Assembly (NCBI GenBank): GCA_041649575.1
Contig: JBAZMW010000001.1
Coordinates: 30,001-62,000, forward strand
Reading direction: 5' to 3'
DNA from: Patescibacteria group bacterium
Lineage (GTDB): Bacteria > Patescibacteriota > Patescibacteriia > 2-01-FULL-39-33
Length of the DNA stretch: 32,000 nucleotides
Shown here: piece by piece, positions 1 through 32,000 of the stretch
How the letters are laid out: every line of letters starts with the position of its first letter
How positions within the stretch are numbered: the stretch's first letter is position 1
The notes under the pieces: model-generated
What the model was told of the DNA's origin: nothing
Databases searched by the model: none
Seen by the model: the letters and a program-made list of their open reading frames with translations, nothing else
Program-made: the position numbers and the translations under genes

Positions 1-908
1 TCATTAGTGGCGAATAAAGTTTCCTTTAGTTCGCCAAAAACATTATAAACCCTTGCCAAGACCTGCTTCTTTTTTACCACTTGCCCCGGCTTGACTATAA
101 AACGGATAATGCCGGAAGTAGAGACAACCGGCTGGTGGGAGTATTTTAAAATTTTATTTCTTAATTTTGGCGGTATGGAGAAGCCAAGGTTGTTGTCGGA
201 TTCCTTGCTCATACCCAATTCTTTTAGTAATTTGAAAATAGACTTAACTCCCTCGGCGACGATTTTTTCGTCAATAGTGTAGGCGCCACCCAGCTCAATA
301 GTCAGGGCCGGTATATTTTCTCTAATCAAGCTTCCAGAGAGAGTTTTTTTTAAAATTTTGTCTTCTTCCGGATCTTTGCCCTCATCAATAACCAAAAAAC
401 CAGTATGCAAGCTTAATTTTTTTGTTTTTTCGTAAGCTTCTCTATACTTATTCCCCGGGTAGGGATCGATGATGGTGTAAGGGATCGACTGAAGCCAGTC
501 GTTGTGCAGATCCAAAACCAAGTTGGGCTTGGTTTTTAAAATAGTGGTAAAAATTTTGTCGGTAATCCTTTCAACCAGAGAGCCATTTTTATCGCCGGGA
601 AAAGAGCGGTTCAAGTCTTCTTGCACCACTCCCAGATTGCGAGAAACCATTTCAAAGCCCACCGGGTTCATTAAAGGAAAAGCAAAAAGAGATCCCCTGA
701 GCAGCGGTCTGTTTTTTATTTTTTTGAAAACTTCCTGAATAACAGCGATGCCGCCCACTTCGTCTCCATGAATGCAACCGGTAAGCCAGACAACCGGTCC
801 GGGATTTTTGCTTTTGGCCGACATTAAAGCCAGGCGCCTGTAAGATAAATCGGAGCCAGTTAGTATTTTAATAAAAGAATGGTTTATTTTTTGCTTAGTT
901 TTTTTCAT
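1..908 (-). CDS. AstE/AspA-family (succinylglutamate desuccinylase/aspartoacylase-like) zinc hydrolase; N-terminus in window, C-terminus runs off the left edge (partial)
   Basis: Absent from the supplied ORF track because no stop lies inside the window. The complement of 906-908 is ATG. Hand translation of the minus strand gives MKKTKQKINHSFIKILTGSDLSYRRLALMSAKSKNPGPVVWLTGCIHGDEVGGIAVIQEVF...LFAFPLMNPVGFE...QEDLNRSFPG...NLVLDLHND...ALTIELGG..., open to position 1. The HGDE and DLH metal-ligand motifs and NRSFPG are family hallmarks (recalled, not searched). Confidence 0.75.
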   Translation of the reverse strand, partial: MKKTKQKINHSFIKILTGSDLSYRRLALMSAKSKNPGPVVWLTGCIHGDEVGGIAVIQEVFKKIKNRPLLRGSLFAFPLMNPVGFEMVSRNLGVVQEDLNRSFPGDKNGSLVERITDKIFTTILKTKPNLVLDLHNDWLQSIPYTIIDPYPGNKYREAYEKTKKLSLHTGFLVIDEGKDPEEDKILKKTLSGSLIRENIPALTIELGGAYTIDEKIVAEGVKSIFKLLKELGMSKESDNNLGFSIPPKLRNKILKYSHQPVVSTSGIIRFIVKPGQVVKKKQVLARVYNVFGELKETLFATN

Positions 909-922
909 AAGATTTGTCTTTA

Positions 923-931
923 ATAGTAGCA
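923..931 (-). promoter_or_regulatory. Candidate extended -10 promoter (TGcTACTAT on minus strand) for the AstE/AspA-like gene
   Basis: The reverse complement of 923-931 reads TGCTACTAT, 14 nt upstream of the ATG at 908. It follows the same TGnTAnnnT grammar as other promoter candidates in the window. Confidence 0.35.
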
Positions 932-936
932 TTTTT

Positions 937-995
937 TGCTATTTTTGTCCAGAACTTCAGCTAAAGTTGAAAAAAACAAATTTTTATGGTAATTT
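937..995 (+). promoter_or_regulatory. Candidate leuS promoter region (two weak extended -10-like boxes)
   Basis: TGcTATTTT at 937-945 and TGgTAATTT at 987-995 lie in the 112-nt divergent intergenic region. Neither is a strong match. Confidence 0.2.
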
Positions 996-1020
996 TAAAA
1001 ACATAACGGTTAATTTTACT

Positions 1021-4000
1021 ATGTCTACTTATAAAGAGTTTTTAGATGGTGACGGTGAAAAGAAGTGGCAAGACTATTGGGAGCAAAAAAAATTATTTGC
1101 GGCCAATGATTTTGACGACCGGCCCAAGTATTATGCCTTGATAGAATTTCCTTATCCTTCGGCCGAGGGTTTGCACGTAGGTCATCCGCGCAGTTATACC
1201 GCGCTTGATATTGTGGCTAGAAAAAGACGGATGCAGGGTTTTAATGTGCTATACCCAATTGGTTTTGACGCTTTTGGACTACCGGCAGAAAATTTTGCTA
1301 TCAAAACCGGGACCCATCCGAAAATTCAAACCGATAAGAATATCGACAATTACCGTCGACAACTCAAATCGATCGGTTTTTCTTTTGATTGGGACAGGGA
1401 AGTCAATACGACCGATCCCAAGTATTACAAATGGACGCAGTGGATTTTTTTACAGCTGTTCAAACACGGCTTGGCTTACAAAGCGGAAGTGCCGATTAAT
1501 TTTTGTACCTCTTGCAAGGTAGGTTTAGCAAATGAGGAAGTGGTGGGTGGTAATTGCGAACGTTGTGGCGGTGAGGTGGTCAAAAAGATTAAAAGCCAGT
1601 GGATGCTAAAAATCACCGACTATGCCCAGCGGTTGGACAAAGATTTAGACCAGGTAGATTTTTTGGAAAAAATAAAAATTCAGCAACGGAATTGGATTGG
1701 CAAGAGCGAAGGAGCGGAAGTTGATTTTGCAATTAGTGGTAGTGAGGAAAAAATAAAAGTCTATACTACTCGGCCGGACACTTTGTTTGGCGCGACCTAC
1801 ATGGTGCTTTCTCCAGAGCACGAGCTGGTACAAAAATTAAAGGATAAAATTAGCAATTTTCAGGAGGTCGAAAATTATCTTAGTGAGGCGGCCAAGAAAT
1901 CTGATTTGGAACGCACTGAACTCAACAAAGAAAAAACCGGCGTGGAGTTAAAAGGAATTAAGGCGATAAACCCAGTTAATAATGAAGAGATTCCGATTTG
2001 GATTTCCGACTATGTGTTGGCCGGTTATGGCACGGGAGCGATTATGGCTGTGCCGGCACATGATGAGAGAGACTTTTTATTTGCTTTGAAATATAATTTG
2101 CCGATTATCCAAGTTGTTGAATCATCAGATAAACAAGATGTTATTAATATTAATATTCATGATGATGATCGGAGCGACACGGTTGAAAAACTAAGATTGT
2201 TGGCAATAGATAGTGAGCCAGTGGCACCGACTATACGGCGGTATCATTTTTCCACTGAAAAACTAAATTCTTTAATGGATATTTTAAAAGGTAATAAGGT
2301 GGGGAAAGAAGATGATTATAAGTTGATAAAAAAAGCAGTTAATTTTACTTTATATACAATCGAAGATAAGACGGAGATCGTTTTTACAAAAATATTTACC
2401 GGTGATGGAGTACATATAAATTCTGATTTTTTAAACGGCTTGGGTCTGACAGATTCCCTGGCCGAGATTATAAATTGGTTGGAAAAAAATAAATGTGGTA
2501 AAGGCGCTACTATTTACAAACTGCGTGACTGGGTATTTTCTCGCCAGCGTTATTGGGGCGAACCGATTCCTTTGGTCTTTTGCGAAAACTGCAAGAACAA
2601 GAAACAGAAGGCGTTGCTAATTCACGGTTTTGAGGGCACGGGTGATGGCAATTGGTTTGCTTGGATTAAACAAGAATTAGAGAAAGCTGGTTTTGAGGTA
2701 TTCAACCCGACGATGACCACCTCGGAGCATCCGGTGTTGGAGCAATGGTTTGAGGAATTAATGCCGTTTGTCGAGCAGATGGGCGAAGATGATATCATCG
2801 TCGGTCACAGCTTGGGCGCTAAGGCGGCTTTGCATTTGATAGAGAAAGCGGGCAAGAAGTTTAAGGCCTTGTATTTAGTGGCGCCGGTGCTAAATGCGGC
2901 TTCTGACAAGGAATATGATTTATTATCTGAAAAATGGCAGGGCTCGGACATTGATTTATTAAAAAAGTTTTCTTCGGAGCCGTATGATTTCAGAAAGATC
3001 AGTGATTTAGTAGAAAGTAAAAATGTTATTTTTTCCGATGATGATCCGTATATAAGAGTTGAGTCAAAAAATATTTTGCCGGCTGGTTGGAATAGACAAG
3101 TGTGGAATGGTTTTGGGCATTTTCAGAATAAAGAGATTTCCGAGTTGTTAAATTTAATTTCCAAGAGCAAAAATACCGGCTGGGTGGCTTTGCCGGAAAT
3201 AGAGTTGCCGTTGGTTTTGCCGGAAATAAAAGAATTTCAGGCTGGCGACGACGGCGAGTCGCCATTATCCAAAGAAACAAAATGGGTGGCAACCACTTGT
3301 CTGAAGTGTGGCGGATCGGCCAAGCGGGAGACCGACACTATGCCACAATGGGCGGGCAGCTCTTGGTATTTTTTGCGCTACATCGATCCGCAAAATAATG
3401 TGGCTTTTGCCGATGAGAAAAAGCTTAGTTATTGGACACCAATAGATTGGTATAATGGCGGCATGGAGCATACGACCCTACATTTGTTGTATTCTAGATT
3501 TTGGCACAAATTCTTGTTCGACTTAGGATATGCGCCGACAGCTGAGCCTTATGCCAAGCGTACTAGTCACGGCATGGTTTTGGGCGAGGGTAGCGAGAAG
3601 ATGAGTAAGAGCCGCGGCAATGTGGTCAATCCTGATCAGGTGATCAAGGATTGTGGCGCCGATACTCTAAGAATGTATGAGATGTTCATGGGCCCATTTG
3701 ATCAGGCGATTCCCTGGGACACTAAGGGCGTGCTGGGCGTGAGAAGGTTTTTAGAAAAAGTGTGGTTGTTTTTTGGCGATGAGAAAAATATTACTAAAGA
3801 GGCTGATGAGGAGCTAGAAAGAGTGTTAAATAAAACAATTAAAAAAGTAGGCGAGGATATTGAGACGATGCATTTTAATACCGCTGTTTCAGCGATGATG
3901 ATTCTCGTCAATAAAATAACGGAGAAGAAGTCGGCGACTAAAGAAATTTTGGAAAAATTTCTGATAATATTGTCGCCATTTGCACCGCATTTGACGGAAG

Positions 4001-4269
4001 AACTGTGGGGCCGACTAGGACATCAGAATAGTATCGCTTTGGAAAAGTGGCCGGCTTATGACAAAGTGTTAATAAAAGATGAGCAAGTGGAAATAGTGGT
4101 GCAAGTCAATGGTAAGGTAAGAGCTAAAATTTTGGTGTCGGCCGATATTTCGGAGGGTGAAGTAGTGGAGTTGGCTGGGCAGAATGAGAATGTTAAAAAA
4201 TATTTGGAAGGGCAGCAAATTAAGAAAACGGTCTTTGTGCCGGGCAAATTGATTAGTTTTGTGGTTTAA
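1021..4269 (+). CDS. leuS: Leucyl-tRNA synthetase (class I), unusually long because of two in-frame insertions
   Basis: ORF track gives 967..4269; I prefer the ATG at 1021 (MSTYKEF...) to the TTG at 967. Motifs present: HIGH-type HVGH (GLHVGHPRSY), ZN1 knuckle CTSC...CERCG, editing-domain TTRPDT and AVPAHDERD, RDWVFSRQRYWGEPIP, KMSKS at 3598-3612, and a LeuRS C-terminal domain. Confidence 0.95.
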   Translation: MSTYKEFLDGDGEKKWQDYWEQKKLFAANDFDDRPKYYALIEFPYPSAEGLHVGHPRSYTALDIVARKRRMQGFNVLYPIGFDAFGLPAENFAIKTGTHPKIQTDKNIDNYRRQLKSIGFSFDWDREVNTTDPKYYKWTQWIFLQLFKHGLAYKAEVPINFCTSCKVGLANEEVVGGNCERCGGEVVKKIKSQWMLKITDYAQRLDKDLDQVDFLEKIKIQQRNWIGKSEGAEVDFAISGSEEKIKVYTTRPDTLFGATYMVLSPEHELVQKLKDKISNFQEVENYLSEAAKKSDLERTELNKEKTGVELKGIKAINPVNNEEIPIWISDYVLAGYGTGAIMAVPAHDERDFLFALKYNLPIIQVVESSDKQDVININIHDDDRSDTVEKLRLLAIDSEPVAPTIRRYHFSTEKLNSLMDILKGNKVGKEDDYKLIKKAVNFTLYTIEDKTEIVFTKIFTGDGVHINSDFLNGLGLTDSLAEIINWLEKNKCGKGATIYKLRDWVFSRQRYWGEPIPLVFCENCKNKKQKALLIHGFEGTGDGNWFAWIKQELEKAGFEVFNPTMTTSEHPVLEQWFEELMPFVEQMGEDDIIVGHSLGAKAALHLIEKAGKKFKALYLVAPVLNAASDKEYDLLSEKWQGSDIDLLKKFSSEPYDFRKISDLVESKNVIFSDDDPYIRVESKNILPAGWNRQVWNGFGHFQNKEISELLNLISKSKNTGWVALPEIELPLVLPEIKEFQAGDDGESPLSKETKWVATTCLKCGGSAKRETDTMPQWAGSSWYFLRYIDPQNNVAFADEKKLSYWTPIDWYNGGMEHTTLHLLYSRFWHKFLFDLGYAPTAEPYAKRTSHGMVLGEGSEKMSKSRGNVVNPDQVIKDCGADTLRMYEMFMGPFDQAIPWDTKGVLGVRRFLEKVWLFFGDEKNITKEADEELERVLNKTIKKVGEDIETMHFNTAVSAMMILVNKITEKKSATKEILEKFLIILSPFAPHLTEELWGRLGHQNSIALEKWPAYDKVLIKDEQVEIVVQVNGKVRAKILVSADISEGEVVELAGQNENVKKYLEGQQIKKTVFVPGKLISFVV
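2593..3177 (+). other. Alpha/beta serine-hydrolase domain (YdeN/RBBP9-like) nested in-frame inside LeuRS
   Basis: About 195 extra residues lie between CENC (2581-2592) and the canonical GWVALPEIELPLVLPE...CLKCGG (CLKC at 3298-3309). They contain LLIHGFEG, the nucleophile elbow GHSLG (2803-2817), FSDDDPYI (Asp codons 3037-3045) and GFGHF (His 3118-3120), in Ser-Asp-His order. Confidence 0.7.
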
Positions 4270-4291
4270 AATTAAATTTTTTAAAAATAAA

Positions 4292-4323
4292 GCGCGTTTG
4301 CCATCCTCCGGTGGCAAACGCGC
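4292..4323. terminator. Bidirectional rho-independent terminator between convergent leuS and the island operon
   Basis: A perfect 12-bp stem, GCGCGTTTGCCA (4292-4303) / TGGCAAACGCGC (4312-4323), has an 8-nt loop. An A-rich run lies upstream (read as TTTATTTTTAA after the stem on the minus strand) and GTTTAAGTTTA lies downstream on the plus strand. Confidence 0.7.
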
Positions 4324-4359
4324 GTTTAAGTTTATAGTACAGGTTGGGTAAAGAGCTGG

Positions 4360-5415
4360 TCAGAACCGAAGCAGGAACTGAAGCTGGCCTTGATCTGGCG
4401 TCTTCGGCTCCAGCGACCAGTAGTAGCCGGCCTTGACTGACACGATGTCCCGATAGAGGAAGACCTCTGCGGTGGCCCCGATGCTGGTGTCGGTTTTGTC
4501 CGGGCTGTTTCTGGCTACCTCGGCAGAAGTCACCTGGCCGTTCTTGCCGACGGAGGTCACGATTTCCGTCCAGTACTTGGGCAGCTGTCGGTTATACATC
4601 GCGATTCCAGACAGTTTGGCTTGGCCGTCAAACAGCTCGCGGCCAAGCAGTAGGTAGCCGCCGACTTGATTGCTGATGTGGTCGTCGCTGTAGTTGGAGC
4701 CGTCCACCTCTACGCGGCAGAACCAGGGCTTGGGTCGCCACTCGAGGAAGCCGCCAAGTTTCAGGAAGTCGTCGCAGACCTGTCCGGTGATGCCCAAGCA
4801 GCCTTGATCCAGTTTGCGTTTGAGCATGAATGACGACTCCAGGCGATCAAACAGCTTGGAGCTGTCGAAGGCCTCACCTGATCGGCCGGTGACATCCCAT
4901 AGCGCGGTCCAGACATCGCTTTCCCAGCGTAGTTGGACACCAGGAGCGTAGCTGCTGAAGGGGATCGAGGCGGGAAAGAAGGGCAAGTCCCACTTGAATG
5001 GTCCGATGATGGGGTTGCCGAAGCCGCAGGCTAGCGTAAAAAGTCCGCCGCGTAGTTTCAGCCGGCCATCAAAGCCGATTGGCGTTTCCAGCCAGGCTTC
5101 GCGCAACCAATTGCCGCTGGTGTCTTCCTGCAAGTCGGCTAGCTCCAGTACCAGGCCGAAGGCCATCTGGCGGCCTTGGAGCTTGGTGTTGATGCGGGTC
5201 ATCTGCCAAACAGCGTCGGTGGCGTTGTCTTGTAGTTTGATGACCCCGCTAGTCCAGCCCCAGGTGGTCCAGGTCCAGTCGTCGTCCAGTTGAACGGGCG
5301 GAATCAGCCGGAGCTGTTCGGGCAGGTTCTGGGTTGGCGCTTTGGCGGCTTCCTCGGCCCAGACCGGTAGGGTTATTGTAACTGCCAAGATCGAAATCAT
5401 TCTCACGTACTTCAT
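4360..5415 (-). CDS. Secreted outer-membrane-beta-barrel-like protein, foreign composition (351 aa)
   Basis: ORF track. Signal peptide MKYVRMISILAVTITLPVWA/EE. Aromatic- and Gly-rich sequence with alternating hydrophobicity. The C-terminus LQFLLRF has hydrophobic residues at 0, -2, -4, -6 and a terminal Phe, like an OMP beta-signal. AAGGAG lies 7 nt upstream of the ATG (complement of 5423-5428). G/C-ending codons dominate (GAC, TTC, ATC, AAC, TAC). Confidence 0.7.
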   Translation of the reverse strand: MKYVRMISILAVTITLPVWAEEAAKAPTQNLPEQLRLIPPVQLDDDWTWTTWGWTSGVIKLQDNATDAVWQMTRINTKLQGRQMAFGLVLELADLQEDTSGNWLREAWLETPIGFDGRLKLRGGLFTLACGFGNPIIGPFKWDLPFFPASIPFSSYAPGVQLRWESDVWTALWDVTGRSGEAFDSSKLFDRLESSFMLKRKLDQGCLGITGQVCDDFLKLGGFLEWRPKPWFCRVEVDGSNYSDDHISNQVGGYLLLGRELFDGQAKLSGIAMYNRQLPKYWTEIVTSVGKNGQVTSAEVARNSPDKTDTSIGATAEVFLYRDIVSVKAGYYWSLEPKTPDQGQLQFLLRF

Positions 5416-5942
5416 GGCGCTTCTCCTTCTTTGGTTAAGGCTCGAGCTATAACTCTAACAACCCTCTGAGCCAGCATATATTCTGAGCAGCTAACCCAGA
5501 GGCTATCGGCAACGATGATGTTACTGCCATTTCCGACCAGCTGGAAGCTTAGTTGTATTCCTCCGTGCTGATATTGCGAGGTGCCAGTTATCAGCTTGGC
5601 ATTCACTGGCAAGGTTGTACGGTTTTCCCAGAGATCATTGGCCTCTTTGTCGTTGAGGTAGGAGACTTCGGCGTTGGCCTCTCTCAACTGATTGATGATT
5701 GCTGTCTCGACAGCTTTCGCCGTCTCATGTTGCGGGTCGCTCTCATTGCTGGCTCGGATTACCACCAAGAACTGCTGACCCTTTAGAGCGGCGAGTTGGC
5801 GTTCTTCTATTCTGGCCTGCTGGCAGTGGGCTTCATACAGGCAGTAGGCCAAATACCCGATACCCACCACAGCCGCGCTGGCTAGGATAGCGCCCAGTGT
5901 CGCAGCACTACCTAGCAGCATCCATTTGTATTTCTGGTTCAT
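5412..5942 (-). CDS. N-terminally membrane-anchored protein of unknown function (176 aa), first gene of the foreign island
   Basis: ORF track gives 5412..5978 from a GTG. I prefer the ATG at 5940-5942 (MNQKYKWMLLGSAATLGAILASAAVVGIGYLAY...) because GAGGGAG lies ~8-10 nt upstream. There is a single TM helix followed by a ~120-aa soluble domain. The stop overlaps the downstream start as ATGA (5412-5415), suggesting translational coupling. GC is high. Confidence 0.65.
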   Translation of the reverse strand: MNQKYKWMLLGSAATLGAILASAAVVGIGYLAYCLYEAHCQQARIEERQLAALKGQQFLVVIRASNESDPQHETAKAVETAIINQLREANAEVSYLNDKEANDLWENRTTLPVNAKLITGTSQYQHGGIQLSFQLVGNGSNIIVADSLWVSCSEYMLAQRVVRVIARALTKEGEAP

Positions 5943-6024
5943 GATTCTGTCTCTCCCTCGGGTTTTCAAGGTTCGCACCCTAGTTGTCTTTCCGAGACAA
6001 GTTTACCGCCATGGTAAACGGCTA

Positions 6025-6053
6025 ATTCTAACAAGGCGATAAAAAACTGTCAA
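6025..6053 (-). promoter_or_regulatory. Sigma70-type promoter for the island operon (TTGACA-17 nt-TAGAAT on minus strand)
   Basis: The complement of 6048-6053 is TTGACA and the complement of 6025-6030 is TAGAAT, with an exact 17-nt spacer (6031-6047). Confidence 0.5.
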
Positions 6054-6057
6054 TCTG

Positions 6058-6086
6058 TTGACGAAAATCGACAACTATGATATATT
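6058..6086 (+). promoter_or_regulatory. Sigma70-type promoter for the TrmB-family regulator gene (TTGACG-17 nt-TATATT)
   Basis: TTGACG at 6058-6063, a 17-nt spacer, and TATATT at 6081-6086, 27 nt upstream of the ATG at 6114. Its -35 box lies back-to-back, 4 bp from the -35 of the minus-strand promoter. Confidence 0.5.
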
Positions 6087-6113
6087 GAGTATAGAAAATT
6101 TTAAATTAGATCT

Positions 6114-6917
6114 ATGTTGCAAGATATCCTAAAAAATTTAGACATTCCTGAAACCACTAGTCGGGTTTATCTTCGGCTTTTGGAAAACGGCGCCAGTTCC
6201 GCCCGGCAACTGGCGGAAAATCTTAATATTCCCAGGCCGTCAATTTATGACAATTTAAGAGTTTTAATTAGCTTAGGACTGGTGACGGAAATTGACCAAG
6301 AAAATAAAAAGTTATTCAAAGTAGATGATATAAAAAACCTCTCACATTTACTGATTGGCAAAATTTCTAATTTGCAAAAGCAGGAGAAGGAGCTTAAAGG
6401 AATTATTCCCAAACTAAGTGTTTCCAACGATTATTTTGAACCAAAAATTAAATTCTATAGCGGGCCGGACGGCGTACGGCGAGCGGTTAATGATATTTTG
6501 TGGTATGAAGATATTATAACTTTGTGCACCTGGCCTATCAGTGAAATGCTCGAGGTCTTGGGCGCGGATTGGCTGGCCGAGCATAATAAAAAAAGAATCC
6601 GCAAAAAAATTGCTCTGCGCACCATTTGGCCATCAGATAAAGCTGTTAAATTCAAGCAGTATCCTTTTTTGGGTGTCGGCAAGGAGTTCTTGCGCGAGAT
6701 TCGACTGGCGCCCAAGGGCATGAGTTGGAATATGGGTTATTGGCTTTACGCCGACAAGGTTTCTTTTATTTCTTCGCGTAAAGAGAGTTTTGGTTTTACA
6801 GTCACCAGTCGCGATTTTACCGAGCTGATAAAATCGCAGTTTGAACTGGTCTGGCCGCTGTGCAAAAAAGTGGTGGTCGACCCCAAAGACACAGCCTCGT
6901 TTTTGAAATATATCTAA
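6114..6917 (+). CDS. TrmB-family HTH transcriptional regulator (267 aa)
   Basis: ORF track. The N-terminal winged-helix segment ETTSRVYLRLLENGASSARQLAENLNIPRPSIYDNLRVLISLGLVTE matches the TrmB HTH pattern. The size is typical for TrmB with a C-terminal effector domain. Confidence 0.8.
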   Translation: MLQDILKNLDIPETTSRVYLRLLENGASSARQLAENLNIPRPSIYDNLRVLISLGLVTEIDQENKKLFKVDDIKNLSHLLIGKISNLQKQEKELKGIIPKLSVSNDYFEPKIKFYSGPDGVRRAVNDILWYEDIITLCTWPISEMLEVLGADWLAEHNKKRIRKKIALRTIWPSDKAVKFKQYPFLGVGKEFLREIRLAPKGMSWNMGYWLYADKVSFISSRKESFGFTVTSRDFTELIKSQFELVWPLCKKVVVDPKDTASFLKYI

Positions 6918-6940
6918 AACTTTATTTTTCAGACCGGTTT

Positions 6941-6949
6941 TGCTATAAT
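6941..6949 (+). promoter_or_regulatory. Extended -10 promoter TGCTATAAT for lemA
   Basis: An exact TGnTATAAT lies 31 nt upstream of the ATG at 6981. There is no good -35. Confidence 0.45.
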
Positions 6950-6980
6950 TCATCTCAATATTAATAAATTAAAAAAATCT

Positions 6981-7556
6981 ATGAAAAAAGGGTTGATAAT
7001 TTTGGTTGTCGTAATTGTCGTGTTGGTGGCGGTAGTCGGCTATTTGTGGTCGGCTTACAATAAAATGGTTGTCGCCAACGAATCAATCGACGGCCAGTGG
7101 GCGCAAGTAGAGACACAATATCAAAGGCGTTTGGATTTGATTCCTAATTTAGTGGAATCGGTCAAGGGCATTATGACTCAAGAACAGCAAGTTTTCGGCG
7201 ATTTGGCCGAGGCCAGGACCAAATATGCCGGCGCGGTGACTGTAGATCAAAAGGCGGCGGCGGCCACTCAAGTGGAAAGCGCTTTGGGACGACTGCTGGT
7301 GATAGTGGAAAATTACCCGCAGCTCAAATCGGCAGAAAATGTGCAAACACTGATGGTTCAGCTGGAGGGGACGGAAAATCGGGTGAGCGTGGAGCGTGGA
7401 CGATTCAATGATTTGGTAAAAAATTACAACATCTTAATCAAACGTATTCCAGAAAAATGGCTGGCCGGCATGTTCGGTTTTGGCGAGCGGCAATATTTTG
7501 AAGCAGCAGCCGGCGCCGAGAATGCGCCAAGCGTAAACTTAAATATCAATCAATAA
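6981..7556 (+). CDS. lemA: LemA family protein (191 aa)
   Basis: ORF track. An N-terminal TM helix is followed by YNKMVVANESIDGQWAQVETQYQRRLDLIPNLVESVKG...ENYPQLKS...LEGTENRVSVERGRFND, the classic LemA pattern. Confidence 0.9.
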   Translation: MKKGLIILVVVIVVLVAVVGYLWSAYNKMVVANESIDGQWAQVETQYQRRLDLIPNLVESVKGIMTQEQQVFGDLAEARTKYAGAVTVDQKAAAATQVESALGRLLVIVENYPQLKSAENVQTLMVQLEGTENRVSVERGRFNDLVKNYNILIKRIPEKWLAGMFGFGERQYFEAAAGAENAPSVNLNINQ

Positions 7557-7568
7557 TAAAGAAGCTTT

Positions 7569-7593
7569 AAAGCCGTAGCCGCGCTACGGCTTT
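7569..7593 (+). terminator. Intergenic stem-loop between lemA and the TPM gene (weak terminator/attenuator or mRNA-stability hairpin)
   Basis: An 11-bp perfect stem, AAAGCCGTAGC / GCTACGGCTTT, has a 3-nt loop. The downstream T-tract is poor (TTTAACTTTA). Confidence 0.35.
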
Positions 7594-7604
7594 AACTTTA
7601 GCTT

Positions 7605-8498
7605 ATGCAAAAAGTATTTCTAAGAATAGGTTTAGTAGCTGTGATTTTGGCCTTTTTAACTTTGCCGGCCAAGGCCTATTATGATTTGGGCCGGCCGGCG
7701 GGATATGTTAATGATTACGCCGGAGTTTTAAGCGCGGCCGACAAAACGGCGCTGGAAAACAAATTGACGCAGTTCGAAGCGGATTCTTCCAATGAGATTG
7801 CCATAGCGACAATCAAGTCGCTCCAAGGCGATACGATAGAGAATTTTGCGGTGAAGTTATTCGAGTCTTGGAAGATCGGCAAAGAAGACAAGGATAACGG
7901 CGTCTTAATTTTGGTGGCGGTAGAGGACAGAAAAATGCGGGTTGAAGTTGGCTATGGCCTGGAAGGAGCGCTGACCGACGCCCAAAGTTATTGGGTAATC
8001 AACAACGTCATGAAGCCGGCTTTCAGAGAAAGTAACTATTACGGAGGTCTTAATGGAGCCGTAGATAAAATAGTTGACGCCACCAAGGGCGAATATGTAC
8101 CCAGCGAAACTCCAAAAAATTCTGAAGAGGGGGGTTTGTTAAATATCGTTTTTGGCTTGATCTGGCCTTTCGCTTTTATTTTGATATTTTTAGCCAGTAT
8201 TTTGTCGAGGAGCAAATCGTGGTGGGCCGGAGGAATAATTGGCTTAGTTATAGGGGTGGTGGTCGGATTGTTCGTCGGTTTCATTTGGGGTGTGGTTGGC
8301 GTTTTGATCCTGACGCCCCTGGGCCTGTTGTTTGATTTTTTTGTTTCCAAACAATATCAAAAGGGCAAAGCTTCGGGACATTATCCCTGGTGGATTGGGG
8401 GGCGCGGCGGATTTGGCGGCGGCGGTAGCGGCGGCGGCGGTTTTGGCGGATTTGGCGGCGGCAGTTCGGGTGGTGGCGGAGCGAGCGGTGGGTGGTAA
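7605..8498 (+). CDS. TPM-domain (YgcG-like) membrane protein with a Gly-rich C-terminal tail (297 aa)
   Basis: ORF track. A signal peptide is followed by YVNDYAGVLS...SNEIAIATIKSLQGDTIENFAVKLFESWKIGKEDKDNGVLILVAVEDRKMRVEVGYGLEGALTD (TPM pattern), then C-terminal TM helices and a GGxGG tail. Pairing with LemA is common. Confidence 0.85.
   Translation: MQKVFLRIGLVAVILAFLTLPAKAYYDLGRPAGYVNDYAGVLSAADKTALENKLTQFEADSSNEIAIATIKSLQGDTIENFAVKLFESWKIGKEDKDNGVLILVAVEDRKMRVEVGYGLEGALTDAQSYWVINNVMKPAFRESNYYGGLNGAVDKIVDATKGEYVPSETPKNSEEGGLLNIVFGLIWPFAFILIFLASILSRSKSWWAGGIIGLVIGVVVGLFVGFIWGVVGVLILTPLGLLFDFFVSKQYQKGKASGHYPWWIGGRGGFGGGGSGGGGFGGFGGGSSGGGGASGGW
8397..8495 (+). repeat. GGC/GGT-rich low-complexity tract encoding the poly-Gly tail of the TPM protein
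   Basis: Encodes GGRGGFGGGGSGGGGFGGFGGGSSGGGGASGGW. The DNA is reiterated ggcgg units, which also create spurious ORFs in other frames. Confidence 0.7.
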
Positions 8499-8503
8499 AA
8501 AAT

Positions 8504-8899
8504 ATGGAAAACAAATACAAAGGCGTAATAATAGAAGAAAGCCTAGAAGACAAAACTGTTTTAGGAAGTGTCAGTATTTTGGATACGAAAATAGAAGAAG
8601 TAACTAAAAAACATAGAACTCCATGGGTTACTAAGTGGACTTTGCACACTGTAGAAATACCCGAGGATAGAGTTGAGATTATTACAGGACAAATCAGTGA
8701 ATCTTTAGATAAAAACCACGCCTGGTATGCCGATTTTAAAAATAGAGAGCATCATTACATTGTTTTCCGTGGTAAGGTTTTCTTTGTTGACCGATACAGT
8801 AAAGAACAATATGACGAGGCAAAGAAATATGGAATTTCATTGGGTATTCCGGAATATCAGGTTGATTTTCATCCAGAGGTGAAAGAGTGGGAGAGATAG
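8504..8899 (+). CDS. Hypothetical protein (131 aa)
   Basis: ORF track gives 8492..8899 from a GTG inside the TPM stop region. The ATG at 8504 (MENKYKGVIIEE...) lies 5 nt after the TPM stop. I recognised no family. Confidence 0.55.
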   Translation: MENKYKGVIIEESLEDKTVLGSVSILDTKIEEVTKKHRTPWVTKWTLHTVEIPEDRVEIITGQISESLDKNHAWYADFKNREHHYIVFRGKVFFVDRYSKEQYDEAKKYGISLGIPEYQVDFHPEVKEWER

Positions 8900-8933
8900 G
8901 GTTTACATAATTATTTAGATCAAATACTACGGA

Positions 8934-8963
8934 GACGCGTGCAAGCGCGTCCCTGTATTTTTT
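8934..8963 (+). terminator. Rho-independent terminator after the lemA-TPM-ORF131 unit
   Basis: Stem GACGCG (8934-8939) / CGCGTC (8946-8951) with a 6-nt loop, followed by a T6 run at 8958-8963. Confidence 0.55.
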
Positions 8964-8973
8964 GGCTGATTTT

Positions 8974-8982
8974 TGCTATAAT
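8974..8982 (+). promoter_or_regulatory. Extended -10 promoter TGCTATAAT for the GIY-YIG/FemAB/MFS/DUF1624/rsmA operon
   Basis: An exact TGnTATAAT lies immediately after the terminator and ~50 nt upstream of the ATG at 9032. Confidence 0.45.
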
Positions 8983-9031
8983 TTATCCTGTTAGACAAAA
9001 TTTTAAATTTTTTATTTGTCTTGCAATATGT

Positions 9032-9286
9032 ATGTATTATGTCTATATTTTGGAATCTATAAAAGATAAAAAATTCTATACTGGCTTTACTAAAAATTTA
9101 AAATTTAGATTTGAGCAACATCAAAAAGGATTGGTTGACTCTACTAAGAATAGGAAACCGTTTAAATTAATTTACTATGAGGCTTGTCTTAACCAGCAGG
9201 ATGCTACTAGGAGAGAAAAGTACCTAAAAACGATTTATGGCAAAAGATACCTCAAGAATCGGCTCGAATCTTATCTAACAGGATGA
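9032..9286 (+). CDS. Small stand-alone GIY-YIG nuclease family protein (84 aa)
   Basis: ORF track starts at 8939, but that extension runs through the terminator and promoter. The ATG at 9032 gives MYYVYILESIKDKKFYTGFTKNLKFRFEQHQKG...REKYLK, a GIY-YIG pattern (YVYIL...YTGFT...R...H). Confidence 0.8.
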   Translation: MYYVYILESIKDKKFYTGFTKNLKFRFEQHQKGLVDSTKNRKPFKLIYYEACLNQQDATRREKYLKTIYGKRYLKNRLESYLTG

Positions 9287-9290
9287 ATTA

Positions 9291-10415
9291 ATGAAAGTAA
9301 TTTTTGGAGAAAGCTTGGGTCAGGAAAAGTGGGACGAATTTATCAAAAATAATTCGTCTGATTTTGGTTTATTGCAATCAGCTGGTTGGGCTAAGTTTCA
9401 GAGAAGCTTGGGCCGGCAAGTTTTTCAGTTAGCAGCGGCCGATGAACAGCAAAATATTTTGGCCGTAGCATTAATAATTAAGCAGAAGCTACCACTAGGA
9501 AAAAGTTATTTTTATATTCCACGTGGGCCAGTTGTGGTTGTCATTGCGAGCGAAGCGAAGCAATCCCAAGTAATAATGGATAACACGGGATCGCCACCTG
9601 TCTCGCATGCCTTTGGCAAAGCCTTCGGCGACGCCAGGCCGAGCCTAGGCGGACGGTCGCTATCGCTTCCTCGCGATGACATTTTGAGTAGTTTGTTTTC
9701 TGAAATTGAGAATTTGGCTAAAAAAGAAAAAGCGATTTTTTTAAGATTGGATCCGGCCTGGGAAAACAGCGAGGCCAGTCTGAATTATTTTAAAAAGCAA
9801 AAATTAAAATTTTCCGGACAGGTTCAGCCAAAACAAACACTAATTTTAGACTTAACCAAATCAGAAGAAGAATTATTGGCGCAAATGAAACCAAAAACCC
9901 GCTATAATATCAAAGTGGCGCAAAAGCATTGTTTAAAAATTGACGAAGGTGAGCATTATTTTGAAAATTTTTGGCAATTAATGAAAAAAACTGCCAAACG
10001 CGACAACTTTTCGACTCATAGCAGAGAGTATTACTATAAAATGGTCGAAAACCTAGCGTCGGATAAAGTTGTCAGACTAGTGGTGGCCAAAGACGGCGAC
10101 AGAGTTATCGCCGCTAATCTAATGGTAGCTTTCGGCTACTGGTGCGTTTATTTGCACGGCGCTTCCGATTATGGCTCTCGGGAAAAAATGGCGCCCTATT
10201 TGTTGCAGTGGGAGGCGATTTTATCGGCCAAAGCCAAAAACAAAAAATATTATGATTTTTGGGGCGTGGACGAAGACAGCTGGCCGGGGGTGACGCGGTT
10301 TAAGACCGGTTTTGCTCTTAAACAGGGTTTCACCCAATATGTTGGCAGCTGGGATTTAGTGTATAATAAAAGGTGGTATGGTCTATACCGGGCTCTGAAA
10401 AAAATAAAAAGCTAG
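9291..10415 (+). CDS. FemAB-family peptidoglycan interpeptide-bridge aminoacyltransferase (FemX/MurM-like), carrying a 47-codon insertion
   Basis: ORF track. Contains LLQSAGWAKFQ, YFYIPRGPV, FLRLDP, MKPKTRYNIKVAQK, YLHGASD...MAPYLLQWEAI and YDFWGV...GVTRFKTGF, typical of FemAB/MurM-type enzymes. Confidence 0.8.
   Translation: MKVIFGESLGQEKWDEFIKNNSSDFGLLQSAGWAKFQRSLGRQVFQLAAADEQQNILAVALIIKQKLPLGKSYFYIPRGPVVVVIASEAKQSQVIMDNTGSPPVSHAFGKAFGDARPSLGGRSLSLPRDDILSSLFSEIENLAKKEKAIFLRLDPAWENSEASLNYFKKQKLKFSGQVQPKQTLILDLTKSEEELLAQMKPKTRYNIKVAQKHCLKIDEGEHYFENFWQLMKKTAKRDNFSTHSREYYYKMVENLASDKVVRLVVAKDGDRVIAANLMVAFGYWCVYLHGASDYGSREKMAPYLLQWEAILSAKAKNKKYYDFWGVDEDSWPGVTRFKTGFALKQGFTQYVGSWDLVYNKRWYGLYRALKKIKS
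9540..9680 (+). repeat. 141-bp palindromic insertion (MITE/RPE-like) lying exactly in-frame within the FemAB gene
   Basis: Terminal inverted repeats: GTCATTGCGAGCGAAGCGAAGCAATCC (left) against the reverse complement of the right end, GTCATCGCGAGGAAGCGATAGCGACC (~26 nt, a few mismatches, one 1-nt indel). It begins on a codon boundary and is 47 codons long. It encodes VIASEAKQSQVIMDNTGSPPVSHAFGKAFGDARPSLGGRSLSLPRDD between conserved ...IPRGPVV and ILSSLF.... Confidence 0.55.
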
Positions 10416-10421
10416 ACTTTT

Positions 10422-11612
10422 ATGGCCGATAAAATTAGAGATTTAATTTTATCTTGTTTCCCCCGCCAGCTTAACCGGCAGATCAAGGAGTTGTATCTTT
10501 CTTCGATAATTTTGGTCTTCGCCGAGTCGATGGTTATCATCTTCGAGCCGGTTTTTTTGTACACTATTTTTTTTAAGTCCCACGGATTTAAAGGCTCGTT
10601 GCAACTCTTGTTGTGTTTTTATCTGGTGATTTATCTGCTTTATTTCGCCGTCTTGCCTTTGGGGGCTCGTTTTGCCAAGCGTTTTGGCTACGAATCTTCC
10701 ATTGCTTTGGGAGTTTTTTTTACGGCGTTGCTTTACGGCAGCTTGTTTATGATCAGTAAATTTTTCTGGCCCTTTACAGTTCTGACCATAATTTTTTATG
10801 TTTTGGCTAAAATGTTTTATTGGCCGGCCTATCACGCCAATTTTGCCCGCTTTTCGGCTTCGGGCCAACGCGGTCGACAAATTAGCAATTTGGCCATTTT
10901 GGAAACCATAGTTTGCATCGTCGGTCCGCTACTGGGCGGCTTGATTCTGAAATTTTTCGGCTTTGAGTTTTTGTTTATTATCGCCTGCGCCTTGATAATT
11001 ATTTCCAACATTCCCCTACTTATCACCAGGGAACAATTCGAGCCGAAACCTTTCGAGTATTTTAAAGTCTATAAAGATTTATTTTCTCGGGAAAGAAGAA
11101 AAAAGTTTTTTTCCCTGTGGGGCTATGGCGAAGAATTCATCACCATGGTCGTTTGGCCAGTGTTTATTTTCACAGTGGTTAAAGATTTCTTAGGCTTGGG
11201 CGCTTTGACGGCTTTTTCTTTGTTTTTAACCACCATTGTCTTTTTATTCATCGGCAGAATCACCGATCGACAAGAAGGCCGGCTAGTTATGCGCTACGGC
11301 ACAATTTTCTATTCTTTTAGCTGGCTGTTGCGCCTGATCTCTCGGGGTGTTTTGGGAGTTTTTTTAATTGACAGCTATTCCCGATTGGCCAAGCAATCAA
11401 TCTCAGTGCCCACGGTGGCCTTGACTTATTCCAAGGCGACACGAAAAGATTCGTCGGTGATGGGGACAATAGTTTTTTTTGAGATGTCTCTGGTGGTTGG
11501 CAAAATCGTTACCATGTTGGCGGCCTTAGTCTTGTTGCAAATCTTTACTCCAGGCTGGAACTCGATGTTTATTCTGGCCGGACTGATGACTTTACTTTAT
11601 TTACTTTTTTAA
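10422..11612 (+). CDS. Polytopic membrane transporter, probably MFS (396 aa)
   Basis: ORF track. About 12 hydrophobic helices by eye, with an RFGYE-type loop after TM2 that resembles MFS motif A. Confidence 0.55.
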   Translation: MADKIRDLILSCFPRQLNRQIKELYLSSIILVFAESMVIIFEPVFLYTIFFKSHGFKGSLQLLLCFYLVIYLLYFAVLPLGARFAKRFGYESSIALGVFFTALLYGSLFMISKFFWPFTVLTIIFYVLAKMFYWPAYHANFARFSASGQRGRQISNLAILETIVCIVGPLLGGLILKFFGFEFLFIIACALIIISNIPLLITREQFEPKPFEYFKVYKDLFSRERRKKFFSLWGYGEEFITMVVWPVFIFTVVKDFLGLGALTAFSLFLTTIVFLFIGRITDRQEGRLVMRYGTIFYSFSWLLRLISRGVLGVFLIDSYSRLAKQSISVPTVALTYSKATRKDSSVMGTIVFFEMSLVVGKIVTMLAALVLLQIFTPGWNSMFILAGLMTLLYLLF

Positions 11613-11615
11613 TTT

Positions 11616-12668
11616 ATGAAAAGATTGGATTTTTTGGATTATTGGCGCGGTTGGGCGATAGTGCTGATGGTTTTCAATCATACGGCTCGCTGGTGGCTTG
11701 AATCAGCGACGCTGGGAGCCCTTCAGGAACGGGTGGTTTATTTTACAGTGACTCTGGCAGCGCCATTTTTTTTGTTTTTAGTCGGTTTTTCTTTGGCCTT
11801 ATCTTTTTTTAGAGCCAGAGAGGCAAAACGGCTGCCGTCGGCAAAAATTGTGGTCAAATATTTAAAAAGAGGTTTATTTATCATTATTTTGGGCTATGTT
11901 TTTAATTTTTTAATTTTGACCAGCCAAAATTCGATTCTGCGTGGCCAGGTTTTGCAAGCGATAGGCTCGACCATTATTCTGGCCATACCTTTTTTATTTT
12001 TGAGCCAGAAAAAATTTTTTCAGTTTGTTTTTTTGGCGCTGGCCTTGGCCATTGTCTTTTTTGGGCCGATAGCCTTTAGTCTCTCGGTCTCGGCGCCACT
12101 ACTGGAAAAAATAAATTGGTTTTTTACAGCCTTCCCCCTGATTCCTTGGTTTGGTTTTGCGCTGCTGGGCCTGGTTTTGGGCCGTATTTTTTTGGAGCTT
12201 CGAGATAATCAAAAAAAACTGGCCTGGTTTTTTGGTGTTCTGGGTTTTTTGGGAGTAATTGGTTTGGCCATAGCGTTTGTCGGTAAAGAATTATTTTTGG
12301 ATGGTTACTTTTTCGCTTTCGGCCATGATTTTGTCGTCAACGCCTGGTGGGCACCAAAGGGATTGACGGTCTTTTGGGTTTTGGGAATGATTTTTATATT
12401 CTTGGTCGGGTGTTATTTTTTGGATCAATTCGGGAAATGGCGAATAACTTGGCTGAAAAATTTAGGCCAGACGGCTTTAATGATTTATTTTGCGCATCAT
12501 TTGATCGGTTTGGATTTATTAAGCTACGTTTTTAATTTTAAACTGGCAACACCCGTTGGTTATTTTTGCGCCAGTCTGGTTTTTTTGGTGATACTGGTAT
12601 TCTCAAGCGGGTGTTGGCTTGAACTAATTAATTATCTTAAAAAAAAGTTTGACTATCGCCGAAGCTAA
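11616..12668 (+). CDS. DUF1624 / heparan-alpha-glucosaminide N-acetyltransferase-like membrane acyltransferase family protein (350 aa)
   Basis: ORF track. The N-terminus MKRLDFLDYWRGWAIVLMVFNHTARWW matches the R..lD..RG.a...M...H signature of this family. The protein is polytopic. Confidence 0.6.
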   Translation: MKRLDFLDYWRGWAIVLMVFNHTARWWLESATLGALQERVVYFTVTLAAPFFLFLVGFSLALSFFRAREAKRLPSAKIVVKYLKRGLFIIILGYVFNFLILTSQNSILRGQVLQAIGSTIILAIPFLFLSQKKFFQFVFLALALAIVFFGPIAFSLSVSAPLLEKINWFFTAFPLIPWFGFALLGLVLGRIFLELRDNQKKLAWFFGVLGFLGVIGLAIAFVGKELFLDGYFFAFGHDFVVNAWWAPKGLTVFWVLGMIFIFLVGCYFLDQFGKWRITWLKNLGQTALMIYFAHHLIGLDLLSYVFNFKLATPVGYFCASLVFLVILVFSSGCWLELINYLKKKFDYRRS

Positions 12669-13485
12669 ATCAATCAGCGCCAGAATCGGCTTGTCTCCCA
12701 GCAGAGCCAAAGGCCAAAATTTTTTGGTCGACCAAAATATTATCGACAGGATAATTAAGTCGGCCGATCTTGGCAAAGCCGAGACGGTTTTGGAGGTTGG
12801 GCCGGGTTTTGGCGTTTTGACCAGAGAGCTGGTCAAAGAGGCGGGCCAGGTGGTGGCGGTGGAACTGGACAAAAAACTTTTTGATTTTTTGCAGAAAGAA
12901 TTGGGGCAAAATAAAAATTTAAAACTGCTTAACGCCGATATTTTGAAAAACGATCCAGGGGCAATGGGTTTGTCGGCGTTTGGCTATCGGGTGGTGGCCA
13001 ACCTGCCTTACAATATCACTTCCTTTTTTTTGCGGCGATTTTTGGAAAGCCCGACCAAGCCCCGTGAAATGATGCTAATGGTGCAAAAAGAAGTGGCTCA
13101 AAGGCTTATGGCCAAACCAGGGAAAAACAATTTACTTTCTCTCTCGGTGCAATTCTATGGCGAGAGTCAAATTTTATTTGAAGTCAAAAAAGAATCTTTT
13201 TGGCCCGAGCCGCAAGTGGATTCGGCAGTGATTAAAATAAAATTAAAAAAAGATTTGCCAGAAATTGACGCCAAATATTTTTTCAGGGTTTTGAGGGTCG
13301 GTTTTTCGGCCAAAAGGAAGCAGTTACAGAACAATTTAGCGGCCGGTTTTTGTCTAAAAAACTCTAAAATTAGAGAAATTTTGGCTGCTATTGGGTTGGA
13401 AGAAAAAATCAGGGCGCAGGAGCTCGCTTTAGACAAGTGGCTCAATTTGGCTAACCAATTAAAAGATCAGATTTTGCTGAAATAA
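12649..13485 (+). CDS. rsmA: 16S rRNA (adenine1518/1519-N6)-dimethyltransferase RsmA/KsgA
   Basis: ORF track. A TTG start overlaps the upstream gene by 20 nt. Motifs: GQNFLVD, VLEVGPGFGVLT (SAM site), VVANLPYNITS and FWPEPQVDSAVIKI. Confidence 0.9.
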   Translation: MTIAEAKSISARIGLSPSRAKGQNFLVDQNIIDRIIKSADLGKAETVLEVGPGFGVLTRELVKEAGQVVAVELDKKLFDFLQKELGQNKNLKLLNADILKNDPGAMGLSAFGYRVVANLPYNITSFFLRRFLESPTKPREMMLMVQKEVAQRLMAKPGKNNLLSLSVQFYGESQILFEVKKESFWPEPQVDSAVIKIKLKKDLPEIDAKYFFRVLRVGFSAKRKQLQNNLAAGFCLKNSKIREILAAIGLEEKIRAQELALDKWLNLANQLKDQILLK

Positions 13486-13533
13486 AAAAGTAAAAAAAGT
13501 AAAAAGAGGTATTGGGTGTTTTTTAGTTTTTTA

Positions 13534-13577
13534 TGTTATAATATAAATAGTACCTTTCCTCTTTTTTGTGTTATACT
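13534..13577 (+). promoter_or_regulatory. Two tandem extended -10 boxes (TGTTATAAT, TGTTATACT) upstream of the 18-kb operon
   Basis: TGTTATAAT at 13534-13542 and TGTTATACT at 13569-13577 lie in the 124-nt AT-rich gap after rsmA. The ATG of the first operon gene is at 13610. Confidence 0.45.
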
Positions 13578-13609
13578 ATTAGTAATCGGATATATTTATT
13601 CACAACCAA

Positions 13610-14545
13610 ATGGAAGGCGACCGACAGGAGGAGTCAATTTTGAGCGATAACTCGGATTTAGAGTTAAAATCCCCATACAAAAGGGGTAATTTTTCTGTTG
13701 TTGGCCGCTCAAAACCAGAAAAAATTATTTCGGTAGCGGTGGTGGTGATGATTTTGGTGGCACTTTTTTTTGCCTATTACCAGCTGGCTAGCAGTTTTAA
13801 GAAGCCTTTTGTTAATTTTAGTCAGTTGGCGGCTAGTAGTAATACTTCCTGTTCTGACGGCAGTTGCTCTGGAGAGAATTCGGCCTCGGAAGAAGAACTA
13901 AAAAATACTGACACAGACGGAGACGGCCTTTCTGATTATGATGAGCTAAACGTTTATAAGACCAGCCCCTACCTAGAGGATACCGATAGCGACGGCACCA
14001 GCGATAAACAGGAAGTGCAGTTGGGGTACGACCCAAACTGTCCCGGTAAGAACCCTTGTTTTGGCTTCAATTTTGATGCTGTCAGCCAAGCCGCTTCGAC
14101 CACGGCGCCGTCTTTTCAGATCATGCCTAGCACCCCAGTTCAGCAAATAACTCCTGATTTTTTGCGTCAGCAGCTGAAAGCCAGCGGCGCTACCGAAGAA
14201 CAATTAGCCCAGTTTAGCGATGCCGAGCTTTTGGCCATGTATGAGGAATATGTGGCCGAAACGGGGAGCCAGAATACCCAAGCGGGACAGGCCGGCAGTC
14301 AGACAAATTCTGGCGGCACTGGCACCAATAATTCTTTGCAGCCTAGCGGCAATATCGATTTAAGCCAGCTTAATGTGCAGTCGGTAGACGATCTTAAAAA
14401 ATTAACAGGGGCGCAAATCAGACAACTAATGATTCAGCAGGGCGCGCCGGCCGAGACCTTGTCCCAAGTCAGCGACGACAAGCTTAAGGAAATGTTCTTG
14501 GCGCAGCTGGAGAGTAAATTAAGCGAGACAAATACTAATAAATAA
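13610..14545 (+). CDS. Membrane-anchored protein with thrombospondin type-3-like Ca-binding repeats and an internally duplicated C-terminal motif (311 aa)
   Basis: ORF track. TM helix IISVAVVVMILVALFFAYYQLA. DTDGDGLSDYDE (13910-13945) and DTDSDGTSDKQE (13979-14014). A duplicated segment: QQLKASGATEEQLAQFSDAELLAMYEEY versus RQLMIQQGAPAETLSQVSDDKLKEMFLAQL. Confidence 0.7.
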   Translation: MEGDRQEESILSDNSDLELKSPYKRGNFSVVGRSKPEKIISVAVVVMILVALFFAYYQLASSFKKPFVNFSQLAASSNTSCSDGSCSGENSASEEELKNTDTDGDGLSDYDELNVYKTSPYLEDTDSDGTSDKQEVQLGYDPNCPGKNPCFGFNFDAVSQAASTTAPSFQIMPSTPVQQITPDFLRQQLKASGATEEQLAQFSDAELLAMYEEYVAETGSQNTQAGQAGSQTNSGGTGTNNSLQPSGNIDLSQLNVQSVDDLKKLTGAQIRQLMIQQGAPAETLSQVSDDKLKEMFLAQLESKLSETNTNK

Positions 14546-14566
14546 TTTTTTGAAGATAAATTTGCC

Positions 14567-17500
14567 ATGAATCCAGGAGAAGGAACAAAAAAGATAACGA
14601 AAAATCTATTTAACAAGGTGATAGTGGTTGGTTTTTTGTTAAGTTTTTTTATTCCAGCTTTGGTTATAGCGCAGGAGGTTGTTCCAGGAATTAGCGGCGT
14701 TAATGTGGCGGATGTGCACGATGAAAATGCTTTTAGGGTGGCTACGGAAGGAGGGGGAGATGCTGTGATTACTTGCAATAATTTTGTCGCTGGCGGTTTG
14801 GCAACATCCGGAGATATAGCCGCTTTAATTAAATGTATAGAAAGCGGGACTAAGGCGCAAAACAAAACGGTTGACAAGAATACCCTCAAGCAACTCAAGG
14901 CCTTGGAACAAAAGCAGCAGCGTGAAGAATTGTTCAGTAAAATGAAGGATGAGCTGAAAAAGAGCATGGCCGGCGCTTTTAAGACCATGCTACGGCAATT
15001 TTCCAAACAATTGGCTTATGACACGGCCGTTTGGGTAGCTTCTGGCGGCAAGGGGCAACAGCCGCTGTTTATGACCGAGGGTATCGGCGCTTATTTGCGA
15101 AATCAGCTAGATAATGCCCTGGGTGTGTTTTTGGACGAACTGGGCCGCTATTATGGCGTGGATGTCTGTACGCCAAATTTCCAGATTAGAGCGCTCCTGC
15201 CCGGTTATTTGGGCAGACCACAGGTGAGTGTTCGCTGTTCTTTTACTAAAATGATCAGTAATTGGCAGAGTGCGGCCCAAAATGCCAGCTTTGCCGTGGA
15301 GTACAGAAGATTTTTGAGGCCAGGAGAAAATGATATTTCTTCGCTACTAATGATTAAAACCGGTTTGAGCAACAAACTAGACCAAGAATTAAGAGATAGC
15401 GTTTTAAATGTTTTATCGAAAGATGGCTGGAAGGATGTTAAAGATTTTGCCGGCTGGGTTTTGACTCCGGGCACCATGGTGCGCAAGGCCACCGAAAACG
15501 CCATTGATCCCCAAAATACTTCGATAGCGGACTACACCTATACCGATACACTCTGGGATTTTATCGAAACTTTTTTGAACACGCTGACGGGAAAACTCTT
15601 AGAAAATTTAATGACTGGCTTTTTCAGCTCCGGCGGCAATACCCAAAATTTCACTACCGGTAATTCAAGCTCCAGTTTATTTAATCCTTTGGCGCAACCG
15701 TTTAGCGAGGGCCAAGAAGGAGCACAGGAAAGATTTCTGAGTCTGGTGGAGGGAAGTTTGCAGGTGGGCGGTGTTTACGATATTTTGAACAAACTGACCC
15801 AATGCCTGGATTCCAGTAAAAGCAATTTAGGGCCGACAGACTGTGTTATTGATCAGGCCCTGGCTCAAGCCATAAGAGAAAAAAAATTAGTCAAAGATTT
15901 ATCCGCGGATATTTTAAATCGTCAGTTCGCTCCCTCTATCTCGGCCAACATCAATCCGCAGACAGTTTTTACCTTAAGAAATATTGTTATCTTGAGAAAA
16001 TATCGAATCGTGCCTGTTGGCTGGGAAGTCGCCGCCAAACTGGTCAATGAAAAAGCCAAACAAATTTATACTTTGCGTCAGTTGATGGAGTGTTATAACG
16101 GCTGTGATCGTTTTGGCAAAGAAGAGGATTTTTGCGGCAATCCGGCCGTGGAAGACACCAGTAGCTGGTGCCGAGGACTGGTTGATCCCAACTGGGTCTT
16201 AAAGGCGCCGGAACTATTCTGCCGGCGGGAAGGATACGGGATCGAAAGCGGCGCCATTGATTCCCAGAACAGTGTCAGTCGGGATAAATATTGCGCCGAC
16301 GAACAGCAATGCATCAAAGAAGATGAAAAAGGCAATTGTTTGGCCTATGGTTATTGCACCAAAGAACGCCGGACTTGGGATTTTAATTCTTCCACCTGCG
16401 ACCCGAAATTCAACACTTGCTTTAATTTTAAATCGCGAACGGGAGCTGCCAACGCTTATTTGGCCAACACCCTTGATTATAGGGATTGCGACGCTCAAGT
16501 GGCTGGTTGTCGTTGGCTGGCTACGGCTTTGAATCCGGTTAGTAATTATTGGTTGAATCTAACCTATAAAACGAACGAGCTGGGCAAACCCAAGGAAGTC
16601 TTAAAGACCTGCAATAATCCTCTGGGTTGCGAGGTGACGGGAGCCAGCGCAGCTGCCGCTGTGACTTATGGCCACAACATTAGCCCCGATGCCAAAACGA
16701 TCCTTTCCCAGCCCTGCAATAAAAGCGCCGGCTGTTCTTACGAAACCAGTAAGTGCACCATTCCTAACGGTGGCGTCACTTGTTCGCCAATAAAAGCAGC
16801 TTGTGACGGCCAAAATAATATTTTGGCCGGTTATAATGGCAATTTTGCCAAATGCGCCTCTTGGAATGCGGAAAAGTGGGAAGAGGGCTGGGGCGGCTCG
16901 GAGAATAATCACCACGCTTGCGTTACTGGTGTTGGCGTGACCGGCAGTGGCATCAAAGACGACAAGGCCCTGGCCAGCTATACCCTGGGCCAGCAGGTAA
17001 GCTCGGCCTTAAGAGACATCTCGGTTGAGCCAAATAAAAAATACATTCTGACTTTTGAAGCCAAGAAAAGCGCTCTGGATGCTTATGGTGGAGTTACTAG
17101 GGGTTCGGTTGCTGTCAAAGTGGAGTTTACCGATACCAGCGGCAAGAAGACCGATCAAGGAGTTGTCTTGGCGGCCGATGATTTGAGCGATACTGGTTAT
17201 CGGACTTTTACTATTGGCAATATCAATAACGGTAATAATGACAAGTTTACCATCAAAGTGACGACCAACGCCGGTTCTTATGGCAGTTTCTATTTTGATG
17301 AATTTATTTTGCGGGAGGTGACGGAGAACTGTTTTGAGACCAACCTGGTTTTGACTAATGGCGTTCAAACGGAAGACGACAGCAACAAGGAAATTTATTT
17401 TGACCGCGACATTCAGTCTTGCGACGCCAAAGACGAGGGCTGTAGCCAATTTATTCGCACCAAGGCCGGGTTGGGCAGCAACTTAATACCCAACAGCGGT

Positions 17501-20500
17501 TTTGAGATTGATGCTGGTGGCGATAATAAACCGGATGGCTGGGTAGAGAGAGGGCTGACCAATATTAGTCTGGACACCAACGATAAATATAAAGCCAAGA
17601 TAGTTTATAGCGCCGAAGGATATGATAAATATCCACTGATACCGGTAGAGGCCGGCGAATATTATGCCATTTCCTTTGATGCCGCTCAAGCTATTAGTGG
17701 CAACAATGACGAAGCTGATTTGGAAATGATTTTTTTGAACAAGGAAGCGGACGCGATTATTGGGGCAACCGGTATAAAAATCGACAAGACAAATTGCGCC
17801 CAGACCGGAGACAACACCATTACTTTGAGAAATTTGCCTGCAAATATGAATATGCAGAGGCAGTCTTGCTACTTTTTGGTGCCGGCCGGGGCCAGAGTTA
17901 TGGGTTATAAGCTGTTTTCGGCCACCGCCAGTGGAGTTAATTTTATTGACAACATAAAATTGGAAAAAATAAATTATTTCAGCTTGAACGCCTCGGTTTA
18001 TACACCCTATACGCCTTCGGAACGACCAGTAAGCCAGTTGGCTTTTGTCAAAAAGGCTCCTGCTTATTACGGCTGTTATAAAACCGGCAGTCTTTGGCCG
18101 CAGAGCGAGACTGAATTGGAAAGAGTTTTGCTTGGCCGCAGTGCGGCCTGCGCTAATTTTGCCAGCGTTTGTATCAGAGATGAAGTTGGTTGCGAACGTT
18201 ATAGTCCGCTAAATAAGGATCCGGCAGTGCCGGGCAAAATCAACGCGCTTAATATCTGCCCGGCGGAGTGTGTCGGCTACCAGCTGTATCGCAAAGAGAA
18301 AACTTATTTCGAAAGCGTAAGCTACGAAAAATTCATTGCCGACAAAAAACCGCAGTATTGCTCGGCCGCTTACGCCGGTTGTGATGAGTTTACCAATTTA
18401 GACGAAGTGGCCAAGGGCGGCGAGAGCAGGGAATACTATTCGCAACTGCGCGTTTGTCAGCAACCGGCCGCCGACGCCAGCGATGCCACTTATTACACCT
18501 GGGAGGGCAGCGACACCACCGGCTATCAGCTAAAAACTTATCAGTTGAAAAAAAGTCAGACGGACAGCTTTGATACTAATGCTCCCTGCACTGTTTTGGA
18601 TTATCCGGCCAGTTTAAATGGCAAGAACCAGTGTAATGACCTGAAAGATGACGGAACCAACAGCGTTGGTTCGGTTTCATTGCCGGCCGGCTACAGTAGT
18701 CTAAAGGGTTATTTAACGGTTTTACAGGGTTATACCGATACCAGTAGCAGCGATCCGAATTTACCCACTATTGTTAACTCGGGAATTTTGGACGAGTTGC
18801 ACGAGTTTGGCATCTGCGCCAAACAAGAGCTCAACGGCATCGTTTACAATCGAGGCACGATGGATGATGCCAGTGACGATATTTACATTTATGCCAATGC
18901 CGATTGCCGCGAGTTTTATGATGGCAGCGGCCAAGTCCATTATCGGCTGCTTTCCAAGGCAATCTTTTCTTCCAGCGAGTGCCATCCTTATCGTCGCAGC
19001 CAGGTTCAGACCGATACGGCCGAAGCCCAAGCCGATTGCCGAAATTCCCAAGGCTATTGGAATGCTAACGGAGAGTGTATTTATATGGCGATACCCGGCC
19101 AGGGAAAGACTTGCCCTGCCAGCGCCAAGGGTTGCCGTCAATATGTCGGCAATCAAGGCAACAACGTCCGTTTGAAGTTTTTTGATAATTTTGAGAGTAA
19201 TCTGGGCGCCTGGCAAGGCGGCGGTGTTCTGGCCATGGAAGCCACTAATCCGGGAGGCAAATCATTAAAGAAGGCGGGCGGTGGCGAGATTAGCCGGCCG
19301 GTTGCCACAGTCAAAAATAAGGCTTATATCTTAAGTTTTTGGGCCAAGGCTTCGGCCGACGCCGTTGTGCTGGATGCAATTAAATTTAAAGGAGCGGAAA
19401 ATAACTCCGACAATTATTTTGCCGAAAGCGACAGCGACGCCGACAATATCCCGCAAGCAGTTTTAAATACCACTTGGCAGAAATATGACTTAGGTCCGGT
19501 TTTTGTCACTTGGGACGAAAGAGCCGACGAAGCGCTAGAAATCAAAGCGCCGGCCGGAGTCGATGTCTTTTTTGACAACATAATTCTAAAAGAAGTTCAG
19601 CAAAACGTTTACCTGATCGCCAATACTTGGTTTACGCCTTTTGCTTGCGATAACATACTGGAAACACCCTTTGGGTCAGCCGGTGATTCCAATAATCCGA
19701 CTCGTGACAGCCAAGGAGAGATGCTCGGCTGTCAGGCTTACAATGATCGATCCGATCAACCCTGGTATTTGAAATCATTTTCCAGATTATGCCGCGAAGA
19801 CGCTGTGGGTTGCGAGGCCTTAATTAATACCTTTAACTCCGATTCTCCTTGGGGCAAGGAATTTAATAACGAAGACTTGGAAACGCATGATGACGTGACG
19901 GTCCAGAGCGATCAGGCGGTCTATTTGGTCAATGACAATCAATATGCTTGTCAGGCCGAGGATAAGGGTTGCACGGCTTTCGGCTTGCCCAGCGTCACCA
20001 AGTATGACGAAACAATAGGTTACAGCACTGTGTATTTGGAAAACGTTCCTGACCGTTATAGCTTTGATCTGTGCCGTTACCAAAATTTATGGTGCGAGGA
20101 ATTCTCCAGTGCCGATGCCCGCGAACTGTCTTATTTTAAGGATCCCAGAGACAAGCTGTGCGAGTACACCGCGATTTCCGGCAAGAATTACAGCAACTGG
20201 TATGCCAAAGGGACTAATAATCCCTGTCTGACCACCGCCACGCAAACGATTGGTCTGGGTTCGGCCGATGAGAAGCGGCAGCCAATCGGCTGGTATGACA
20301 ATAAAACAGAGACGGAGGTGGCGGATTATAAGGGTTGGGCCGGCCTGTGTCCGGCCGAGCAGAGCTCTTGCACCGAATATATCGATCCGCTGACCGAGGT
20401 TTATGAGGGTCTCTTTAATAAGGAGGAAAACAGTTTCAAAAACTGTGCCGGCGAAACTCCAGGAGCCGAGCAAAACAATTGCGGTTATTATGTGTTAGAA

Positions 20501-23500
20501 CTGGAGGACGAAAATCTTTATACCATCTCGATCAAGAGAACCAGCTCCGGCAATGTCGCCACCCAGCTAGTTTGCGATAATGAAATTTGGTCGCCGGATA
20601 AGAGTTTGGATGTGTCTGGCTCTAGTAAATTAATTTTAAACAGAGACAACGTCGGCGGCGATAAGCAGGTTAGCGGTAGATTTTATCTGGAAAGTACCGG
20701 CGCCGGCCAGGCCAGAGTCAATTGTCGCATTTACGATCCTGGTTTTGACGGCGAAGAGATCGAAGTGGTTAAGGCCGGGGTTTATTATCAATTGGCCAAA
20801 GCGGTCAATCGCGCCGCCTGCAACGGTTTGGTGGATATAGATAGCGGTTGCGTTTTGTTCAATGAGAGAGGAGAGATGAATTACTCCAAGCAGGGCGTGG
20901 AGAGAGTCCGCGATTATCTTGACTTTGACGCCGATGAAACTTTCAATTTGCAAATCAAAGCTGCCAGTAAAAATCCACAGCCGCCATTTTCAGCGATTTT
21001 GCCAGGCCAAAAAAATTCTAATTCGATCATTAAAGTGTCGCCAGACAGGGAATGCAGCGGCTGGCTGTTTTGCACCACTTACGAAAAAGCCAATCCCGAA
21101 GATACGGATTTGGCCTTTGGCAGTCAGGATAAGTGTTTGGAAATAGGCCTCTGCAGTCGCTTTGATAGCAAGGGAAATTGTTTGAAATATTCGCTGGGCA
21201 AAAAAGAAGCCCTGTCTACCAGCACCCCCGATTTTCAAAACTTAACGGGATACTCCATCAGCGGTTATTACCCGACAGATCTGATGGAACAAATCGGCAA
21301 TGCGGCCAACTTGCCCAATGGTAATTTTGAATCAACTTACTCGGGAACCAAAGAACCTCTTGGCTGGTATATCGGCGGCAGTCATTATGATTCGGACAAC
21401 ATCAAACAGCCAGGACAAGTCAGCGGCTGGGGCGATTATCGTTTTAGCATCGAACGGGATTCTGCCAATCGTAGGGAAGGCTCTGGTTATTTAAAATTAA
21501 ACGGAGCCTATGAGGCCGAATCGGAACTGGTAGATGTTTTCCCCAATGTTGATTACACTATTTCGGCCTGGGTAAACACGCTTAACCTGCAGCCCACTTC
21601 GACGCAAGCGGAAATTCTGGTCAGGGAGCTAAACGCCAGTGGCAATACTATAAAAAATTCCAACTGCTCGGCCGTGGCCGGCTGTTATGAAGTCAAAATC
21701 AATGGCATCTCCTGGTCTTTGTATGGCGGACTGAAATTAAAAGCCGGCCAGCCCTGGCTTAGAGTCAACCAGCGGATAAAAACTATGCCGGAAACTTCAA
21801 GATTGCAAATTAAACTGTTAAATTTTCTTAGTAGCCAGGATTATGTAAATTGTCGCGACCAGAACGCAGCCACCTATTGCAAAACGGGGGGCTACACTTT
21901 CTTTGACGATTTACAGATAAACGCCGCCCTGAAAGTTAATGACAAAGAGAACATAAAAAGAGACTGTCGCGCTTATCCCGAGCAGGATTCATTGGCCTGT
22001 CGGTATTTCAAAGATAATCAGTTTTTTTATGGCTGGTCCGGCTACTGCCTGACTTATGATCCGCTAAACTCTCGTTCCTGTCTGCAGTGGTGGCCGGTCG
22101 ACAATATAAAAGGGGAAGTGGAGGACGAGGTTTCCGGTTATGACAACAGAGTTCCTTTGTATTATTGTCTGTTAACCGAATTTGAAAGAGAATTGAAAGA
22201 AGTAAGTACCGATGTGATACAGGTTCAGGAAGCGGTCGGCGGCGCTATGCCGGTTGCCTCTCAGGCCCAAGGAGTGGCGGGAACAATTTTGGATTTTTTA
22301 GAATTCATTCTTAATATTGTGGGCGATGTCTTTCTGGGCGGAACTAATAGCGGAACAATCATAACCGACCTGATAGCCGGCGGCTTGCAGACTTTTGCCG
22401 GCATTGATGTCGGGTCGAGCGGCTCTTCGTCTTCAAAATCGAATATGCCTCAATGCGAAAGACTAAGCTTTGAGGATTTGAAATTCGATCCGACCACAAA
22501 AAGCTTGAATTCCTGGGTTGCCAGTATCACCGGGAATAATTCCAGAAACGTCGATGCCAAGTATCTGAAGCCGATAAGTTTGTATAATGTAGTCTATATC
22601 ACCCTGGATACCGGCTATGGCGGCGGCGGCGGCGTGGAATGCGAAGATCAGGGCGGGCATAATTTACAAAAAGTAAAATACACGGAAAATTTTATTCTTA
22701 GAGGTCTGTATAAATTGGTTGTCGGCGGTACTAGCAGTATAACTACCGAAGATTATGGTTATGTTTCTCCTGGCGATGGTACGGCCGGCCTGGATTATAG
22801 CGACAAGACTTATTGCGCGGGTTTTGTGACCTTTTTTGACAAAGACGAGAACGGTCATCGCAAAGGAGAAATAAAAAACATGATAGCCTGCGCTCAGGAT
22901 ACAGGGGAGTACACCCATCAGGACACCTTTAACTTTAAGTTTAAGATAGGCTACATGACAGACAAGCAGGGCCCGGCTTGCCAAATATTGGCTCAAGTGG
23001 TGACTCCGATGGGCAATAACAAGGCTTGGAGCAGAAGGGTGGCCAAGGGCAGTATTTTCACTATGCCTGGTCTTGGCACTTCGTATAATTCCGATTATCC
23101 TCCTTATGGCGCGGTGGTGCCGCCGGAGCCGGCGCATTATCCCGAGGTTTGGGATACCGACTTAACTCAAAAAGATAAGCAAAAATTATATCATTCCGCG
23201 CCGGAACTGGAAAGCCAAAAGCCCTATCAGGCCAGGGCGGGAGAAGTGTTTAGTTGCGTCAATTATGTCAATGATTTGCCAGGTTATGATGGAACAATGG
23301 GAGCGTTAAGAAGTATTTTTGGAGTCGCTTCCAGCTGGGCTTATAAGGTGCCTTGTTTTGAGGGCTGCCTGAAAGGCATCAGAACCGACAATGCCTGGCA
23401 GGGACTAACTTCCATAACCCAGTCGGTGCTGTGTGTTTGGAGACATTGCACCAACGCCTGCAATTTCATCGGCCGTTGCAGTCAGTCGGGCAGTGTTTGT

Positions 23501-26164
23501 GTCAACTACAACGGCTTTGGCGATGATATTTTGGGTATTGATTCGCTCGACGAACAGTCCATGCCTTGCCCGATTTCCGGAGAAAAATGCGTTAGCATCT
23601 CTTTGTGGAAAATGTTGAACCAAAACGGAGTACCGACCTGGATCGACCAGGCAGCCATTAGAAACAGTTCCAGTTTCATAAAACGACTTTTCGCCAAAAG
23701 TTATGGAGTCTGGACCTGGGCCGGCGATGGGGTCGGCTACAAGAAGACCGACCAATATAATTGGGATGTTCCGGTCAGGCAGTGCGAATTTCACGGCGTG
23801 CCAAATGTTCGTCCTGATCCTCAAAATAGCAGTATCAACGAGATAATTACCGGCTGGTTTGATCTGAATTTTGAAAAAAACCCAGCCACCGTGGCGGATT
23901 GTGATTGGGGCAGCGCCTGCTTGGAGCCGGCCGGCTGTGATTGTCATGGACTGTGCACGGTGCCCAACGGACAACGAACCTGTGAGTATCCCAAAAATCC
24001 GGATTATTGCGGGGTGGCTCCGGTTATCAATAATATCAGAGTGAACAAGAAGGTGGAGGTGGATGTAAACGGAGTGAATTTGTCAAATACGCCGGTTAAA
24101 GTCAGCAACAACAGTAACGTGGAGCTGGAGTTCAACGCGACCTTGGATCCCGAACAGTTGCCGCTCTCGGCTTACCAGGTTGATTGGGGAGATTACAAGC
24201 TCTCTTATTCCGGCATCGAGCTAAGAGACCGCTCCAATATCAAAAATAAATTCAAACTCTATCATTATTATAGTTACGAGAAGTTGTCCAAACAAAACAC
24301 CGGTCTTGATGAGATTTATTGCGACGGAGACGCTCTGCCGCAGGATCCAGCGGTAAGTCCGCCGGTTCTGACCGTTGCTTCCGGAGAATGCTGGCTAAAA
24401 ATAAAAATTCAGGTGCGCGATAATTGGGGCTGGTGCAACGGCAGTGATAGCGCCAAAGGTTTTCATGTCAGCAGCGGCAAATGCGGTTCAGACGAGGCCT
24501 GGAGGAATTTTGGCCGCTGGGTGGTGGTAATAAAGAATTTCGAAGACCTCGATGTGGAAGAAGATAAAGAGCTAAATAATGACAGTGATCTGGATTTAGC
24601 TTTCACGCCCTATAATGGTATTTGTGAGCCGGGAGAGGATATTAATACCGAGCCGGCCTGCCCCCTGACTTCGGGCGCCAGTTTTTCTTTGAGGCACAAT
24701 ACTATGAAAAGAACTATCAGCACCAATCCGCAACTTGATGAATATTGGTATTTTTCCACCGGTCAGGGTGAGGATATAACTAAAATCAGGAATTTAAGAA
24801 TCAGGGCGATCGGAGTTTTAAATTCCAAGCAATGGGAAATAGATGATCAGGTTGTGAAGAACGGCGCGAGATTTAATTTGGTTAAAGTCCCCTACGAGGT
24901 GCAGAAGAATTGCGAGGTCAAACGGCTCAGCGCCGTAGAGGAGCCGACACTAGGGGACGGCGATTGTGTTTACATCGAAAGCGAGAGACTAGCCGCCGGC
25001 GCCTCCGAAAGCGGCCAGATTTGGGACACCGCTCTTTATAGCCCGCAGTTGTTCACTTACCCGTCAATATTAGAATATGACTACCAGTTTAAAAGAGAAG
25101 GCCAGATAGAAAATCCGCCAACTGTTTTTAAGCTTCATGGAGAGAGGACTTTCTATCGTGGCACGGTGATTACTTTAGAGGAGAGAGACGACGACGGCAC
25201 CATTAAGAGCGGCGCCAAATATATAGATGTTGACACCGAAGCCTGTGATTCCGTATTCTGTGATTTAAAGCAAGGTTCGGCTAATGGTTTTCATGTTTGT
25301 GACAATCAGGGAGATTGTTCTGTCAACGCTTGCGATGGTCGGTGGGACGATAAGGATTTGATTTACAAAACCGTCTGCGAGCTCTTTGGCACGGATAGCC
25401 ACTGCCGGCCAGAGTGTTCTTGCGAACAGGGTTTTCAGGCCAAAACATCCGCCGATGGCACTTGCGTAGATTGTTCCAGTGGCCAAAGTTGCGGCTGTCC
25501 CAGTTTCCAGTGCTGGAATTCTTCAAGCAAAACGTGCGAACCATGTGGCCTGAAGCTGATGGGCAGATTCGCTCTGGAAGAAGCCGTTAACACGGCCGTT
25601 GTCGGGGCGACCGCGCCCAATACCGACGGCCGGCGAAATTTGACAGTCAAAGACAAAGACTCCAATTTTATCCAAGAAGGCGATCCAGACGCTCTACTTT
25701 GCTTCCAGCTGGTGAAGATAAAAAACAGCTCCGGAGCAGAGCAAAGCAGTTTTACCAGAGATTTGCAAAATGGCGATATTGTCACTCTGTTTACTCCTTG
25801 GGGCTGCGTGCAAGAGGCCGGTAATGATTACGTGGTGGGCGCTGGGAGCGGTTGTCGCGAATTCAAAGTTGAAGGCAGCCCGGTTTTTTCCAAGGGCTCG
25901 ACTATGACTCTAAAAGATGGCAGCAGTTATTGGGATGCCGATATAGCCGGAAGTGGCAAGATAAGTAAAGGCAGCTTAAATACCTTCAAAGTCGGTGATT
26001 GCAGCGACGGCAGCTTTGCCTTGGCCAGTTCTGAGTGGCGTTTGGCCAGCGGCCGCGTGGCGGGAGCGAGCGAGAGCGGAGCCGGATCGAGGCTGGGCCG
26101 GCTGGAAGGAGCTTTGGCTGATTTGTGGAACAATTTTTCAAAATTAGTGGCCAGAGTATTTTAG
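14567..26164 (+). CDS. Giant secreted/surface Cys-rich multidomain protein (3,865 aa), putative adhesin
   Basis: A single uninterrupted ORF in the track. N-terminal signal/anchor KVIVVGFLLSFFIPALVIAQE. Native-type A/T-ending codons. Four CBM4_9-like modules, a recurring C-x6-C motif, a PKD-like segment and an EGF-like Cys-rich tail (listed separately). Confidence 0.85.
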   Translation: MNPGEGTKKITKNLFNKVIVVGFLLSFFIPALVIAQEVVPGISGVNVADVHDENAFRVATEGGGDAVITCNNFVAGGLATSGDIAALIKCIESGTKAQNKTVDKNTLKQLKALEQKQQREELFSKMKDELKKSMAGAFKTMLRQFSKQLAYDTAVWVASGGKGQQPLFMTEGIGAYLRNQLDNALGVFLDELGRYYGVDVCTPNFQIRALLPGYLGRPQVSVRCSFTKMISNWQSAAQNASFAVEYRRFLRPGENDISSLLMIKTGLSNKLDQELRDSVLNVLSKDGWKDVKDFAGWVLTPGTMVRKATENAIDPQNTSIADYTYTDTLWDFIETFLNTLTGKLLENLMTGFFSSGGNTQNFTTGNSSSSLFNPLAQPFSEGQEGAQERFLSLVEGSLQVGGVYDILNKLTQCLDSSKSNLGPTDCVIDQALAQAIREKKLVKDLSADILNRQFAPSISANINPQTVFTLRNIVILRKYRIVPVGWEVAAKLVNEKAKQIYTLRQLMECYNGCDRFGKEEDFCGNPAVEDTSSWCRGLVDPNWVLKAPELFCRREGYGIESGAIDSQNSVSRDKYCADEQQCIKEDEKGNCLAYGYCTKERRTWDFNSSTCDPKFNTCFNFKSRTGAANAYLANTLDYRDCDAQVAGCRWLATALNPVSNYWLNLTYKTNELGKPKEVLKTCNNPLGCEVTGASAAAAVTYGHNISPDAKTILSQPCNKSAGCSYETSKCTIPNGGVTCSPIKAACDGQNNILAGYNGNFAKCASWNAEKWEEGWGGSENNHHACVTGVGVTGSGIKDDKALASYTLGQQVSSALRDISVEPNKKYILTFEAKKSALDAYGGVTRGSVAVKVEFTDTSGKKTDQGVVLAADDLSDTGYRTFTIGNINNGNNDKFTIKVTTNAGSYGSFYFDEFILREVTENCFETNLVLTNGVQTEDDSNKEIYFDRDIQSCDAKDEGCSQFIRTKAGLGSNLIPNSGFEIDAGGDNKPDGWVERGLTNISLDTNDKYKAKIVYSAEGYDKYPLIPVEAGEYYAISFDAAQAISGNNDEADLEMIFLNKEADAIIGATGIKIDKTNCAQTGDNTITLRNLPANMNMQRQSCYFLVPAGARVMGYKLFSATASGVNFIDNIKLEKINYFSLNASVYTPYTPSERPVSQLAFVKKAPAYYGCYKTGSLWPQSETELERVLLGRSAACANFASVCIRDEVGCERYSPLNKDPAVPGKINALNICPAECVGYQLYRKEKTYFESVSYEKFIADKKPQYCSAAYAGCDEFTNLDEVAKGGESREYYSQLRVCQQPAADASDATYYTWEGSDTTGYQLKTYQLKKSQTDSFDTNAPCTVLDYPASLNGKNQCNDLKDDGTNSVGSVSLPAGYSSLKGYLTVLQGYTDTSSSDPNLPTIVNSGILDELHEFGICAKQELNGIVYNRGTMDDASDDIYIYANADCREFYDGSGQVHYRLLSKAIFSSSECHPYRRSQVQTDTAEAQADCRNSQGYWNANGECIYMAIPGQGKTCPASAKGCRQYVGNQGNNVRLKFFDNFESNLGAWQGGGVLAMEATNPGGKSLKKAGGGEISRPVATVKNKAYILSFWAKASADAVVLDAIKFKGAENNSDNYFAESDSDADNIPQAVLNTTWQKYDLGPVFVTWDERADEALEIKAPAGVDVFFDNIILKEVQQNVYLIANTWFTPFACDNILETPFGSAGDSNNPTRDSQGEMLGCQAYNDRSDQPWYLKSFSRLCREDAVGCEALINTFNSDSPWGKEFNNEDLETHDDVTVQSDQAVYLVNDNQYACQAEDKGCTAFGLPSVTKYDETIGYSTVYLENVPDRYSFDLCRYQNLWCEEFSSADARELSYFKDPRDKLCEYTAISGKNYSNWYAKGTNNPCLTTATQTIGLGSADEKRQPIGWYDNKTETEVADYKGWAGLCPAEQSSCTEYIDPLTEVYEGLFNKEENSFKNCAGETPGAEQNNCGYYVLELEDENLYTISIKRTSSGNVATQLVCDNEIWSPDKSLDVSGSSKLILNRDNVGGDKQVSGRFYLESTGAGQARVNCRIYDPGFDGEEIEVVKAGVYYQLAKAVNRAACNGLVDIDSGCVLFNERGEMNYSKQGVERVRDYLDFDADETFNLQIKAASKNPQPPFSAILPGQKNSNSIIKVSPDRECSGWLFCTTYEKANPEDTDLAFGSQDKCLEIGLCSRFDSKGNCLKYSLGKKEALSTSTPDFQNLTGYSISGYYPTDLMEQIGNAANLPNGNFESTYSGTKEPLGWYIGGSHYDSDNIKQPGQVSGWGDYRFSIERDSANRREGSGYLKLNGAYEAESELVDVFPNVDYTISAWVNTLNLQPTSTQAEILVRELNASGNTIKNSNCSAVAGCYEVKINGISWSLYGGLKLKAGQPWLRVNQRIKTMPETSRLQIKLLNFLSSQDYVNCRDQNAATYCKTGGYTFFDDLQINAALKVNDKENIKRDCRAYPEQDSLACRYFKDNQFFYGWSGYCLTYDPLNSRSCLQWWPVDNIKGEVEDEVSGYDNRVPLYYCLLTEFERELKEVSTDVIQVQEAVGGAMPVASQAQGVAGTILDFLEFILNIVGDVFLGGTNSGTIITDLIAGGLQTFAGIDVGSSGSSSSKSNMPQCERLSFEDLKFDPTTKSLNSWVASITGNNSRNVDAKYLKPISLYNVVYITLDTGYGGGGGVECEDQGGHNLQKVKYTENFILRGLYKLVVGGTSSITTEDYGYVSPGDGTAGLDYSDKTYCAGFVTFFDKDENGHRKGEIKNMIACAQDTGEYTHQDTFNFKFKIGYMTDKQGPACQILAQVVTPMGNNKAWSRRVAKGSIFTMPGLGTSYNSDYPPYGAVVPPEPAHYPEVWDTDLTQKDKQKLYHSAPELESQKPYQARAGEVFSCVNYVNDLPGYDGTMGALRSIFGVASSWAYKVPCFEGCLKGIRTDNAWQGLTSITQSVLCVWRHCTNACNFIGRCSQSGSVCVNYNGFGDDILGIDSLDEQSMPCPISGEKCVSISLWKMLNQNGVPTWIDQAAIRNSSSFIKRLFAKSYGVWTWAGDGVGYKKTDQYNWDVPVRQCEFHGVPNVRPDPQNSSINEIITGWFDLNFEKNPATVADCDWGSACLEPAGCDCHGLCTVPNGQRTCEYPKNPDYCGVAPVINNIRVNKKVEVDVNGVNLSNTPVKVSNNSNVELEFNATLDPEQLPLSAYQVDWGDYKLSYSGIELRDRSNIKNKFKLYHYYSYEKLSKQNTGLDEIYCDGDALPQDPAVSPPVLTVASGECWLKIKIQVRDNWGWCNGSDSAKGFHVSSGKCGSDEAWRNFGRWVVVIKNFEDLDVEEDKELNNDSDLDLAFTPYNGICEPGEDINTEPACPLTSGASFSLRHNTMKRTISTNPQLDEYWYFSTGQGEDITKIRNLRIRAIGVLNSKQWEIDDQVVKNGARFNLVKVPYEVQKNCEVKRLSAVEEPTLGDGDCVYIESERLAAGASESGQIWDTALYSPQLFTYPSILEYDYQFKREGQIENPPTVFKLHGERTFYRGTVITLEERDDDGTIKSGAKYIDVDTEACDSVFCDLKQGSANGFHVCDNQGDCSVNACDGRWDDKDLIYKTVCELFGTDSHCRPECSCEQGFQAKTSADGTCVDCSSGQSCGCPSFQCWNSSSKTCEPCGLKLMGRFALEEAVNTAVVGATAPNTDGRRNLTVKDKDSNFIQEGDPDALLCFQLVKIKNSSGAEQSSFTRDLQNGDIVTLFTPWGCVQEAGNDYVVGAGSGCREFKVEGSPVFSKGSTMTLKDGSSYWDADIAGSGKISKGSLNTFKVGDCSDGSFALASSEWRLASGRVAGASESGAGSRLGRLEGALADLWNNFSKLVARVF
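16820..17320 (+). other. CBM4_9/galactose-binding-like beta-sandwich module A of the giant protein
   Basis: Contains ILAGYNGNFAKCASWN...KKYILTFEAKKS...YRTFTIGNI... and ends in the shared terminal strand motif FYFDEFILREV. Confidence 0.45.
17480..17971 (+). other. CBM4_9-like beta-sandwich module B of the giant protein
   Basis: Starts NLIPNSGFEIDAGGDNKPDGW, continues ...EYYAISFDAAQ..., and ends NFIDNIKLEKI. Confidence 0.55.
19178..19597 (+). other. CBM4_9-like beta-sandwich module C of the giant protein
   Basis: Starts FFDNFESNLGAWQGGG, continues ...KAYILSFWAKAS...WQKYDLGPV..., and ends VFFDNIILKEV. Confidence 0.55.
21311..21931 (+). other. CBM4_9-like beta-sandwich module D of the giant protein
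   Basis: Starts LPNGNFESTYSGTKEPLGWY, continues ...GSGYLKLNG...DYTISAWVN..., and ends TFFDDLQINAAL. Confidence 0.5.
24017..24200 (+). other. PKD/Ig-like segment of the giant protein
   Basis: APVINNIRVNKKVEVDVNGVNLSNTPVKVSNNSNVELEFNATLDPEQLPLSAYQVDWGD. The terminal VDWGD resembles the PKD WDFGD signature. Confidence 0.4.
25244..25549 (+). other. Cys-dense EGF-like region near the C-terminus of the giant protein
   Basis: CDSVFCDLKQGSANGFHVCDNQGDCSVNACDG...CRPECSCEQGFQAKTSADGTCVDCSSGQSCGCPSFQCWNSSSKTCEPCG. Confidence 0.45.
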
Positions 26165-26200
26165 GTTTTATTTTTTTAAATAAGCGAGGTTTTTAAAAAA

Positions 26201-29200
26201 ATGACAGTCAGAAGAAAAAAATTGATTTTAATTATAACAGTCGTCTTGTTTTTGGCTGGAATTTTTTTGTTGAGCAGTAATATTTCTTTTGCCCAGGAAA
26301 CCAACTCCGACTCCAATATTAATGGCAATATCAGTTCGGATTCCGATGTCGAAGCCGACACCAACATTAATGCGGATTACAACCCCAAGCCAGCCGAGAA
26401 TGCCGGCGCACCAGCCAATGACGGCAAGATTGCCGGGTTCATTAATTGGATTTTGTATTACGTGGCTTCGTTTTTTGGCTGGCTGGTGGGGCTGATAGTC
26501 AATGTTTTGGTTAATAAGGTGGTGGTTTTTAATGATTTTTTGAATGTCCGGCTGGTCAAGGAGGGCTGGCGCATTGTGCGCGACATCTGTAATAATTTTT
26601 TTATCGTCATCTTGCTGGTGATCGCCGTGGGCACTATTTTGCGGGTACCCAACTATCAATACAAACAATTGTTGCCAAAACTTTTGATAATGGCGGTGCT
26701 GATTAATTTTTCCAAGATGATTACCGGCGTCCTCATAGATTTTTTTCAGATTATTATGGTGTTTTTCGGCGGAGCCCTGGTAAAAGAAAATGCCGCCGGA
26801 GTGATTTTGGCCAGTGTGGGGTTGTATAAGCTATATTTATTGGGACAAAACCCAGGGGGACAAATTCTTGGGAACGAGAATTTGCAGGATTGGGATATTA
26901 CTATCGCTCTGTTTTTTGCCATTGTAATCTCCATTGTCGCCTGCGTGGCGATAGGAGTGACTATGATCATTCTGGTCTATCGTATTGTAATGTTGTGGAT
27001 TCTGGTGATTTTGTCGCCGGCCGCTTATTTTCTTTCTTCCTTTCCCAAAGGCCAGCAGTATGCCGGCATGTGGTGGAGCCAATTCGCCAGCAACCTGGTA
27101 GTCGGGCCGGTGCTGCTGTTTTTTCTGTATTTGTCCTTTTTCAGCGGTTACCGCGATGTCGGCGGCGTAGAAAACACTCGGGGAGGGACGGTTACTATCC
27201 CTAGTTCTGCTACTACCCCAGAAGAGCTTAAAAAAAGCGCTAAAGAAGCTAGGACTGATACTGGCCAAAAAGGTTATATAACCGGTTCTACAAATTCACT
27301 CATGGCCACGGATCAAGGATTTTTTGATTATTTAATTATTATTGCCCTGATGATTGCCGGTCTGGCCGTAGCGCAAAAAGCCGGCGCCGCCGGCGGACAA
27401 TGGGCGGGCAAGGGCGTGGCCAGTTTGCAAAAATGGGGGAAGAGAGCAGCCAAGCTGCCTTTAGGTGCAGCCAAGTATACAGCCAAGGAGACTGGCCGAA
27501 AAGTCGCTGGAATTCTAAGTTATGAGACAAAAAGTGGCAAACGACTCCCTTTTATTGGTCAATGGGCTGGTGATATAAAAACTAAGATGGAAGATGATAT
27601 TGTAAAACGGCGTACTGCTATAATGAAAAAAATAGGCATGGGGGACAAGACAAAAGAATGGATAGCCGGCAAGAAGGAGGATTTCAAAAAGGCAAGATAC
27701 CAAGTTTCTGGTAGGCTTGTTCAAGCGCCAGTTGGGGCCGCTGTGCATGGCGCCGGTGGAGCTGCTTTGGGAGCTACTATTGGAGGAGTTGCCGGAGGAG
27801 TTATTGGTATAATGACAGCCAATCCTCTATTAGCCTTGGGTGGGGCCAAGGCTGGTGCTTGGATAGGCGGTGCTATGGGAGGATTTGGCGGTATATTAGG
27901 AGGCTTAGGAAAAAAACCTTTACAATTTACGGTTAAGGCTGCTGAATTAGACACGAAGACGGTAAAAAATGCAAAGAGAAAGGCCGATGCCTTGAATGAT
28001 ACCACCGTGCCAGTTGGTGGCACGGATGAAAGTGGTCTAATTGAGGCCAGAAGTTCATGGAAAAATACCGGGGCGTATATTGGAGCTGGCGGTATTTTAT
28101 CTAAGGAAAATAAAAAGATGCTTGATAATATAAATGACGACGGTCTAGCGCATTTATCGCAAGCCATAGATGCTGAAATAGACCCAACTAAGAAAAGTGA
28201 TTTAAAGGAAGCTTTTACCAAAATGTTGGCTGCTTATAAAAAAGGCGGCGGATCTAATCTTAGTACCATACAGTCATTTCTCGGTGGCGGAAGGAATGTT
28301 TTGGGTATAAGCGAAACAGCTCATATGGATCCTTTAATAGCAGCTAATAAGGTAGACGTTGCTTCCCGTCGTACCGGTACCGAGAAGTTCAGAGAACAAC
28401 GCGGTGACTTAAAGGTAGCTCGGTTTAGTCATCTTAAAGATAACACAGAGGCTGGTGTTGATTTCAGGGATTTGTTTGAAGGCAATTCAGAGCTTCTAAG
28501 TCAAATCAAGGCGCAACAACCGGATTTTGACATCAGTCAAAGCGGTATTCATATCGAAGGCAAGGAAATGACGCAAAAAGTCTCACAAGCCATGGCTGTC
28601 TTGATAGACAAAGAATTGGCCAGTCTTTCTCATAACAGCGCTATTGCTTCGACCGGTCAGAAGGAGCAAATAGGCAGAAGAATGGGAACGCTAAGAACGG
28701 CCAGAGAGCAACTAACGTCTGGCAGATTGCAGCAGTTGCAATTATGGAATAGCGGCCTGGAGAATGAGACCGGCGAAGCGGCAACTACCATTTTCCATGA
28801 AAGGATTCATAAAGCAGGTGTTAAGAGCGAAGTTAAGGCCGAGGAAGGGGCGCGGTTTATTAGGGAAAGGCATTTAGCGGGTTTGCACGAAGAGATCGCC
28901 AGGGAAATGGTAGCCATGGAAGGCGAAAGGGGTGGAGATGATTACACTATGGACGAGGTGATGGCCAGAGTCAAAGAAAAGCATGGCACCAAGGATAAAG
29001 TGAAAAGATTAATTGCCAGAGAACAAGAAGCGGGAGTCGCTCCGGGCAAGACTGGCGCTAAAGAGCCCAAGCCAACCAAAACTATTACCGAAGCCCCCGA
29101 GCTGGAAAGAGCAATACAAGAGCTGACCGAGGCTTTAACCAAAACTAGCAGAAGCGAGGCAGGCGGTGTCGGGCCGGGCGGCGCTTTGCAGCCTGATTTG

Positions 29201-29392
29201 CAAAGAGAAGCGGCTGCCAACGCCAATTTTTTCAGGTTGCTGCAAAGCTTGAGAGAAATCGAAAAAGGCGTAGCTGGCTTGGGGGACAAAGAAGCAAAAG
29301 ATGCTGTCGGCGTGGTGGTCGGGCTGGGGTCAGATCCAGTGCCTTTGGACGCCCAAGTGACGGCCGAGACTGTTAAAAATTCTTTAAGTTAA
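26201..29392 (+). CDS. VirB6/TrbL-like polytopic membrane protein with a ~670-aa C-terminal extension (1,063 aa)
   Basis: ORF track. Signal/anchor LILIITVVLFLAGIFLLSSNISFA, then roughly eight TM helices by eye up to ~27385. These include ...GWRIVRDICNNFFIVILLVIAVGTIL...LLIMAVLINFSKMITGVLIDFFQ..., which resembles TrbL/VirB6-type proteins. The extension has a glycine-zipper segment (27724-27915). Confidence 0.55.
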   Translation: MTVRRKKLILIITVVLFLAGIFLLSSNISFAQETNSDSNINGNISSDSDVEADTNINADYNPKPAENAGAPANDGKIAGFINWILYYVASFFGWLVGLIVNVLVNKVVVFNDFLNVRLVKEGWRIVRDICNNFFIVILLVIAVGTILRVPNYQYKQLLPKLLIMAVLINFSKMITGVLIDFFQIIMVFFGGALVKENAAGVILASVGLYKLYLLGQNPGGQILGNENLQDWDITIALFFAIVISIVACVAIGVTMIILVYRIVMLWILVILSPAAYFLSSFPKGQQYAGMWWSQFASNLVVGPVLLFFLYLSFFSGYRDVGGVENTRGGTVTIPSSATTPEELKKSAKEARTDTGQKGYITGSTNSLMATDQGFFDYLIIIALMIAGLAVAQKAGAAGGQWAGKGVASLQKWGKRAAKLPLGAAKYTAKETGRKVAGILSYETKSGKRLPFIGQWAGDIKTKMEDDIVKRRTAIMKKIGMGDKTKEWIAGKKEDFKKARYQVSGRLVQAPVGAAVHGAGGAALGATIGGVAGGVIGIMTANPLLALGGAKAGAWIGGAMGGFGGILGGLGKKPLQFTVKAAELDTKTVKNAKRKADALNDTTVPVGGTDESGLIEARSSWKNTGAYIGAGGILSKENKKMLDNINDDGLAHLSQAIDAEIDPTKKSDLKEAFTKMLAAYKKGGGSNLSTIQSFLGGGRNVLGISETAHMDPLIAANKVDVASRRTGTEKFREQRGDLKVARFSHLKDNTEAGVDFRDLFEGNSELLSQIKAQQPDFDISQSGIHIEGKEMTQKVSQAMAVLIDKELASLSHNSAIASTGQKEQIGRRMGTLRTAREQLTSGRLQQLQLWNSGLENETGEAATTIFHERIHKAGVKSEVKAEEGARFIRERHLAGLHEEIAREMVAMEGERGGDDYTMDEVMARVKEKHGTKDKVKRLIAREQEAGVAPGKTGAKEPKPTKTITEAPELERAIQELTEALTKTSRSEAGGVGPGGALQPDLQREAAANANFFRLLQSLREIEKGVAGLGDKEAKDAVGVVVGLGSDPVPLDAQVTAETVKNSLS

Positions 29393-29395
29393 ATT

Positions 29396-30331
29396 ATGGC
29401 TAATAATTACATTGCCGAATGTTTGACAAAATTTAGAGCCCTGCCTCGAGAAATCCAGGAGGCGGTGGGCGGTTTTGAGGCCTTGAAAACCATTCAGGGC
29501 CTGGAAGAGACCCATAGAATCAAGCTGGGGCTGATGGTCATTTTAGTGGCGATTGGCGAATTAAAAATGGAGGAAATAGAGGATTATCTGATGGAAAAGT
29601 ATAATTTTGGAAAATGGGAAGCGCAGGAGATCAATGAGATTTTACAGCAAAGCATTTTTGAACCGGCTCTTGAAGTTGCTTTGGCAACAATGCCTTTAGC
29701 CGGCCAGTCTGGACGAGATTTAAGTTTGCCCGAGCAGAAGAAAATTTTGACTGATTTATTCAGAGAAAGACTAAAAGAGGTCTTAACCGGCGATGGTGAG
29801 CTGGTTCAAGAAGTAAACGATATGATTTTTGATATTTTGGGTCGGGAAATGGGCGACGAGAATAAAATGTTTGAAAAAGATTTGGAAAAAATTCTCTATC
29901 TCAACCAAGAAAAATTGACCAGTCAGAGCATTAATATCGACGGCCGGCCTCTCGAGCCCACGGTGGCTAATTGGCTTAGGGATTTTATTAATAGAAACGG
30001 CACTGCATTTTTTTCCAACCTGGTTTTGTCGCAATATCTGGCCAACTCGGAAAACGGCAACCGTTTGAATCAAGGAGAAAAGATGCTTCTGGGCAAATTG
30101 TTGGTTTTGTATCGCAATTTAAAATTTTTTCCAGACAACCTGACTAATTTGCCCCGAAACCAATGGGAGATCATTCCCATTAGCCGCCATAAGTCCGAGC
30201 CAATAGCTTCGGCTGGCGCTGCCGCTGGCGGCAGCAGAGCTGTGCCCCAAGAAGAGCCCTCTCCGGCTTGGCAGGGGCTGTCGGCGATAGAAAAGAAAGC
30301 TTTAATGGAAGAGGAAAGTTCCAGAAAATAG
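29396..30331 (+). CDS. Hypothetical protein (311 aa), paralogous at its N-terminus to the next ORF
   Basis: ORF track. Starts 3 nt after the preceding stop. The N-terminal ~80 aa (LTKFRALPREIQEAV...LEETHRIKLGLMVILVAIGELKMEEIEDYL) align with ORF 30360. Confidence 0.6.
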   Translation: MANNYIAECLTKFRALPREIQEAVGGFEALKTIQGLEETHRIKLGLMVILVAIGELKMEEIEDYLMEKYNFGKWEAQEINEILQQSIFEPALEVALATMPLAGQSGRDLSLPEQKKILTDLFRERLKEVLTGDGELVQEVNDMIFDILGREMGDENKMFEKDLEKILYLNQEKLTSQSINIDGRPLEPTVANWLRDFINRNGTAFFSNLVLSQYLANSENGNRLNQGEKMLLGKLLVLYRNLKFFPDNLTNLPRNQWEIIPISRHKSEPIASAGAAAGGSRAVPQEEPSPAWQGLSAIEKKALMEEESSRK

Positions 30332-30359
30332 CCAAAAGAATCGGAGAAATAAAAATTTT

Positions 30360-31829
30360 ATGGATTCTAGTTTACAAAAATTCAATCAGTTGCCGGTTTT
30401 CGTCAAAGAAAAATTGTCAGCGCTAGCCGTTTTGAAGGCGGTGGAAGAATTGGAAAAAAAATACCGGATAAAACTGGCTTTATCGCTTATAAAAATGGCG
30501 GTGGGCGATTTGACCATAGCCGATTTTAGCAGTTATTTGACTAATGTTTCAAAACTAGAGGCCGGTTCGGTCAGAGAAATTAGCCAAAAATTCAAAGAAT
30601 TTTTGGCTGAAGCGGGGTTAAGAGTCAGCGAAGTTGAAAGGGAAGCCGCTCTTGGCCGGCCAGCCAGGGAAGCAGTGTTTGCTTTTTCCACTGAGGACGA
30701 ACATGAGGTTGATAATTTCAGACAATTGGCCGATAGCGGAGAAAAAATTCACGATCATGATTATTTGGCCGGCGTAGTTATATCGCGGTTTGGCTTTTTG
30801 GAAACCGATGAAGTCATAAAAAAAAGATTGCATAATATCGTGACAGCCCGGTTAAGAGATATAAGAGACGATTTGGAAACCCTGGAGAGTCTGCAAAAAA
30901 GTCGTAAAATCGGAGGTTTGGGTTTTACCGAGGAACAGAGCCGTCGCCTGCTGGGCTTGATAAAAAATGGCATAAGTGGCCAATGGCCGAAAAATTCGCC
31001 AAACGTCAAAGAGCCGGAGACTTCGGGGCGTGAACCCAGTGCTTCAGTGGCGGCTTCGTCAAAAGCGGAATTAGAAAAAAAAGTTTTGACTTTGCAAGAA
31101 AAGAAAAAGCAGGAAGAGACTTCGGTCGGTGCCGGAGACTATCCGAAGGTCAGAGATTCTTTGGCCGCCAAAGCGCTGGATTTATTGACGGATAAACGGC
31201 CAATCTCTCAAAGAGGGGGCAGGCCGCGAATTGAAGAAGAAGACGGATTGCCGGTGGTAGTTTTGCCGGAGGAAGAGGAATTAATGATTAAGCCGCTAGT
31301 GATTGATTTACAAAAAAAACCTCGAGGCAAGGTAGAAATTAAAGAGCCGCAGTTACCGCCAAAAGCGTCGGAAAATATCAAAGCTTTCAGACCGCTGGGG
31401 CCTCAACCCAGCCCCTTTGCCAGTCCGCGGCCGGTGGTTAAAAAGGTTTTTAAAACCAGTCTTAGCAGTCGGCCGAATTTGGACGATGTAAAATTTGCTC
31501 CCAAGTTGATGGGGCCGGTAGAAGAGCTGGAGAGCATGACTCTCATTGATTTTCGTCGTTTAGGCCAGGAGCCGAAAGAAATCGCTCGCAAAATCAAAGA
31601 AAAAATCGATTTGCTAGAAAACGAATCTTATAGCAAAAAACTTGAAGGAGTCGAGGCCTGGCAGAAAAACGAGGTCAACAGGTTTTATCGTCTTTTGGGT
31701 CAGGCCAGTCTGGCGGCGGGGCAGGGCATTGAAGAGATAATCAGCGAGCGGCTGGCCAGCGGCAAGCCGACTCTGACTGTCGAGGAATTCGAATCGGTGA
31801 TGGAGCTTAACAAAGATTTGCGTTTCTAA
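30360..31829 (+). CDS. Hypothetical protein (489 aa): N-terminal domain paralogous to ORF 29396, charged/Pro-rich middle, conserved-looking C-terminal domain
   Basis: ORF track. LQKFNQLPVFVKEKL...LEKKYRIKLALSLIKMAVGDLTIADFSSYL aligns with the preceding ORF. The C-terminus is ...LIDFRRLGQEPKEIARKIKEKIDLLENESYSKK...TLTVEEFESVMELNKDLRF. Confidence 0.6.
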   Translation: MDSSLQKFNQLPVFVKEKLSALAVLKAVEELEKKYRIKLALSLIKMAVGDLTIADFSSYLTNVSKLEAGSVREISQKFKEFLAEAGLRVSEVEREAALGRPAREAVFAFSTEDEHEVDNFRQLADSGEKIHDHDYLAGVVISRFGFLETDEVIKKRLHNIVTARLRDIRDDLETLESLQKSRKIGGLGFTEEQSRRLLGLIKNGISGQWPKNSPNVKEPETSGREPSASVAASSKAELEKKVLTLQEKKKQEETSVGAGDYPKVRDSLAAKALDLLTDKRPISQRGGRPRIEEEDGLPVVVLPEEEELMIKPLVIDLQKKPRGKVEIKEPQLPPKASENIKAFRPLGPQPSPFASPRPVVKKVFKTSLSSRPNLDDVKFAPKLMGPVEELESMTLIDFRRLGQEPKEIARKIKEKIDLLENESYSKKLEGVEAWQKNEVNRFYRLLGQASLAAGQGIEEIISERLASGKPTLTVEEFESVMELNKDLRF

Positions 31830-31862
31830 TAATTAATTTTTTTGTTAAGATAAGTATAAGCC

Positions 31863-32000
31863 ATGGAACAAATAGTAGTACCACAATTTTTAGACGTCGA
31901 AGACAAGATTATCGGTCCGATAACCGTGCGTCAGTTTATCGAAATGATGATTGGCGGTTTGCTTTGCTTCATCTTTTATAAACTGTTTGATTTTTCACTT
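31863..32000 (+). CDS. PrgI-family (VirB3-like) small T4SS membrane protein, truncated by the window edge (first 46 codons)
   Basis: Not in the ORF track because no stop lies in the window. The ATG at 31863 gives, by hand translation, MEQIVVPQFLDVEDKIIGPITVRQFIEMMIGGLLCFIFYKLFDFSL. The pattern VP..ld.EDKi.GP.T.RQF followed by a TM helix is how I remember PrgI-family N-termini. Confidence 0.6.
   Translation, partial: MEQIVVPQFLDVEDKIIGPITVRQFIEMMIGGLLCFIFYKLFDFSL

Follow-up and report, generated by a model that had tools for sequence, protein, structure and literature searches.

A GC-rich operon encoding a predicted exported porin-type β-barrel in a Patescibacteria genome in which outer-membrane marker genes were not found

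The DNA analysed here (the window) is a 32,000-nucleotide stretch from a small Patescibacteria (CPR) genome, which comprises 920 kb in 5 contigs, has a GC content of 44.8%, and is 97.9% complete. Between leuS and trmB lies a two-gene island on the minus strand. The second gene (4360–5415), identified as an ORF and by its translation, encodes a 351-aa protein referred to below as the barrel, whilst the first gene (5412–5942; alternative GTG start at 5978) is an ORF of 176 aa. The two genes were expected to overlap as ATGA, and they do so at 5412–5415, where the barrel ATG overlaps the upstream stop; since the overlap is 4 nt, there is no two-hairpin or ribozyme element between them. Both Shine-Dalgarno sites of the original prediction were located in the sequence, namely AAGGAG (5423–5428, minus strand), 7 nt ahead of the ATG at 5415, and GAGGGAG (5953–5959, minus strand), 10 nt ahead of the ATG at 5942. 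Downstream, a bidirectional intrinsic terminator with a GC-rich hairpin (4292–4323) ends both leuS (plus strand) and the island operon (minus strand), as had been proposed, with stems of 12–14 bp followed by T-runs on both strands. A hairpin terminator is also found directly 3′ of the barrel gene at four other loci (L002, L003, L005, and G016), and we therefore conclude that the terminator travels with the barrel gene.

The island is preceded by a strong sigma-70-type promoter (6025–6053, minus strand), in which TTGACA is separated by 17 nt from a TG-extended TAGAAT (11 of 12 consensus matches). This promoter is near-invariant in two related loci, L002 and L003. The operon's 5′ leader of ~80 nt (5943–6024, minus strand) contains a 7-bp hairpin (6001–6019) and a conserved GAACCTTGAAAAC box (5962–5974); L002 shares both elements and L003 shares the box, despite a different downstream gene. 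We considered the leader hairpins as a structured RNA and rejected the idea, as their fold does not stand out significantly from that of shuffled sequences (z −1.4). The leader has no second copy anywhere in the genome, and an Rfam search of 3500–7500 gave nothing above threshold, the sole sub-threshold match (IRES_Bip) being spurious.

Divergent from the island is trmB (6114–6917, plus strand), encoding a TrmB-type winged-helix regulator. Its N-terminal winged-helix domain is recognized by PF01978 (E 9.1e-14, 51.5 bits versus a cut-off of 25.6). The sugar-binding effector domain found at the C-terminus in archaeal TrmB/TrmBL1 equivalogs was not detected, and the NCBIfam TrmB equivalogs score 15–30 bits against cut-offs of 500–650, with an alignment confined to the N-terminal 70 residues. 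The trmB gene has native composition (GC3 0.46) and lacks a Shine-Dalgarno site. Between the two divergent promoters is an imperfect palindrome, GTTGTCG-ATTTT-CGTCAAC (6057–6075), of which 18 of 19 bases are invariant across three related loci, and which overlaps the −35 box of the trmB promoter (TTGACG-17-TATATT, 6058–6086). Its role is probably that of the TrmB operator. TrmB orthologues that are 79–81% identical adjoin barrel homologues in L002 and L003; in other genera, where the TrmB orthologues are 48–54% identical, they have no GC-rich genes behind them, so the link to TrmB is limited to close relatives. Among these, the first gene of the operon varies whilst the last gene, encoding the barrel, is conserved. 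The locus thus combines a divergent TrmB, a conserved promoter and leader, and GC-rich, Shine-Dalgarno-bearing downstream genes whose content varies among relatives.

The high GC content claimed for the island was borne out by computation. Positions 4360–5942 have 56.6% GC against a genome mean of 0.443 (sd 0.042, 1583-nt windows), and only 0.94% of the genome's 1583-nt windows attain the island's value. In 400-nt windows, GC is 0.53–0.60 over 4401–6000 and 0.35–0.49 in the flanks, with an abrupt shift at both edges of the island. The GC3 of the 351-aa gene is 0.749 against a genome mean of 0.49 (sd 0.09), which places it 5th among 774 ORFs, whilst the upstream gene shows a moderate shift only (GC3 0.58, ~rank 98 of 774). 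The claim that both genes flip their two-fold codons stands for the 351-aa gene (GAC/GAT 18/6, TTC/TTT 13/5, ATC/ATT 13/2, AAC/AAT 8/2, TAC/TAT 7/2, and CTG as 42% of Leu codons), and usage in the 176-aa gene is mixed. The C-ending fractions in low-GC3 genes of the genome are 0.22–0.39. Shine-Dalgarno sites are indeed rare elsewhere in the window, with a core of ≥5 nt ahead of 1 of 15 other complete called ORFs of ≥100 aa, scored at the longest-ORF start.

What did not hold is the view of the island as unique. The same GC3-rich character is found in 67 ORFs (6.3% of the genome) arranged in 53 short runs, and the island is one of ~50 islets of a second gene class with GC3 above 0.62 and strong Shine-Dalgarno sites. 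A Shine-Dalgarno core of ≥5 nt precedes 51–82% of the GC3-rich ORFs versus 2–5% of the remaining ORFs, and the corresponding anti-Shine-Dalgarno, CCUCC, is present at the 3′ end of 16S rRNA. High expression, acting through translational selection, cannot account for this pattern: native genes have a GC3 of 0.3–0.5 and lack a Shine-Dalgarno site, and this includes the ribosomal protein genes and EF-Tu (0.33–0.50). Nor is the class enriched for secretion or membrane location, the frequencies of an N-terminal hydrophobic stretch being 34% versus 31%. In our literature search, we did not find this two-class Shine-Dalgarno/GC3 pattern reported.

Both ends of the 351-aa product are as originally described, with a signal peptide, MKYVRMISILAVTITLPVWA/EE (cut after VWA), and the C-terminus LQFLLRF. 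The proposal that the protein is a β-barrel was upheld by modelling, which predicts a porin-type barrel of 16–18 strands. The AF2 model itself has 18 strands, at moderate confidence (pLDDT 74, pTM 0.70), and lacks a conserved loop at 133–154. In Foldseek, the model matches OmpU, OprP, OmpC, and OmpF at E values of 4e-11 to 1e-8 and a TM-score of ~0.6; there are 176 matches in the PDB at E ≤ 0.001, and the best 50 of these 176 are all 16-stranded porins, native or engineered. In sequence, the protein is 7–13% identical to the structures it matches. The family consensus TPxPFxLETVxYP corresponds to the conserved loop, which is probably inward-folding. Pfam gave no match for the window barrel even at E ≤ 1, so that it falls outside the threshold for Porin_O_P (PF07396); likewise, no family match was found in NCBIfam, PHROGs, or PADLOC, and no sequence-profile match in the PDB. 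Its relatives come somewhat closer, with 11 of 37 weakly matching PF07396 (best E 7e-5). The barrel family is unnamed and only remotely similar to OprO/OprP-type porins.

The 176-aa protein consists of one N-terminal membrane helix and an alpha/beta domain of ~130 aa. It has no family in Pfam, NCBIfam, PHROG, or PADLOC, and none of the organism's 33 family members encodes a homologue. It is an orphan specific to its lineage, and its translation is coupled to that of the barrel. A PelC-like identity was rejected, the match being sub-threshold (E ~0.01, TM ~0.3) and the AF2 pLDDT only 58. The usual arrangement in other CPR genomes couples the barrel to a conserved polytopic membrane partner of 414–469 aa, and this pairing is kept across CPR families; the 176-aa protein is not a cut-down form of that partner (hhalign probability 0.1%). 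Some members of the barrel family have an N-terminal helical membrane domain fused on, and in the fused relatives of 460–490 aa this domain proved to be unrelated to the partner.

Porin barrels made of a single chain are believed to require both the Omp85/BAM machinery and an outer membrane, two features that CPR bacteria, treated as monoderms, are taken to have lost. A porin inside an energized cytoplasmic membrane would be harmful. The genome looks like that of an organism without an outer membrane, as the original prediction had suspected: at 97.9% completeness, it contains no Omp85, POTRA, LpxC, OEP/TolC, OmpH/Skp, or secretin, and Omp85 is found in 0 of 34 genomes of the organism's family. 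Of the traits of a classical porin, the 351-aa protein thus has a predicted all-beta, closed barrel of 16–18 strands and a predicted Sec signal peptide with a C-terminal aromatic β-signal, but the genes marking outer-membrane residence and assembly by BamA/Omp85 are absent from the genome. The few CPR that have been characterized are regarded as monoderm in published descriptions (PMC8871954; bioRxiv 10.1101/2021.05.31.446380), and the clade that includes CPR has been proposed to have lost its outer membrane and porins (bioRxiv 10.1101/2021.05.31.446380). At least three exported barrel-like proteins with a terminal Phe are encoded in the genome (that of the window and those at C5:49403–50284 and C5:54128–55336), and one of these barrel-like genes is again placed behind a partner-like gene, forming a second pair. 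We did not find porins or β-barrel outer-membrane proteins reported in true CPR in the literature.

The barrel family comprises 79 clusters, nearly all with a terminal Phe. Within the organism's family, barrels occur in 6 of 34 genomes (5 of 33 if its own is left out), in six different genera. A second CPR family has them in 4 of the 6 genomes sampled, and 7 of 401 genomes across the phylum carry one; barrels were also found in a Vogelbacteria MAG and on an 802-kb contig. A metagenome scan re-found the P0002 contig and nothing else, profile-based word-index searches added few new relatives, and the barrel has no match in phage records, plasmid records, or IMG/VR contigs. In the tree, all copies of the organism's family and the Vogelbacteria copy fall in one clade (99% SH-aLRT), and all members with visible context are in a small-genome, CPR-type setting. 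This CPR-linked clade contains 38 sequences, with a context label for all but 27; ~10 of those 27 are identical or sister to CPR or 802-kb-contig copies, and the rest could include GC-rich non-CPR donors. Within CPR, the family is deeply diverged (25–55% identity). The chromosomal site differs by genus, and in G016 the barrel is a clean insertion between fusA and tuf (str operon). Every CPR copy whose start is complete encodes a signal peptide, and L032 is the only copy without a terminal Phe; dN lies well below dS (dN/dS roughly 0.15–0.2).

Structurally, the protein resembles OprP/OprO (Porin_O_P) and the 16-strand porins OmpU, OmpC, OmpF, and PorB, being an exported single chain of ~330 mature residues that ends in an aromatic strand and has a conserved loop which probably folds inward, and these porins give its best structural matches. 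It differs from them in that the organism lacks BAM, LPS, or any other outer-membrane marker, in that the gene is coupled to one for a membrane-anchored partner, and in having no sequence match in Pfam, NCBIfam, or the PDB. The OmpM-type porins of diderm Terrabacteria offer a porin barrel from the same side of the bacterial tree, and Veillonella OmpM1 is among the Foldseek fold matches (ranks 22–23); however, the window barrel has no SLH domain, and the TM-score of ~0.5 is below that of the proteobacterial porins. In its organization, the locus is reminiscent of integron/CALIN arrays, which also have a promoter-proximal slot whose content changes among close relatives and compositionally distinct genes. 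Unlike these arrays, the island has no attC-like repeat, repeated flank, or nearby integrase, and no recombinase was found among the neighboring genes, which agrees with the initial observation that integrase, tRNA, and flanking repeats are absent from its surroundings.

We somewhat favor the explanation that the island is a small, regulator-controlled operon for an exported porin barrel, belonging to a mobile CPR gene pool and providing a pore for host solutes. The GC-rich make-up would then be a maintained property of genes moving among CPR genomes. TrmB would repress the operon via the shared palindrome until a signal, perhaps a sugar or host contact, releases it. Judging from fold and context, the barrel would be exported by Sec and inserted into a membrane without BAM, where it may act as a diffusion pore through which a metabolically dependent cell takes up host-derived solutes; the membrane-anchored 176-aa product (elsewhere the polytopic partner) might hold, gate, or help insert the barrel. 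Candidates for the receiving membrane are an unusual envelope of the cell itself and, where the two cells touch, the membrane of the host. The original prediction raised delivery to a host membrane, which is a possibility, and we know of no route by which a barrel could enter a host's outer membrane from the exterior. A bolder version, which we put forward only tentatively, is that some Patescibacteria have true porin barrels without Omp85 in a non-classical membrane (the host envelope where they attach, or a membrane of their own built from scavenged lipids) and thereby a solute path between parasite and host, with the polytopic partner as a new insertase or anchor and the GC3-rich, Shine-Dalgarno-dependent class as an "interaction" regulon under separate control, which selection keeps apart from the housekeeping genes.

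The original prediction was that a higher-GC diderm, perhaps the host, had recently donated the two genes, in which case they would be passengers without a role that have kept the composition and Shine-Dalgarno sites of their donor. GC, GC3, codon usage, and Shine-Dalgarno sites are sharply unlike those of the neighbors, as such a transfer would predict; close relatives have different first genes in the operon, which shows real gene turnover at the TrmB locus; and distant barrel relatives do occur in diderm genomes, beside genes for TonB-dependent receptors and cytochromes. However, the closest homologues are all in other Patescibacteria, in the single supported clade described above, whereas the known diderm members are distant (~22% identity) and do not stand out as GC-rich in their own genomes; among 301 genomes of the diderm phylum with the 306-aa relatives, there was one strong match. 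Moreover, L002 and L003 have the barrel in the same TrmB-linked slot with a GC3 of 0.64 (0.749 in the window), though synonymous sites in the neighboring trmB are saturated, and CPR barrel copies in general have a GC3 of 0.53–0.75, mostly ≥0.6, against backgrounds of 0.3–0.5 in every CPR genome. The low dN relative to dS and the retained signal peptide and terminal Phe also speak against a passenger. We consequently regard a recent transfer as distinctly unlikely; as its relatives carry the same barrel, this looks like a long-kept CPR gene family and not fresh foreign DNA. Less probable still is an artifact of assembly or binning, to which we attach almost no weight. Composition does switch abruptly at both edges of the island, but the TrmB-promoter-gene(s)-barrel order is seen in at least three independent assemblies (ENA, Logan, and JGI), which establishes the TrmB-side join of the island as genuine, similar islets are found within long contigs all over the 5-contig genome, and barrel homologues are embedded among core CPR genes in five other genomes.

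Two further explanations place the barrel in a membrane of the CPR cell or its ancestors. These lineages might possess an unrecognized second membrane or outer layer that forms without Omp85 and houses the barrels, the polytopic partner serving as an assembly or anchoring factor. The three or more exported, Phe-ending barrel-like proteins, one of them encoded behind a partner-like gene, are consistent with this, as are the conserved partner-barrel pairing and the fusions to an N-terminal helical membrane domain. We think it unlikely, though, given a genome without LpxC, OEP, Skp, POTRA, or secretin, a distribution (6 of 34 in the family, 7 of 401 in the phylum) too patchy for an essential envelope component, and the treatment of characterized CPR as monoderm (PMC8871954; bioRxiv 10.1101/2021.05.31.446380). 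The proposed loss of the outer membrane and porins in this clade (bioRxiv 10.1101/2021.05.31.446380) and the deep divergence of the family within CPR would also suit a vestige of a diderm CPR ancestor, repurposed in a few lineages after that loss. Yet the same patchiness, a chromosomal site that differs per genus and includes the clean insertion in the str operon, and composition and Shine-Dalgarno signals that are those of the accessory class and not of native genes make such a vestige highly improbable.

A conserved, exported, partner-paired barrel under purifying selection in CPR points to either an insertion route that is independent of BAM or a protein intended for the membrane of another cell, and either direction bears on how ultra-small episymbionts feed on their hosts. 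The two gene classes also show that a "foreign-looking" composition, here GC3-rich genes with Shine-Dalgarno sites among native genes without them, can outlast saturating divergence, and this persistence is a caution against reading such islets as recent transfers. Finally, the proximity of a TrmB gene to GC3-rich DNA recurs in this genome, as two of its three other TrmB paralogues also adjoin GC3-rich runs.

Our genome of interest (G000), which supplied the window (C1:30001–62000), comprises 920,072 bp in five contigs, is 97.9% complete and has a GC content of 44.8%; related genomes span 0.6–1.4 Mb. The two-gene island occupies 4360–5942 on the minus strand, among genes encoding a LeuRS that carries a serine-hydrolase insertion, a regulator of TrmB type, LemA, a TPM-domain protein, a GIY-YIG protein, FemAB, an MFS transporter and a giant protein of 3865 aa. 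Together with the size of the genome and of its relatives, this gene content assigns the organism to the Patescibacteria, or candidate phyla radiation (CPR). The original observation that this block is GC-rich relative to its neighbors was borne out: windowed GC is 0.53–0.60 over 4401–6000, versus 0.35–0.49 in the flanks, and the GC of the coding block, 0.566, is reached by just 0.94% of equal-size genome windows. The 351-aa gene has a GC3 of 0.749, ranking fifth among 774 ORFs, while that of the upstream 176-aa gene is milder (0.58). The flip noted in two-fold codons likewise holds for the 351-aa gene, where 0.72–0.87 of the codons for each of Asp, Phe, Ile, Asn, and Tyr end in C, compared with 0.22–0.39 in genes of ordinary composition, and CTG leads among the Leu codons. 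Both genes carry strong Shine-Dalgarno sites, as had been read from the sequence (AAGGAG, 7 nt 5′ of the barrel ATG, and GAGGGAG, 10 nt 5′ of the ATG of the first gene). The two genes overlap as ATGA, and a hairpin with a 12–14 bp stem (4292–4323) is common to leuS and the island. No integrase or flanking repeat was found at the island, in agreement with the earlier reading.

The island is an outlier in its composition and signals, but it is not unique. GC3 exceeds 0.62, our cut-off for a GC3-rich class, in 67 of the 774 ORFs (6.3% of bases), which are spread over 53 short runs. A Shine-Dalgarno core of at least 5 nt is found at the longest-ORF start of 51% of these ORFs, compared with 1.8% in the contrast class (GC3 <0.55); when any start within 40 codons is allowed, the values are 82% and 4.8%, respectively. 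The 3′ end of the 16S rRNA, CCUCCUU, has a normal CCUCC tail. High expression was ruled out as the source of this signature, because the genes for ribosomal proteins and EF-Tu are GC3-poor, lack such Shine-Dalgarno sites and so fall into the opposite class. Exported proteins are not enriched among the GC3-rich ORFs. At C4:43366–56892, divergent from a TrmB paralogue (C4:58036–58824), GC3-rich genes with Shine-Dalgarno sites form a longer run; the 16S rRNA gene (C4:48787–50269) falls within this stretch.

The 351-aa protein has no sequence match in Pfam, NCBIfam, PHROG, PADLOC, or PDB. An exhaustive profile-free search placed it in a family of 79 clusters, mostly of 260–360 aa, nearly all of which begin with a signal peptide and end in xRxQxRF; 11 of 37 relatives match Porin_O_P weakly. 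AlphaFold2, run with a 17-sequence alignment, gave an 18-strand all-beta model of moderate confidence (pLDDT 74, pTM 0.70), in which the stretch 133–154 is unmodeled. The best Foldseek matches of this model are OmpU, OprP/OprO, OmpC/F, PorB, and OmpM (E 4e-11 to 1e-8, TM ~0.6), and the claim that the product is a beta-barrel therefore stands. The family's most conserved motif, TPxPFxLETVxYP, falls in 133–154, between strands 5 and 6. Porins carry a constriction loop between strands 5 and 6, and the motif may be its counterpart. Nine members (P0028, P0034, P0037, P0040, P0041, P0043, P0045, P0049, and P0075) are 460–490 aa long, with the barrel fused to an extra N-terminal domain of ~190 aa containing hydrophobic helices, which is odd if the protein must cross a periplasm.

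Published work treats the few characterized CPR bacteria as monoderm and places them within a clade in which porins and the outer membrane were lost together (PMC8871954; bioRxiv 10.1101/2021.05.31.446380). Consistent with the expectation that this organism lacks outer-membrane machinery, Omp85, POTRA, LpxC, secretin, OEP/TolC, and OmpH/Skp were not found in G000, in searches where positive controls were detected as expected, and Omp85 is present in 0 of 34 genomes of the window's GTDB family.

In four other CPR genomes (G015, G016, G013, and G153), a Vogelbacteria MAG and an 802-kb contig, the gene just before that of the barrel encodes a 414–469-aa protein that is homologous in all six; it has several hydrophobic segments and a C-terminal PRGPPA motif, and matches no known family. 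The two genes overlap in three of these six cases, as ATGA in G016 and G013. G000 itself has a second, partner-like pair at C5:49403–51685, encoding a 443-aa protein followed by a Phe-terminated 293-aa barrel (GLGLRFEF), and a third exported barrel-like protein of 402 aa at C5:54128–55336 (AETAWKF; faint DUF1302 similarity); all of these C5 genes are GC3-rich and none belongs to the window's barrel family. The partner–barrel module evidently moves between sites, since its chromosomal location differs in each genus and the G016 pair (G016:C2, 9281–11553) is inserted antisense in the str operon region, between fusA and a small ORF preceding tuf, where G000 has no interruption. Our searches found no integrase, repeat, phage match, or plasmid match that would explain this movement. 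What emerges is a family of porin fold, paired with a conserved membrane protein, that resides in lineages without BAM.

The nearest homologues of the barrel are 55%, 43%, and 37% identical, all on metagenome contigs, two of which also encode a TrmB 79–81% identical to that of the window. The barrel is present in 5 of 33 other genomes of the window's CPR family (six genera with G000), in four of the six genomes sampled from a second CPR family, in the Vogelbacteria MAG (Candidatus Vogelbacteria) and on the 802-kb contig. In a tree of 101 sequences, one clade of 38 (99% SH-aLRT) unites all window-family copies with those of the TrmB-linked contigs and the Vogelbacteria MAG. Every member with visible context has a small-genome, CPR-type setting; 27 carry no context label, and for ~10 of these an identical or sister copy is known from a CPR genome or from the 802-kb contig. 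Copies of the second CPR family form a separate clade. Selection on the CPR copies has been purifying over the long term, given dN of 0.29–0.53 against dS of at least 1.4, a signal peptide kept wherever the start is complete, and a terminal Phe in all but one copy (L032).

At the TrmB-linked locus, the two related contigs (L002 and L003) preserve the promoter, the palindrome and a portion of the leader nearly unchanged. A minus-strand promoter, TTGACA-17-TG-TAGAAT (6053–6025; 11 of 12 consensus positions), stands back-to-back with the plus-strand trmB promoter (6058–6086), and both flank the palindrome GTTGTCG-ATTTT-CGTCAAC (6057–6075), through which TrmB may repress the operon and itself. The first downstream genes differ, encoding the 176-aa orphan in the window, a flavin-reductase-like 269-aa protein in L003, and 174-aa and 89-aa proteins in L002; the barrel is the constant last gene across the three loci, with a terminator of its own. 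Besides one helix at its N-terminus, the 176-aa protein has a small alpha/beta domain; it has no homologue in the family's other genomes, and its fold gave no reliable match. Of the other three TrmB paralogues in G000, two also adjoin GC3-rich runs. The orthologues of the window's TrmB in other genera (48–54% identity) do not head GC-rich genes. An intergenic RNA "punctuation" element was not found at the locus. In G015, the gene lists of C46:36000–52000 and 57000–73000 mirror each other exactly, and the 109,074-bp contig as a whole has its axis of symmetry at the midpoint. The probable cause is a palindromic artefact of assembly, and the "two" TrmB copies there are thus likely to be a single gene.

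All of our evidence is computational. We suggest that, with TrmB acting through the palindrome, the barrel would be exported by Sec and inserted into a membrane without BAM, where it could serve as a diffusion pore aiding solute exchange of a metabolically dependent cell; the product of the first gene, which is membrane-anchored, or the polytopic partner might hold, gate, or insert it. A porin in the cell's own energized membrane would need tight control, a need that the regulator fits. No route is known by which it could enter the outer membrane of a host from without. A live rival is that an unrecognized outer layer of the cell holds the barrel; we consider this improbable, the outer-membrane components searched for having been absent.

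Less probable again is recent import from a GC-rich diderm or host, the part of the original interpretation that failed, while the barrel and the lack of outer-membrane machinery stood. Against it, every CPR copy is GC3-rich relative to its neighbors (for example, 0.65 vs. ~0.33 in G016, 0.67 vs. ~0.30 in G011, 0.63 vs. ~0.38 on the 802-kb contig). The nearest homologues lie in the CPR-linked clade, whereas the 306-aa members seen in diderm contexts, whose neighbors are TonB-dependent receptors and cytochromes, form a third, distant cluster at ~22% identity and are slightly under their own genomic background in composition; a survey of 301 genomes from that diderm phylum gave a strong match in the index genome alone. 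Moreover, trmB pairs at the syntenic locus are so saturated at synonymous sites that NG86 fails, with the same codon at just 44–52% of conserved residues, yet the adjoining barrels retain a GC3 of 0.64–0.75, versus 0.40–0.46 for trmB. Divergence in place is too great for un-ameliorated donor composition to have survived, and the high GC3 would be either maintained, by selection or a biased process, or renewed by repeated replacement from a GC-rich pool. That the barrel is a vestige of a diderm ancestor is very unlikely; its chromosomal site differs from genus to genus, its distribution is patchy, and its composition and Shine-Dalgarno signals are those of the GC3-rich class. An assembly artefact, which the abrupt shift in composition might suggest, is scarcely credible, with the same locus on related contigs.

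Several other features of the window were noted. The 3865-aa protein is encoded by a single ORF (14567–26164) of native composition (GC3 0.52), without a Shine-Dalgarno site, and is followed by a 1063-aa ORF. Two small, unusually AT-rich ORFs (GC3 0.31 and 0.27), the second of which encodes the GIY-YIG nuclease-domain protein, form a low-GC islet at 8492–9286, contrary in composition to the barrel island. Finally, residues 550–718 of the 1100-aa LeuRS (967–4269) are an inserted serine-hydrolase/alpha-beta-hydrolase domain (PF06821, E 6e-17), placed between the editing and anticodon-binding domains.

Follow-up and report, generated by a model that had tools for sequence, protein, structure and literature searches.

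The femAB locus

The window, i.e. the whole stretch of 32,000 nucleotides that was analysed, belongs to a genome of 920 kb (0.92 Mb) in 5 contigs, which is 98% complete. It carries a femAB gene whose coding sequence contains a palindromic segment of composite structure, most probably inserted in frame. The following features were delimited at this locus:

9291..10415, + strand: FemAB-family aminoacyl-tRNA-dependent peptidoglycan bridge transferase, 374 aa (open reading frame, Pfam, alignment, AlphaFold2)
9540..9680, + strand: composite in-frame palindromic insert, a head-to-head dimer of hairpin units, 141 nt = 47 codons, residues 84-130
9540..9567, + strand: unit A, 28 nt, body ATTGCGAG...GCAATCCC, encoding VIASEAKQS (from the unit catalogue; its TGTC tag includes T9539)
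9568..9586, no strand: AT-rich spacer, 19 nt, about 26% GC, encoding QVIMDNT
9587..9680, - strand: unit B, inverted, a canonical 61-nt unit plus a nested insert; the outer end ...CTCGCGATGAC encodes ...SLPRDD
9607..9639, no strand: nested mini-hairpin of 33 nt (11 codons) in the middle of unit B, boundaries uncertain by 1-2 nt

The open reading frame at 9291-10415 matches the Pfam FemAB family (E = 7e-48), and its best homologues come from sources named Patescibacteria, Falkowbacteria or Buchananbacteria. Apart from the insert, the gene is intact, all the invariant columns of the homologue alignment (36/36) being retained. An AlphaFold2 model of the product (mean pLDDT 89.4, pTM 0.86) finds its best structural match in FemX of Weissella viridescens (335 aa; E = 5e-24, target-normalised TM 0.83). 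In this model, no secondary structure is assigned to residues 88-124, whose pLDDT is below 50; this stretch comes after a strand ending at about residue 81, which is the last of the first beta-sheet, and before the helix formed by residues 129-145. On the basis of this drop in AlphaFold2 confidence and of the superposition on FemX, the 47 extra residues are predicted to form a disordered loop, the FemX-like fold being complete in all other respects. A preliminary description of this DNA had raised the question of whether they form a surface loop; the model is confident and places them in a disordered loop.

Composition, folding and anatomy of the insert

The preliminary description reported an in-frame, stop-free segment of 141 nt, richer in GC than its surroundings and bounded by inverted repeats, and it proved largely accurate. 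Indeed, the segment at 9540-9680 starts on a codon boundary (9540 - 9291 = 249 nt = 83 codons) and comprises 47 open codons, the frame used being the sole open one of the three on the + strand, and its GC content is 0.589 versus 0.397 in the remainder of the gene. The position given for it within the conserved FemAB sequence stands, but the residues said to precede it do not: they are PRGPVVV and not PRGPVV. The outermost arms of the terminal inverted repeats, TGTCATTGCGAG / CTCGCGATGACA, are 12 nt long with 92% complementarity, and folding pairs about 21-22 terminal bases.

Folded as RNA, the insert reaches -65.3 kcal/mol (z = -5.0) on the + strand and a z of -4.7 on the - strand; folded as DNA, it reaches -34.8 kcal/mol (z = -4.1). 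The fold, on whose significance the palindromic reading had been made to depend, is significant: 200 dinucleotide shuffles gave no fold as good. When the units are folded singly as DNA, their folds are weak and not significant (z of -0.55 and -1.24), so it is the pairing of one inverted unit with the other that produces the fold signal. A search of positions 8800-10500 against Rfam, with E values up to 10, gave nothing relevant.

The lengths of the components add up to that of the insert (28 + 19 + 61 + 33 = 141). Unit A has a conserved head, GTCATTGCGAG, and a tail, GCAATCCC, and shares 100% identity over 29 nt with G000:C2:19565-19593, located on another contig of this genome, in frame in a glycosyltransferase gene. 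The peptide IASEAKQS, which the preliminary description had named as a recurrent string, does recur in a glycosyltransferase of the same genome. The last bases of the spacer (CAC) belong to the tail of unit B, CCCGTG. This spacer may represent residual native loop codons or a dimer spacer; native loops after the PRGP motif are 5-14 aa long in FemAB homologues, and the spacers of other dimers in the genome measure 2, 2, 2, 2, 14 and 19 nt. Unit B was defined by alignment to five canonical units of 60-61 nt from the same genome. Its outer 43 nt are 98% identical to G000:C1:11868-11910, on the same contig and 27.7 kb away. The nested piece of 33 nt is missing from the five canonical B units (5/5) and has a 97%-identical copy of 32 nt at G000:C3:173138-173169, within another palindrome.

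A dispersed family of hairpin units

A pattern search identified 30 units of the same hairpin family in the 920-kb genome, in agreement with the multiple copies expected of a palindromic element. A unit of this family consists of a TGTC tag followed by ATTGCGAG...GCAATCCC, with an ATTGC...GCAAT closing stem and a CCC tail. Seventeen of the 30 units (57%) are located, in frame and stop-free, inside 12 housekeeping genes, which encode a class I methyltransferase, FemAB, CysRS, Dus, UvrA, two GT4 glycosyltransferases, PheT, WecG/TagA, Tgt, the CCA-adding enzyme and DNA polymerase I. The identity of these hosts was confirmed by Pfam for FemAB and ten others, and by NCBIfam for PolA. The units outside genes are tightly placed between genes.

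Most units occur in inverted pairs with their tags outward. The outer ends read TGTC because a T precedes 11 of 12 elements and an A follows all of them (12/12); the insert in the window accordingly ends as T9539-GTCAT...ATGAC-A9681. None of the 12 elements is flanked by a direct repeat that could be a target-site duplication. The unit pattern was matched exactly in 23/41 related genomes (0 with the reversed control pattern), and such matches occur in many phyla. One genic match, in triose-phosphate isomerase (GHSERR), was discarded, being native sequence and not a unit.

Insertion into a repeatedly used FemAB loop

The FemAB alignment comprised 27 orthologues from 40 related genomes and 31 database homologues, a set in which no genome belongs to the same genus. 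About 100 FemAB homologues do not have the segment, and neither do the nearest ones, as would be expected of an insertion. In nearly all the aligned homologues, 5-14 residues separate PRGP from the next helix, and PRGP and FLRLDP are 70 aa apart in the FemAB protein of the window, against a median of 31 aa across 106 homologues. Metagenome contigs scanned for empty-site and filled-junction patterns gave 0 matches for either, the filled allele included. Since no close relative provided an empty site at the nucleotide level, it is from protein alignments that we infer the segment to be an insertion into the femAB gene.

The same loop has received repeat-derived peptides in other FemAB proteins. 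Indeed, (i) P0003 and P0007 carry SLRGA...DCFASLAMT, an instance of the SLAMT-type strings that the preliminary description had also named, (ii) P0013, P0023 and P0070 carry VIPAKAGIQ-type peptides, (iii) P0047, P0058, P0008 and P0005 carry other repeat-derived peptides, and (iv) P0050 has a 48-aa insert, VIPS...LPRND, at the same position as the insert in the window. The insert sequence is not one that FemAB homologues conserve, different lineages carrying different repeat families or none. On a FemAB tree built without the loop columns, the loop expansions require 7 changes, at least 4 of which are forced by well-supported branches. At the DNA level, P0003 contains a head-to-head dimer of the GTCATTGCGAG family in this loop, in a different codon phase and starting 2 codons earlier, and the event is therefore independent of the insertion in the window. 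The inserts of P0050 and of the window may share an origin, as that part of the FemAB tree lacks resolution.

GIY-YIG nuclease cassettes

The genome contains six small GIY-YIG genes, two of which are bracketed by inverted units:

G000:C1:11868-12294: GIY-YIG cassette, gene at G000:C1:11955-12254, 99 aa, bracketed by inverted units
G000:C2:91550-91921: GIY-YIG cassette, gene at G000:C2:91603-91893, 96 aa, bracketed by inverted units

Both halves of the insert have relatives in the flanks of these cassettes. Indeed, the copy of the outer end of unit B at G000:C1:11868-11910 is the left flank of the first cassette, and unit A is identical at 26/28 positions to C2:91894-91921, the right flank of the second. 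In the two bracketed proteins only the GIY-YIG fold was detected, with weak PDB matches to UPF0213 proteins, and NCBIfam has no model for them. For two of the six small GIY-YIG genes, the gene that follows contains an in-frame dimer at a distance of 250-420 nt downstream. A search of the genome for a Y1/RAYT transposase returned none. Another GIY-YIG gene (9032-9286), situated directly upstream of femAB, was considered as the cognate nuclease and rejected: its product is a long-branch outlier with 34-44% identity to the bracketed nucleases, and the gene has its own unrelated inverted repeats of 24 nt, which have no other copy in the genome.

The same bracketed layout was observed in 5/30 GIY-YIG loci from relatives (five relatives) and, among 80 loci with exact unit matches from many phyla, in loci of Bacillota, Planctomycetota and Pseudomonadota. 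This association of hairpins with small nucleases has already been published. Chenal et al. (2025) described NTS and the broader class of SRM hairpins as flanking small single-domain GIY-YIG genes (ssnA, cd10448); SsnA was shown to bind its hairpin solely in the form of single-stranded DNA, which it cuts at a position a few bases upstream of the tag (PMC11893778). In the same study, the NTS-ssnA-NTS arrangement was likened to an insertion sequence, mobilisation by Ssn being raised only as an idea; 2% of the NTS were found inside genes in N. meningitidis, and neither Patescibacteria nor in-frame copies are mentioned (PMC11893778).

The cassettes of the present genome share with this system the succession of a hairpin, a GIY-YIG gene of about 95 aa and an inverted hairpin, and GTCAT is the tag in both. 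Furthermore, in relatives L067, L081 and L089 the bracketing hairpins are of the ATTCCCGC-GAAA-GCGGGAAT type, which matches the published SRM pattern, and those of L081 are the exact NTS consensus. The nucleases of these three relatives are 47-60% identical to the two of this genome (E from 1e-25 to 1e-37) and form one clade apart from seven proteins with ATTGC-type hairpins (support 82/95; small sample), so that in this small sample hairpin type tracks protein clade. In contrast, the units of this genome do not fit the SRM pattern: it gave 3 matches in the genome versus a mean of 3.7 after shuffling, NTS gave 0, and units A and B both fail it. They also differ from NTS by their location, 57% being intragenic versus 2% for NTS in N. 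meningitidis.

Relationship to known palindromic repeats

Di Nocera, De Gregorio and Rocco (2013) described CGTC-tagged REPs whose tag is often TGTC, whose stems begin with A-T and whose tails are short (PMC3733652). These repeats, reported from 5 phyla among which Patescibacteria do not figure, are mostly head-to-head dimers, include Neisseria dRS3 and Rickettsia RPE-4 and RPE-6, are also found inside genes, repair genes such as uvrA and polA in particular, and have no known dedicated transposase (PMC3733652). The present units resemble them in their terminal TGTC tag, A-T stem start and short C-rich tail, and also in being multi-copy, dispersed, arranged mainly as head-to-head dimers and present inside uvrA and polA. 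They differ in their architecture: the tagged REPs have a stem of 8-9 bp and a loop of 4-5 nt, whereas in these units the closing stem spans only 5 bp and the inner stems, which vary, lie in an interior of 12 to about 80 nt.

Rickettsia palindromic elements (RPE), reportedly described by Ogata et al. in 2000, are a further term of comparison, and the one that had been proposed at the outset. In both cases, dispersed palindromes lie in frame in housekeeping genes of a small-genome bacterium, are also found between genes and add a peptide that the host protein tolerates. A terminal CGTC tag of this kind is also found on RPE-4 and RPE-6, and it is through this tag class that the link to RPE is drawn (PMC3733652). 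The differences lie in the host phylum (Patescibacteria), in the ATTGC...GCAAT unit with its long variable interior and in the nature of the insert, which is a nested composite of three modules. The RPE-like reading is upheld by the dispersed copies, by the orthologues without the segment, by the significant fold and by the tag and head-to-head layout of the superfamily to which RPE-4 and RPE-6 belong.

The units also recall REP/REPIN sequences with their RAYT genes (REPtrons), in which inverted hairpin dimers bracket a small nuclease gene whose product recognises single-stranded DNA hairpins and gene-less copies are dispersed in the genome. However, the tag is GTAG in REPtrons and TGTC here, and the nuclease has an HUH/Y1 fold in the former and a GIY-YIG fold in the latter. 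Classical MITEs likewise have inverted ends, but the target-site duplication is absent here and the gene-bearing form encodes a GIY-YIG protein and not a DDE transposase. A full-text literature search with the terminus sequence retrieved unrelated primers only, and searches linking GIY-YIG to MITE/REP, or RPE to CPR, retrieved nothing relevant. With the tag and layout of the published class, but no match to the SRM pattern and 57% of the units inside genes, the element represents a divergent subtype of repeats already described, found in a host group that is new for them and located within genes far more often. It does not constitute a new kind of system or mechanism.

Origin and fate of the insert

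Very probably, the segment arose by accretion of selfish hairpin DNA, which FemAB tolerates in a permissive loop because the frame is kept, and it is translated as a disordered loop. According to this scenario, a head-to-head hairpin dimer, with a mini-hairpin of 33 nt nested in one of its units, would have entered DNA coding for a surface loop. The composite would have been built stepwise, each step being in frame and adding no stop codon, and it is to this that the insert would owe its survival. With the frame kept and no stop added, it would thus be transcribed and translated with the gene as a disordered loop of 47 residues, presumably neutral for the FemAB enzyme.

The preliminary description also considered that the element had been domesticated inside the enzyme gene, or that it could be structured at the RNA level. 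Domestication finds no support, the insert being a disordered loop composed of selfish modules. A structure acting at the RNA level finds none either: there is no Rfam match, and the frame is kept in 12/12 interrupted genes, which is what translation of the inserts would predict.

The units represent the gene-less form of the two GIY-YIG cassettes of the same genome. They would most likely spread via single-stranded DNA (replication, repair or uptake intermediates), with an Ssn-like nuclease acting in trans, because the cassette layout matches the NTS-ssnA-NTS arrangement of the Ssn family, whose members bind and cut hairpins in single-stranded DNA. We give roughly even chances to this mobilisation of the units by an Ssn-like nuclease through single-stranded DNA. 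To our knowledge, GIY-YIG nucleases form no covalent intermediate and have no known strand transfer or DNA joining activity; for this reason, and because no duplication or empty allele was found, mobilisation by Ssn is put forward only as a hypothesis. A broader proposal, which we regard as unlikely, is that the GTCATTGCGAG-type hairpins and the GIY-YIG nuclease of 96-99 aa form an active single-stranded DNA mobile system of Patescibacteria, using loops of essential genes as safe havens and hopping preferentially nearby, the loop after PRGP in FemAB then being a true hot spot and not merely tolerant.

Alternative explanations

Hairpins located in essential genes could instead have been co-opted, as nuclease sites modulating recombination or uptake, as mRNA structures tuning translation or, in the present case, as a functional FemAB loop. 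Such a role would have a precedent in Neisseria, where NTS and SsnA modulate transformation (PMC11893778), and would be in line with the strong folding of the element and with an intragenic share (57%) far from the 2% of NTS in N. meningitidis. However, as the coding density of so small a genome is near 90%, many copies could have survived inside genes for that reason alone. Moreover, the insert sequence is not conserved across FemAB homologues, its peptide is predicted to be disordered and the composite resembles a stepwise accretion of selfish modules, so that co-option seems improbable.

Still less probable is that the segment is not translated at all, owing to an intron-like removal from the mRNA or to ribosomal bypass. 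GC-rich palindromic "byp" inserts in some yeast mitochondria are bypassed by the ribosome, and a strong compact hairpin within a coding region is what the femAB gene presents as well. Removal or bypass would, however, leave length and stop codons unconstrained, whereas the insert is exactly 47 codons long and open in the sole usable frame, the nested piece is 33 nt long and all the interrupted genes (12/12) are open across their inserts. In addition, there is no Rfam match and no structure of ribozyme size.

The 47 residues could also be an ancestral, lineage-specific FemAB loop whose palindromy is incidental, given that homologues differ in the length of their loop after PRGP and that P0050 has, at the same spot, its insert of 48 aa, possibly of shared origin. 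This we consider highly improbable: sequences 98-100% identical to both halves are present elsewhere in the genome, within unrelated genes as well as between genes, the GC content jumps from 0.40 to 0.59 and the nearest homologues do not have the segment. Finally, although assemblers can be misled by short repeats, the chance of an assembly artefact, with a repeat collapsed or chimerically joined into the gene, is negligible, since the identical FemAB product of 374 aa was also annotated on a separate contig from an ENA metagenome, the frame is exactly preserved and similar inserts occupy the same loop in homologues from independent assemblies.

Implications

In summary, the interpretation of the femAB segment as selfish hairpin DNA tolerated in frame suggests that selfish DNA residing in frame in proteins, known from Rickettsia, is also present on a large scale in ultra-small CPR genomes. 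The 12 housekeeping genes that are hit here include those for DNA polymerase I, UvrA, two tRNA synthetases and cell-wall enzymes. For annotation, this means that low-complexity stretches of metagenomic proteins, such as VIASEAKQS, SLRGA... and ...LAMT, are repeat-derived, and alignments of CPR protein families, as well as structure prediction, must allow for such inserts. For the Ssn field, these units represent a hairpin subtype that is missed by the SRM pattern, and their cognate small nucleases are candidates for new single-stranded DNA specificities.

GIY-YIG genes next to femAB and on contig C1

Directly upstream of the femAB gene that carries the in-frame palindromic insert, the window encodes a small GIY-YIG protein bordered by inverted repeats:
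9032-9286, gene for a GIY-YIG protein of 84 aa
8979-9002 and 9267-9290, 24-nt imperfect inverted repeats (88% complementary) flanking this gene

The ATG of femAB lies 1 base past the end of the right arm. Neither arm is related to the dispersed hairpin units; both are rich in A and T, and no further copies of them were found elsewhere in the source genome G000. The 84-aa protein shares 34-44% identity with Ssn-like proteins (which resemble the published hairpin-flanked single-strand nucleases), among which it is a long-branch outlier. The gene and its arms may be a minimal GIY-YIG element in its own right, inserted at a start codon. Further upstream, a TPM-domain protein (7605-8498) has a C-terminal transmembrane stretch, after which comes a long tail rich in Gly and Ser (GGGSGGGGFGGFGGG...).

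A comparable arrangement is present on contig C1 of G000, which is the contig of the window, at a distance of about 17 kb ahead of the window:
C1:11868-12718, GIY-YIG cassette followed by a methyltransferase gene

The methyltransferase gene begins 4 nt after the cassette and contains an in-frame hairpin dimer (two inverted units) about 300 nt from its start. Two inverted, near-identical units, one of 61 nt at C1:11868 and one of 60 nt at 12659-12718, enclose the cassette together with the methyltransferase gene's 5' third. The C1 and femAB loci have a common geometry, namely a GIY-YIG gene, the start of the next gene and an in-frame dimer 250-420 nt downstream, which hints at local hopping.

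Open frames and nesting of the hairpin repeats

Stop-codon content was determined by frame on both strands of all 30 units of G000. Frame 2 is open in 28/30 units on the unit strand and in 26/30 on the reverse strand, and stops occur in about half of the units in reverse frames 1 and 3; the family is therefore biased towards open frames, with no guarantee of them.

A 33-nt mini-hairpin (core CCTTTGGCAAAGCC...) is nested in larger palindromes at two places:
window 9607-9639
G000 contig C3, 173138-173169

The two host palindromes differ, which suggests that the mini-hairpin belongs to a small family of its own whose targets are loops in other hairpin repeats.

Other insertions in FemAB homologues

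In the alignment of FemAB homologues (A1), more low-complexity insertions are found at three other positions (columns 85-100, 300-325 and 385-430), in the database homologues P0008, P0009, P0019, P0050 and P0058. The insert of P0019 is acidic, Ser/Glu-rich and about 50 aa long, and P0050 has a second insert besides the one following PRGP. Repeat accretion in the FemAB family thus extends beyond the post-PRGP loop.

Follow-up and report, generated by a model that had tools for sequence, protein, structure and literature searches.

Gene organization and genomic setting of the cluster

The window (the whole stretch of 32,000 nucleotides that was analysed) is part of a Patescibacteria (CPR) chromosome of class ABY1, from a relative of the Buchananbacteria and Falkowbacteria, the names carried by the related genomes. 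Six open reading frames on the plus strand (13610–14545, 14567–26164, 26201–29392, 29396–30331, 30360–31829, and 31863 onward) are separated by only 21, 36, 3, 28, and 33 nt, reproducing exactly the coordinates and tight spacing originally predicted; all window features described below lie on this strand. On the extended contig, the cluster continues past the window end to 11 genes in total with gaps of at most 36 nt, adding a full PrgI/VirB3, a split VirB4 ATPase (a TrsD-like protein and the ATPase), a VirB8-sized bitopic protein, and ComF. The window region constitutes the 5' two-thirds of this co-directional cluster of ~22.6 kb, and ComF is followed on the contig by tRNAs, RecG, RadA, and a gene for a VirB2-like pilin. 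Domain searches identified no relaxase, coupling protein, replication, or integrase domains in the window, in agreement with the original prediction, and no mobility genes are present in the 10 kb beyond it. The codon usage of the cluster is native: as had been claimed, it matches that of the housekeeping genes (RSCU r = 0.72–0.80; 0.59 for the TSP3 gene), but the description of these codons as A/T-ending was overstated, since GC3 is about 0.5.

Two extended −10 promoter boxes, TGTTATAAT at 13534–13542 and TGTTATACT at 13569–13577, precede the first gene. As proposed from the sequence, these are the sole plus-strand matches to the box motif in the window, and both strands together contain 3 matches compared with 0.43 expected. 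Among the relatives, a TGnTATAAT-type box (pattern TG.TA[TA]A[ACT]T) was found in 60 of 60 homologous spacers between KsgA and the TSP3 gene, compared with a background density of 0.09 per kb. The first-listed box per region is a perfect TGnTATAAT in 59, and locus L085 has TGTTATATT together with a perfect TGTTATAAT. Within 150 nt upstream of VirB6, such a box is present in only 3 of 100 relatives, and the only conserved extended −10 box is the one upstream of the TSP3 gene. Terminator-like sites on the plus strand are absent from every gene junction, which bears out the predicted lack of hairpin terminators; their total number is 25, compared with 24.2 expected from shuffles. An imperfect hairpin followed by a U-tract is located at the 3' end of the second gene (26111–26185, −25.1 kcal/mol; not better than shuffles, z = −1.66), and this weak element could act in read-through attenuation.

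The giant secreted protein and its TSP3 neighbour

The first gene (13610–14545) encodes a bitopic protein of 311 residues with one transmembrane helix (residues 39–57) and predicted extracellular, calcium-binding TSP3 repeats (Pfam TSP3_bac, E = 2.7e-8). It is nearly always paired with the gene for the giant protein, being located directly upstream of it in nearly all loci whose sequence extends far enough.

The giant protein itself (14567–26164) comprises 3,865 residues. Its 134 cysteines (3.47%) justify the earlier description as cysteine-rich when compared with 0–1.3% in the other proteins of the secretion cluster, from the TSP3 protein to the 189-residue protein described below; ComF, the next protein, has 2.7%. 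Of these cysteines, 59 are shared by at least 80% of the full-length sequences compared (23 orthologues plus the window protein, 24 in all), and the spacing C-x6-C occurs 16 times compared with 4.6 ± 2.0 in shuffles. Residues 1–36 (14567–14674) form a Sec-type signal peptide with a cleavage site predicted from the sequence (ALVIA/QE). The segment 18–36 is the sole hydrophobic segment detected by the transmembrane scan, and a comparable K-rich and hydrophobic leader starts all orthologues. Neither an LPXTG motif nor a C-terminal transmembrane helix was found, and the protein has no cell-wall or membrane anchor of these kinds.

The most conserved part of the giant is an N-terminal domain at about residues 150–650 (15014–16516), which was delimited from the conservation profile and alignment and serves as a family signature. 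It is predicted to be mostly helical, its AF2 model is of low confidence (pLDDT 36), and no relatives were found in the PDB, in Pfam, or among plasmid-encoded proteins. As a query, the domain retrieved 1,791 cluster representatives, mostly of 2,300–3,865 residues, and, of the 150 family matches listed, only a few do not have it at the N-terminus. The giants constitute a large unannotated family of proteins of 2,300–3,900 residues that are predicted to be secreted, cysteine-rich, and sugar-binding; the window protein has no NCBIfam match.

The term "CBM-repeat" used in the original prediction was too strong, in that Pfam recognizes one CBM_4_9 module, the family profiles recognize two CBM-like modules, and a third copy is weak. 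CBM-like β-sandwich module 1 (residues 971–1135; 17477–17971) was identified through family profile A9, which hits hyaluronate lyase at its carbohydrate-binding module (4d0q_A, E = 8.6e-5); the window segment searched by itself gave no match. In module 2 (residues 1528–1677; 19148–19597), Pfam CBM_4_9 matches residues 1540–1640 with E = 2.8e-8 (34.7 bits; cut-off 25.9), and the family profile matches the laminarinase CBM 1gui_A (9.8e-5) and xylanase C 4xup_A (1.2e-3). The weak extra copy (residues 787–862; 16925–17152) was found with an HMM derived from the orthologues' CBM_4_9 regions (i-E = 5.6e-5, score 9.6), and the segment that holds it is present in only about 30% of orthologues.

Comparison of the C-terminal region with the 23 orthologues delineates a "WGD...YHxY...DNWG" domain at about residues 3190–3300 (24134–24466), PKD-like by motif only, in which Trp3207, Asp3209, His3233, Asp3285, and Trp3287 are invariant. 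This domain forms the C-terminus of the orthologues. The window protein continues with an extension of about 545 residues (3320–3865; 24524–26161), which lacks a Pfam match and is absent from 23 of 23 aligned full-length orthologues (alignment occupancy 0.04–0.15; tblastn matches to relatives end at about residues 3300–3330). Variable insertions and the C-terminus of the giants differ by lineage.

The type IV secretion core

The assignment of the third gene product (26201–29392; 1,063 residues) as an extended VirB6/TrbL-like protein is supported by its homologues and fold, although the protein has no Pfam match of its own at E ≤ 1, TrbL included. It has 325 homologues, some with PF04610 or PF19590. 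Twelve of 31 aligned homologues match TrbL, and in 4 homologues the match to the transmembrane domain exceeds the gathering score. About eight hydrophobic segments are present, with the polytopic domain at about residues 75–395 (26423–27385), and the protein also has a signal-like N-terminus and a glycine-zipper stretch; its C-terminal half is hydrophilic and coiled-coil-like, and matches coiled-coil proteins only. The AF2 model (pLDDT 80.4) has chains of the R388 VirB5–VirB6 stalk (PDB codes 7o3v, 8rt9, and 8rtd) as its five best Foldseek matches in the PDB, through its transmembrane domain; their probability is up to 0.96, but they are weak by E-value (0.025–0.07) and TM-score (0.22–0.37).

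Two soluble proteins of unknown function are encoded between VirB6 and PrgI. The first (29396–30331; 311 residues, no transmembrane helix) has no Pfam, NCBIfam, or PDB relative and is present in 57 of 80 related loci. The second (30360–31829; 489 residues) has no relative in Pfam (at threshold), NCBIfam, the PDB, or plasmids, and is found in 62 of the 80. Their description as paralogues holds for a common N-terminal domain of 91 residues (BLASTP E = 2e-11; hhalign 98.65%, E = 5e-16), but nothing is shared beyond it.

The last frame of the window (31863–32000) contains the first 46 codons of a PrgI/VirB3-like gene that runs past the window. For this fragment the Pfam score is 23.4 bits (E = 8.8e-5), short of the cut-off of 27, and the full protein of 148 residues with two transmembrane helices (11504–11950 of the extended contig, L001) reaches 35.7 bits (E = 1.3e-8), which settles the proposed PrgI identity. 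The VirB4-type ATPase looked for on the strength of the original prediction lies directly downstream, beyond the window, as a TrsD-like N-terminal piece (L001 11964–12647; E = 2.3e-8) and an ATPase of 634 residues (L001 12651–14555). The latter matches NCBIfam conju_CD1110 (338.5 bits; cut-off 325) and Pfam P-loop_TraG (E = 3.6e-29), with Walker A ATSGAGKS and Walker B IMIVDE. A bitopic, VirB8-sized protein of 189 residues (L001 14583–15152) and ComF (L001 15183–15857) follow.

This core is a Patescibacteria-type, Gram-positive-like (MPF-FATA-related) chromosomal T4SS of the kind described by Wang et al. 2023 (PMC10633639) and Quinonero-Coronel et al. 2025 (PMC12102498). As for the published systems, the window cluster lies on the chromosome with neither a relaxase nor a coupling protein in its vicinity, has a Gram-positive (MPF-FATA-like) VirB4 with a separate TrsD-like N-terminal protein, and includes PrgI/VirB3, VirB6, and a nearby VirB2-like pilin; the association with comF, recG, and radA reported for ABY1 is exactly matched in the contig. 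The original proposal of a chromosomal, non-conjugative T4SS in an episymbiotic bacterium of reduced genome was therefore right, but already published. Unlike in those accounts, where the giant, its TSP3 partner, and the two soluble proteins are not mentioned, these genes are part of the window cluster, and VirB6 is an extended 1,063-residue form without a match to the Pfam model. As far as we have found, the upstream pair of TSP3 protein and giant has no published description.

Relation of the giant protein to the secretion system

Of 57 loci anchored on VirB6, 45 have a giant homologue upstream of it, and of 26 loci anchored on the giant, 24 have VirB6 downstream. The predicted synteny of giant, VirB6-like, and PrgI genes is thus conserved, and the new observation is a giant family just upstream of the T4SS in most relatives sampled. 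Judged by synteny alone, it is plausible that the giant is a dedicated extracellular component of the T4SS. The adjacency in both anchoring directions, a −10 box upstream of the TSP3 gene but rarely of VirB6, and junctions free of terminators would argue for such coupling.

A different reading, which we consider a real possibility if on the improbable side, is that the TSP3 protein and the giant make up a surface module of their own (a general adhesin, or an envelope or S-layer-like structure) that neighbours the T4SS only through conserved ABY1 gene order, and that the T4SS functions independently of this module. Upstream of the TSP3–giant pair, the housekeeping gene KsgA is as regular a neighbour as VirB6 is downstream. 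Of 75 loci, only 19 have the VirB6 start within 100 nt of the giant stop, and 26 have more than 1.2 kb between the two. Furthermore, no giant is present within 10 kb upstream in 12 of the 57 VirB6-anchored loci, where the block VirB6–311aa–489aa–PrgI–TrsD–VirB4–189aa is intact. One of the relatives (L019) has MetRS and a Por_Secre_tail protein between giant and VirB6, and in another (L013) ATP-synthase subunits and GroEL are encoded upstream of VirB6 in the place of the giant, with no giant within 10 kb. Because KsgA is equally syntenic, and in some relatives MetRS, ATP synthase, and GroEL genes intervene between the giant and VirB6 or occupy the giant's position, synteny is weakened as evidence for coupling, and a functional coupling as adhesin or tether is therefore something that we infer. 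Unrelated giant or cysteine-rich surface proteins are also common in CPR genomes (PMC4736985, PMC11809585). An independent module fits less well with the adjacency seen in both anchoring directions, with the window's own subclade, where the intergenic spacers are at most 36 nt long and contain neither a promoter box nor a scored terminator, and with the location of the only conserved extended −10 box.

In virB operons, virB5 is immediately upstream of virB6. The giant, a protein with a Sec signal peptide, is encoded in the corresponding position, and it could be imagined as a structural, VirB5-like part, with the helical N-terminal domain docking on the VirB6 platform and perhaps riding to the tip of a VirB2-like pilus, and the rest forming a long, disulfide-braced, lectin-bearing arm. 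This would be consistent with the conservation and predicted helicity of the N-terminal domain (from a low-confidence model), with the VirB5–VirB6 stalk chains as best matches of the VirB6-like model, and with the occurrence of VirB2-like pilins in Patescibacterial T4SS, for which no VirB5 is reported. We nevertheless consider it unlikely: the giant exceeds VirB5 about 15-fold in size, has no detectable VirB5 similarity and none to a Pfam T4SS family (E ≤ 1), a PDB chain, or a plasmid-encoded protein, the N-terminal model is unusable, the Foldseek scores are weak, and the synteny caveats apply equally. The original suggestion that the giant might be T4SS cargo, a secreted effector, is highly improbable, as adjacency and likely co-transcription are all that speak for it, while the protein has a classical N-terminal Sec signal peptide and 59 conserved cysteines that imply folding outside the cytoplasm, no coupling protein is nearby, and the C-terminus, where T4SS signals usually reside, is unique to the window genome.

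Our best explanation, to which we give about an even chance, is that the published T4SS core is combined with the giant as a surface part for host contact or tethering, not as cargo. The conserved extended −10 promoter at the head of the cluster would drive the TSP3 and giant genes. The giant would be exported by Sec, stabilized by many disulfides, and equipped with at least two CBM-type sugar-binding modules, and it may be exposed at the cell surface, where the TSP3 protein and/or the VirB6 platform are candidates for anchoring it. By binding glycans on the host surface, the giant could then establish a contact, or serve as a tether, allowing the T4SS channel and pilus to act on the host cell. 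The equal synteny of KsgA, the gaps above 1.2 kb, the giant-less loci, the lack of an anchor in the giant, and the hairpin at its 3' end count against this explanation.

In the prgQ operon of Enterococcus pCF10, the surface and adhesion proteins PrgA, PrgB, and PrgC are encoded first, followed by the channel genes PrgD–PrgL, among which PrgH is VirB6-like, PrgI VirB3-like, PrgJ is VirB4, and PrgL VirB8-like. The claim that the accessory set belongs to no known T4SS architecture is fair by homology but overlooks this analogous layout: in both systems, which are monoderm and have no outer-membrane core, a long co-directional operon opens with genes for exported surface proteins, and VirB6-, VirB3-, VirB4-, and VirB8-like genes come after them. 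Functionally, the giant might correspond to the surface adhesins at the head of such Gram-positive conjugation operons. Unlike PrgB and PrgC, to which it has no sequence relation, the giant is three times larger, cysteine-rich, lacks an LPXTG sorting signal, and contains CBM modules; the window system is not conjugative, and pCF10 has no counterpart of the soluble pair.

Large cysteine-rich extracellular proteins are described in CPR Peregrinibacteria (PMC4736985), and giant FhaB/DUF2341 proteins without full-length homologues in the ABY1 bacterium Patescibacterium danicum (PMC11809585). As for the window giant, these are very large, signal-peptide-bearing, variable proteins of reduced-genome CPR bacteria, some of them cysteine-rich, for which attachment to other cells is proposed. 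No FhaB, DUF2341, or FG-GAP domain was detected in the giant, and unlike the P. danicum proteins its family is widespread. In the portions of both papers available to us no link to a T4SS is drawn, and we count the Peregrinibacteria proteins against coupling. A cultured relative has essential polysaccharide-binding surface proteins (PMC10633639), and no PrgB-type adhesin was detected for the Patescibacterial T4SS (PMC12102498). The giant is a candidate for the host-contact part that this secretion system is said to lack.

Type IV secretion genes at and beyond the window end

The original prediction placed the last genes of the window in a type IV secretion system (T4SS)-like operon and expected a VirB4 ATPase directly downstream. 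The downstream genes were read on a 116-kb metagenomic contig that encodes the proteins of the window (L001, whose coordinates are used for this part); an NCBI Patescibacteria MAG encodes these proteins as well. A 634-aa VirB4 ATPase is encoded there at L001 12651–14555, matching NCBIfam conju_CD1110 (E = 8e-101, 338.5 bits, the cut-off being 325) as well as the Pfam families P-loop_TraG (E = 3.6e-29) and AAA_10 (E = 8.9e-12), and the Walker A (ATSGAGKS) and Walker B (IMIVDE) motifs are intact when read in the sequence; the main expectation is thus borne out. The assignment of the truncated gene at 31863 to PrgI (PF12666; VirB3-like) holds as well: the 46-aa fragment in the window is sub-threshold by itself (23.4 bits), whereas the full-length protein of 148 aa (L001 11504–11950), which has two hydrophobic segments, passes the profile threshold (E = 1.3e-8, 35.7 bits versus 27). 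The gene 13 nt downstream of PrgI encodes a TrsD-like protein of 227 aa (L001 11964–12647), corresponding to the N-terminal domain of VirB4 as a separate protein. It matches NCBIfam TrsD (E = 2.3e-8) and the N-terminal region of VirB4_plasma (E = 3.5e-11), both under the curated full-length cut-offs, and has a precomputed Pfam match to PF26593 (TraC-like). Downstream of VirB4 is a bitopic protein of 189 aa with one N-terminal transmembrane helix (L001 14583–15152). It is kept in 51 of 80 loci. In size and topology it resembles VirB8 or PrgL; with PrgL (7aed_A in the PDB) its family profile gives only a weak match, at E = 5.4. The next gene encodes ComF (L001 15183–15857; NCBIfam comF, E = 5.6e-32, 111.2 bits, below the cut-off of 233.55), and is followed by genes for tRNA-Ser(GCT), tRNA-Ser(TGA) and tRNA-Arg(GCG) at L001 16031–17085, where the transcription unit probably ends, and by RecG, RadA and a gene with a T4SS_pilin match. 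The putative pilin gene (261 aa, precomputed PF18895) begins about 6.7 kb past virB4 in the downstream direction and is encoded on the opposite strand, at the L001 edge. An uncharacterized 170-aa ORF lies among the tRNA genes.

The 1,063-aa protein whose gene (26201–29392) precedes PrgI by 2.5 kb within the cluster had been proposed to be of VirB6/TrbL type. Its own sequence has no Pfam match at E ≤ 1, and hence the TrbL (PF04610) threshold is not reached directly. Among its 325 homologues, some carry precomputed TrbL-family matches. Pfam TrbL is matched by 12 of 31 aligned homologues (E ≤ 0.01), and four homologues pass the gathering score of 25.9 bits exactly over the transmembrane domain (P0014, 29.2; P0016, 35.6; P0017, 27.0; P0042, 26.1 bits), a domain over which they are 38–50% identical to the window protein. 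Membership of the VirB6/TrbL family is therefore transitive rather than direct. The protein has about eight hydrophobic segments, and with 70 homologues AlphaFold2 gave a confident model of residues 56–440 (pLDDT 80.4, pTM 0.76). The five best Foldseek matches of this model in the PDB are chains of the R388 VirB5–VirB6 stalk complex (probability 0.75–0.96), although the matches are weak (E = 0.025–0.07, TM-score 0.22–0.37). The C-terminal 600 residues match only coiled-coil proteins, and the transmembrane domain has no tblastn match among 72,556 plasmids. We read the protein as an “extended VirB6”, a class already known. What stands of the proposal is a polytopic protein of this type by neighbours, homologues and model fold.

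Neither the window nor the 10 kb beyond it shows a relaxase or coupling protein, in agreement with the proposal of a chromosomal, non-conjugative system. The upstream neighbours are LeuRS, KsgA, FemAB and other housekeeping genes, and codon usage is native. These flanks and the codon usage, together with the lack of mobility genes in the stretch searched, led us to reject a mobile-element origin. Chromosomal, relaxase-less, Gram-positive-like T4SSs with a split VirB4, PrgI, VirB6 and VirB2-like pilins are known in Patescibacteria (PMC10633639, PMC12102498). They are distributed across the phylum and, in the class ABY1, associated with comF, recG and radA (PMC12102498). In Southlakia epibionticum, the only Patescibacterium that is genetically tractable, the T4SS is an essential system (PMC10633639). 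The window cluster is like the MPF-FATA-like T4SS of the Patescibacteria clade in its VirB4, its separate TrsD-like protein, the lack of a relaxase or coupling protein nearby, and a putative pilin gene near virB4. The T4SS interpretation of the original prediction is thus correct, with VirB4 and PrgI present and no relaxase or coupling protein within the range searched, but it is not new, having been published already. What is new, to judge from the literature searched, is the conserved association of the ABY1 T4SS with the family of the 3,865-aa secreted, Cys-rich giant protein (14567–26164), its TSP3 partner (13610–14545) and two soluble proteins. No adhesin is reported for the system in PMC12102498, where the giant neighbour is unmentioned; reviews describe the role of the T4SS in Patescibacteria as completely unknown and likewise report no adhesin.

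Elsewhere in the window, two minus-strand ORFs of 351 and 188 aa at 4360–5978 form a compositionally foreign island (GC 0.52–0.59, GC3 0.58–0.75, RSCU correlation with the neighbours 0.05–0.13). Neither has a Pfam match at threshold, and the 188-aa ORF has one weak sub-threshold match. The 351-aa protein carries a signal peptide, and its last residues, LQFLLRF, resemble an outer-membrane beta-barrel signature, which is odd in a presumed monoderm CPR genome; the island could reflect horizontal transfer or an assembly chimera. The 1,100-aa leucyl-tRNA synthetase (967–4269) carries an alpha/beta serine-hydrolase domain (aa 550–718; Pfam Ser_hydrolase, E = 6.4e-17) inserted between its editing and anticodon-binding parts, and a 115-aa GIY-YIG nuclease-domain protein (E = 5e-16) is encoded at 8939–9286 amid housekeeping genes.

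Layout, transcription and conservation of the cluster

The six plus-strand ORFs lie where they had been placed (13610–14545, 14567–26164, 26201–29392, 29396–30331, 30360–31829 and 31863 onward), with the claimed intergenic gaps of 21, 36, 3, 28 and 33 nt. Including the L001 genes downstream, eleven genes run in one direction with gaps of at most 36 nt. A consensus scan confirmed that the junctions hold no terminator-like plus-strand site; in the region as a whole, 25 such sites were found against 24.2 expected from shuffles. The sole terminator candidate, missed by the scan, lies at the 3′ end of the giant gene (26111–26185), where an imperfect hairpin precedes a U-tract. Its energy of −25.1 kcal/mol is not significant compared with shuffles (z = −1.66); it might attenuate read-through into the T4SS genes.

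The two promoter-like boxes, TGTTATAAT (13534) and TGTTATACT (13569), are real, are the only plus-strand matches in the window to the box motif originally noted, and are extended −10 elements. A TGnTATAAT-type box occurs in the homologous KsgA–TSP3 spacer of 60 of 60 related loci (among L023–L162), the first-listed match being a perfect TGnTATAAT in 59; in the remaining locus, L085, TGTTATATT comes first and a perfect TGTTATAAT is also present. The background frequency of such boxes is 0.09 per kb, and this difference suggests that −35-independent extended −10 promoters are the norm in the lineage. Within 150 nt upstream of VirB6, TGnTATAAT is found for only 3 of 100 VirB6 genes. A box upstream of every TSP3 gene examined, and rarely before VirB6, argues in favour of co-transcription. 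Two perfect TGnTATAAT boxes inside the VirB6-like coding region (27616 and 27805, plus strand) could drive the T4SS genes further downstream as internal promoters, or they could be chance matches, about 1.7 being expected per 18 kb.

Conservation was assessed in 80 VirB6-anchored loci from species-representative genomes, many of them named Buchananbacteria or Falkowbacteria. The order in relatives is (KsgA)–TSP3–giant–VirB6–311 aa–489 aa–PrgI–TrsD–VirB4–189 aa–(ComF). The giant gene lies upstream of VirB6 in 45 of the 57 loci that have at least 5 kb of upstream sequence; on giant-anchored metagenome contigs VirB6 lies downstream in 24 of 26 informative loci, almost always with KsgA–TSP3 upstream of the giant. 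The synteny proposed for the giant, VirB6-like and PrgI genes is thus kept in relatives, though it is not absolute, and MetRS, ATP-synthase subunits or GroEL are found between the giant and VirB6, or replacing the giant, in some of them. The distance from the giant stop to the VirB6 start is at most 100 nt in 19 of 75 loci, 401–1,200 nt in 24 and more than 1.2 kb in 26. In both loci read from the 401–1,200 nt group, the gap contains a two-helix gene of about 205–221 aa, also found in one locus without a giant. In the two Falkowbacteria-named loci read, this gene (204–221 aa) is directly upstream of VirB6 (L078 9184–9849; L013 9236–9850, where it is present despite the absence of the giant), and its product has a long hydrophilic leader and, towards the C-terminus, two hydrophobic helices. 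It has no Pfam match at threshold and no equivalent at the corresponding position of the window, and about 20 other loci have gaps of a fitting size (about 550–870 nt). The gene may encode a pilin-like protein or some other membrane component of the T4SS. In another Falkowbacteria locus (L019 5135–6391), a 419-aa protein encoded directly 3′ of the giant gene has a Por_Secre_tail match (E = 1.7e-14), the C-terminal sorting domain of type IX secretion, which is unexpected in a phylum thought to have neither an outer membrane nor T9SS.

The giant protein and the accessory proteins

The only hydrophobic segment of the giant protein is its N-terminal signal peptide. Examined as a possible PrgB-type protein, it matches no adhesin domain of Pfam or NCBIfam, and it lacks both an LPXTG motif and a hydrophobic anchor at the C-terminus. 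Fifty-nine of its 134 cysteines are shared by at least 80% of the 24 full-length proteins compared (23 orthologues plus that of the window), and many cysteines belong to a repeated C-x6-C-x2-[FYW] motif; the C-x6-C spacing is seen 16 times, compared with 4.6 ± 2.0 in shuffles. The original prediction described a carbohydrate-binding module (CBM)-repeat protein. Pfam CBM_4_9 finds one module, at aa 1540–1640 (E = 2.8e-8, 34.7 bits versus a cut-off of 25.9), and a profile of 23 full-length giants matches CBMs in the PDB at residues 971–1135 and 1528–1677, the module at 971–1135 being found by this profile only (E = 8.6e-5). A third copy is weak, and the fourth (about aa 2290–2480) is a motif recognized by eye, since single-sequence PDB searches with aa 2270–2490, as with aa 940–1120, gave nothing significant. 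BLASTP of the protein against itself detects no repeats within it (E ≤ 1e-3). The last domain of the orthologues is PKD-like (“WGD...YHxY...DNWG”), and aa 3320–3865 (24524–26161), a C-terminal extension of about 545 aa, are absent from all 23 aligned full-length orthologues. This extension has 11 cysteines within aa 3601–3700 and no Pfam match.

With the conserved N-terminal domain (about residues 150–650), 1,791 cluster representatives were retrieved from 1.84 billion, 1,086 of them at E ≤ 1e-30; searches of another index with the N-terminal 620 aa and with a 24-sequence profile gave only four fragments. Nearly all full-length matches are 2,300–3,865 aa long, and the domain lies within the first ~100 residues in all but a few of the 150 matches listed. 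Nothing similar to it was found in Pfam, NCBIfam, the PDB or, by tblastn, 72,556 plasmids. Beyond the single CBM_4_9 module the family is uncovered by Pfam and NCBIfam models, and no description was found in the literature searched. The large Cys-rich or giant surface proteins known from CPR genomes belong to other families, and the sources consulted give them no T4SS link.

The 311-aa TSP3 protein combines a single transmembrane helix with calcium-binding TSP3 repeats. The two soluble proteins of 311 aa (29396–30331) and 489 aa (30360–31829) have only a 91-residue N-terminal domain in common (hhalign probability 98.65%). They have no NCBIfam or PDB relative and none in Pfam at threshold, their family profiles, like that of the giant N-terminal domain, match nothing in the PDB at E ≤ 1, and the 489-aa protein has no tblastn match among the 72,556 plasmids.

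Relation of the giant protein to the secretion system

We infer, with moderate confidence, that the giant protein most likely serves the T4SS in host contact or as an adhesin. Surface adhesins are encoded ahead of the channel genes in the pCF10 operon, the nearest architectural analogue of the cluster, but the likeness of the giant to PrgB-type adhesins is one of position and presumed role only. The main rival, a less probable but serious one, is that the giant is an independent surface protein whose gene has stayed beside the T4SS through inherited gene order. KsgA is equally syntenic, so that conserved order by itself cannot prove shared function, and housekeeping genes separate the giant from VirB6 in some relatives; the promoter boxes, for their part, favour co-transcription of the giant with the T4SS genes.

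A more specific version of the host-contact role, which we consider quite unlikely in full, would make the giant and TSP3 proteins the missing extracellular arm of the ABY1 T4SS. The N-terminal domain would dock on the VirB6 platform in place of VirB5, which holds the corresponding position in Gram-negative systems, and the rest of the protein, braced by disulfides and studded with lectin modules, would reach the host cell surface as a long tether or conduit. Host DNA or other macromolecules would be taken up by the relaxase-less T4SS by way of this contact, and imported DNA might be handed to ComF, RecG and RadA encoded next door. That the giant is itself a VirB5-like structural part is a minority reading of low probability. 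The stalk chains matched by the VirB6-like model belong to a VirB5–VirB6 complex. Giant residues 1–520 have no Pfam match at E ≤ 1, and the family profile A4 has none at E ≤ 1 in the PDB, where TrwJ is among the entries; an AlphaFold2 model of residues 1–660 from five sequences has a pLDDT of 36. A role as T4SS cargo is unlikely and was set aside in view of the Sec signal peptide and the cysteine conservation.

The extracellular arm, if true, would add a new class to the surface components of T4SSs, one present in more than 1,000 lineages. Should the adjacency reflect inherited gene order only, the cluster would amount to one known T4SS beside one more CPR surface protein. Encoded at the head of the ABY1 T4SS in most of the relatives sampled, and with putative sugar binding, the giant protein is a concrete candidate for the host contact of this machine.

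Follow-up and report, generated by a model that had tools for sequence, protein, structure and literature searches.

A giant exported, cysteine-rich protein with CBM-like modules in a T4SS gene cluster of Patescibacteria, a candidate host-contact arm

In the window (the whole stretch of 32,000 nucleotides that was analysed), a single uninterrupted open reading frame (ORF) with an ATG start, referred to here as the giant, is located between the genes of two membrane proteins. The genes concerned are as follows.

13610–14545 (+): upstream partner, a 311-aa single-pass membrane protein (Pfam TSP3_bac, 33.9 bits against a GA of 25)
14567–26164 (+): the giant ORF, 3865 aa, NCBI MFA5029165.1, annotated as "hypothetical protein"
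26201–29392 (+): downstream partner, a 1063-aa VirB6/TrbL-like polytopic membrane protein, tentatively assigned by TM scan and the Pfam matches of orthologues
29396–30331 (+): a 311-aa soluble protein, conserved at the same position in loci L087–L092
30360–31829 (+): a 489-aa soluble protein, conserved, followed past the window by PrgI/VirB3, TraC-like and VirB4 ATPase genes

The complete order reads RsmA, TSP3-repeat membrane protein, giant, VirB6-like, two unknowns, PrgI/VirB3, TraC-like, VirB4, ComF-like, RecG and RadA, and was shared by six of the seven genomes examined. The array is on one strand and tight, with gaps of 3–36 bp and 125 bp ahead of the TSP3 gene, and no terminator-like site was found on the + strand between rsmA and the giant. 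In 79 of 84 loci the TSP3 gene immediately precedes the giant, which is followed by a VirB6-like gene in 49 loci. In the TSP3 protein, a TM segment (aa 39–57) is accompanied by a CPxGxxC pair, two Ca-binding repeats of the bacterial TSP3 type and helical modules at the C-terminus that are conserved (alignment A8). Apart from a signal/TM segment, the 1063-aa protein has about 8 TM segments (about 9 hydrophobic segments), and its C-terminal region is long and charged; it reached no Pfam threshold itself, but 3 of 20 orthologues matched Pfam TrbL (best, 3.4e-5) and several homologues carry precomputed PF04610 or PF19590. The 311-aa soluble protein had no match in Pfam, NCBIfam or PHROG, and its N-terminal domain is paralogous to that of the 489-aa protein. 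On the source contig, 3.5–6 kb past the window, matches to PrgI (35.7 bits; GA, 27), P-loop_TraG (102.1 bits) and AAA_10 (45.2 bits) were obtained, and a VirB4-type ATPase and PrgI/VirB3 are present in the cluster. The TraC-like gene has a precomputed PF26593 assignment in all six clusters and gave no match by hmmscan at E<=0.01. RecG and RadA-like genes were called on L085, the ComF-like assignment is weak, with matches to DZR_2 (21 bits) and Pribosyltran (19 bits) that do not reach GA, a T4SS_pilin gene is near the locus, and no relaxase family was found among the called genes within 10 kb in the six clusters. This composition, with comF, recG and radA co-located, matches the chromosomal T4SS described for ABY1-class Patescibacteria; Patescibacteria T4SSs are chromosomal and MPF_FATA-related and usually lack a relaxase, and ABY1 loci include comF, recG and radA (PMC12102498). 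VirB4, PrgI/VirB3, recG, radA, T4SS_pilin and a comF-like gene are shared with the described systems (Quinonero-Coronel et al. 2025; Wang et al. 2023); the VirB6-like protein would correspond to their VirB6, and the TraC-like protein is a possible counterpart of TrsD. The published component lists do not include the giant, the TSP3 protein or either of the soluble unknowns.

The 3,865-residue gene is real. An earlier reading made from the letters of this DNA (the sequence-only reading) had described an ORF uninterrupted over 11.6 kb whose modules share no nucleotide-level repeats, and both statements were borne out. It is very unlikely, to the point of being negligible, that the ORF arose artificially in assembly or annotation, through a chimeric join, repeat collapse or read-through of several genes: although frame changes break the L001/L089 orthologue into six ORFs and the L004 orthologue consists of three genes, the same ORF was recovered identically in the ENA and Logan assemblies and the NCBI MAG, a search for direct nucleotide repeats within the gene was negative, 127 full-length relatives are collinear with the giant, the orthologue is intact (2418–3814 aa) in 55 of 61 species-level loci, and each L004 part has its own signal peptide, which indicates a true split rather than an error. 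At L004 each part is a secreted subunit of its own, and additional FN3/Big_7 proteins are inserted.

Within the giant, the following features were delineated.

14567–14674 (+): signal peptide, aa 1–36, h-region aa 18–36, ending in ALVIA before QE; family N-termini have AXA-Q type sites
14954–16561 (+): family-defining N-terminal domain (N-domain), ~540 aa, aa 130–665, from alignments A1–A3 and profile search
16820–17320 (+): module A, aa 752–918, CBM-like beta-jelly roll, preceded by the CX6C pair C739/C746
17420–17452 (+): CX6C mini-motif CDAKDEGCSQF (C952/C959), 17 residues ahead of module B
17480–17971 (+): module B, aa 972–1135, CBM-like beta-jelly roll, all-beta in the AF2 model
17972–19177 (+): Cys-rich connector, aa 1136–1537, with pairs C1202/1209, C1265/1272 and C1516/1523, invariant columns in A4/A6
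19178–19597 (+): module C, aa 1538–1677, a bona fide CBM_4_9 (Pfam PF02018)
19598–20371 (+): Cys-rich connector, aa 1678–1935, with four pairs, C1742/1749, C1795/1802, C1836/1843 and C1928/1935
20372–20836 (+): possible fifth, degenerate jelly-roll module, aa 1936–2090, on weak evidence
21311–21931 (+): module D, aa 2249–2455, divergent CBM-like with insertions, based on hhalign to A/B
21932–22201 (+): conserved post-D Cys-rich segment, CR.YP..DS.SC.Y...G..GYCL..DP.N...CLQWWPVD, identity 0.40
22202–22966 (+): lineage-specific insert, aa 2546–2800, Gly-rich and hydrophobic
23942–24466 (+): conserved "WGDG" domain, aa 3126–3300 (alignment A7), previously read as PKD-like
24467–26161 (+): C-terminal extension, aa ~3340–3865, unique to the source organism, holding a Cys-rich stretch previously read as EGF-like

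The TM scan detected one hydrophobic segment, the N-terminal one at aa 18–36, and no TM-like segment beyond it. This is the signal or anchor that the sequence-only reading had noticed, and its AXA-type site agrees with the extracellular location proposed there. An N-terminal hydrophobic segment was present in 115 of 128 full-length relatives, and an internal TM-like segment in only 4 of the 128. No LPxTG-like motif occurs anywhere in the giant, and none of the 128 relatives has LPxTG in its last 60 residues.

The four modules, together with every peptide quoted for them, were found where the sequence-only reading had placed them. The closing-strand pattern [FIYL]D[DEN][FILV].[LIV] had exactly four matches, and each module ends with one of them (1000 shuffles gave an expectation of 0.42 and never more than 3), and the opening pattern N..F[EA]...GW matched three times, in modules A, B and D, versus 0.04 expected; module C opens with DNFE...AW. 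The modules have in common with CBM_4_9 the N-x-x-F-E...W motif at the opening and the [FY]-D-[DN]-hydrophobic motif of the closing strand. Module C was the only one above the Pfam CBM_4_9 gathering threshold (34.7 bits; GA, 25.9), module A scored below it (15.4 bits), and modules B and D had no Pfam match. In profile searches, modules A, B and C matched solved CBM22, CBM4, CBM16 and hyaluronan-binding modules at E-values of 5e-11 to 1e-5. The module A profile (A10) matched the hyaluronan-binding CBM 4d0q (1.3e-9), CBM4 1gui (3e-6) and the CDTb/Iota-Ib receptor-binding domain (8e-7 to 1e-5). The module B profile (A6) matched CBM22-1 of 4xup, CBM4 1gui and CBM16 2zex, and module C matched CBM22-2 of 4xup and 4d0q; the 4xup CBM22 tandem was found at an E-value of 5e-11 with modules B and C both aligned, in addition to 1gui, 2zex and 1k42. 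In an AF2 tile of aa 940–1700, modules B and C were all-beta (module C pLDDT, 76–92), and Foldseek retrieved a porphyran CBM, CBM16 and CBM22 with TM(target) 0.55–0.68 and prob 1.00. By hhalign, module B was related to A (95.9%), C (90.5%) and D (97.3%). Module D is linked by hhalign only, to A (97.0%) and B (97.3%), with weak PDB profile matches (0.019 and 0.28), and aa 1936–2090 aligned with module B over 48 columns only (89% probability; E-value, 2e-6). At least three of the beta-sandwich modules are of CBM4/16/22 type by Pfam or PDB profile, as had been suggested for all four, with D assigned solely through its profile–profile relation to A and B. At least one CBM_4_9 match was found in 13 of 15 family members, and no catalytic domain in these 15 diverse members, in line with the lack of a catalytic motif reported previously. 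The modules putatively bind glycan. The CBM-like modules are Cys-free. Differences from the CBMs of glycoside hydrolases are that no catalytic domain is attached (15 members), that the scaffold is Cys-rich, and that module D is very divergent.

Cysteines make up 3.5% of the giant. The C-x6-C spacing occurred 16 times against 4.5+/-2.1 expected, and C-x6-C-x2-[FYLW] was counted 11 times where 0.83 were expected (at most 5 in 1000), which is consistent with the mini-motif said to recur at least nine times. The nine reported pairs (C641/648, C952/959, C1202/1209, C1265/1272, C1516/1523, C1742/1749, C1795/1802, C1836/1843 and C1928/1935) are invariant in an alignment of 15 divergent family members with 32–43% identity. 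Copies ahead of modules B and C had also been reported and were found, at a measured distance of 17 residues. In the AF2 models the pairs lie in loops that join adjacent strands; C952/C959, for example, is placed between two short strands. The connector at aa 1136–1537 (mean identity, 0.36; low AF2 confidence) contains the motifs GCDEFTNLD...GGE..EYY and YTWEGSD.TGYQL, and that at aa 1678–1935 (mean identity, 0.40) has no PDB or Pfam relative. The C-x6-C pairs are probably disulfides, although disulfide formation is less certain in a CPR bacterium that is probably anaerobic.

A profile of the N-domain retrieved 2246, 1348 and 1123 cluster representatives (50%-identity clusters) at E-values of <=1e-3, <=1e-10 and <=1e-30, respectively, and the members matched at <=1e-30 are nearly all 2300–3865 aa in length with the domain at aa ~100–650. 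The 127 full-length relatives are collinear with the giant over aa 100–650, 950–1350, 1450–2550, 2800–2900 and 3150–3300. The giant belongs to a huge family, not described before, of giant proteins that are exported, rich in cysteine and predicted to bind sugars, and that ultra-small CPR/Patescibacteria encode at the start of their T4SS gene cluster. The N-domain consists of a helical part, containing WVASGGKGQQPLF and LRKYRIVPVGWE, and a Cys-rich beta-hairpin part, containing CADEQQC...GNC..YGYC..E..W, and is closed by the first CX6C pair (C641/C648). It had no relatives in Pfam, NCBIfam, PHROG, PDB sequences or Foldseek; its AF2 model is moderate (pLDDT, 60.5), with values of 80–96 at aa ~386–596. 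In the alignments, the N-domain and the Cys-rich connectors are the best conserved parts (mean identity, 0.35–0.43), whereas the CBM-like modules are the least conserved (0.13–0.30), and only ~30% of relatives have module A. The family architecture is fixed and collinear, and the giant is not an ad hoc multivalent adhesin.

Toward the C-terminus, the insert at aa 2546–2800 is covered by 4–18 of the 127 relatives, and part of it was matched only in L001/L089. The WGDG domain is kept in ~100–117 of the 127 and is usually the C-terminal domain of the family, whereas the C-terminal extension has no homologue among the 127 relatives or at any locus. The label "PKD-like" for aa ~3126–3300 was not upheld: no PKD match was obtained in Pfam at E<=10 (10 members) and no match among PDB sequences. 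The PKD motif is WDFGDG, and the WGDG motif is the sole resemblance. Likewise, the "EGF-like" label for aa ~3560–3660 found no Pfam match at E<=10 over aa 3479–3865. The ORF, motifs and modules of the sequence-only reading thus stand, and these two labels lack HMM support. Its interpretation is supported as regards an extracellular protein with CBM-type modules and no catalytic domain, and has become less likely as regards a generic multivalent adhesin; the search for homologues and their neighbourhoods that it suggested revealed instead a large collinear family with a fixed gene order inside a Patescibacteria T4SS operon.

A Saccharibacterium cannot grow epibiotically without its T4SS (PMC10633639, PMC12857230), and a 2025 survey of Patescibacteria T4SSs stated that "No adhesins, such as PrgB, were detected" (PMC12102498). 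PrgB (aggregation substance) of pCF10 is encoded in an operon upstream of PrgH (VirB6), PrgI (VirB3) and PrgJ (VirB4) of an MPF_FATA-type system, and adhesins of this type are believed to attach to polymers in the partner cell's envelope (PMC12857230). Like PrgB, the giant is predicted to be a large exported surface protein, and it is encoded in a T4SS operon with VirB6-like, VirB3 and VirB4 genes. Unlike PrgB, it has no LPxTG anchor (0 of 128 relatives), is about three times larger, is built from CBM4/16/22-type modules, novel Cys-rich connectors and a novel N-domain, and is chromosomal, in a system with no nearby relaxase. It does not belong to the PrgB family, since no adhesin-domain match was found in Pfam or NCBIfam for the giant or 15 relatives, and the analogy is functional only. 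The location in the T4SS operon shifts the likeliest function from a generic adhesin to the extracellular arm of a secretion machine. On balance, judging by gene neighbourhood and domain homology, we lean towards the view that the giant is a Sec-exported, dedicated surface arm of a chromosomal, conjugation-derived T4SS in ABY1-class Patescibacteria (Buchananbacteria-like), and we regard it as a strong candidate for the host-contact arm still missing from the CPR T4SS.

Alternatively, the giant could be a stand-alone, multivalent glycan-binding adhesin that attaches the cell to hosts or particles independently of the T4SS, with the T4SS neighbours reflecting chance synteny in a tiny genome. Its CBM-type modules, signal peptide and lack of a catalytic domain would suit such a role. 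The housekeeping genes LeuRS and RsmA are equally conserved neighbours, so that part of the conservation could be general synteny in small genomes, and in one Falkowbacteria genome the TSP3–giant–VirB6-like block lies away from VirB4, which implies that the link to the ATPase core is not obligatory. However, adjacency to the VirB6-like gene is kept even where VirB4 is elsewhere, and also across lineages with only 30–35% identity, and the best conserved parts are the N-domain and connectors rather than the binding modules, as fits a fixed partner. We consider this alternative unlikely.

It is quite unlikely that the giant is a core envelope scaffold, S-layer-like or wall-associated, that shapes or protects the envelope and is attached through its CBM-like modules to wall polymers of the cell itself. 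A very large, widespread, exported protein without a covalent anchor, encoded at a single conserved locus beside envelope genes (FemAB, Acyl_transf_3 and MFS), is compatible with such a scaffold, but the modules and termini are highly variable among relatives, which would be unexpected for a self-binding lattice, and at L004 the protein is split into secreted subunits with FN3/Big_7 proteins inserted. SLH and other S-layer anchoring or lattice domains are absent from the giant and 15 relatives, and it is not classed as an S-layer protein. A cysteine content of 3.5% is atypical of S-layer proteins and also counts against a scaffold. Less probable again is an envelope-breaching enzyme or toxin, in which the CBM-like modules would target an N-domain of a new kind that either degrades the wall (VirB1-like) or inserts into membranes, by analogy with CBM-bearing glycoside hydrolases or with Cry and binary toxins that have CBM-like receptor-binding domains. 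VirB1 homologues in Patescibacteria are mostly unlinked to virB4 and another enzyme may serve (PMC12102498); moreover, charged residues of the N-domain are invariant or near-invariant in the alignments (R477, R480, E487, D540 and D578), its helical part precedes beta-sandwiches, module A resembles the CDTb/Iota-Ib receptor-binding domain, and one homologue has an Endotoxin_C match. Against this, Pfam, NCBIfam, PHROGs, PDB profiles and Foldseek identified no hydrolase or toxin family, no hydrophobic helical hairpin reached the TM threshold past the signal peptide, and the Foldseek matches to Cry and reelin (TM ~0.1) were driven by the jelly rolls.

Several other systems resemble the giant in part. 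Rickettsiales VirB6-4 paralogs of up to 4,322 aa are likewise multi-thousand-residue, VirB6-tied proteins of a reduced-genome, host-dependent bacterium, but there the extension is fused to a polytopic VirB6, whereas the giant is a protein of its own, exported by Sec and composed of unrelated domains (PMC7648143). Essential envelope proteins of a Saccharibacterium with glycan-binding domains have been proposed to target host glycans; these exported CPR proteins (SEML1_0890/0891/0315) share polysaccharide-binding domains with the giant but carry VCBS, FN3 and dockerin, were not reported in a T4SS cluster and belong to another family (PMC10633639). The giants of Omnitrophota are also very large, exported proteins with CBM-like beta-barrels, from ultra-small, probably host-dependent bacteria, but they are much bigger, are rich in repeats and contain dockerin/CBM35-like units (West-Roberts et al. 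2023 preprint), whereas the present family is non-repetitive in DNA, fixed and collinear in architecture and T4SS-linked.

As the surface arm of a T4SS, the exported giant would be held non-covalently at the membrane or cell wall by its N-domain, which, as a guess, would dock on the VirB6-like channel protein, the Ca-binding TSP3 protein or both. The conserved connectors, as beta-hairpins closed by C-x6-C pairs, would form a rigid stalk, from which the variable CBM-like modules and, in the source organism, the unique C-terminal extension would project outward, the modules binding glycans of the host envelope. Binding would dock the T4SS channel on the host for protein export or for DNA/nucleotide acquisition; the linkage to ComF, RecG and RadA hints at DNA as the cargo. 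Such a role would be analogous, without homology, to that of PrgB-type adhesins in Gram-positive conjugation. In a bolder and rather doubtful form of this proposal, the giant would represent an integral, previously unrecognised class of extracellular T4SS subunit, with the N-domain seated on the VirB6-like channel, the TSP3 protein as anchor, a Cys-stapled stalk spanning the envelope and exchangeable glycan-recognition heads, together making a host-contact conduit for DNA, nucleotides and other goods. If so, this subunit would take the place of the missing components of monoderm T4SSs that span the wall and form the tip, and the host range of auxotrophic epibionts would depend on it.

The window carries one very large gene, the product of which is referred to here as the giant. 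The reading frame and a notable internal segment are as follows.

14567–26164, + strand: giant ORF, 3865 aa, ATG start, uninterrupted
22202–22966 (giant aa 2546–2800): lineage-specific insert, Gly-rich, with a hydrophobic stretch (…GTILDFLEFILNIVGDVFLGGTNSG…GGGGG…)

The sequence-only reading had proposed a single uninterrupted frame with an N-terminal signal/anchor and no nucleotide-level repeats, and it was largely right. The frame was confirmed, every peptide quoted was found at its position, no direct repeats were found at the DNA level, and aa 18–36 proved to be the sole strongly hydrophobic segment, followed by ALVIA|QE. The hydrophobic stretch of the aa 2546–2800 insert fell under the TM threshold. 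The pattern proposed to close each module, [FIYL]D[DEN][FILV].[LIV], has exactly four occurrences, one at each proposed module end (0.42 expected). The giant sequence is identical in the ENA, Logan, JGI and NCBI records (MFA5029165.1), and an intact ORF of 2418–3814 aa was present in 55 of the 61 species-level relatives with a complete gene; given these two observations, it is exceedingly improbable that the giant is an assembly artefact. Current databases label it only as “hypothetical protein” or “carbohydrate binding domain-containing protein”.

The giant is an exported protein containing at least three CBM-type modules. The claim that modules A–D (aa 752–918, 972–1135, 1538–1677 and 2249–2455) are CBM4_9-like held in Pfam for module C, the only one over the CBM_4_9 threshold (34.7 vs. 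25.9 bits); module A was sub-threshold (15.4 bits), and modules B and D were without a Pfam match. A family profile of aa 940–1700 matched the solved CBM22-1/CBM22-2 tandem of Xyn10C in the PDB (E 5e-11), with module B aligned on one CBM and module C on the other, and also matched CBM4, CBM16 and a hyaluronan-binding module. The module A profile matched the hyaluronan-binding module (1.3e-9), CBM4 (3e-6) and the glycan-receptor-binding domain of the binary toxins CDTb and Iota-Ib (8e-7 to 1e-5). The module D profile matched nothing significantly in the PDB; module D was tied to A and B by profile–profile comparison (97% probability), and the remaining pairs reached 96% (A–B), 98% (A–C) and 90% (B–C). 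In the AF2 model of aa 940–1700 (mean pLDDT 60.8; 76–92 in module C), modules B and C were both all-beta, and Foldseek searches with this model returned porphyran CBM, CBM16, CBM22, CBM4, CBM61 and CBM70 at a target TM of 0.5–0.68. Foldseek matches to Cry protoxin, reelin and Elapor1 (TM ~0.1) were rejected as summed jelly-roll matches. The segment aa 1936–2090 is possibly a fifth, degenerate module, reaching 89% against module B across 48 columns only. Profile similarity to modules A–D was absent in aa 1136–1537, 1685–1935, 2091–2248, 2800–3125 and 3126–3300.

The recurrence of a short Cys pair was also verified: C-x6-C occurs 16 times in the giant vs. 4.5±2.1 in residue shuffles, and C-x6-C-x2-[FYLW] occurs 11 times vs. 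0.83 expected (maximum 5 in 1000 shuffles). All nine pairs originally reported show no variation across 15 aligned family members, 32–43% identical to the window protein, with the extended consensus [YF]-L-x-[ND]-x(3-7)-C-x5-G-C-x-x-[YF]. In the same 15 members, 59 of the 134 Cys residues of the giant are conserved in at least 80%; the jelly-roll modules are almost without Cys. Copies of the motif lie 17 residues ahead of modules B and C, and the copy C739/C746 immediately precedes module A. The pair is placed in both AF2 models at a loop joining two adjacent short strands, and we infer from these models that the C-x6-C pairs are probably disulfide-closed β-hairpins. No Pfam or PDB relative of these Cys-rich connectors was found.

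The N-domain (aa 130–665) is conserved and novel. Nothing significant was returned by searches against Pfam, NCBIfam and PHROGs, against PDB sequences (phmmer and profile), or by Foldseek against the PDB (best E 1.0) and the viral BFVD. The best PDB sequence match, a globin (E 0.019), was judged spurious, and Phage_TAC_12 (16.9–20.9 bits, below the GA of 26.2) was rejected as coiled-coil noise. The AF2 model is moderate (mean pLDDT 60.5), and its confident parts are long helices at aa ~56–146 and a helix-plus-long-β-hairpin unit at aa ~386–596. Towards the C-terminus, the “PKD-like” label given to aa 3126–3300 was not upheld, as none of ten members gave a PKD match at E≤10 and no match to a solved structure was obtained; the region is a conserved domain carrying a WGDG motif. 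The “EGF-like” label was unsupported by Pfam, and the stretch concerned falls inside a C-terminal extension (aa ~3340–3865), a homologue of which was found nowhere among the databases, relatives and loci searched. The reading of the giant as an adhesin is supported in part, in its CBM-type modules and export, and not in its PKD and EGF labels.

The giant is a member of a very large CPR family. A word-indexed protein search gave five matches, all of them fragments; the database apparently lacks proteins longer than ~2100 aa, and this first search therefore badly under-reported the family. An exhaustive profile search with the N-domain detected 2246 cluster representatives at E≤1e-3, of which 1348 and 1123 remained at E≤1e-10 and E≤1e-30, respectively; of the matches listed, most were 2300–3865 aa with the N-domain at residues ~100–650. 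BLAST comparison with 127 full-length representatives defined collinear blocks at aa 100–650, 950–1350, 1450–2550, 2800–2900 and 3150–3300. Module A was found in only ~30% of these representatives, and the aa 2546–2800 insert and the C-terminal 500 residues were private to the window lineage, part of the insert being matched by the closest relative only (the L001/L089 orthologue). Mean identity was 0.37–0.43 in the N-domain and 0.35–0.40 in the Cys-rich connectors, and 0.13, 0.17, 0.30 and 0.25 in modules A, B, C and D, respectively. This pattern of conservation is the opposite of that expected of a simple lectin array.

Typical cleavable signal peptides are present in the relatives, which contain 3.5% Cys and, at the median, nine C-x6-C-x2-[FYLW] motifs; among 128 of them, none has an LPxTG motif and only four have an internal TM-like segment. 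In fifteen diverse members, no enzymatic Pfam or NCBIfam domain was detected, and the only domains were CBM_4_9 (13 of 15) and other jelly-roll families. A phage or plasmid origin was rejected, with zero relatives in IMG/VR, INPHARED phages and PLSDB plasmids. The family falls in ABY1-type CPR according to source names and the titles of the genomes (Buchanan-, Falkow-, Magasanik-, Uhr-, Kuenen- and Kerfeldbacteria, and unclassified Patescibacteria), the closest group being Buchananbacteria (50–57% N-domain identity). Many locus-bearing GTDB representative MAGs (L006, L010, L011 and others) are titled “uncultured Gammaproteobacteria bacterium” (TPA_asm), and a few family fragments carry Deltaproteobacteria, Omnitrophica, Methylomirabilis or Bacillota labels; such non-CPR labels on a CPR-specific locus are most likely placeholders or mis-binned. 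No description of the family was found in the literature searched.

Another CPR organism present in this sample (locus L004, 10001–22767) has the counterpart of the giant as three neighbouring genes, every one of them encoding a signal peptide of its own. The first (1869 aa) corresponds to giant aa 96–1976 and the third (1304 aa) to aa 2150–3324; the middle gene (1073 aa), with FN3-like (Pur_ac_phosph_N) and Big_7 domains, has no counterpart in the giant. The giant therefore behaves like several separable extracellular subunits fused into one protein. The L001/L089 orthologue (ENA ERZ21878410 contig_4), ~40% identical, is collinear over aa 36–3363 and has five frame changes, giving six called ORFs; these breaks are either indel errors in the 802-kb contig or the mark of a pseudogene.

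The gene of the giant is tightly and conservedly linked to a VirB6-like gene and usually also to the T4SS core. The order RsmA, TSP3-repeat membrane protein, giant was found in 76–79 of 84 related loci, and a homologue of the 1063-aa VirB6-like protein of the window (26201–29392, + strand) follows the giant in 49 of the 84, most of the others ending too early. This protein has ~9 hydrophobic segments; a TrbL/VirB6 match was obtained in 3 of 20 orthologues (best 3.4e-5), and several have precomputed PF04610 or PF19590. Its HExxH metalloprotease-like motif (HERIH, aa ~845) was not conserved in the 20-sequence orthologue alignment and is probably due to chance. Intergenic gaps of 125, 21, 36, 3 and 28 bp occur in the window, and rsmA, the TSP3 gene and the giant have no terminator-like site between them on the + strand. 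Two genes lie between the VirB6-like gene and PrgI.

29396–30331, + strand: first conserved soluble protein, 311 aa
30360–31829, + strand: second conserved soluble protein

The two share a paralogous N-terminal domain of ~77 aa (36% identity, E 2e-11), had no family assignment in Pfam, NCBIfam or PHROGs, and are found at the corresponding place in five other T4SS clusters. Past coordinate 32000, the source contig encodes, in this order, PrgI/VirB3 (35.7 bits, GA 27), a TraC-like protein, a VirB4-type ATPase (P-loop_TraG 102 bits, AAA_10 45 bits), ComF-like, RecG and RadA proteins and a T4SS_pilin gene, and the same order was found in five other genomes. One Falkowbacteria genome keeps the block of TSP3, giant, VirB6-like and 311-aa proteins, with VirB4 elsewhere.

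Other features of the window were as follows.

967–4269, + strand: leucyl-tRNA synthetase (LeuRS), 1100 aa, with an inserted Ser_hydrolase/alpha-beta-hydrolase domain
4360–5978, − strand: two ORFs, 351 aa (signal-like N-terminus) and 188 aa (one TM segment)
8939–9286, + strand: small GIY-YIG nuclease gene (59.2 bits), between a TPM/LemA pair and FemAB

The LeuRS insert (aa 550–718, PF06821, 62.4 bits) lies between the editing domain and the remaining catalytic core, and the orthologous gene in the related locus L001 has a NUDIX match instead; related CPR genomes thus seem to differ in the enzyme domain inserted into LeuRS. The two minus-strand ORFs lie in a GC-rich island (0.52–0.55 vs. 0.39–0.45 in the surroundings) and lack Pfam or NCBIfam matches; the 351-aa ORF has a homologue in the same place in L001. 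A GIY-YIG gene also lies inside the T4SS cluster of another related locus (L091), and the two may be mobile elements of the homing type. Neither tRNAs nor Rfam features were detected in the window.

Patescibacteria/CPR account for a large share of bacterial diversity. To our knowledge, all cultivated members live on other microbes, and we know of only one genetically tractable species, in which the chromosomal T4SS is essential for epibiotic growth. That requirement was described for a Saccharibacterium, which also has essential envelope proteins with glycan-binding domains, host glycans being the target on which the authors speculate (Wang et al. 2023, PMC10633639). Chromosomal MPF_FATA-related T4SSs, mostly without a relaxase, occur across Patescibacteria with VirB4, TrsD, PrgI/VirB3, VirB6 and VirB2-like pilins as components and with comF, recG and radA common in ABY1 loci; this phylum-wide 2025 survey found no adhesin for the system (Quinonero-Coronel et al. 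2025, PMC12102498). Gram-positive T4SSs depend on cell-wall-anchored adhesins such as PrgB (2025 review, PMC12857230). The proposed role of the giant would be similar to that of a PrgB-type adhesin, but the giant differs in having neither homology to it nor an LPxTG motif.

From sequence and gene context, we lean towards the giant being the extracellular arm of the T4SS. The N-domain would hold it at the cell via the VirB6-like and/or TSP3 proteins, disulfide-closed hairpins would stiffen it, and variable glycan-binding heads would be presented to the host envelope. That the giant is an adhesin working independently of the T4SS is unlikely; export and CBM-type modules would suit such a protein too, and the conserved linkage to the VirB6-like gene would lie outside its function. 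An envelope scaffold binding the cell's own wall, which might likewise use glycan-binding modules, is rather improbable beside the low identity of those modules among relatives. Slightly more doubtful again is a wall-breaching or pore-forming N-domain, for which the novelty of the domain would leave room, set against the lack of enzymatic domains in the fifteen members.

The family size, fixed architecture, novel N-domain and T4SS operon context are more important than the features first noticed in the sequence. Three unannotated conserved modules are defined here (N-domain, C-x6-C connector, WGDG domain); each occurs in more than 1000 sequence clusters and merits a family model and a structure. 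As an extracellular arm of the T4SS, the predicted glycan-binding giant, whose gene adjoins that of the VirB6-like protein in genomes of the ABY1 class, would combine a conserved scaffold with fast-evolving heads. It offers a concrete candidate, open to test, for the element by which the Patescibacteria T4SS recognises the host and for determinants of host range, and in this major bacterial radiation it may be the host-contact part so far missing from an essential secretion system.
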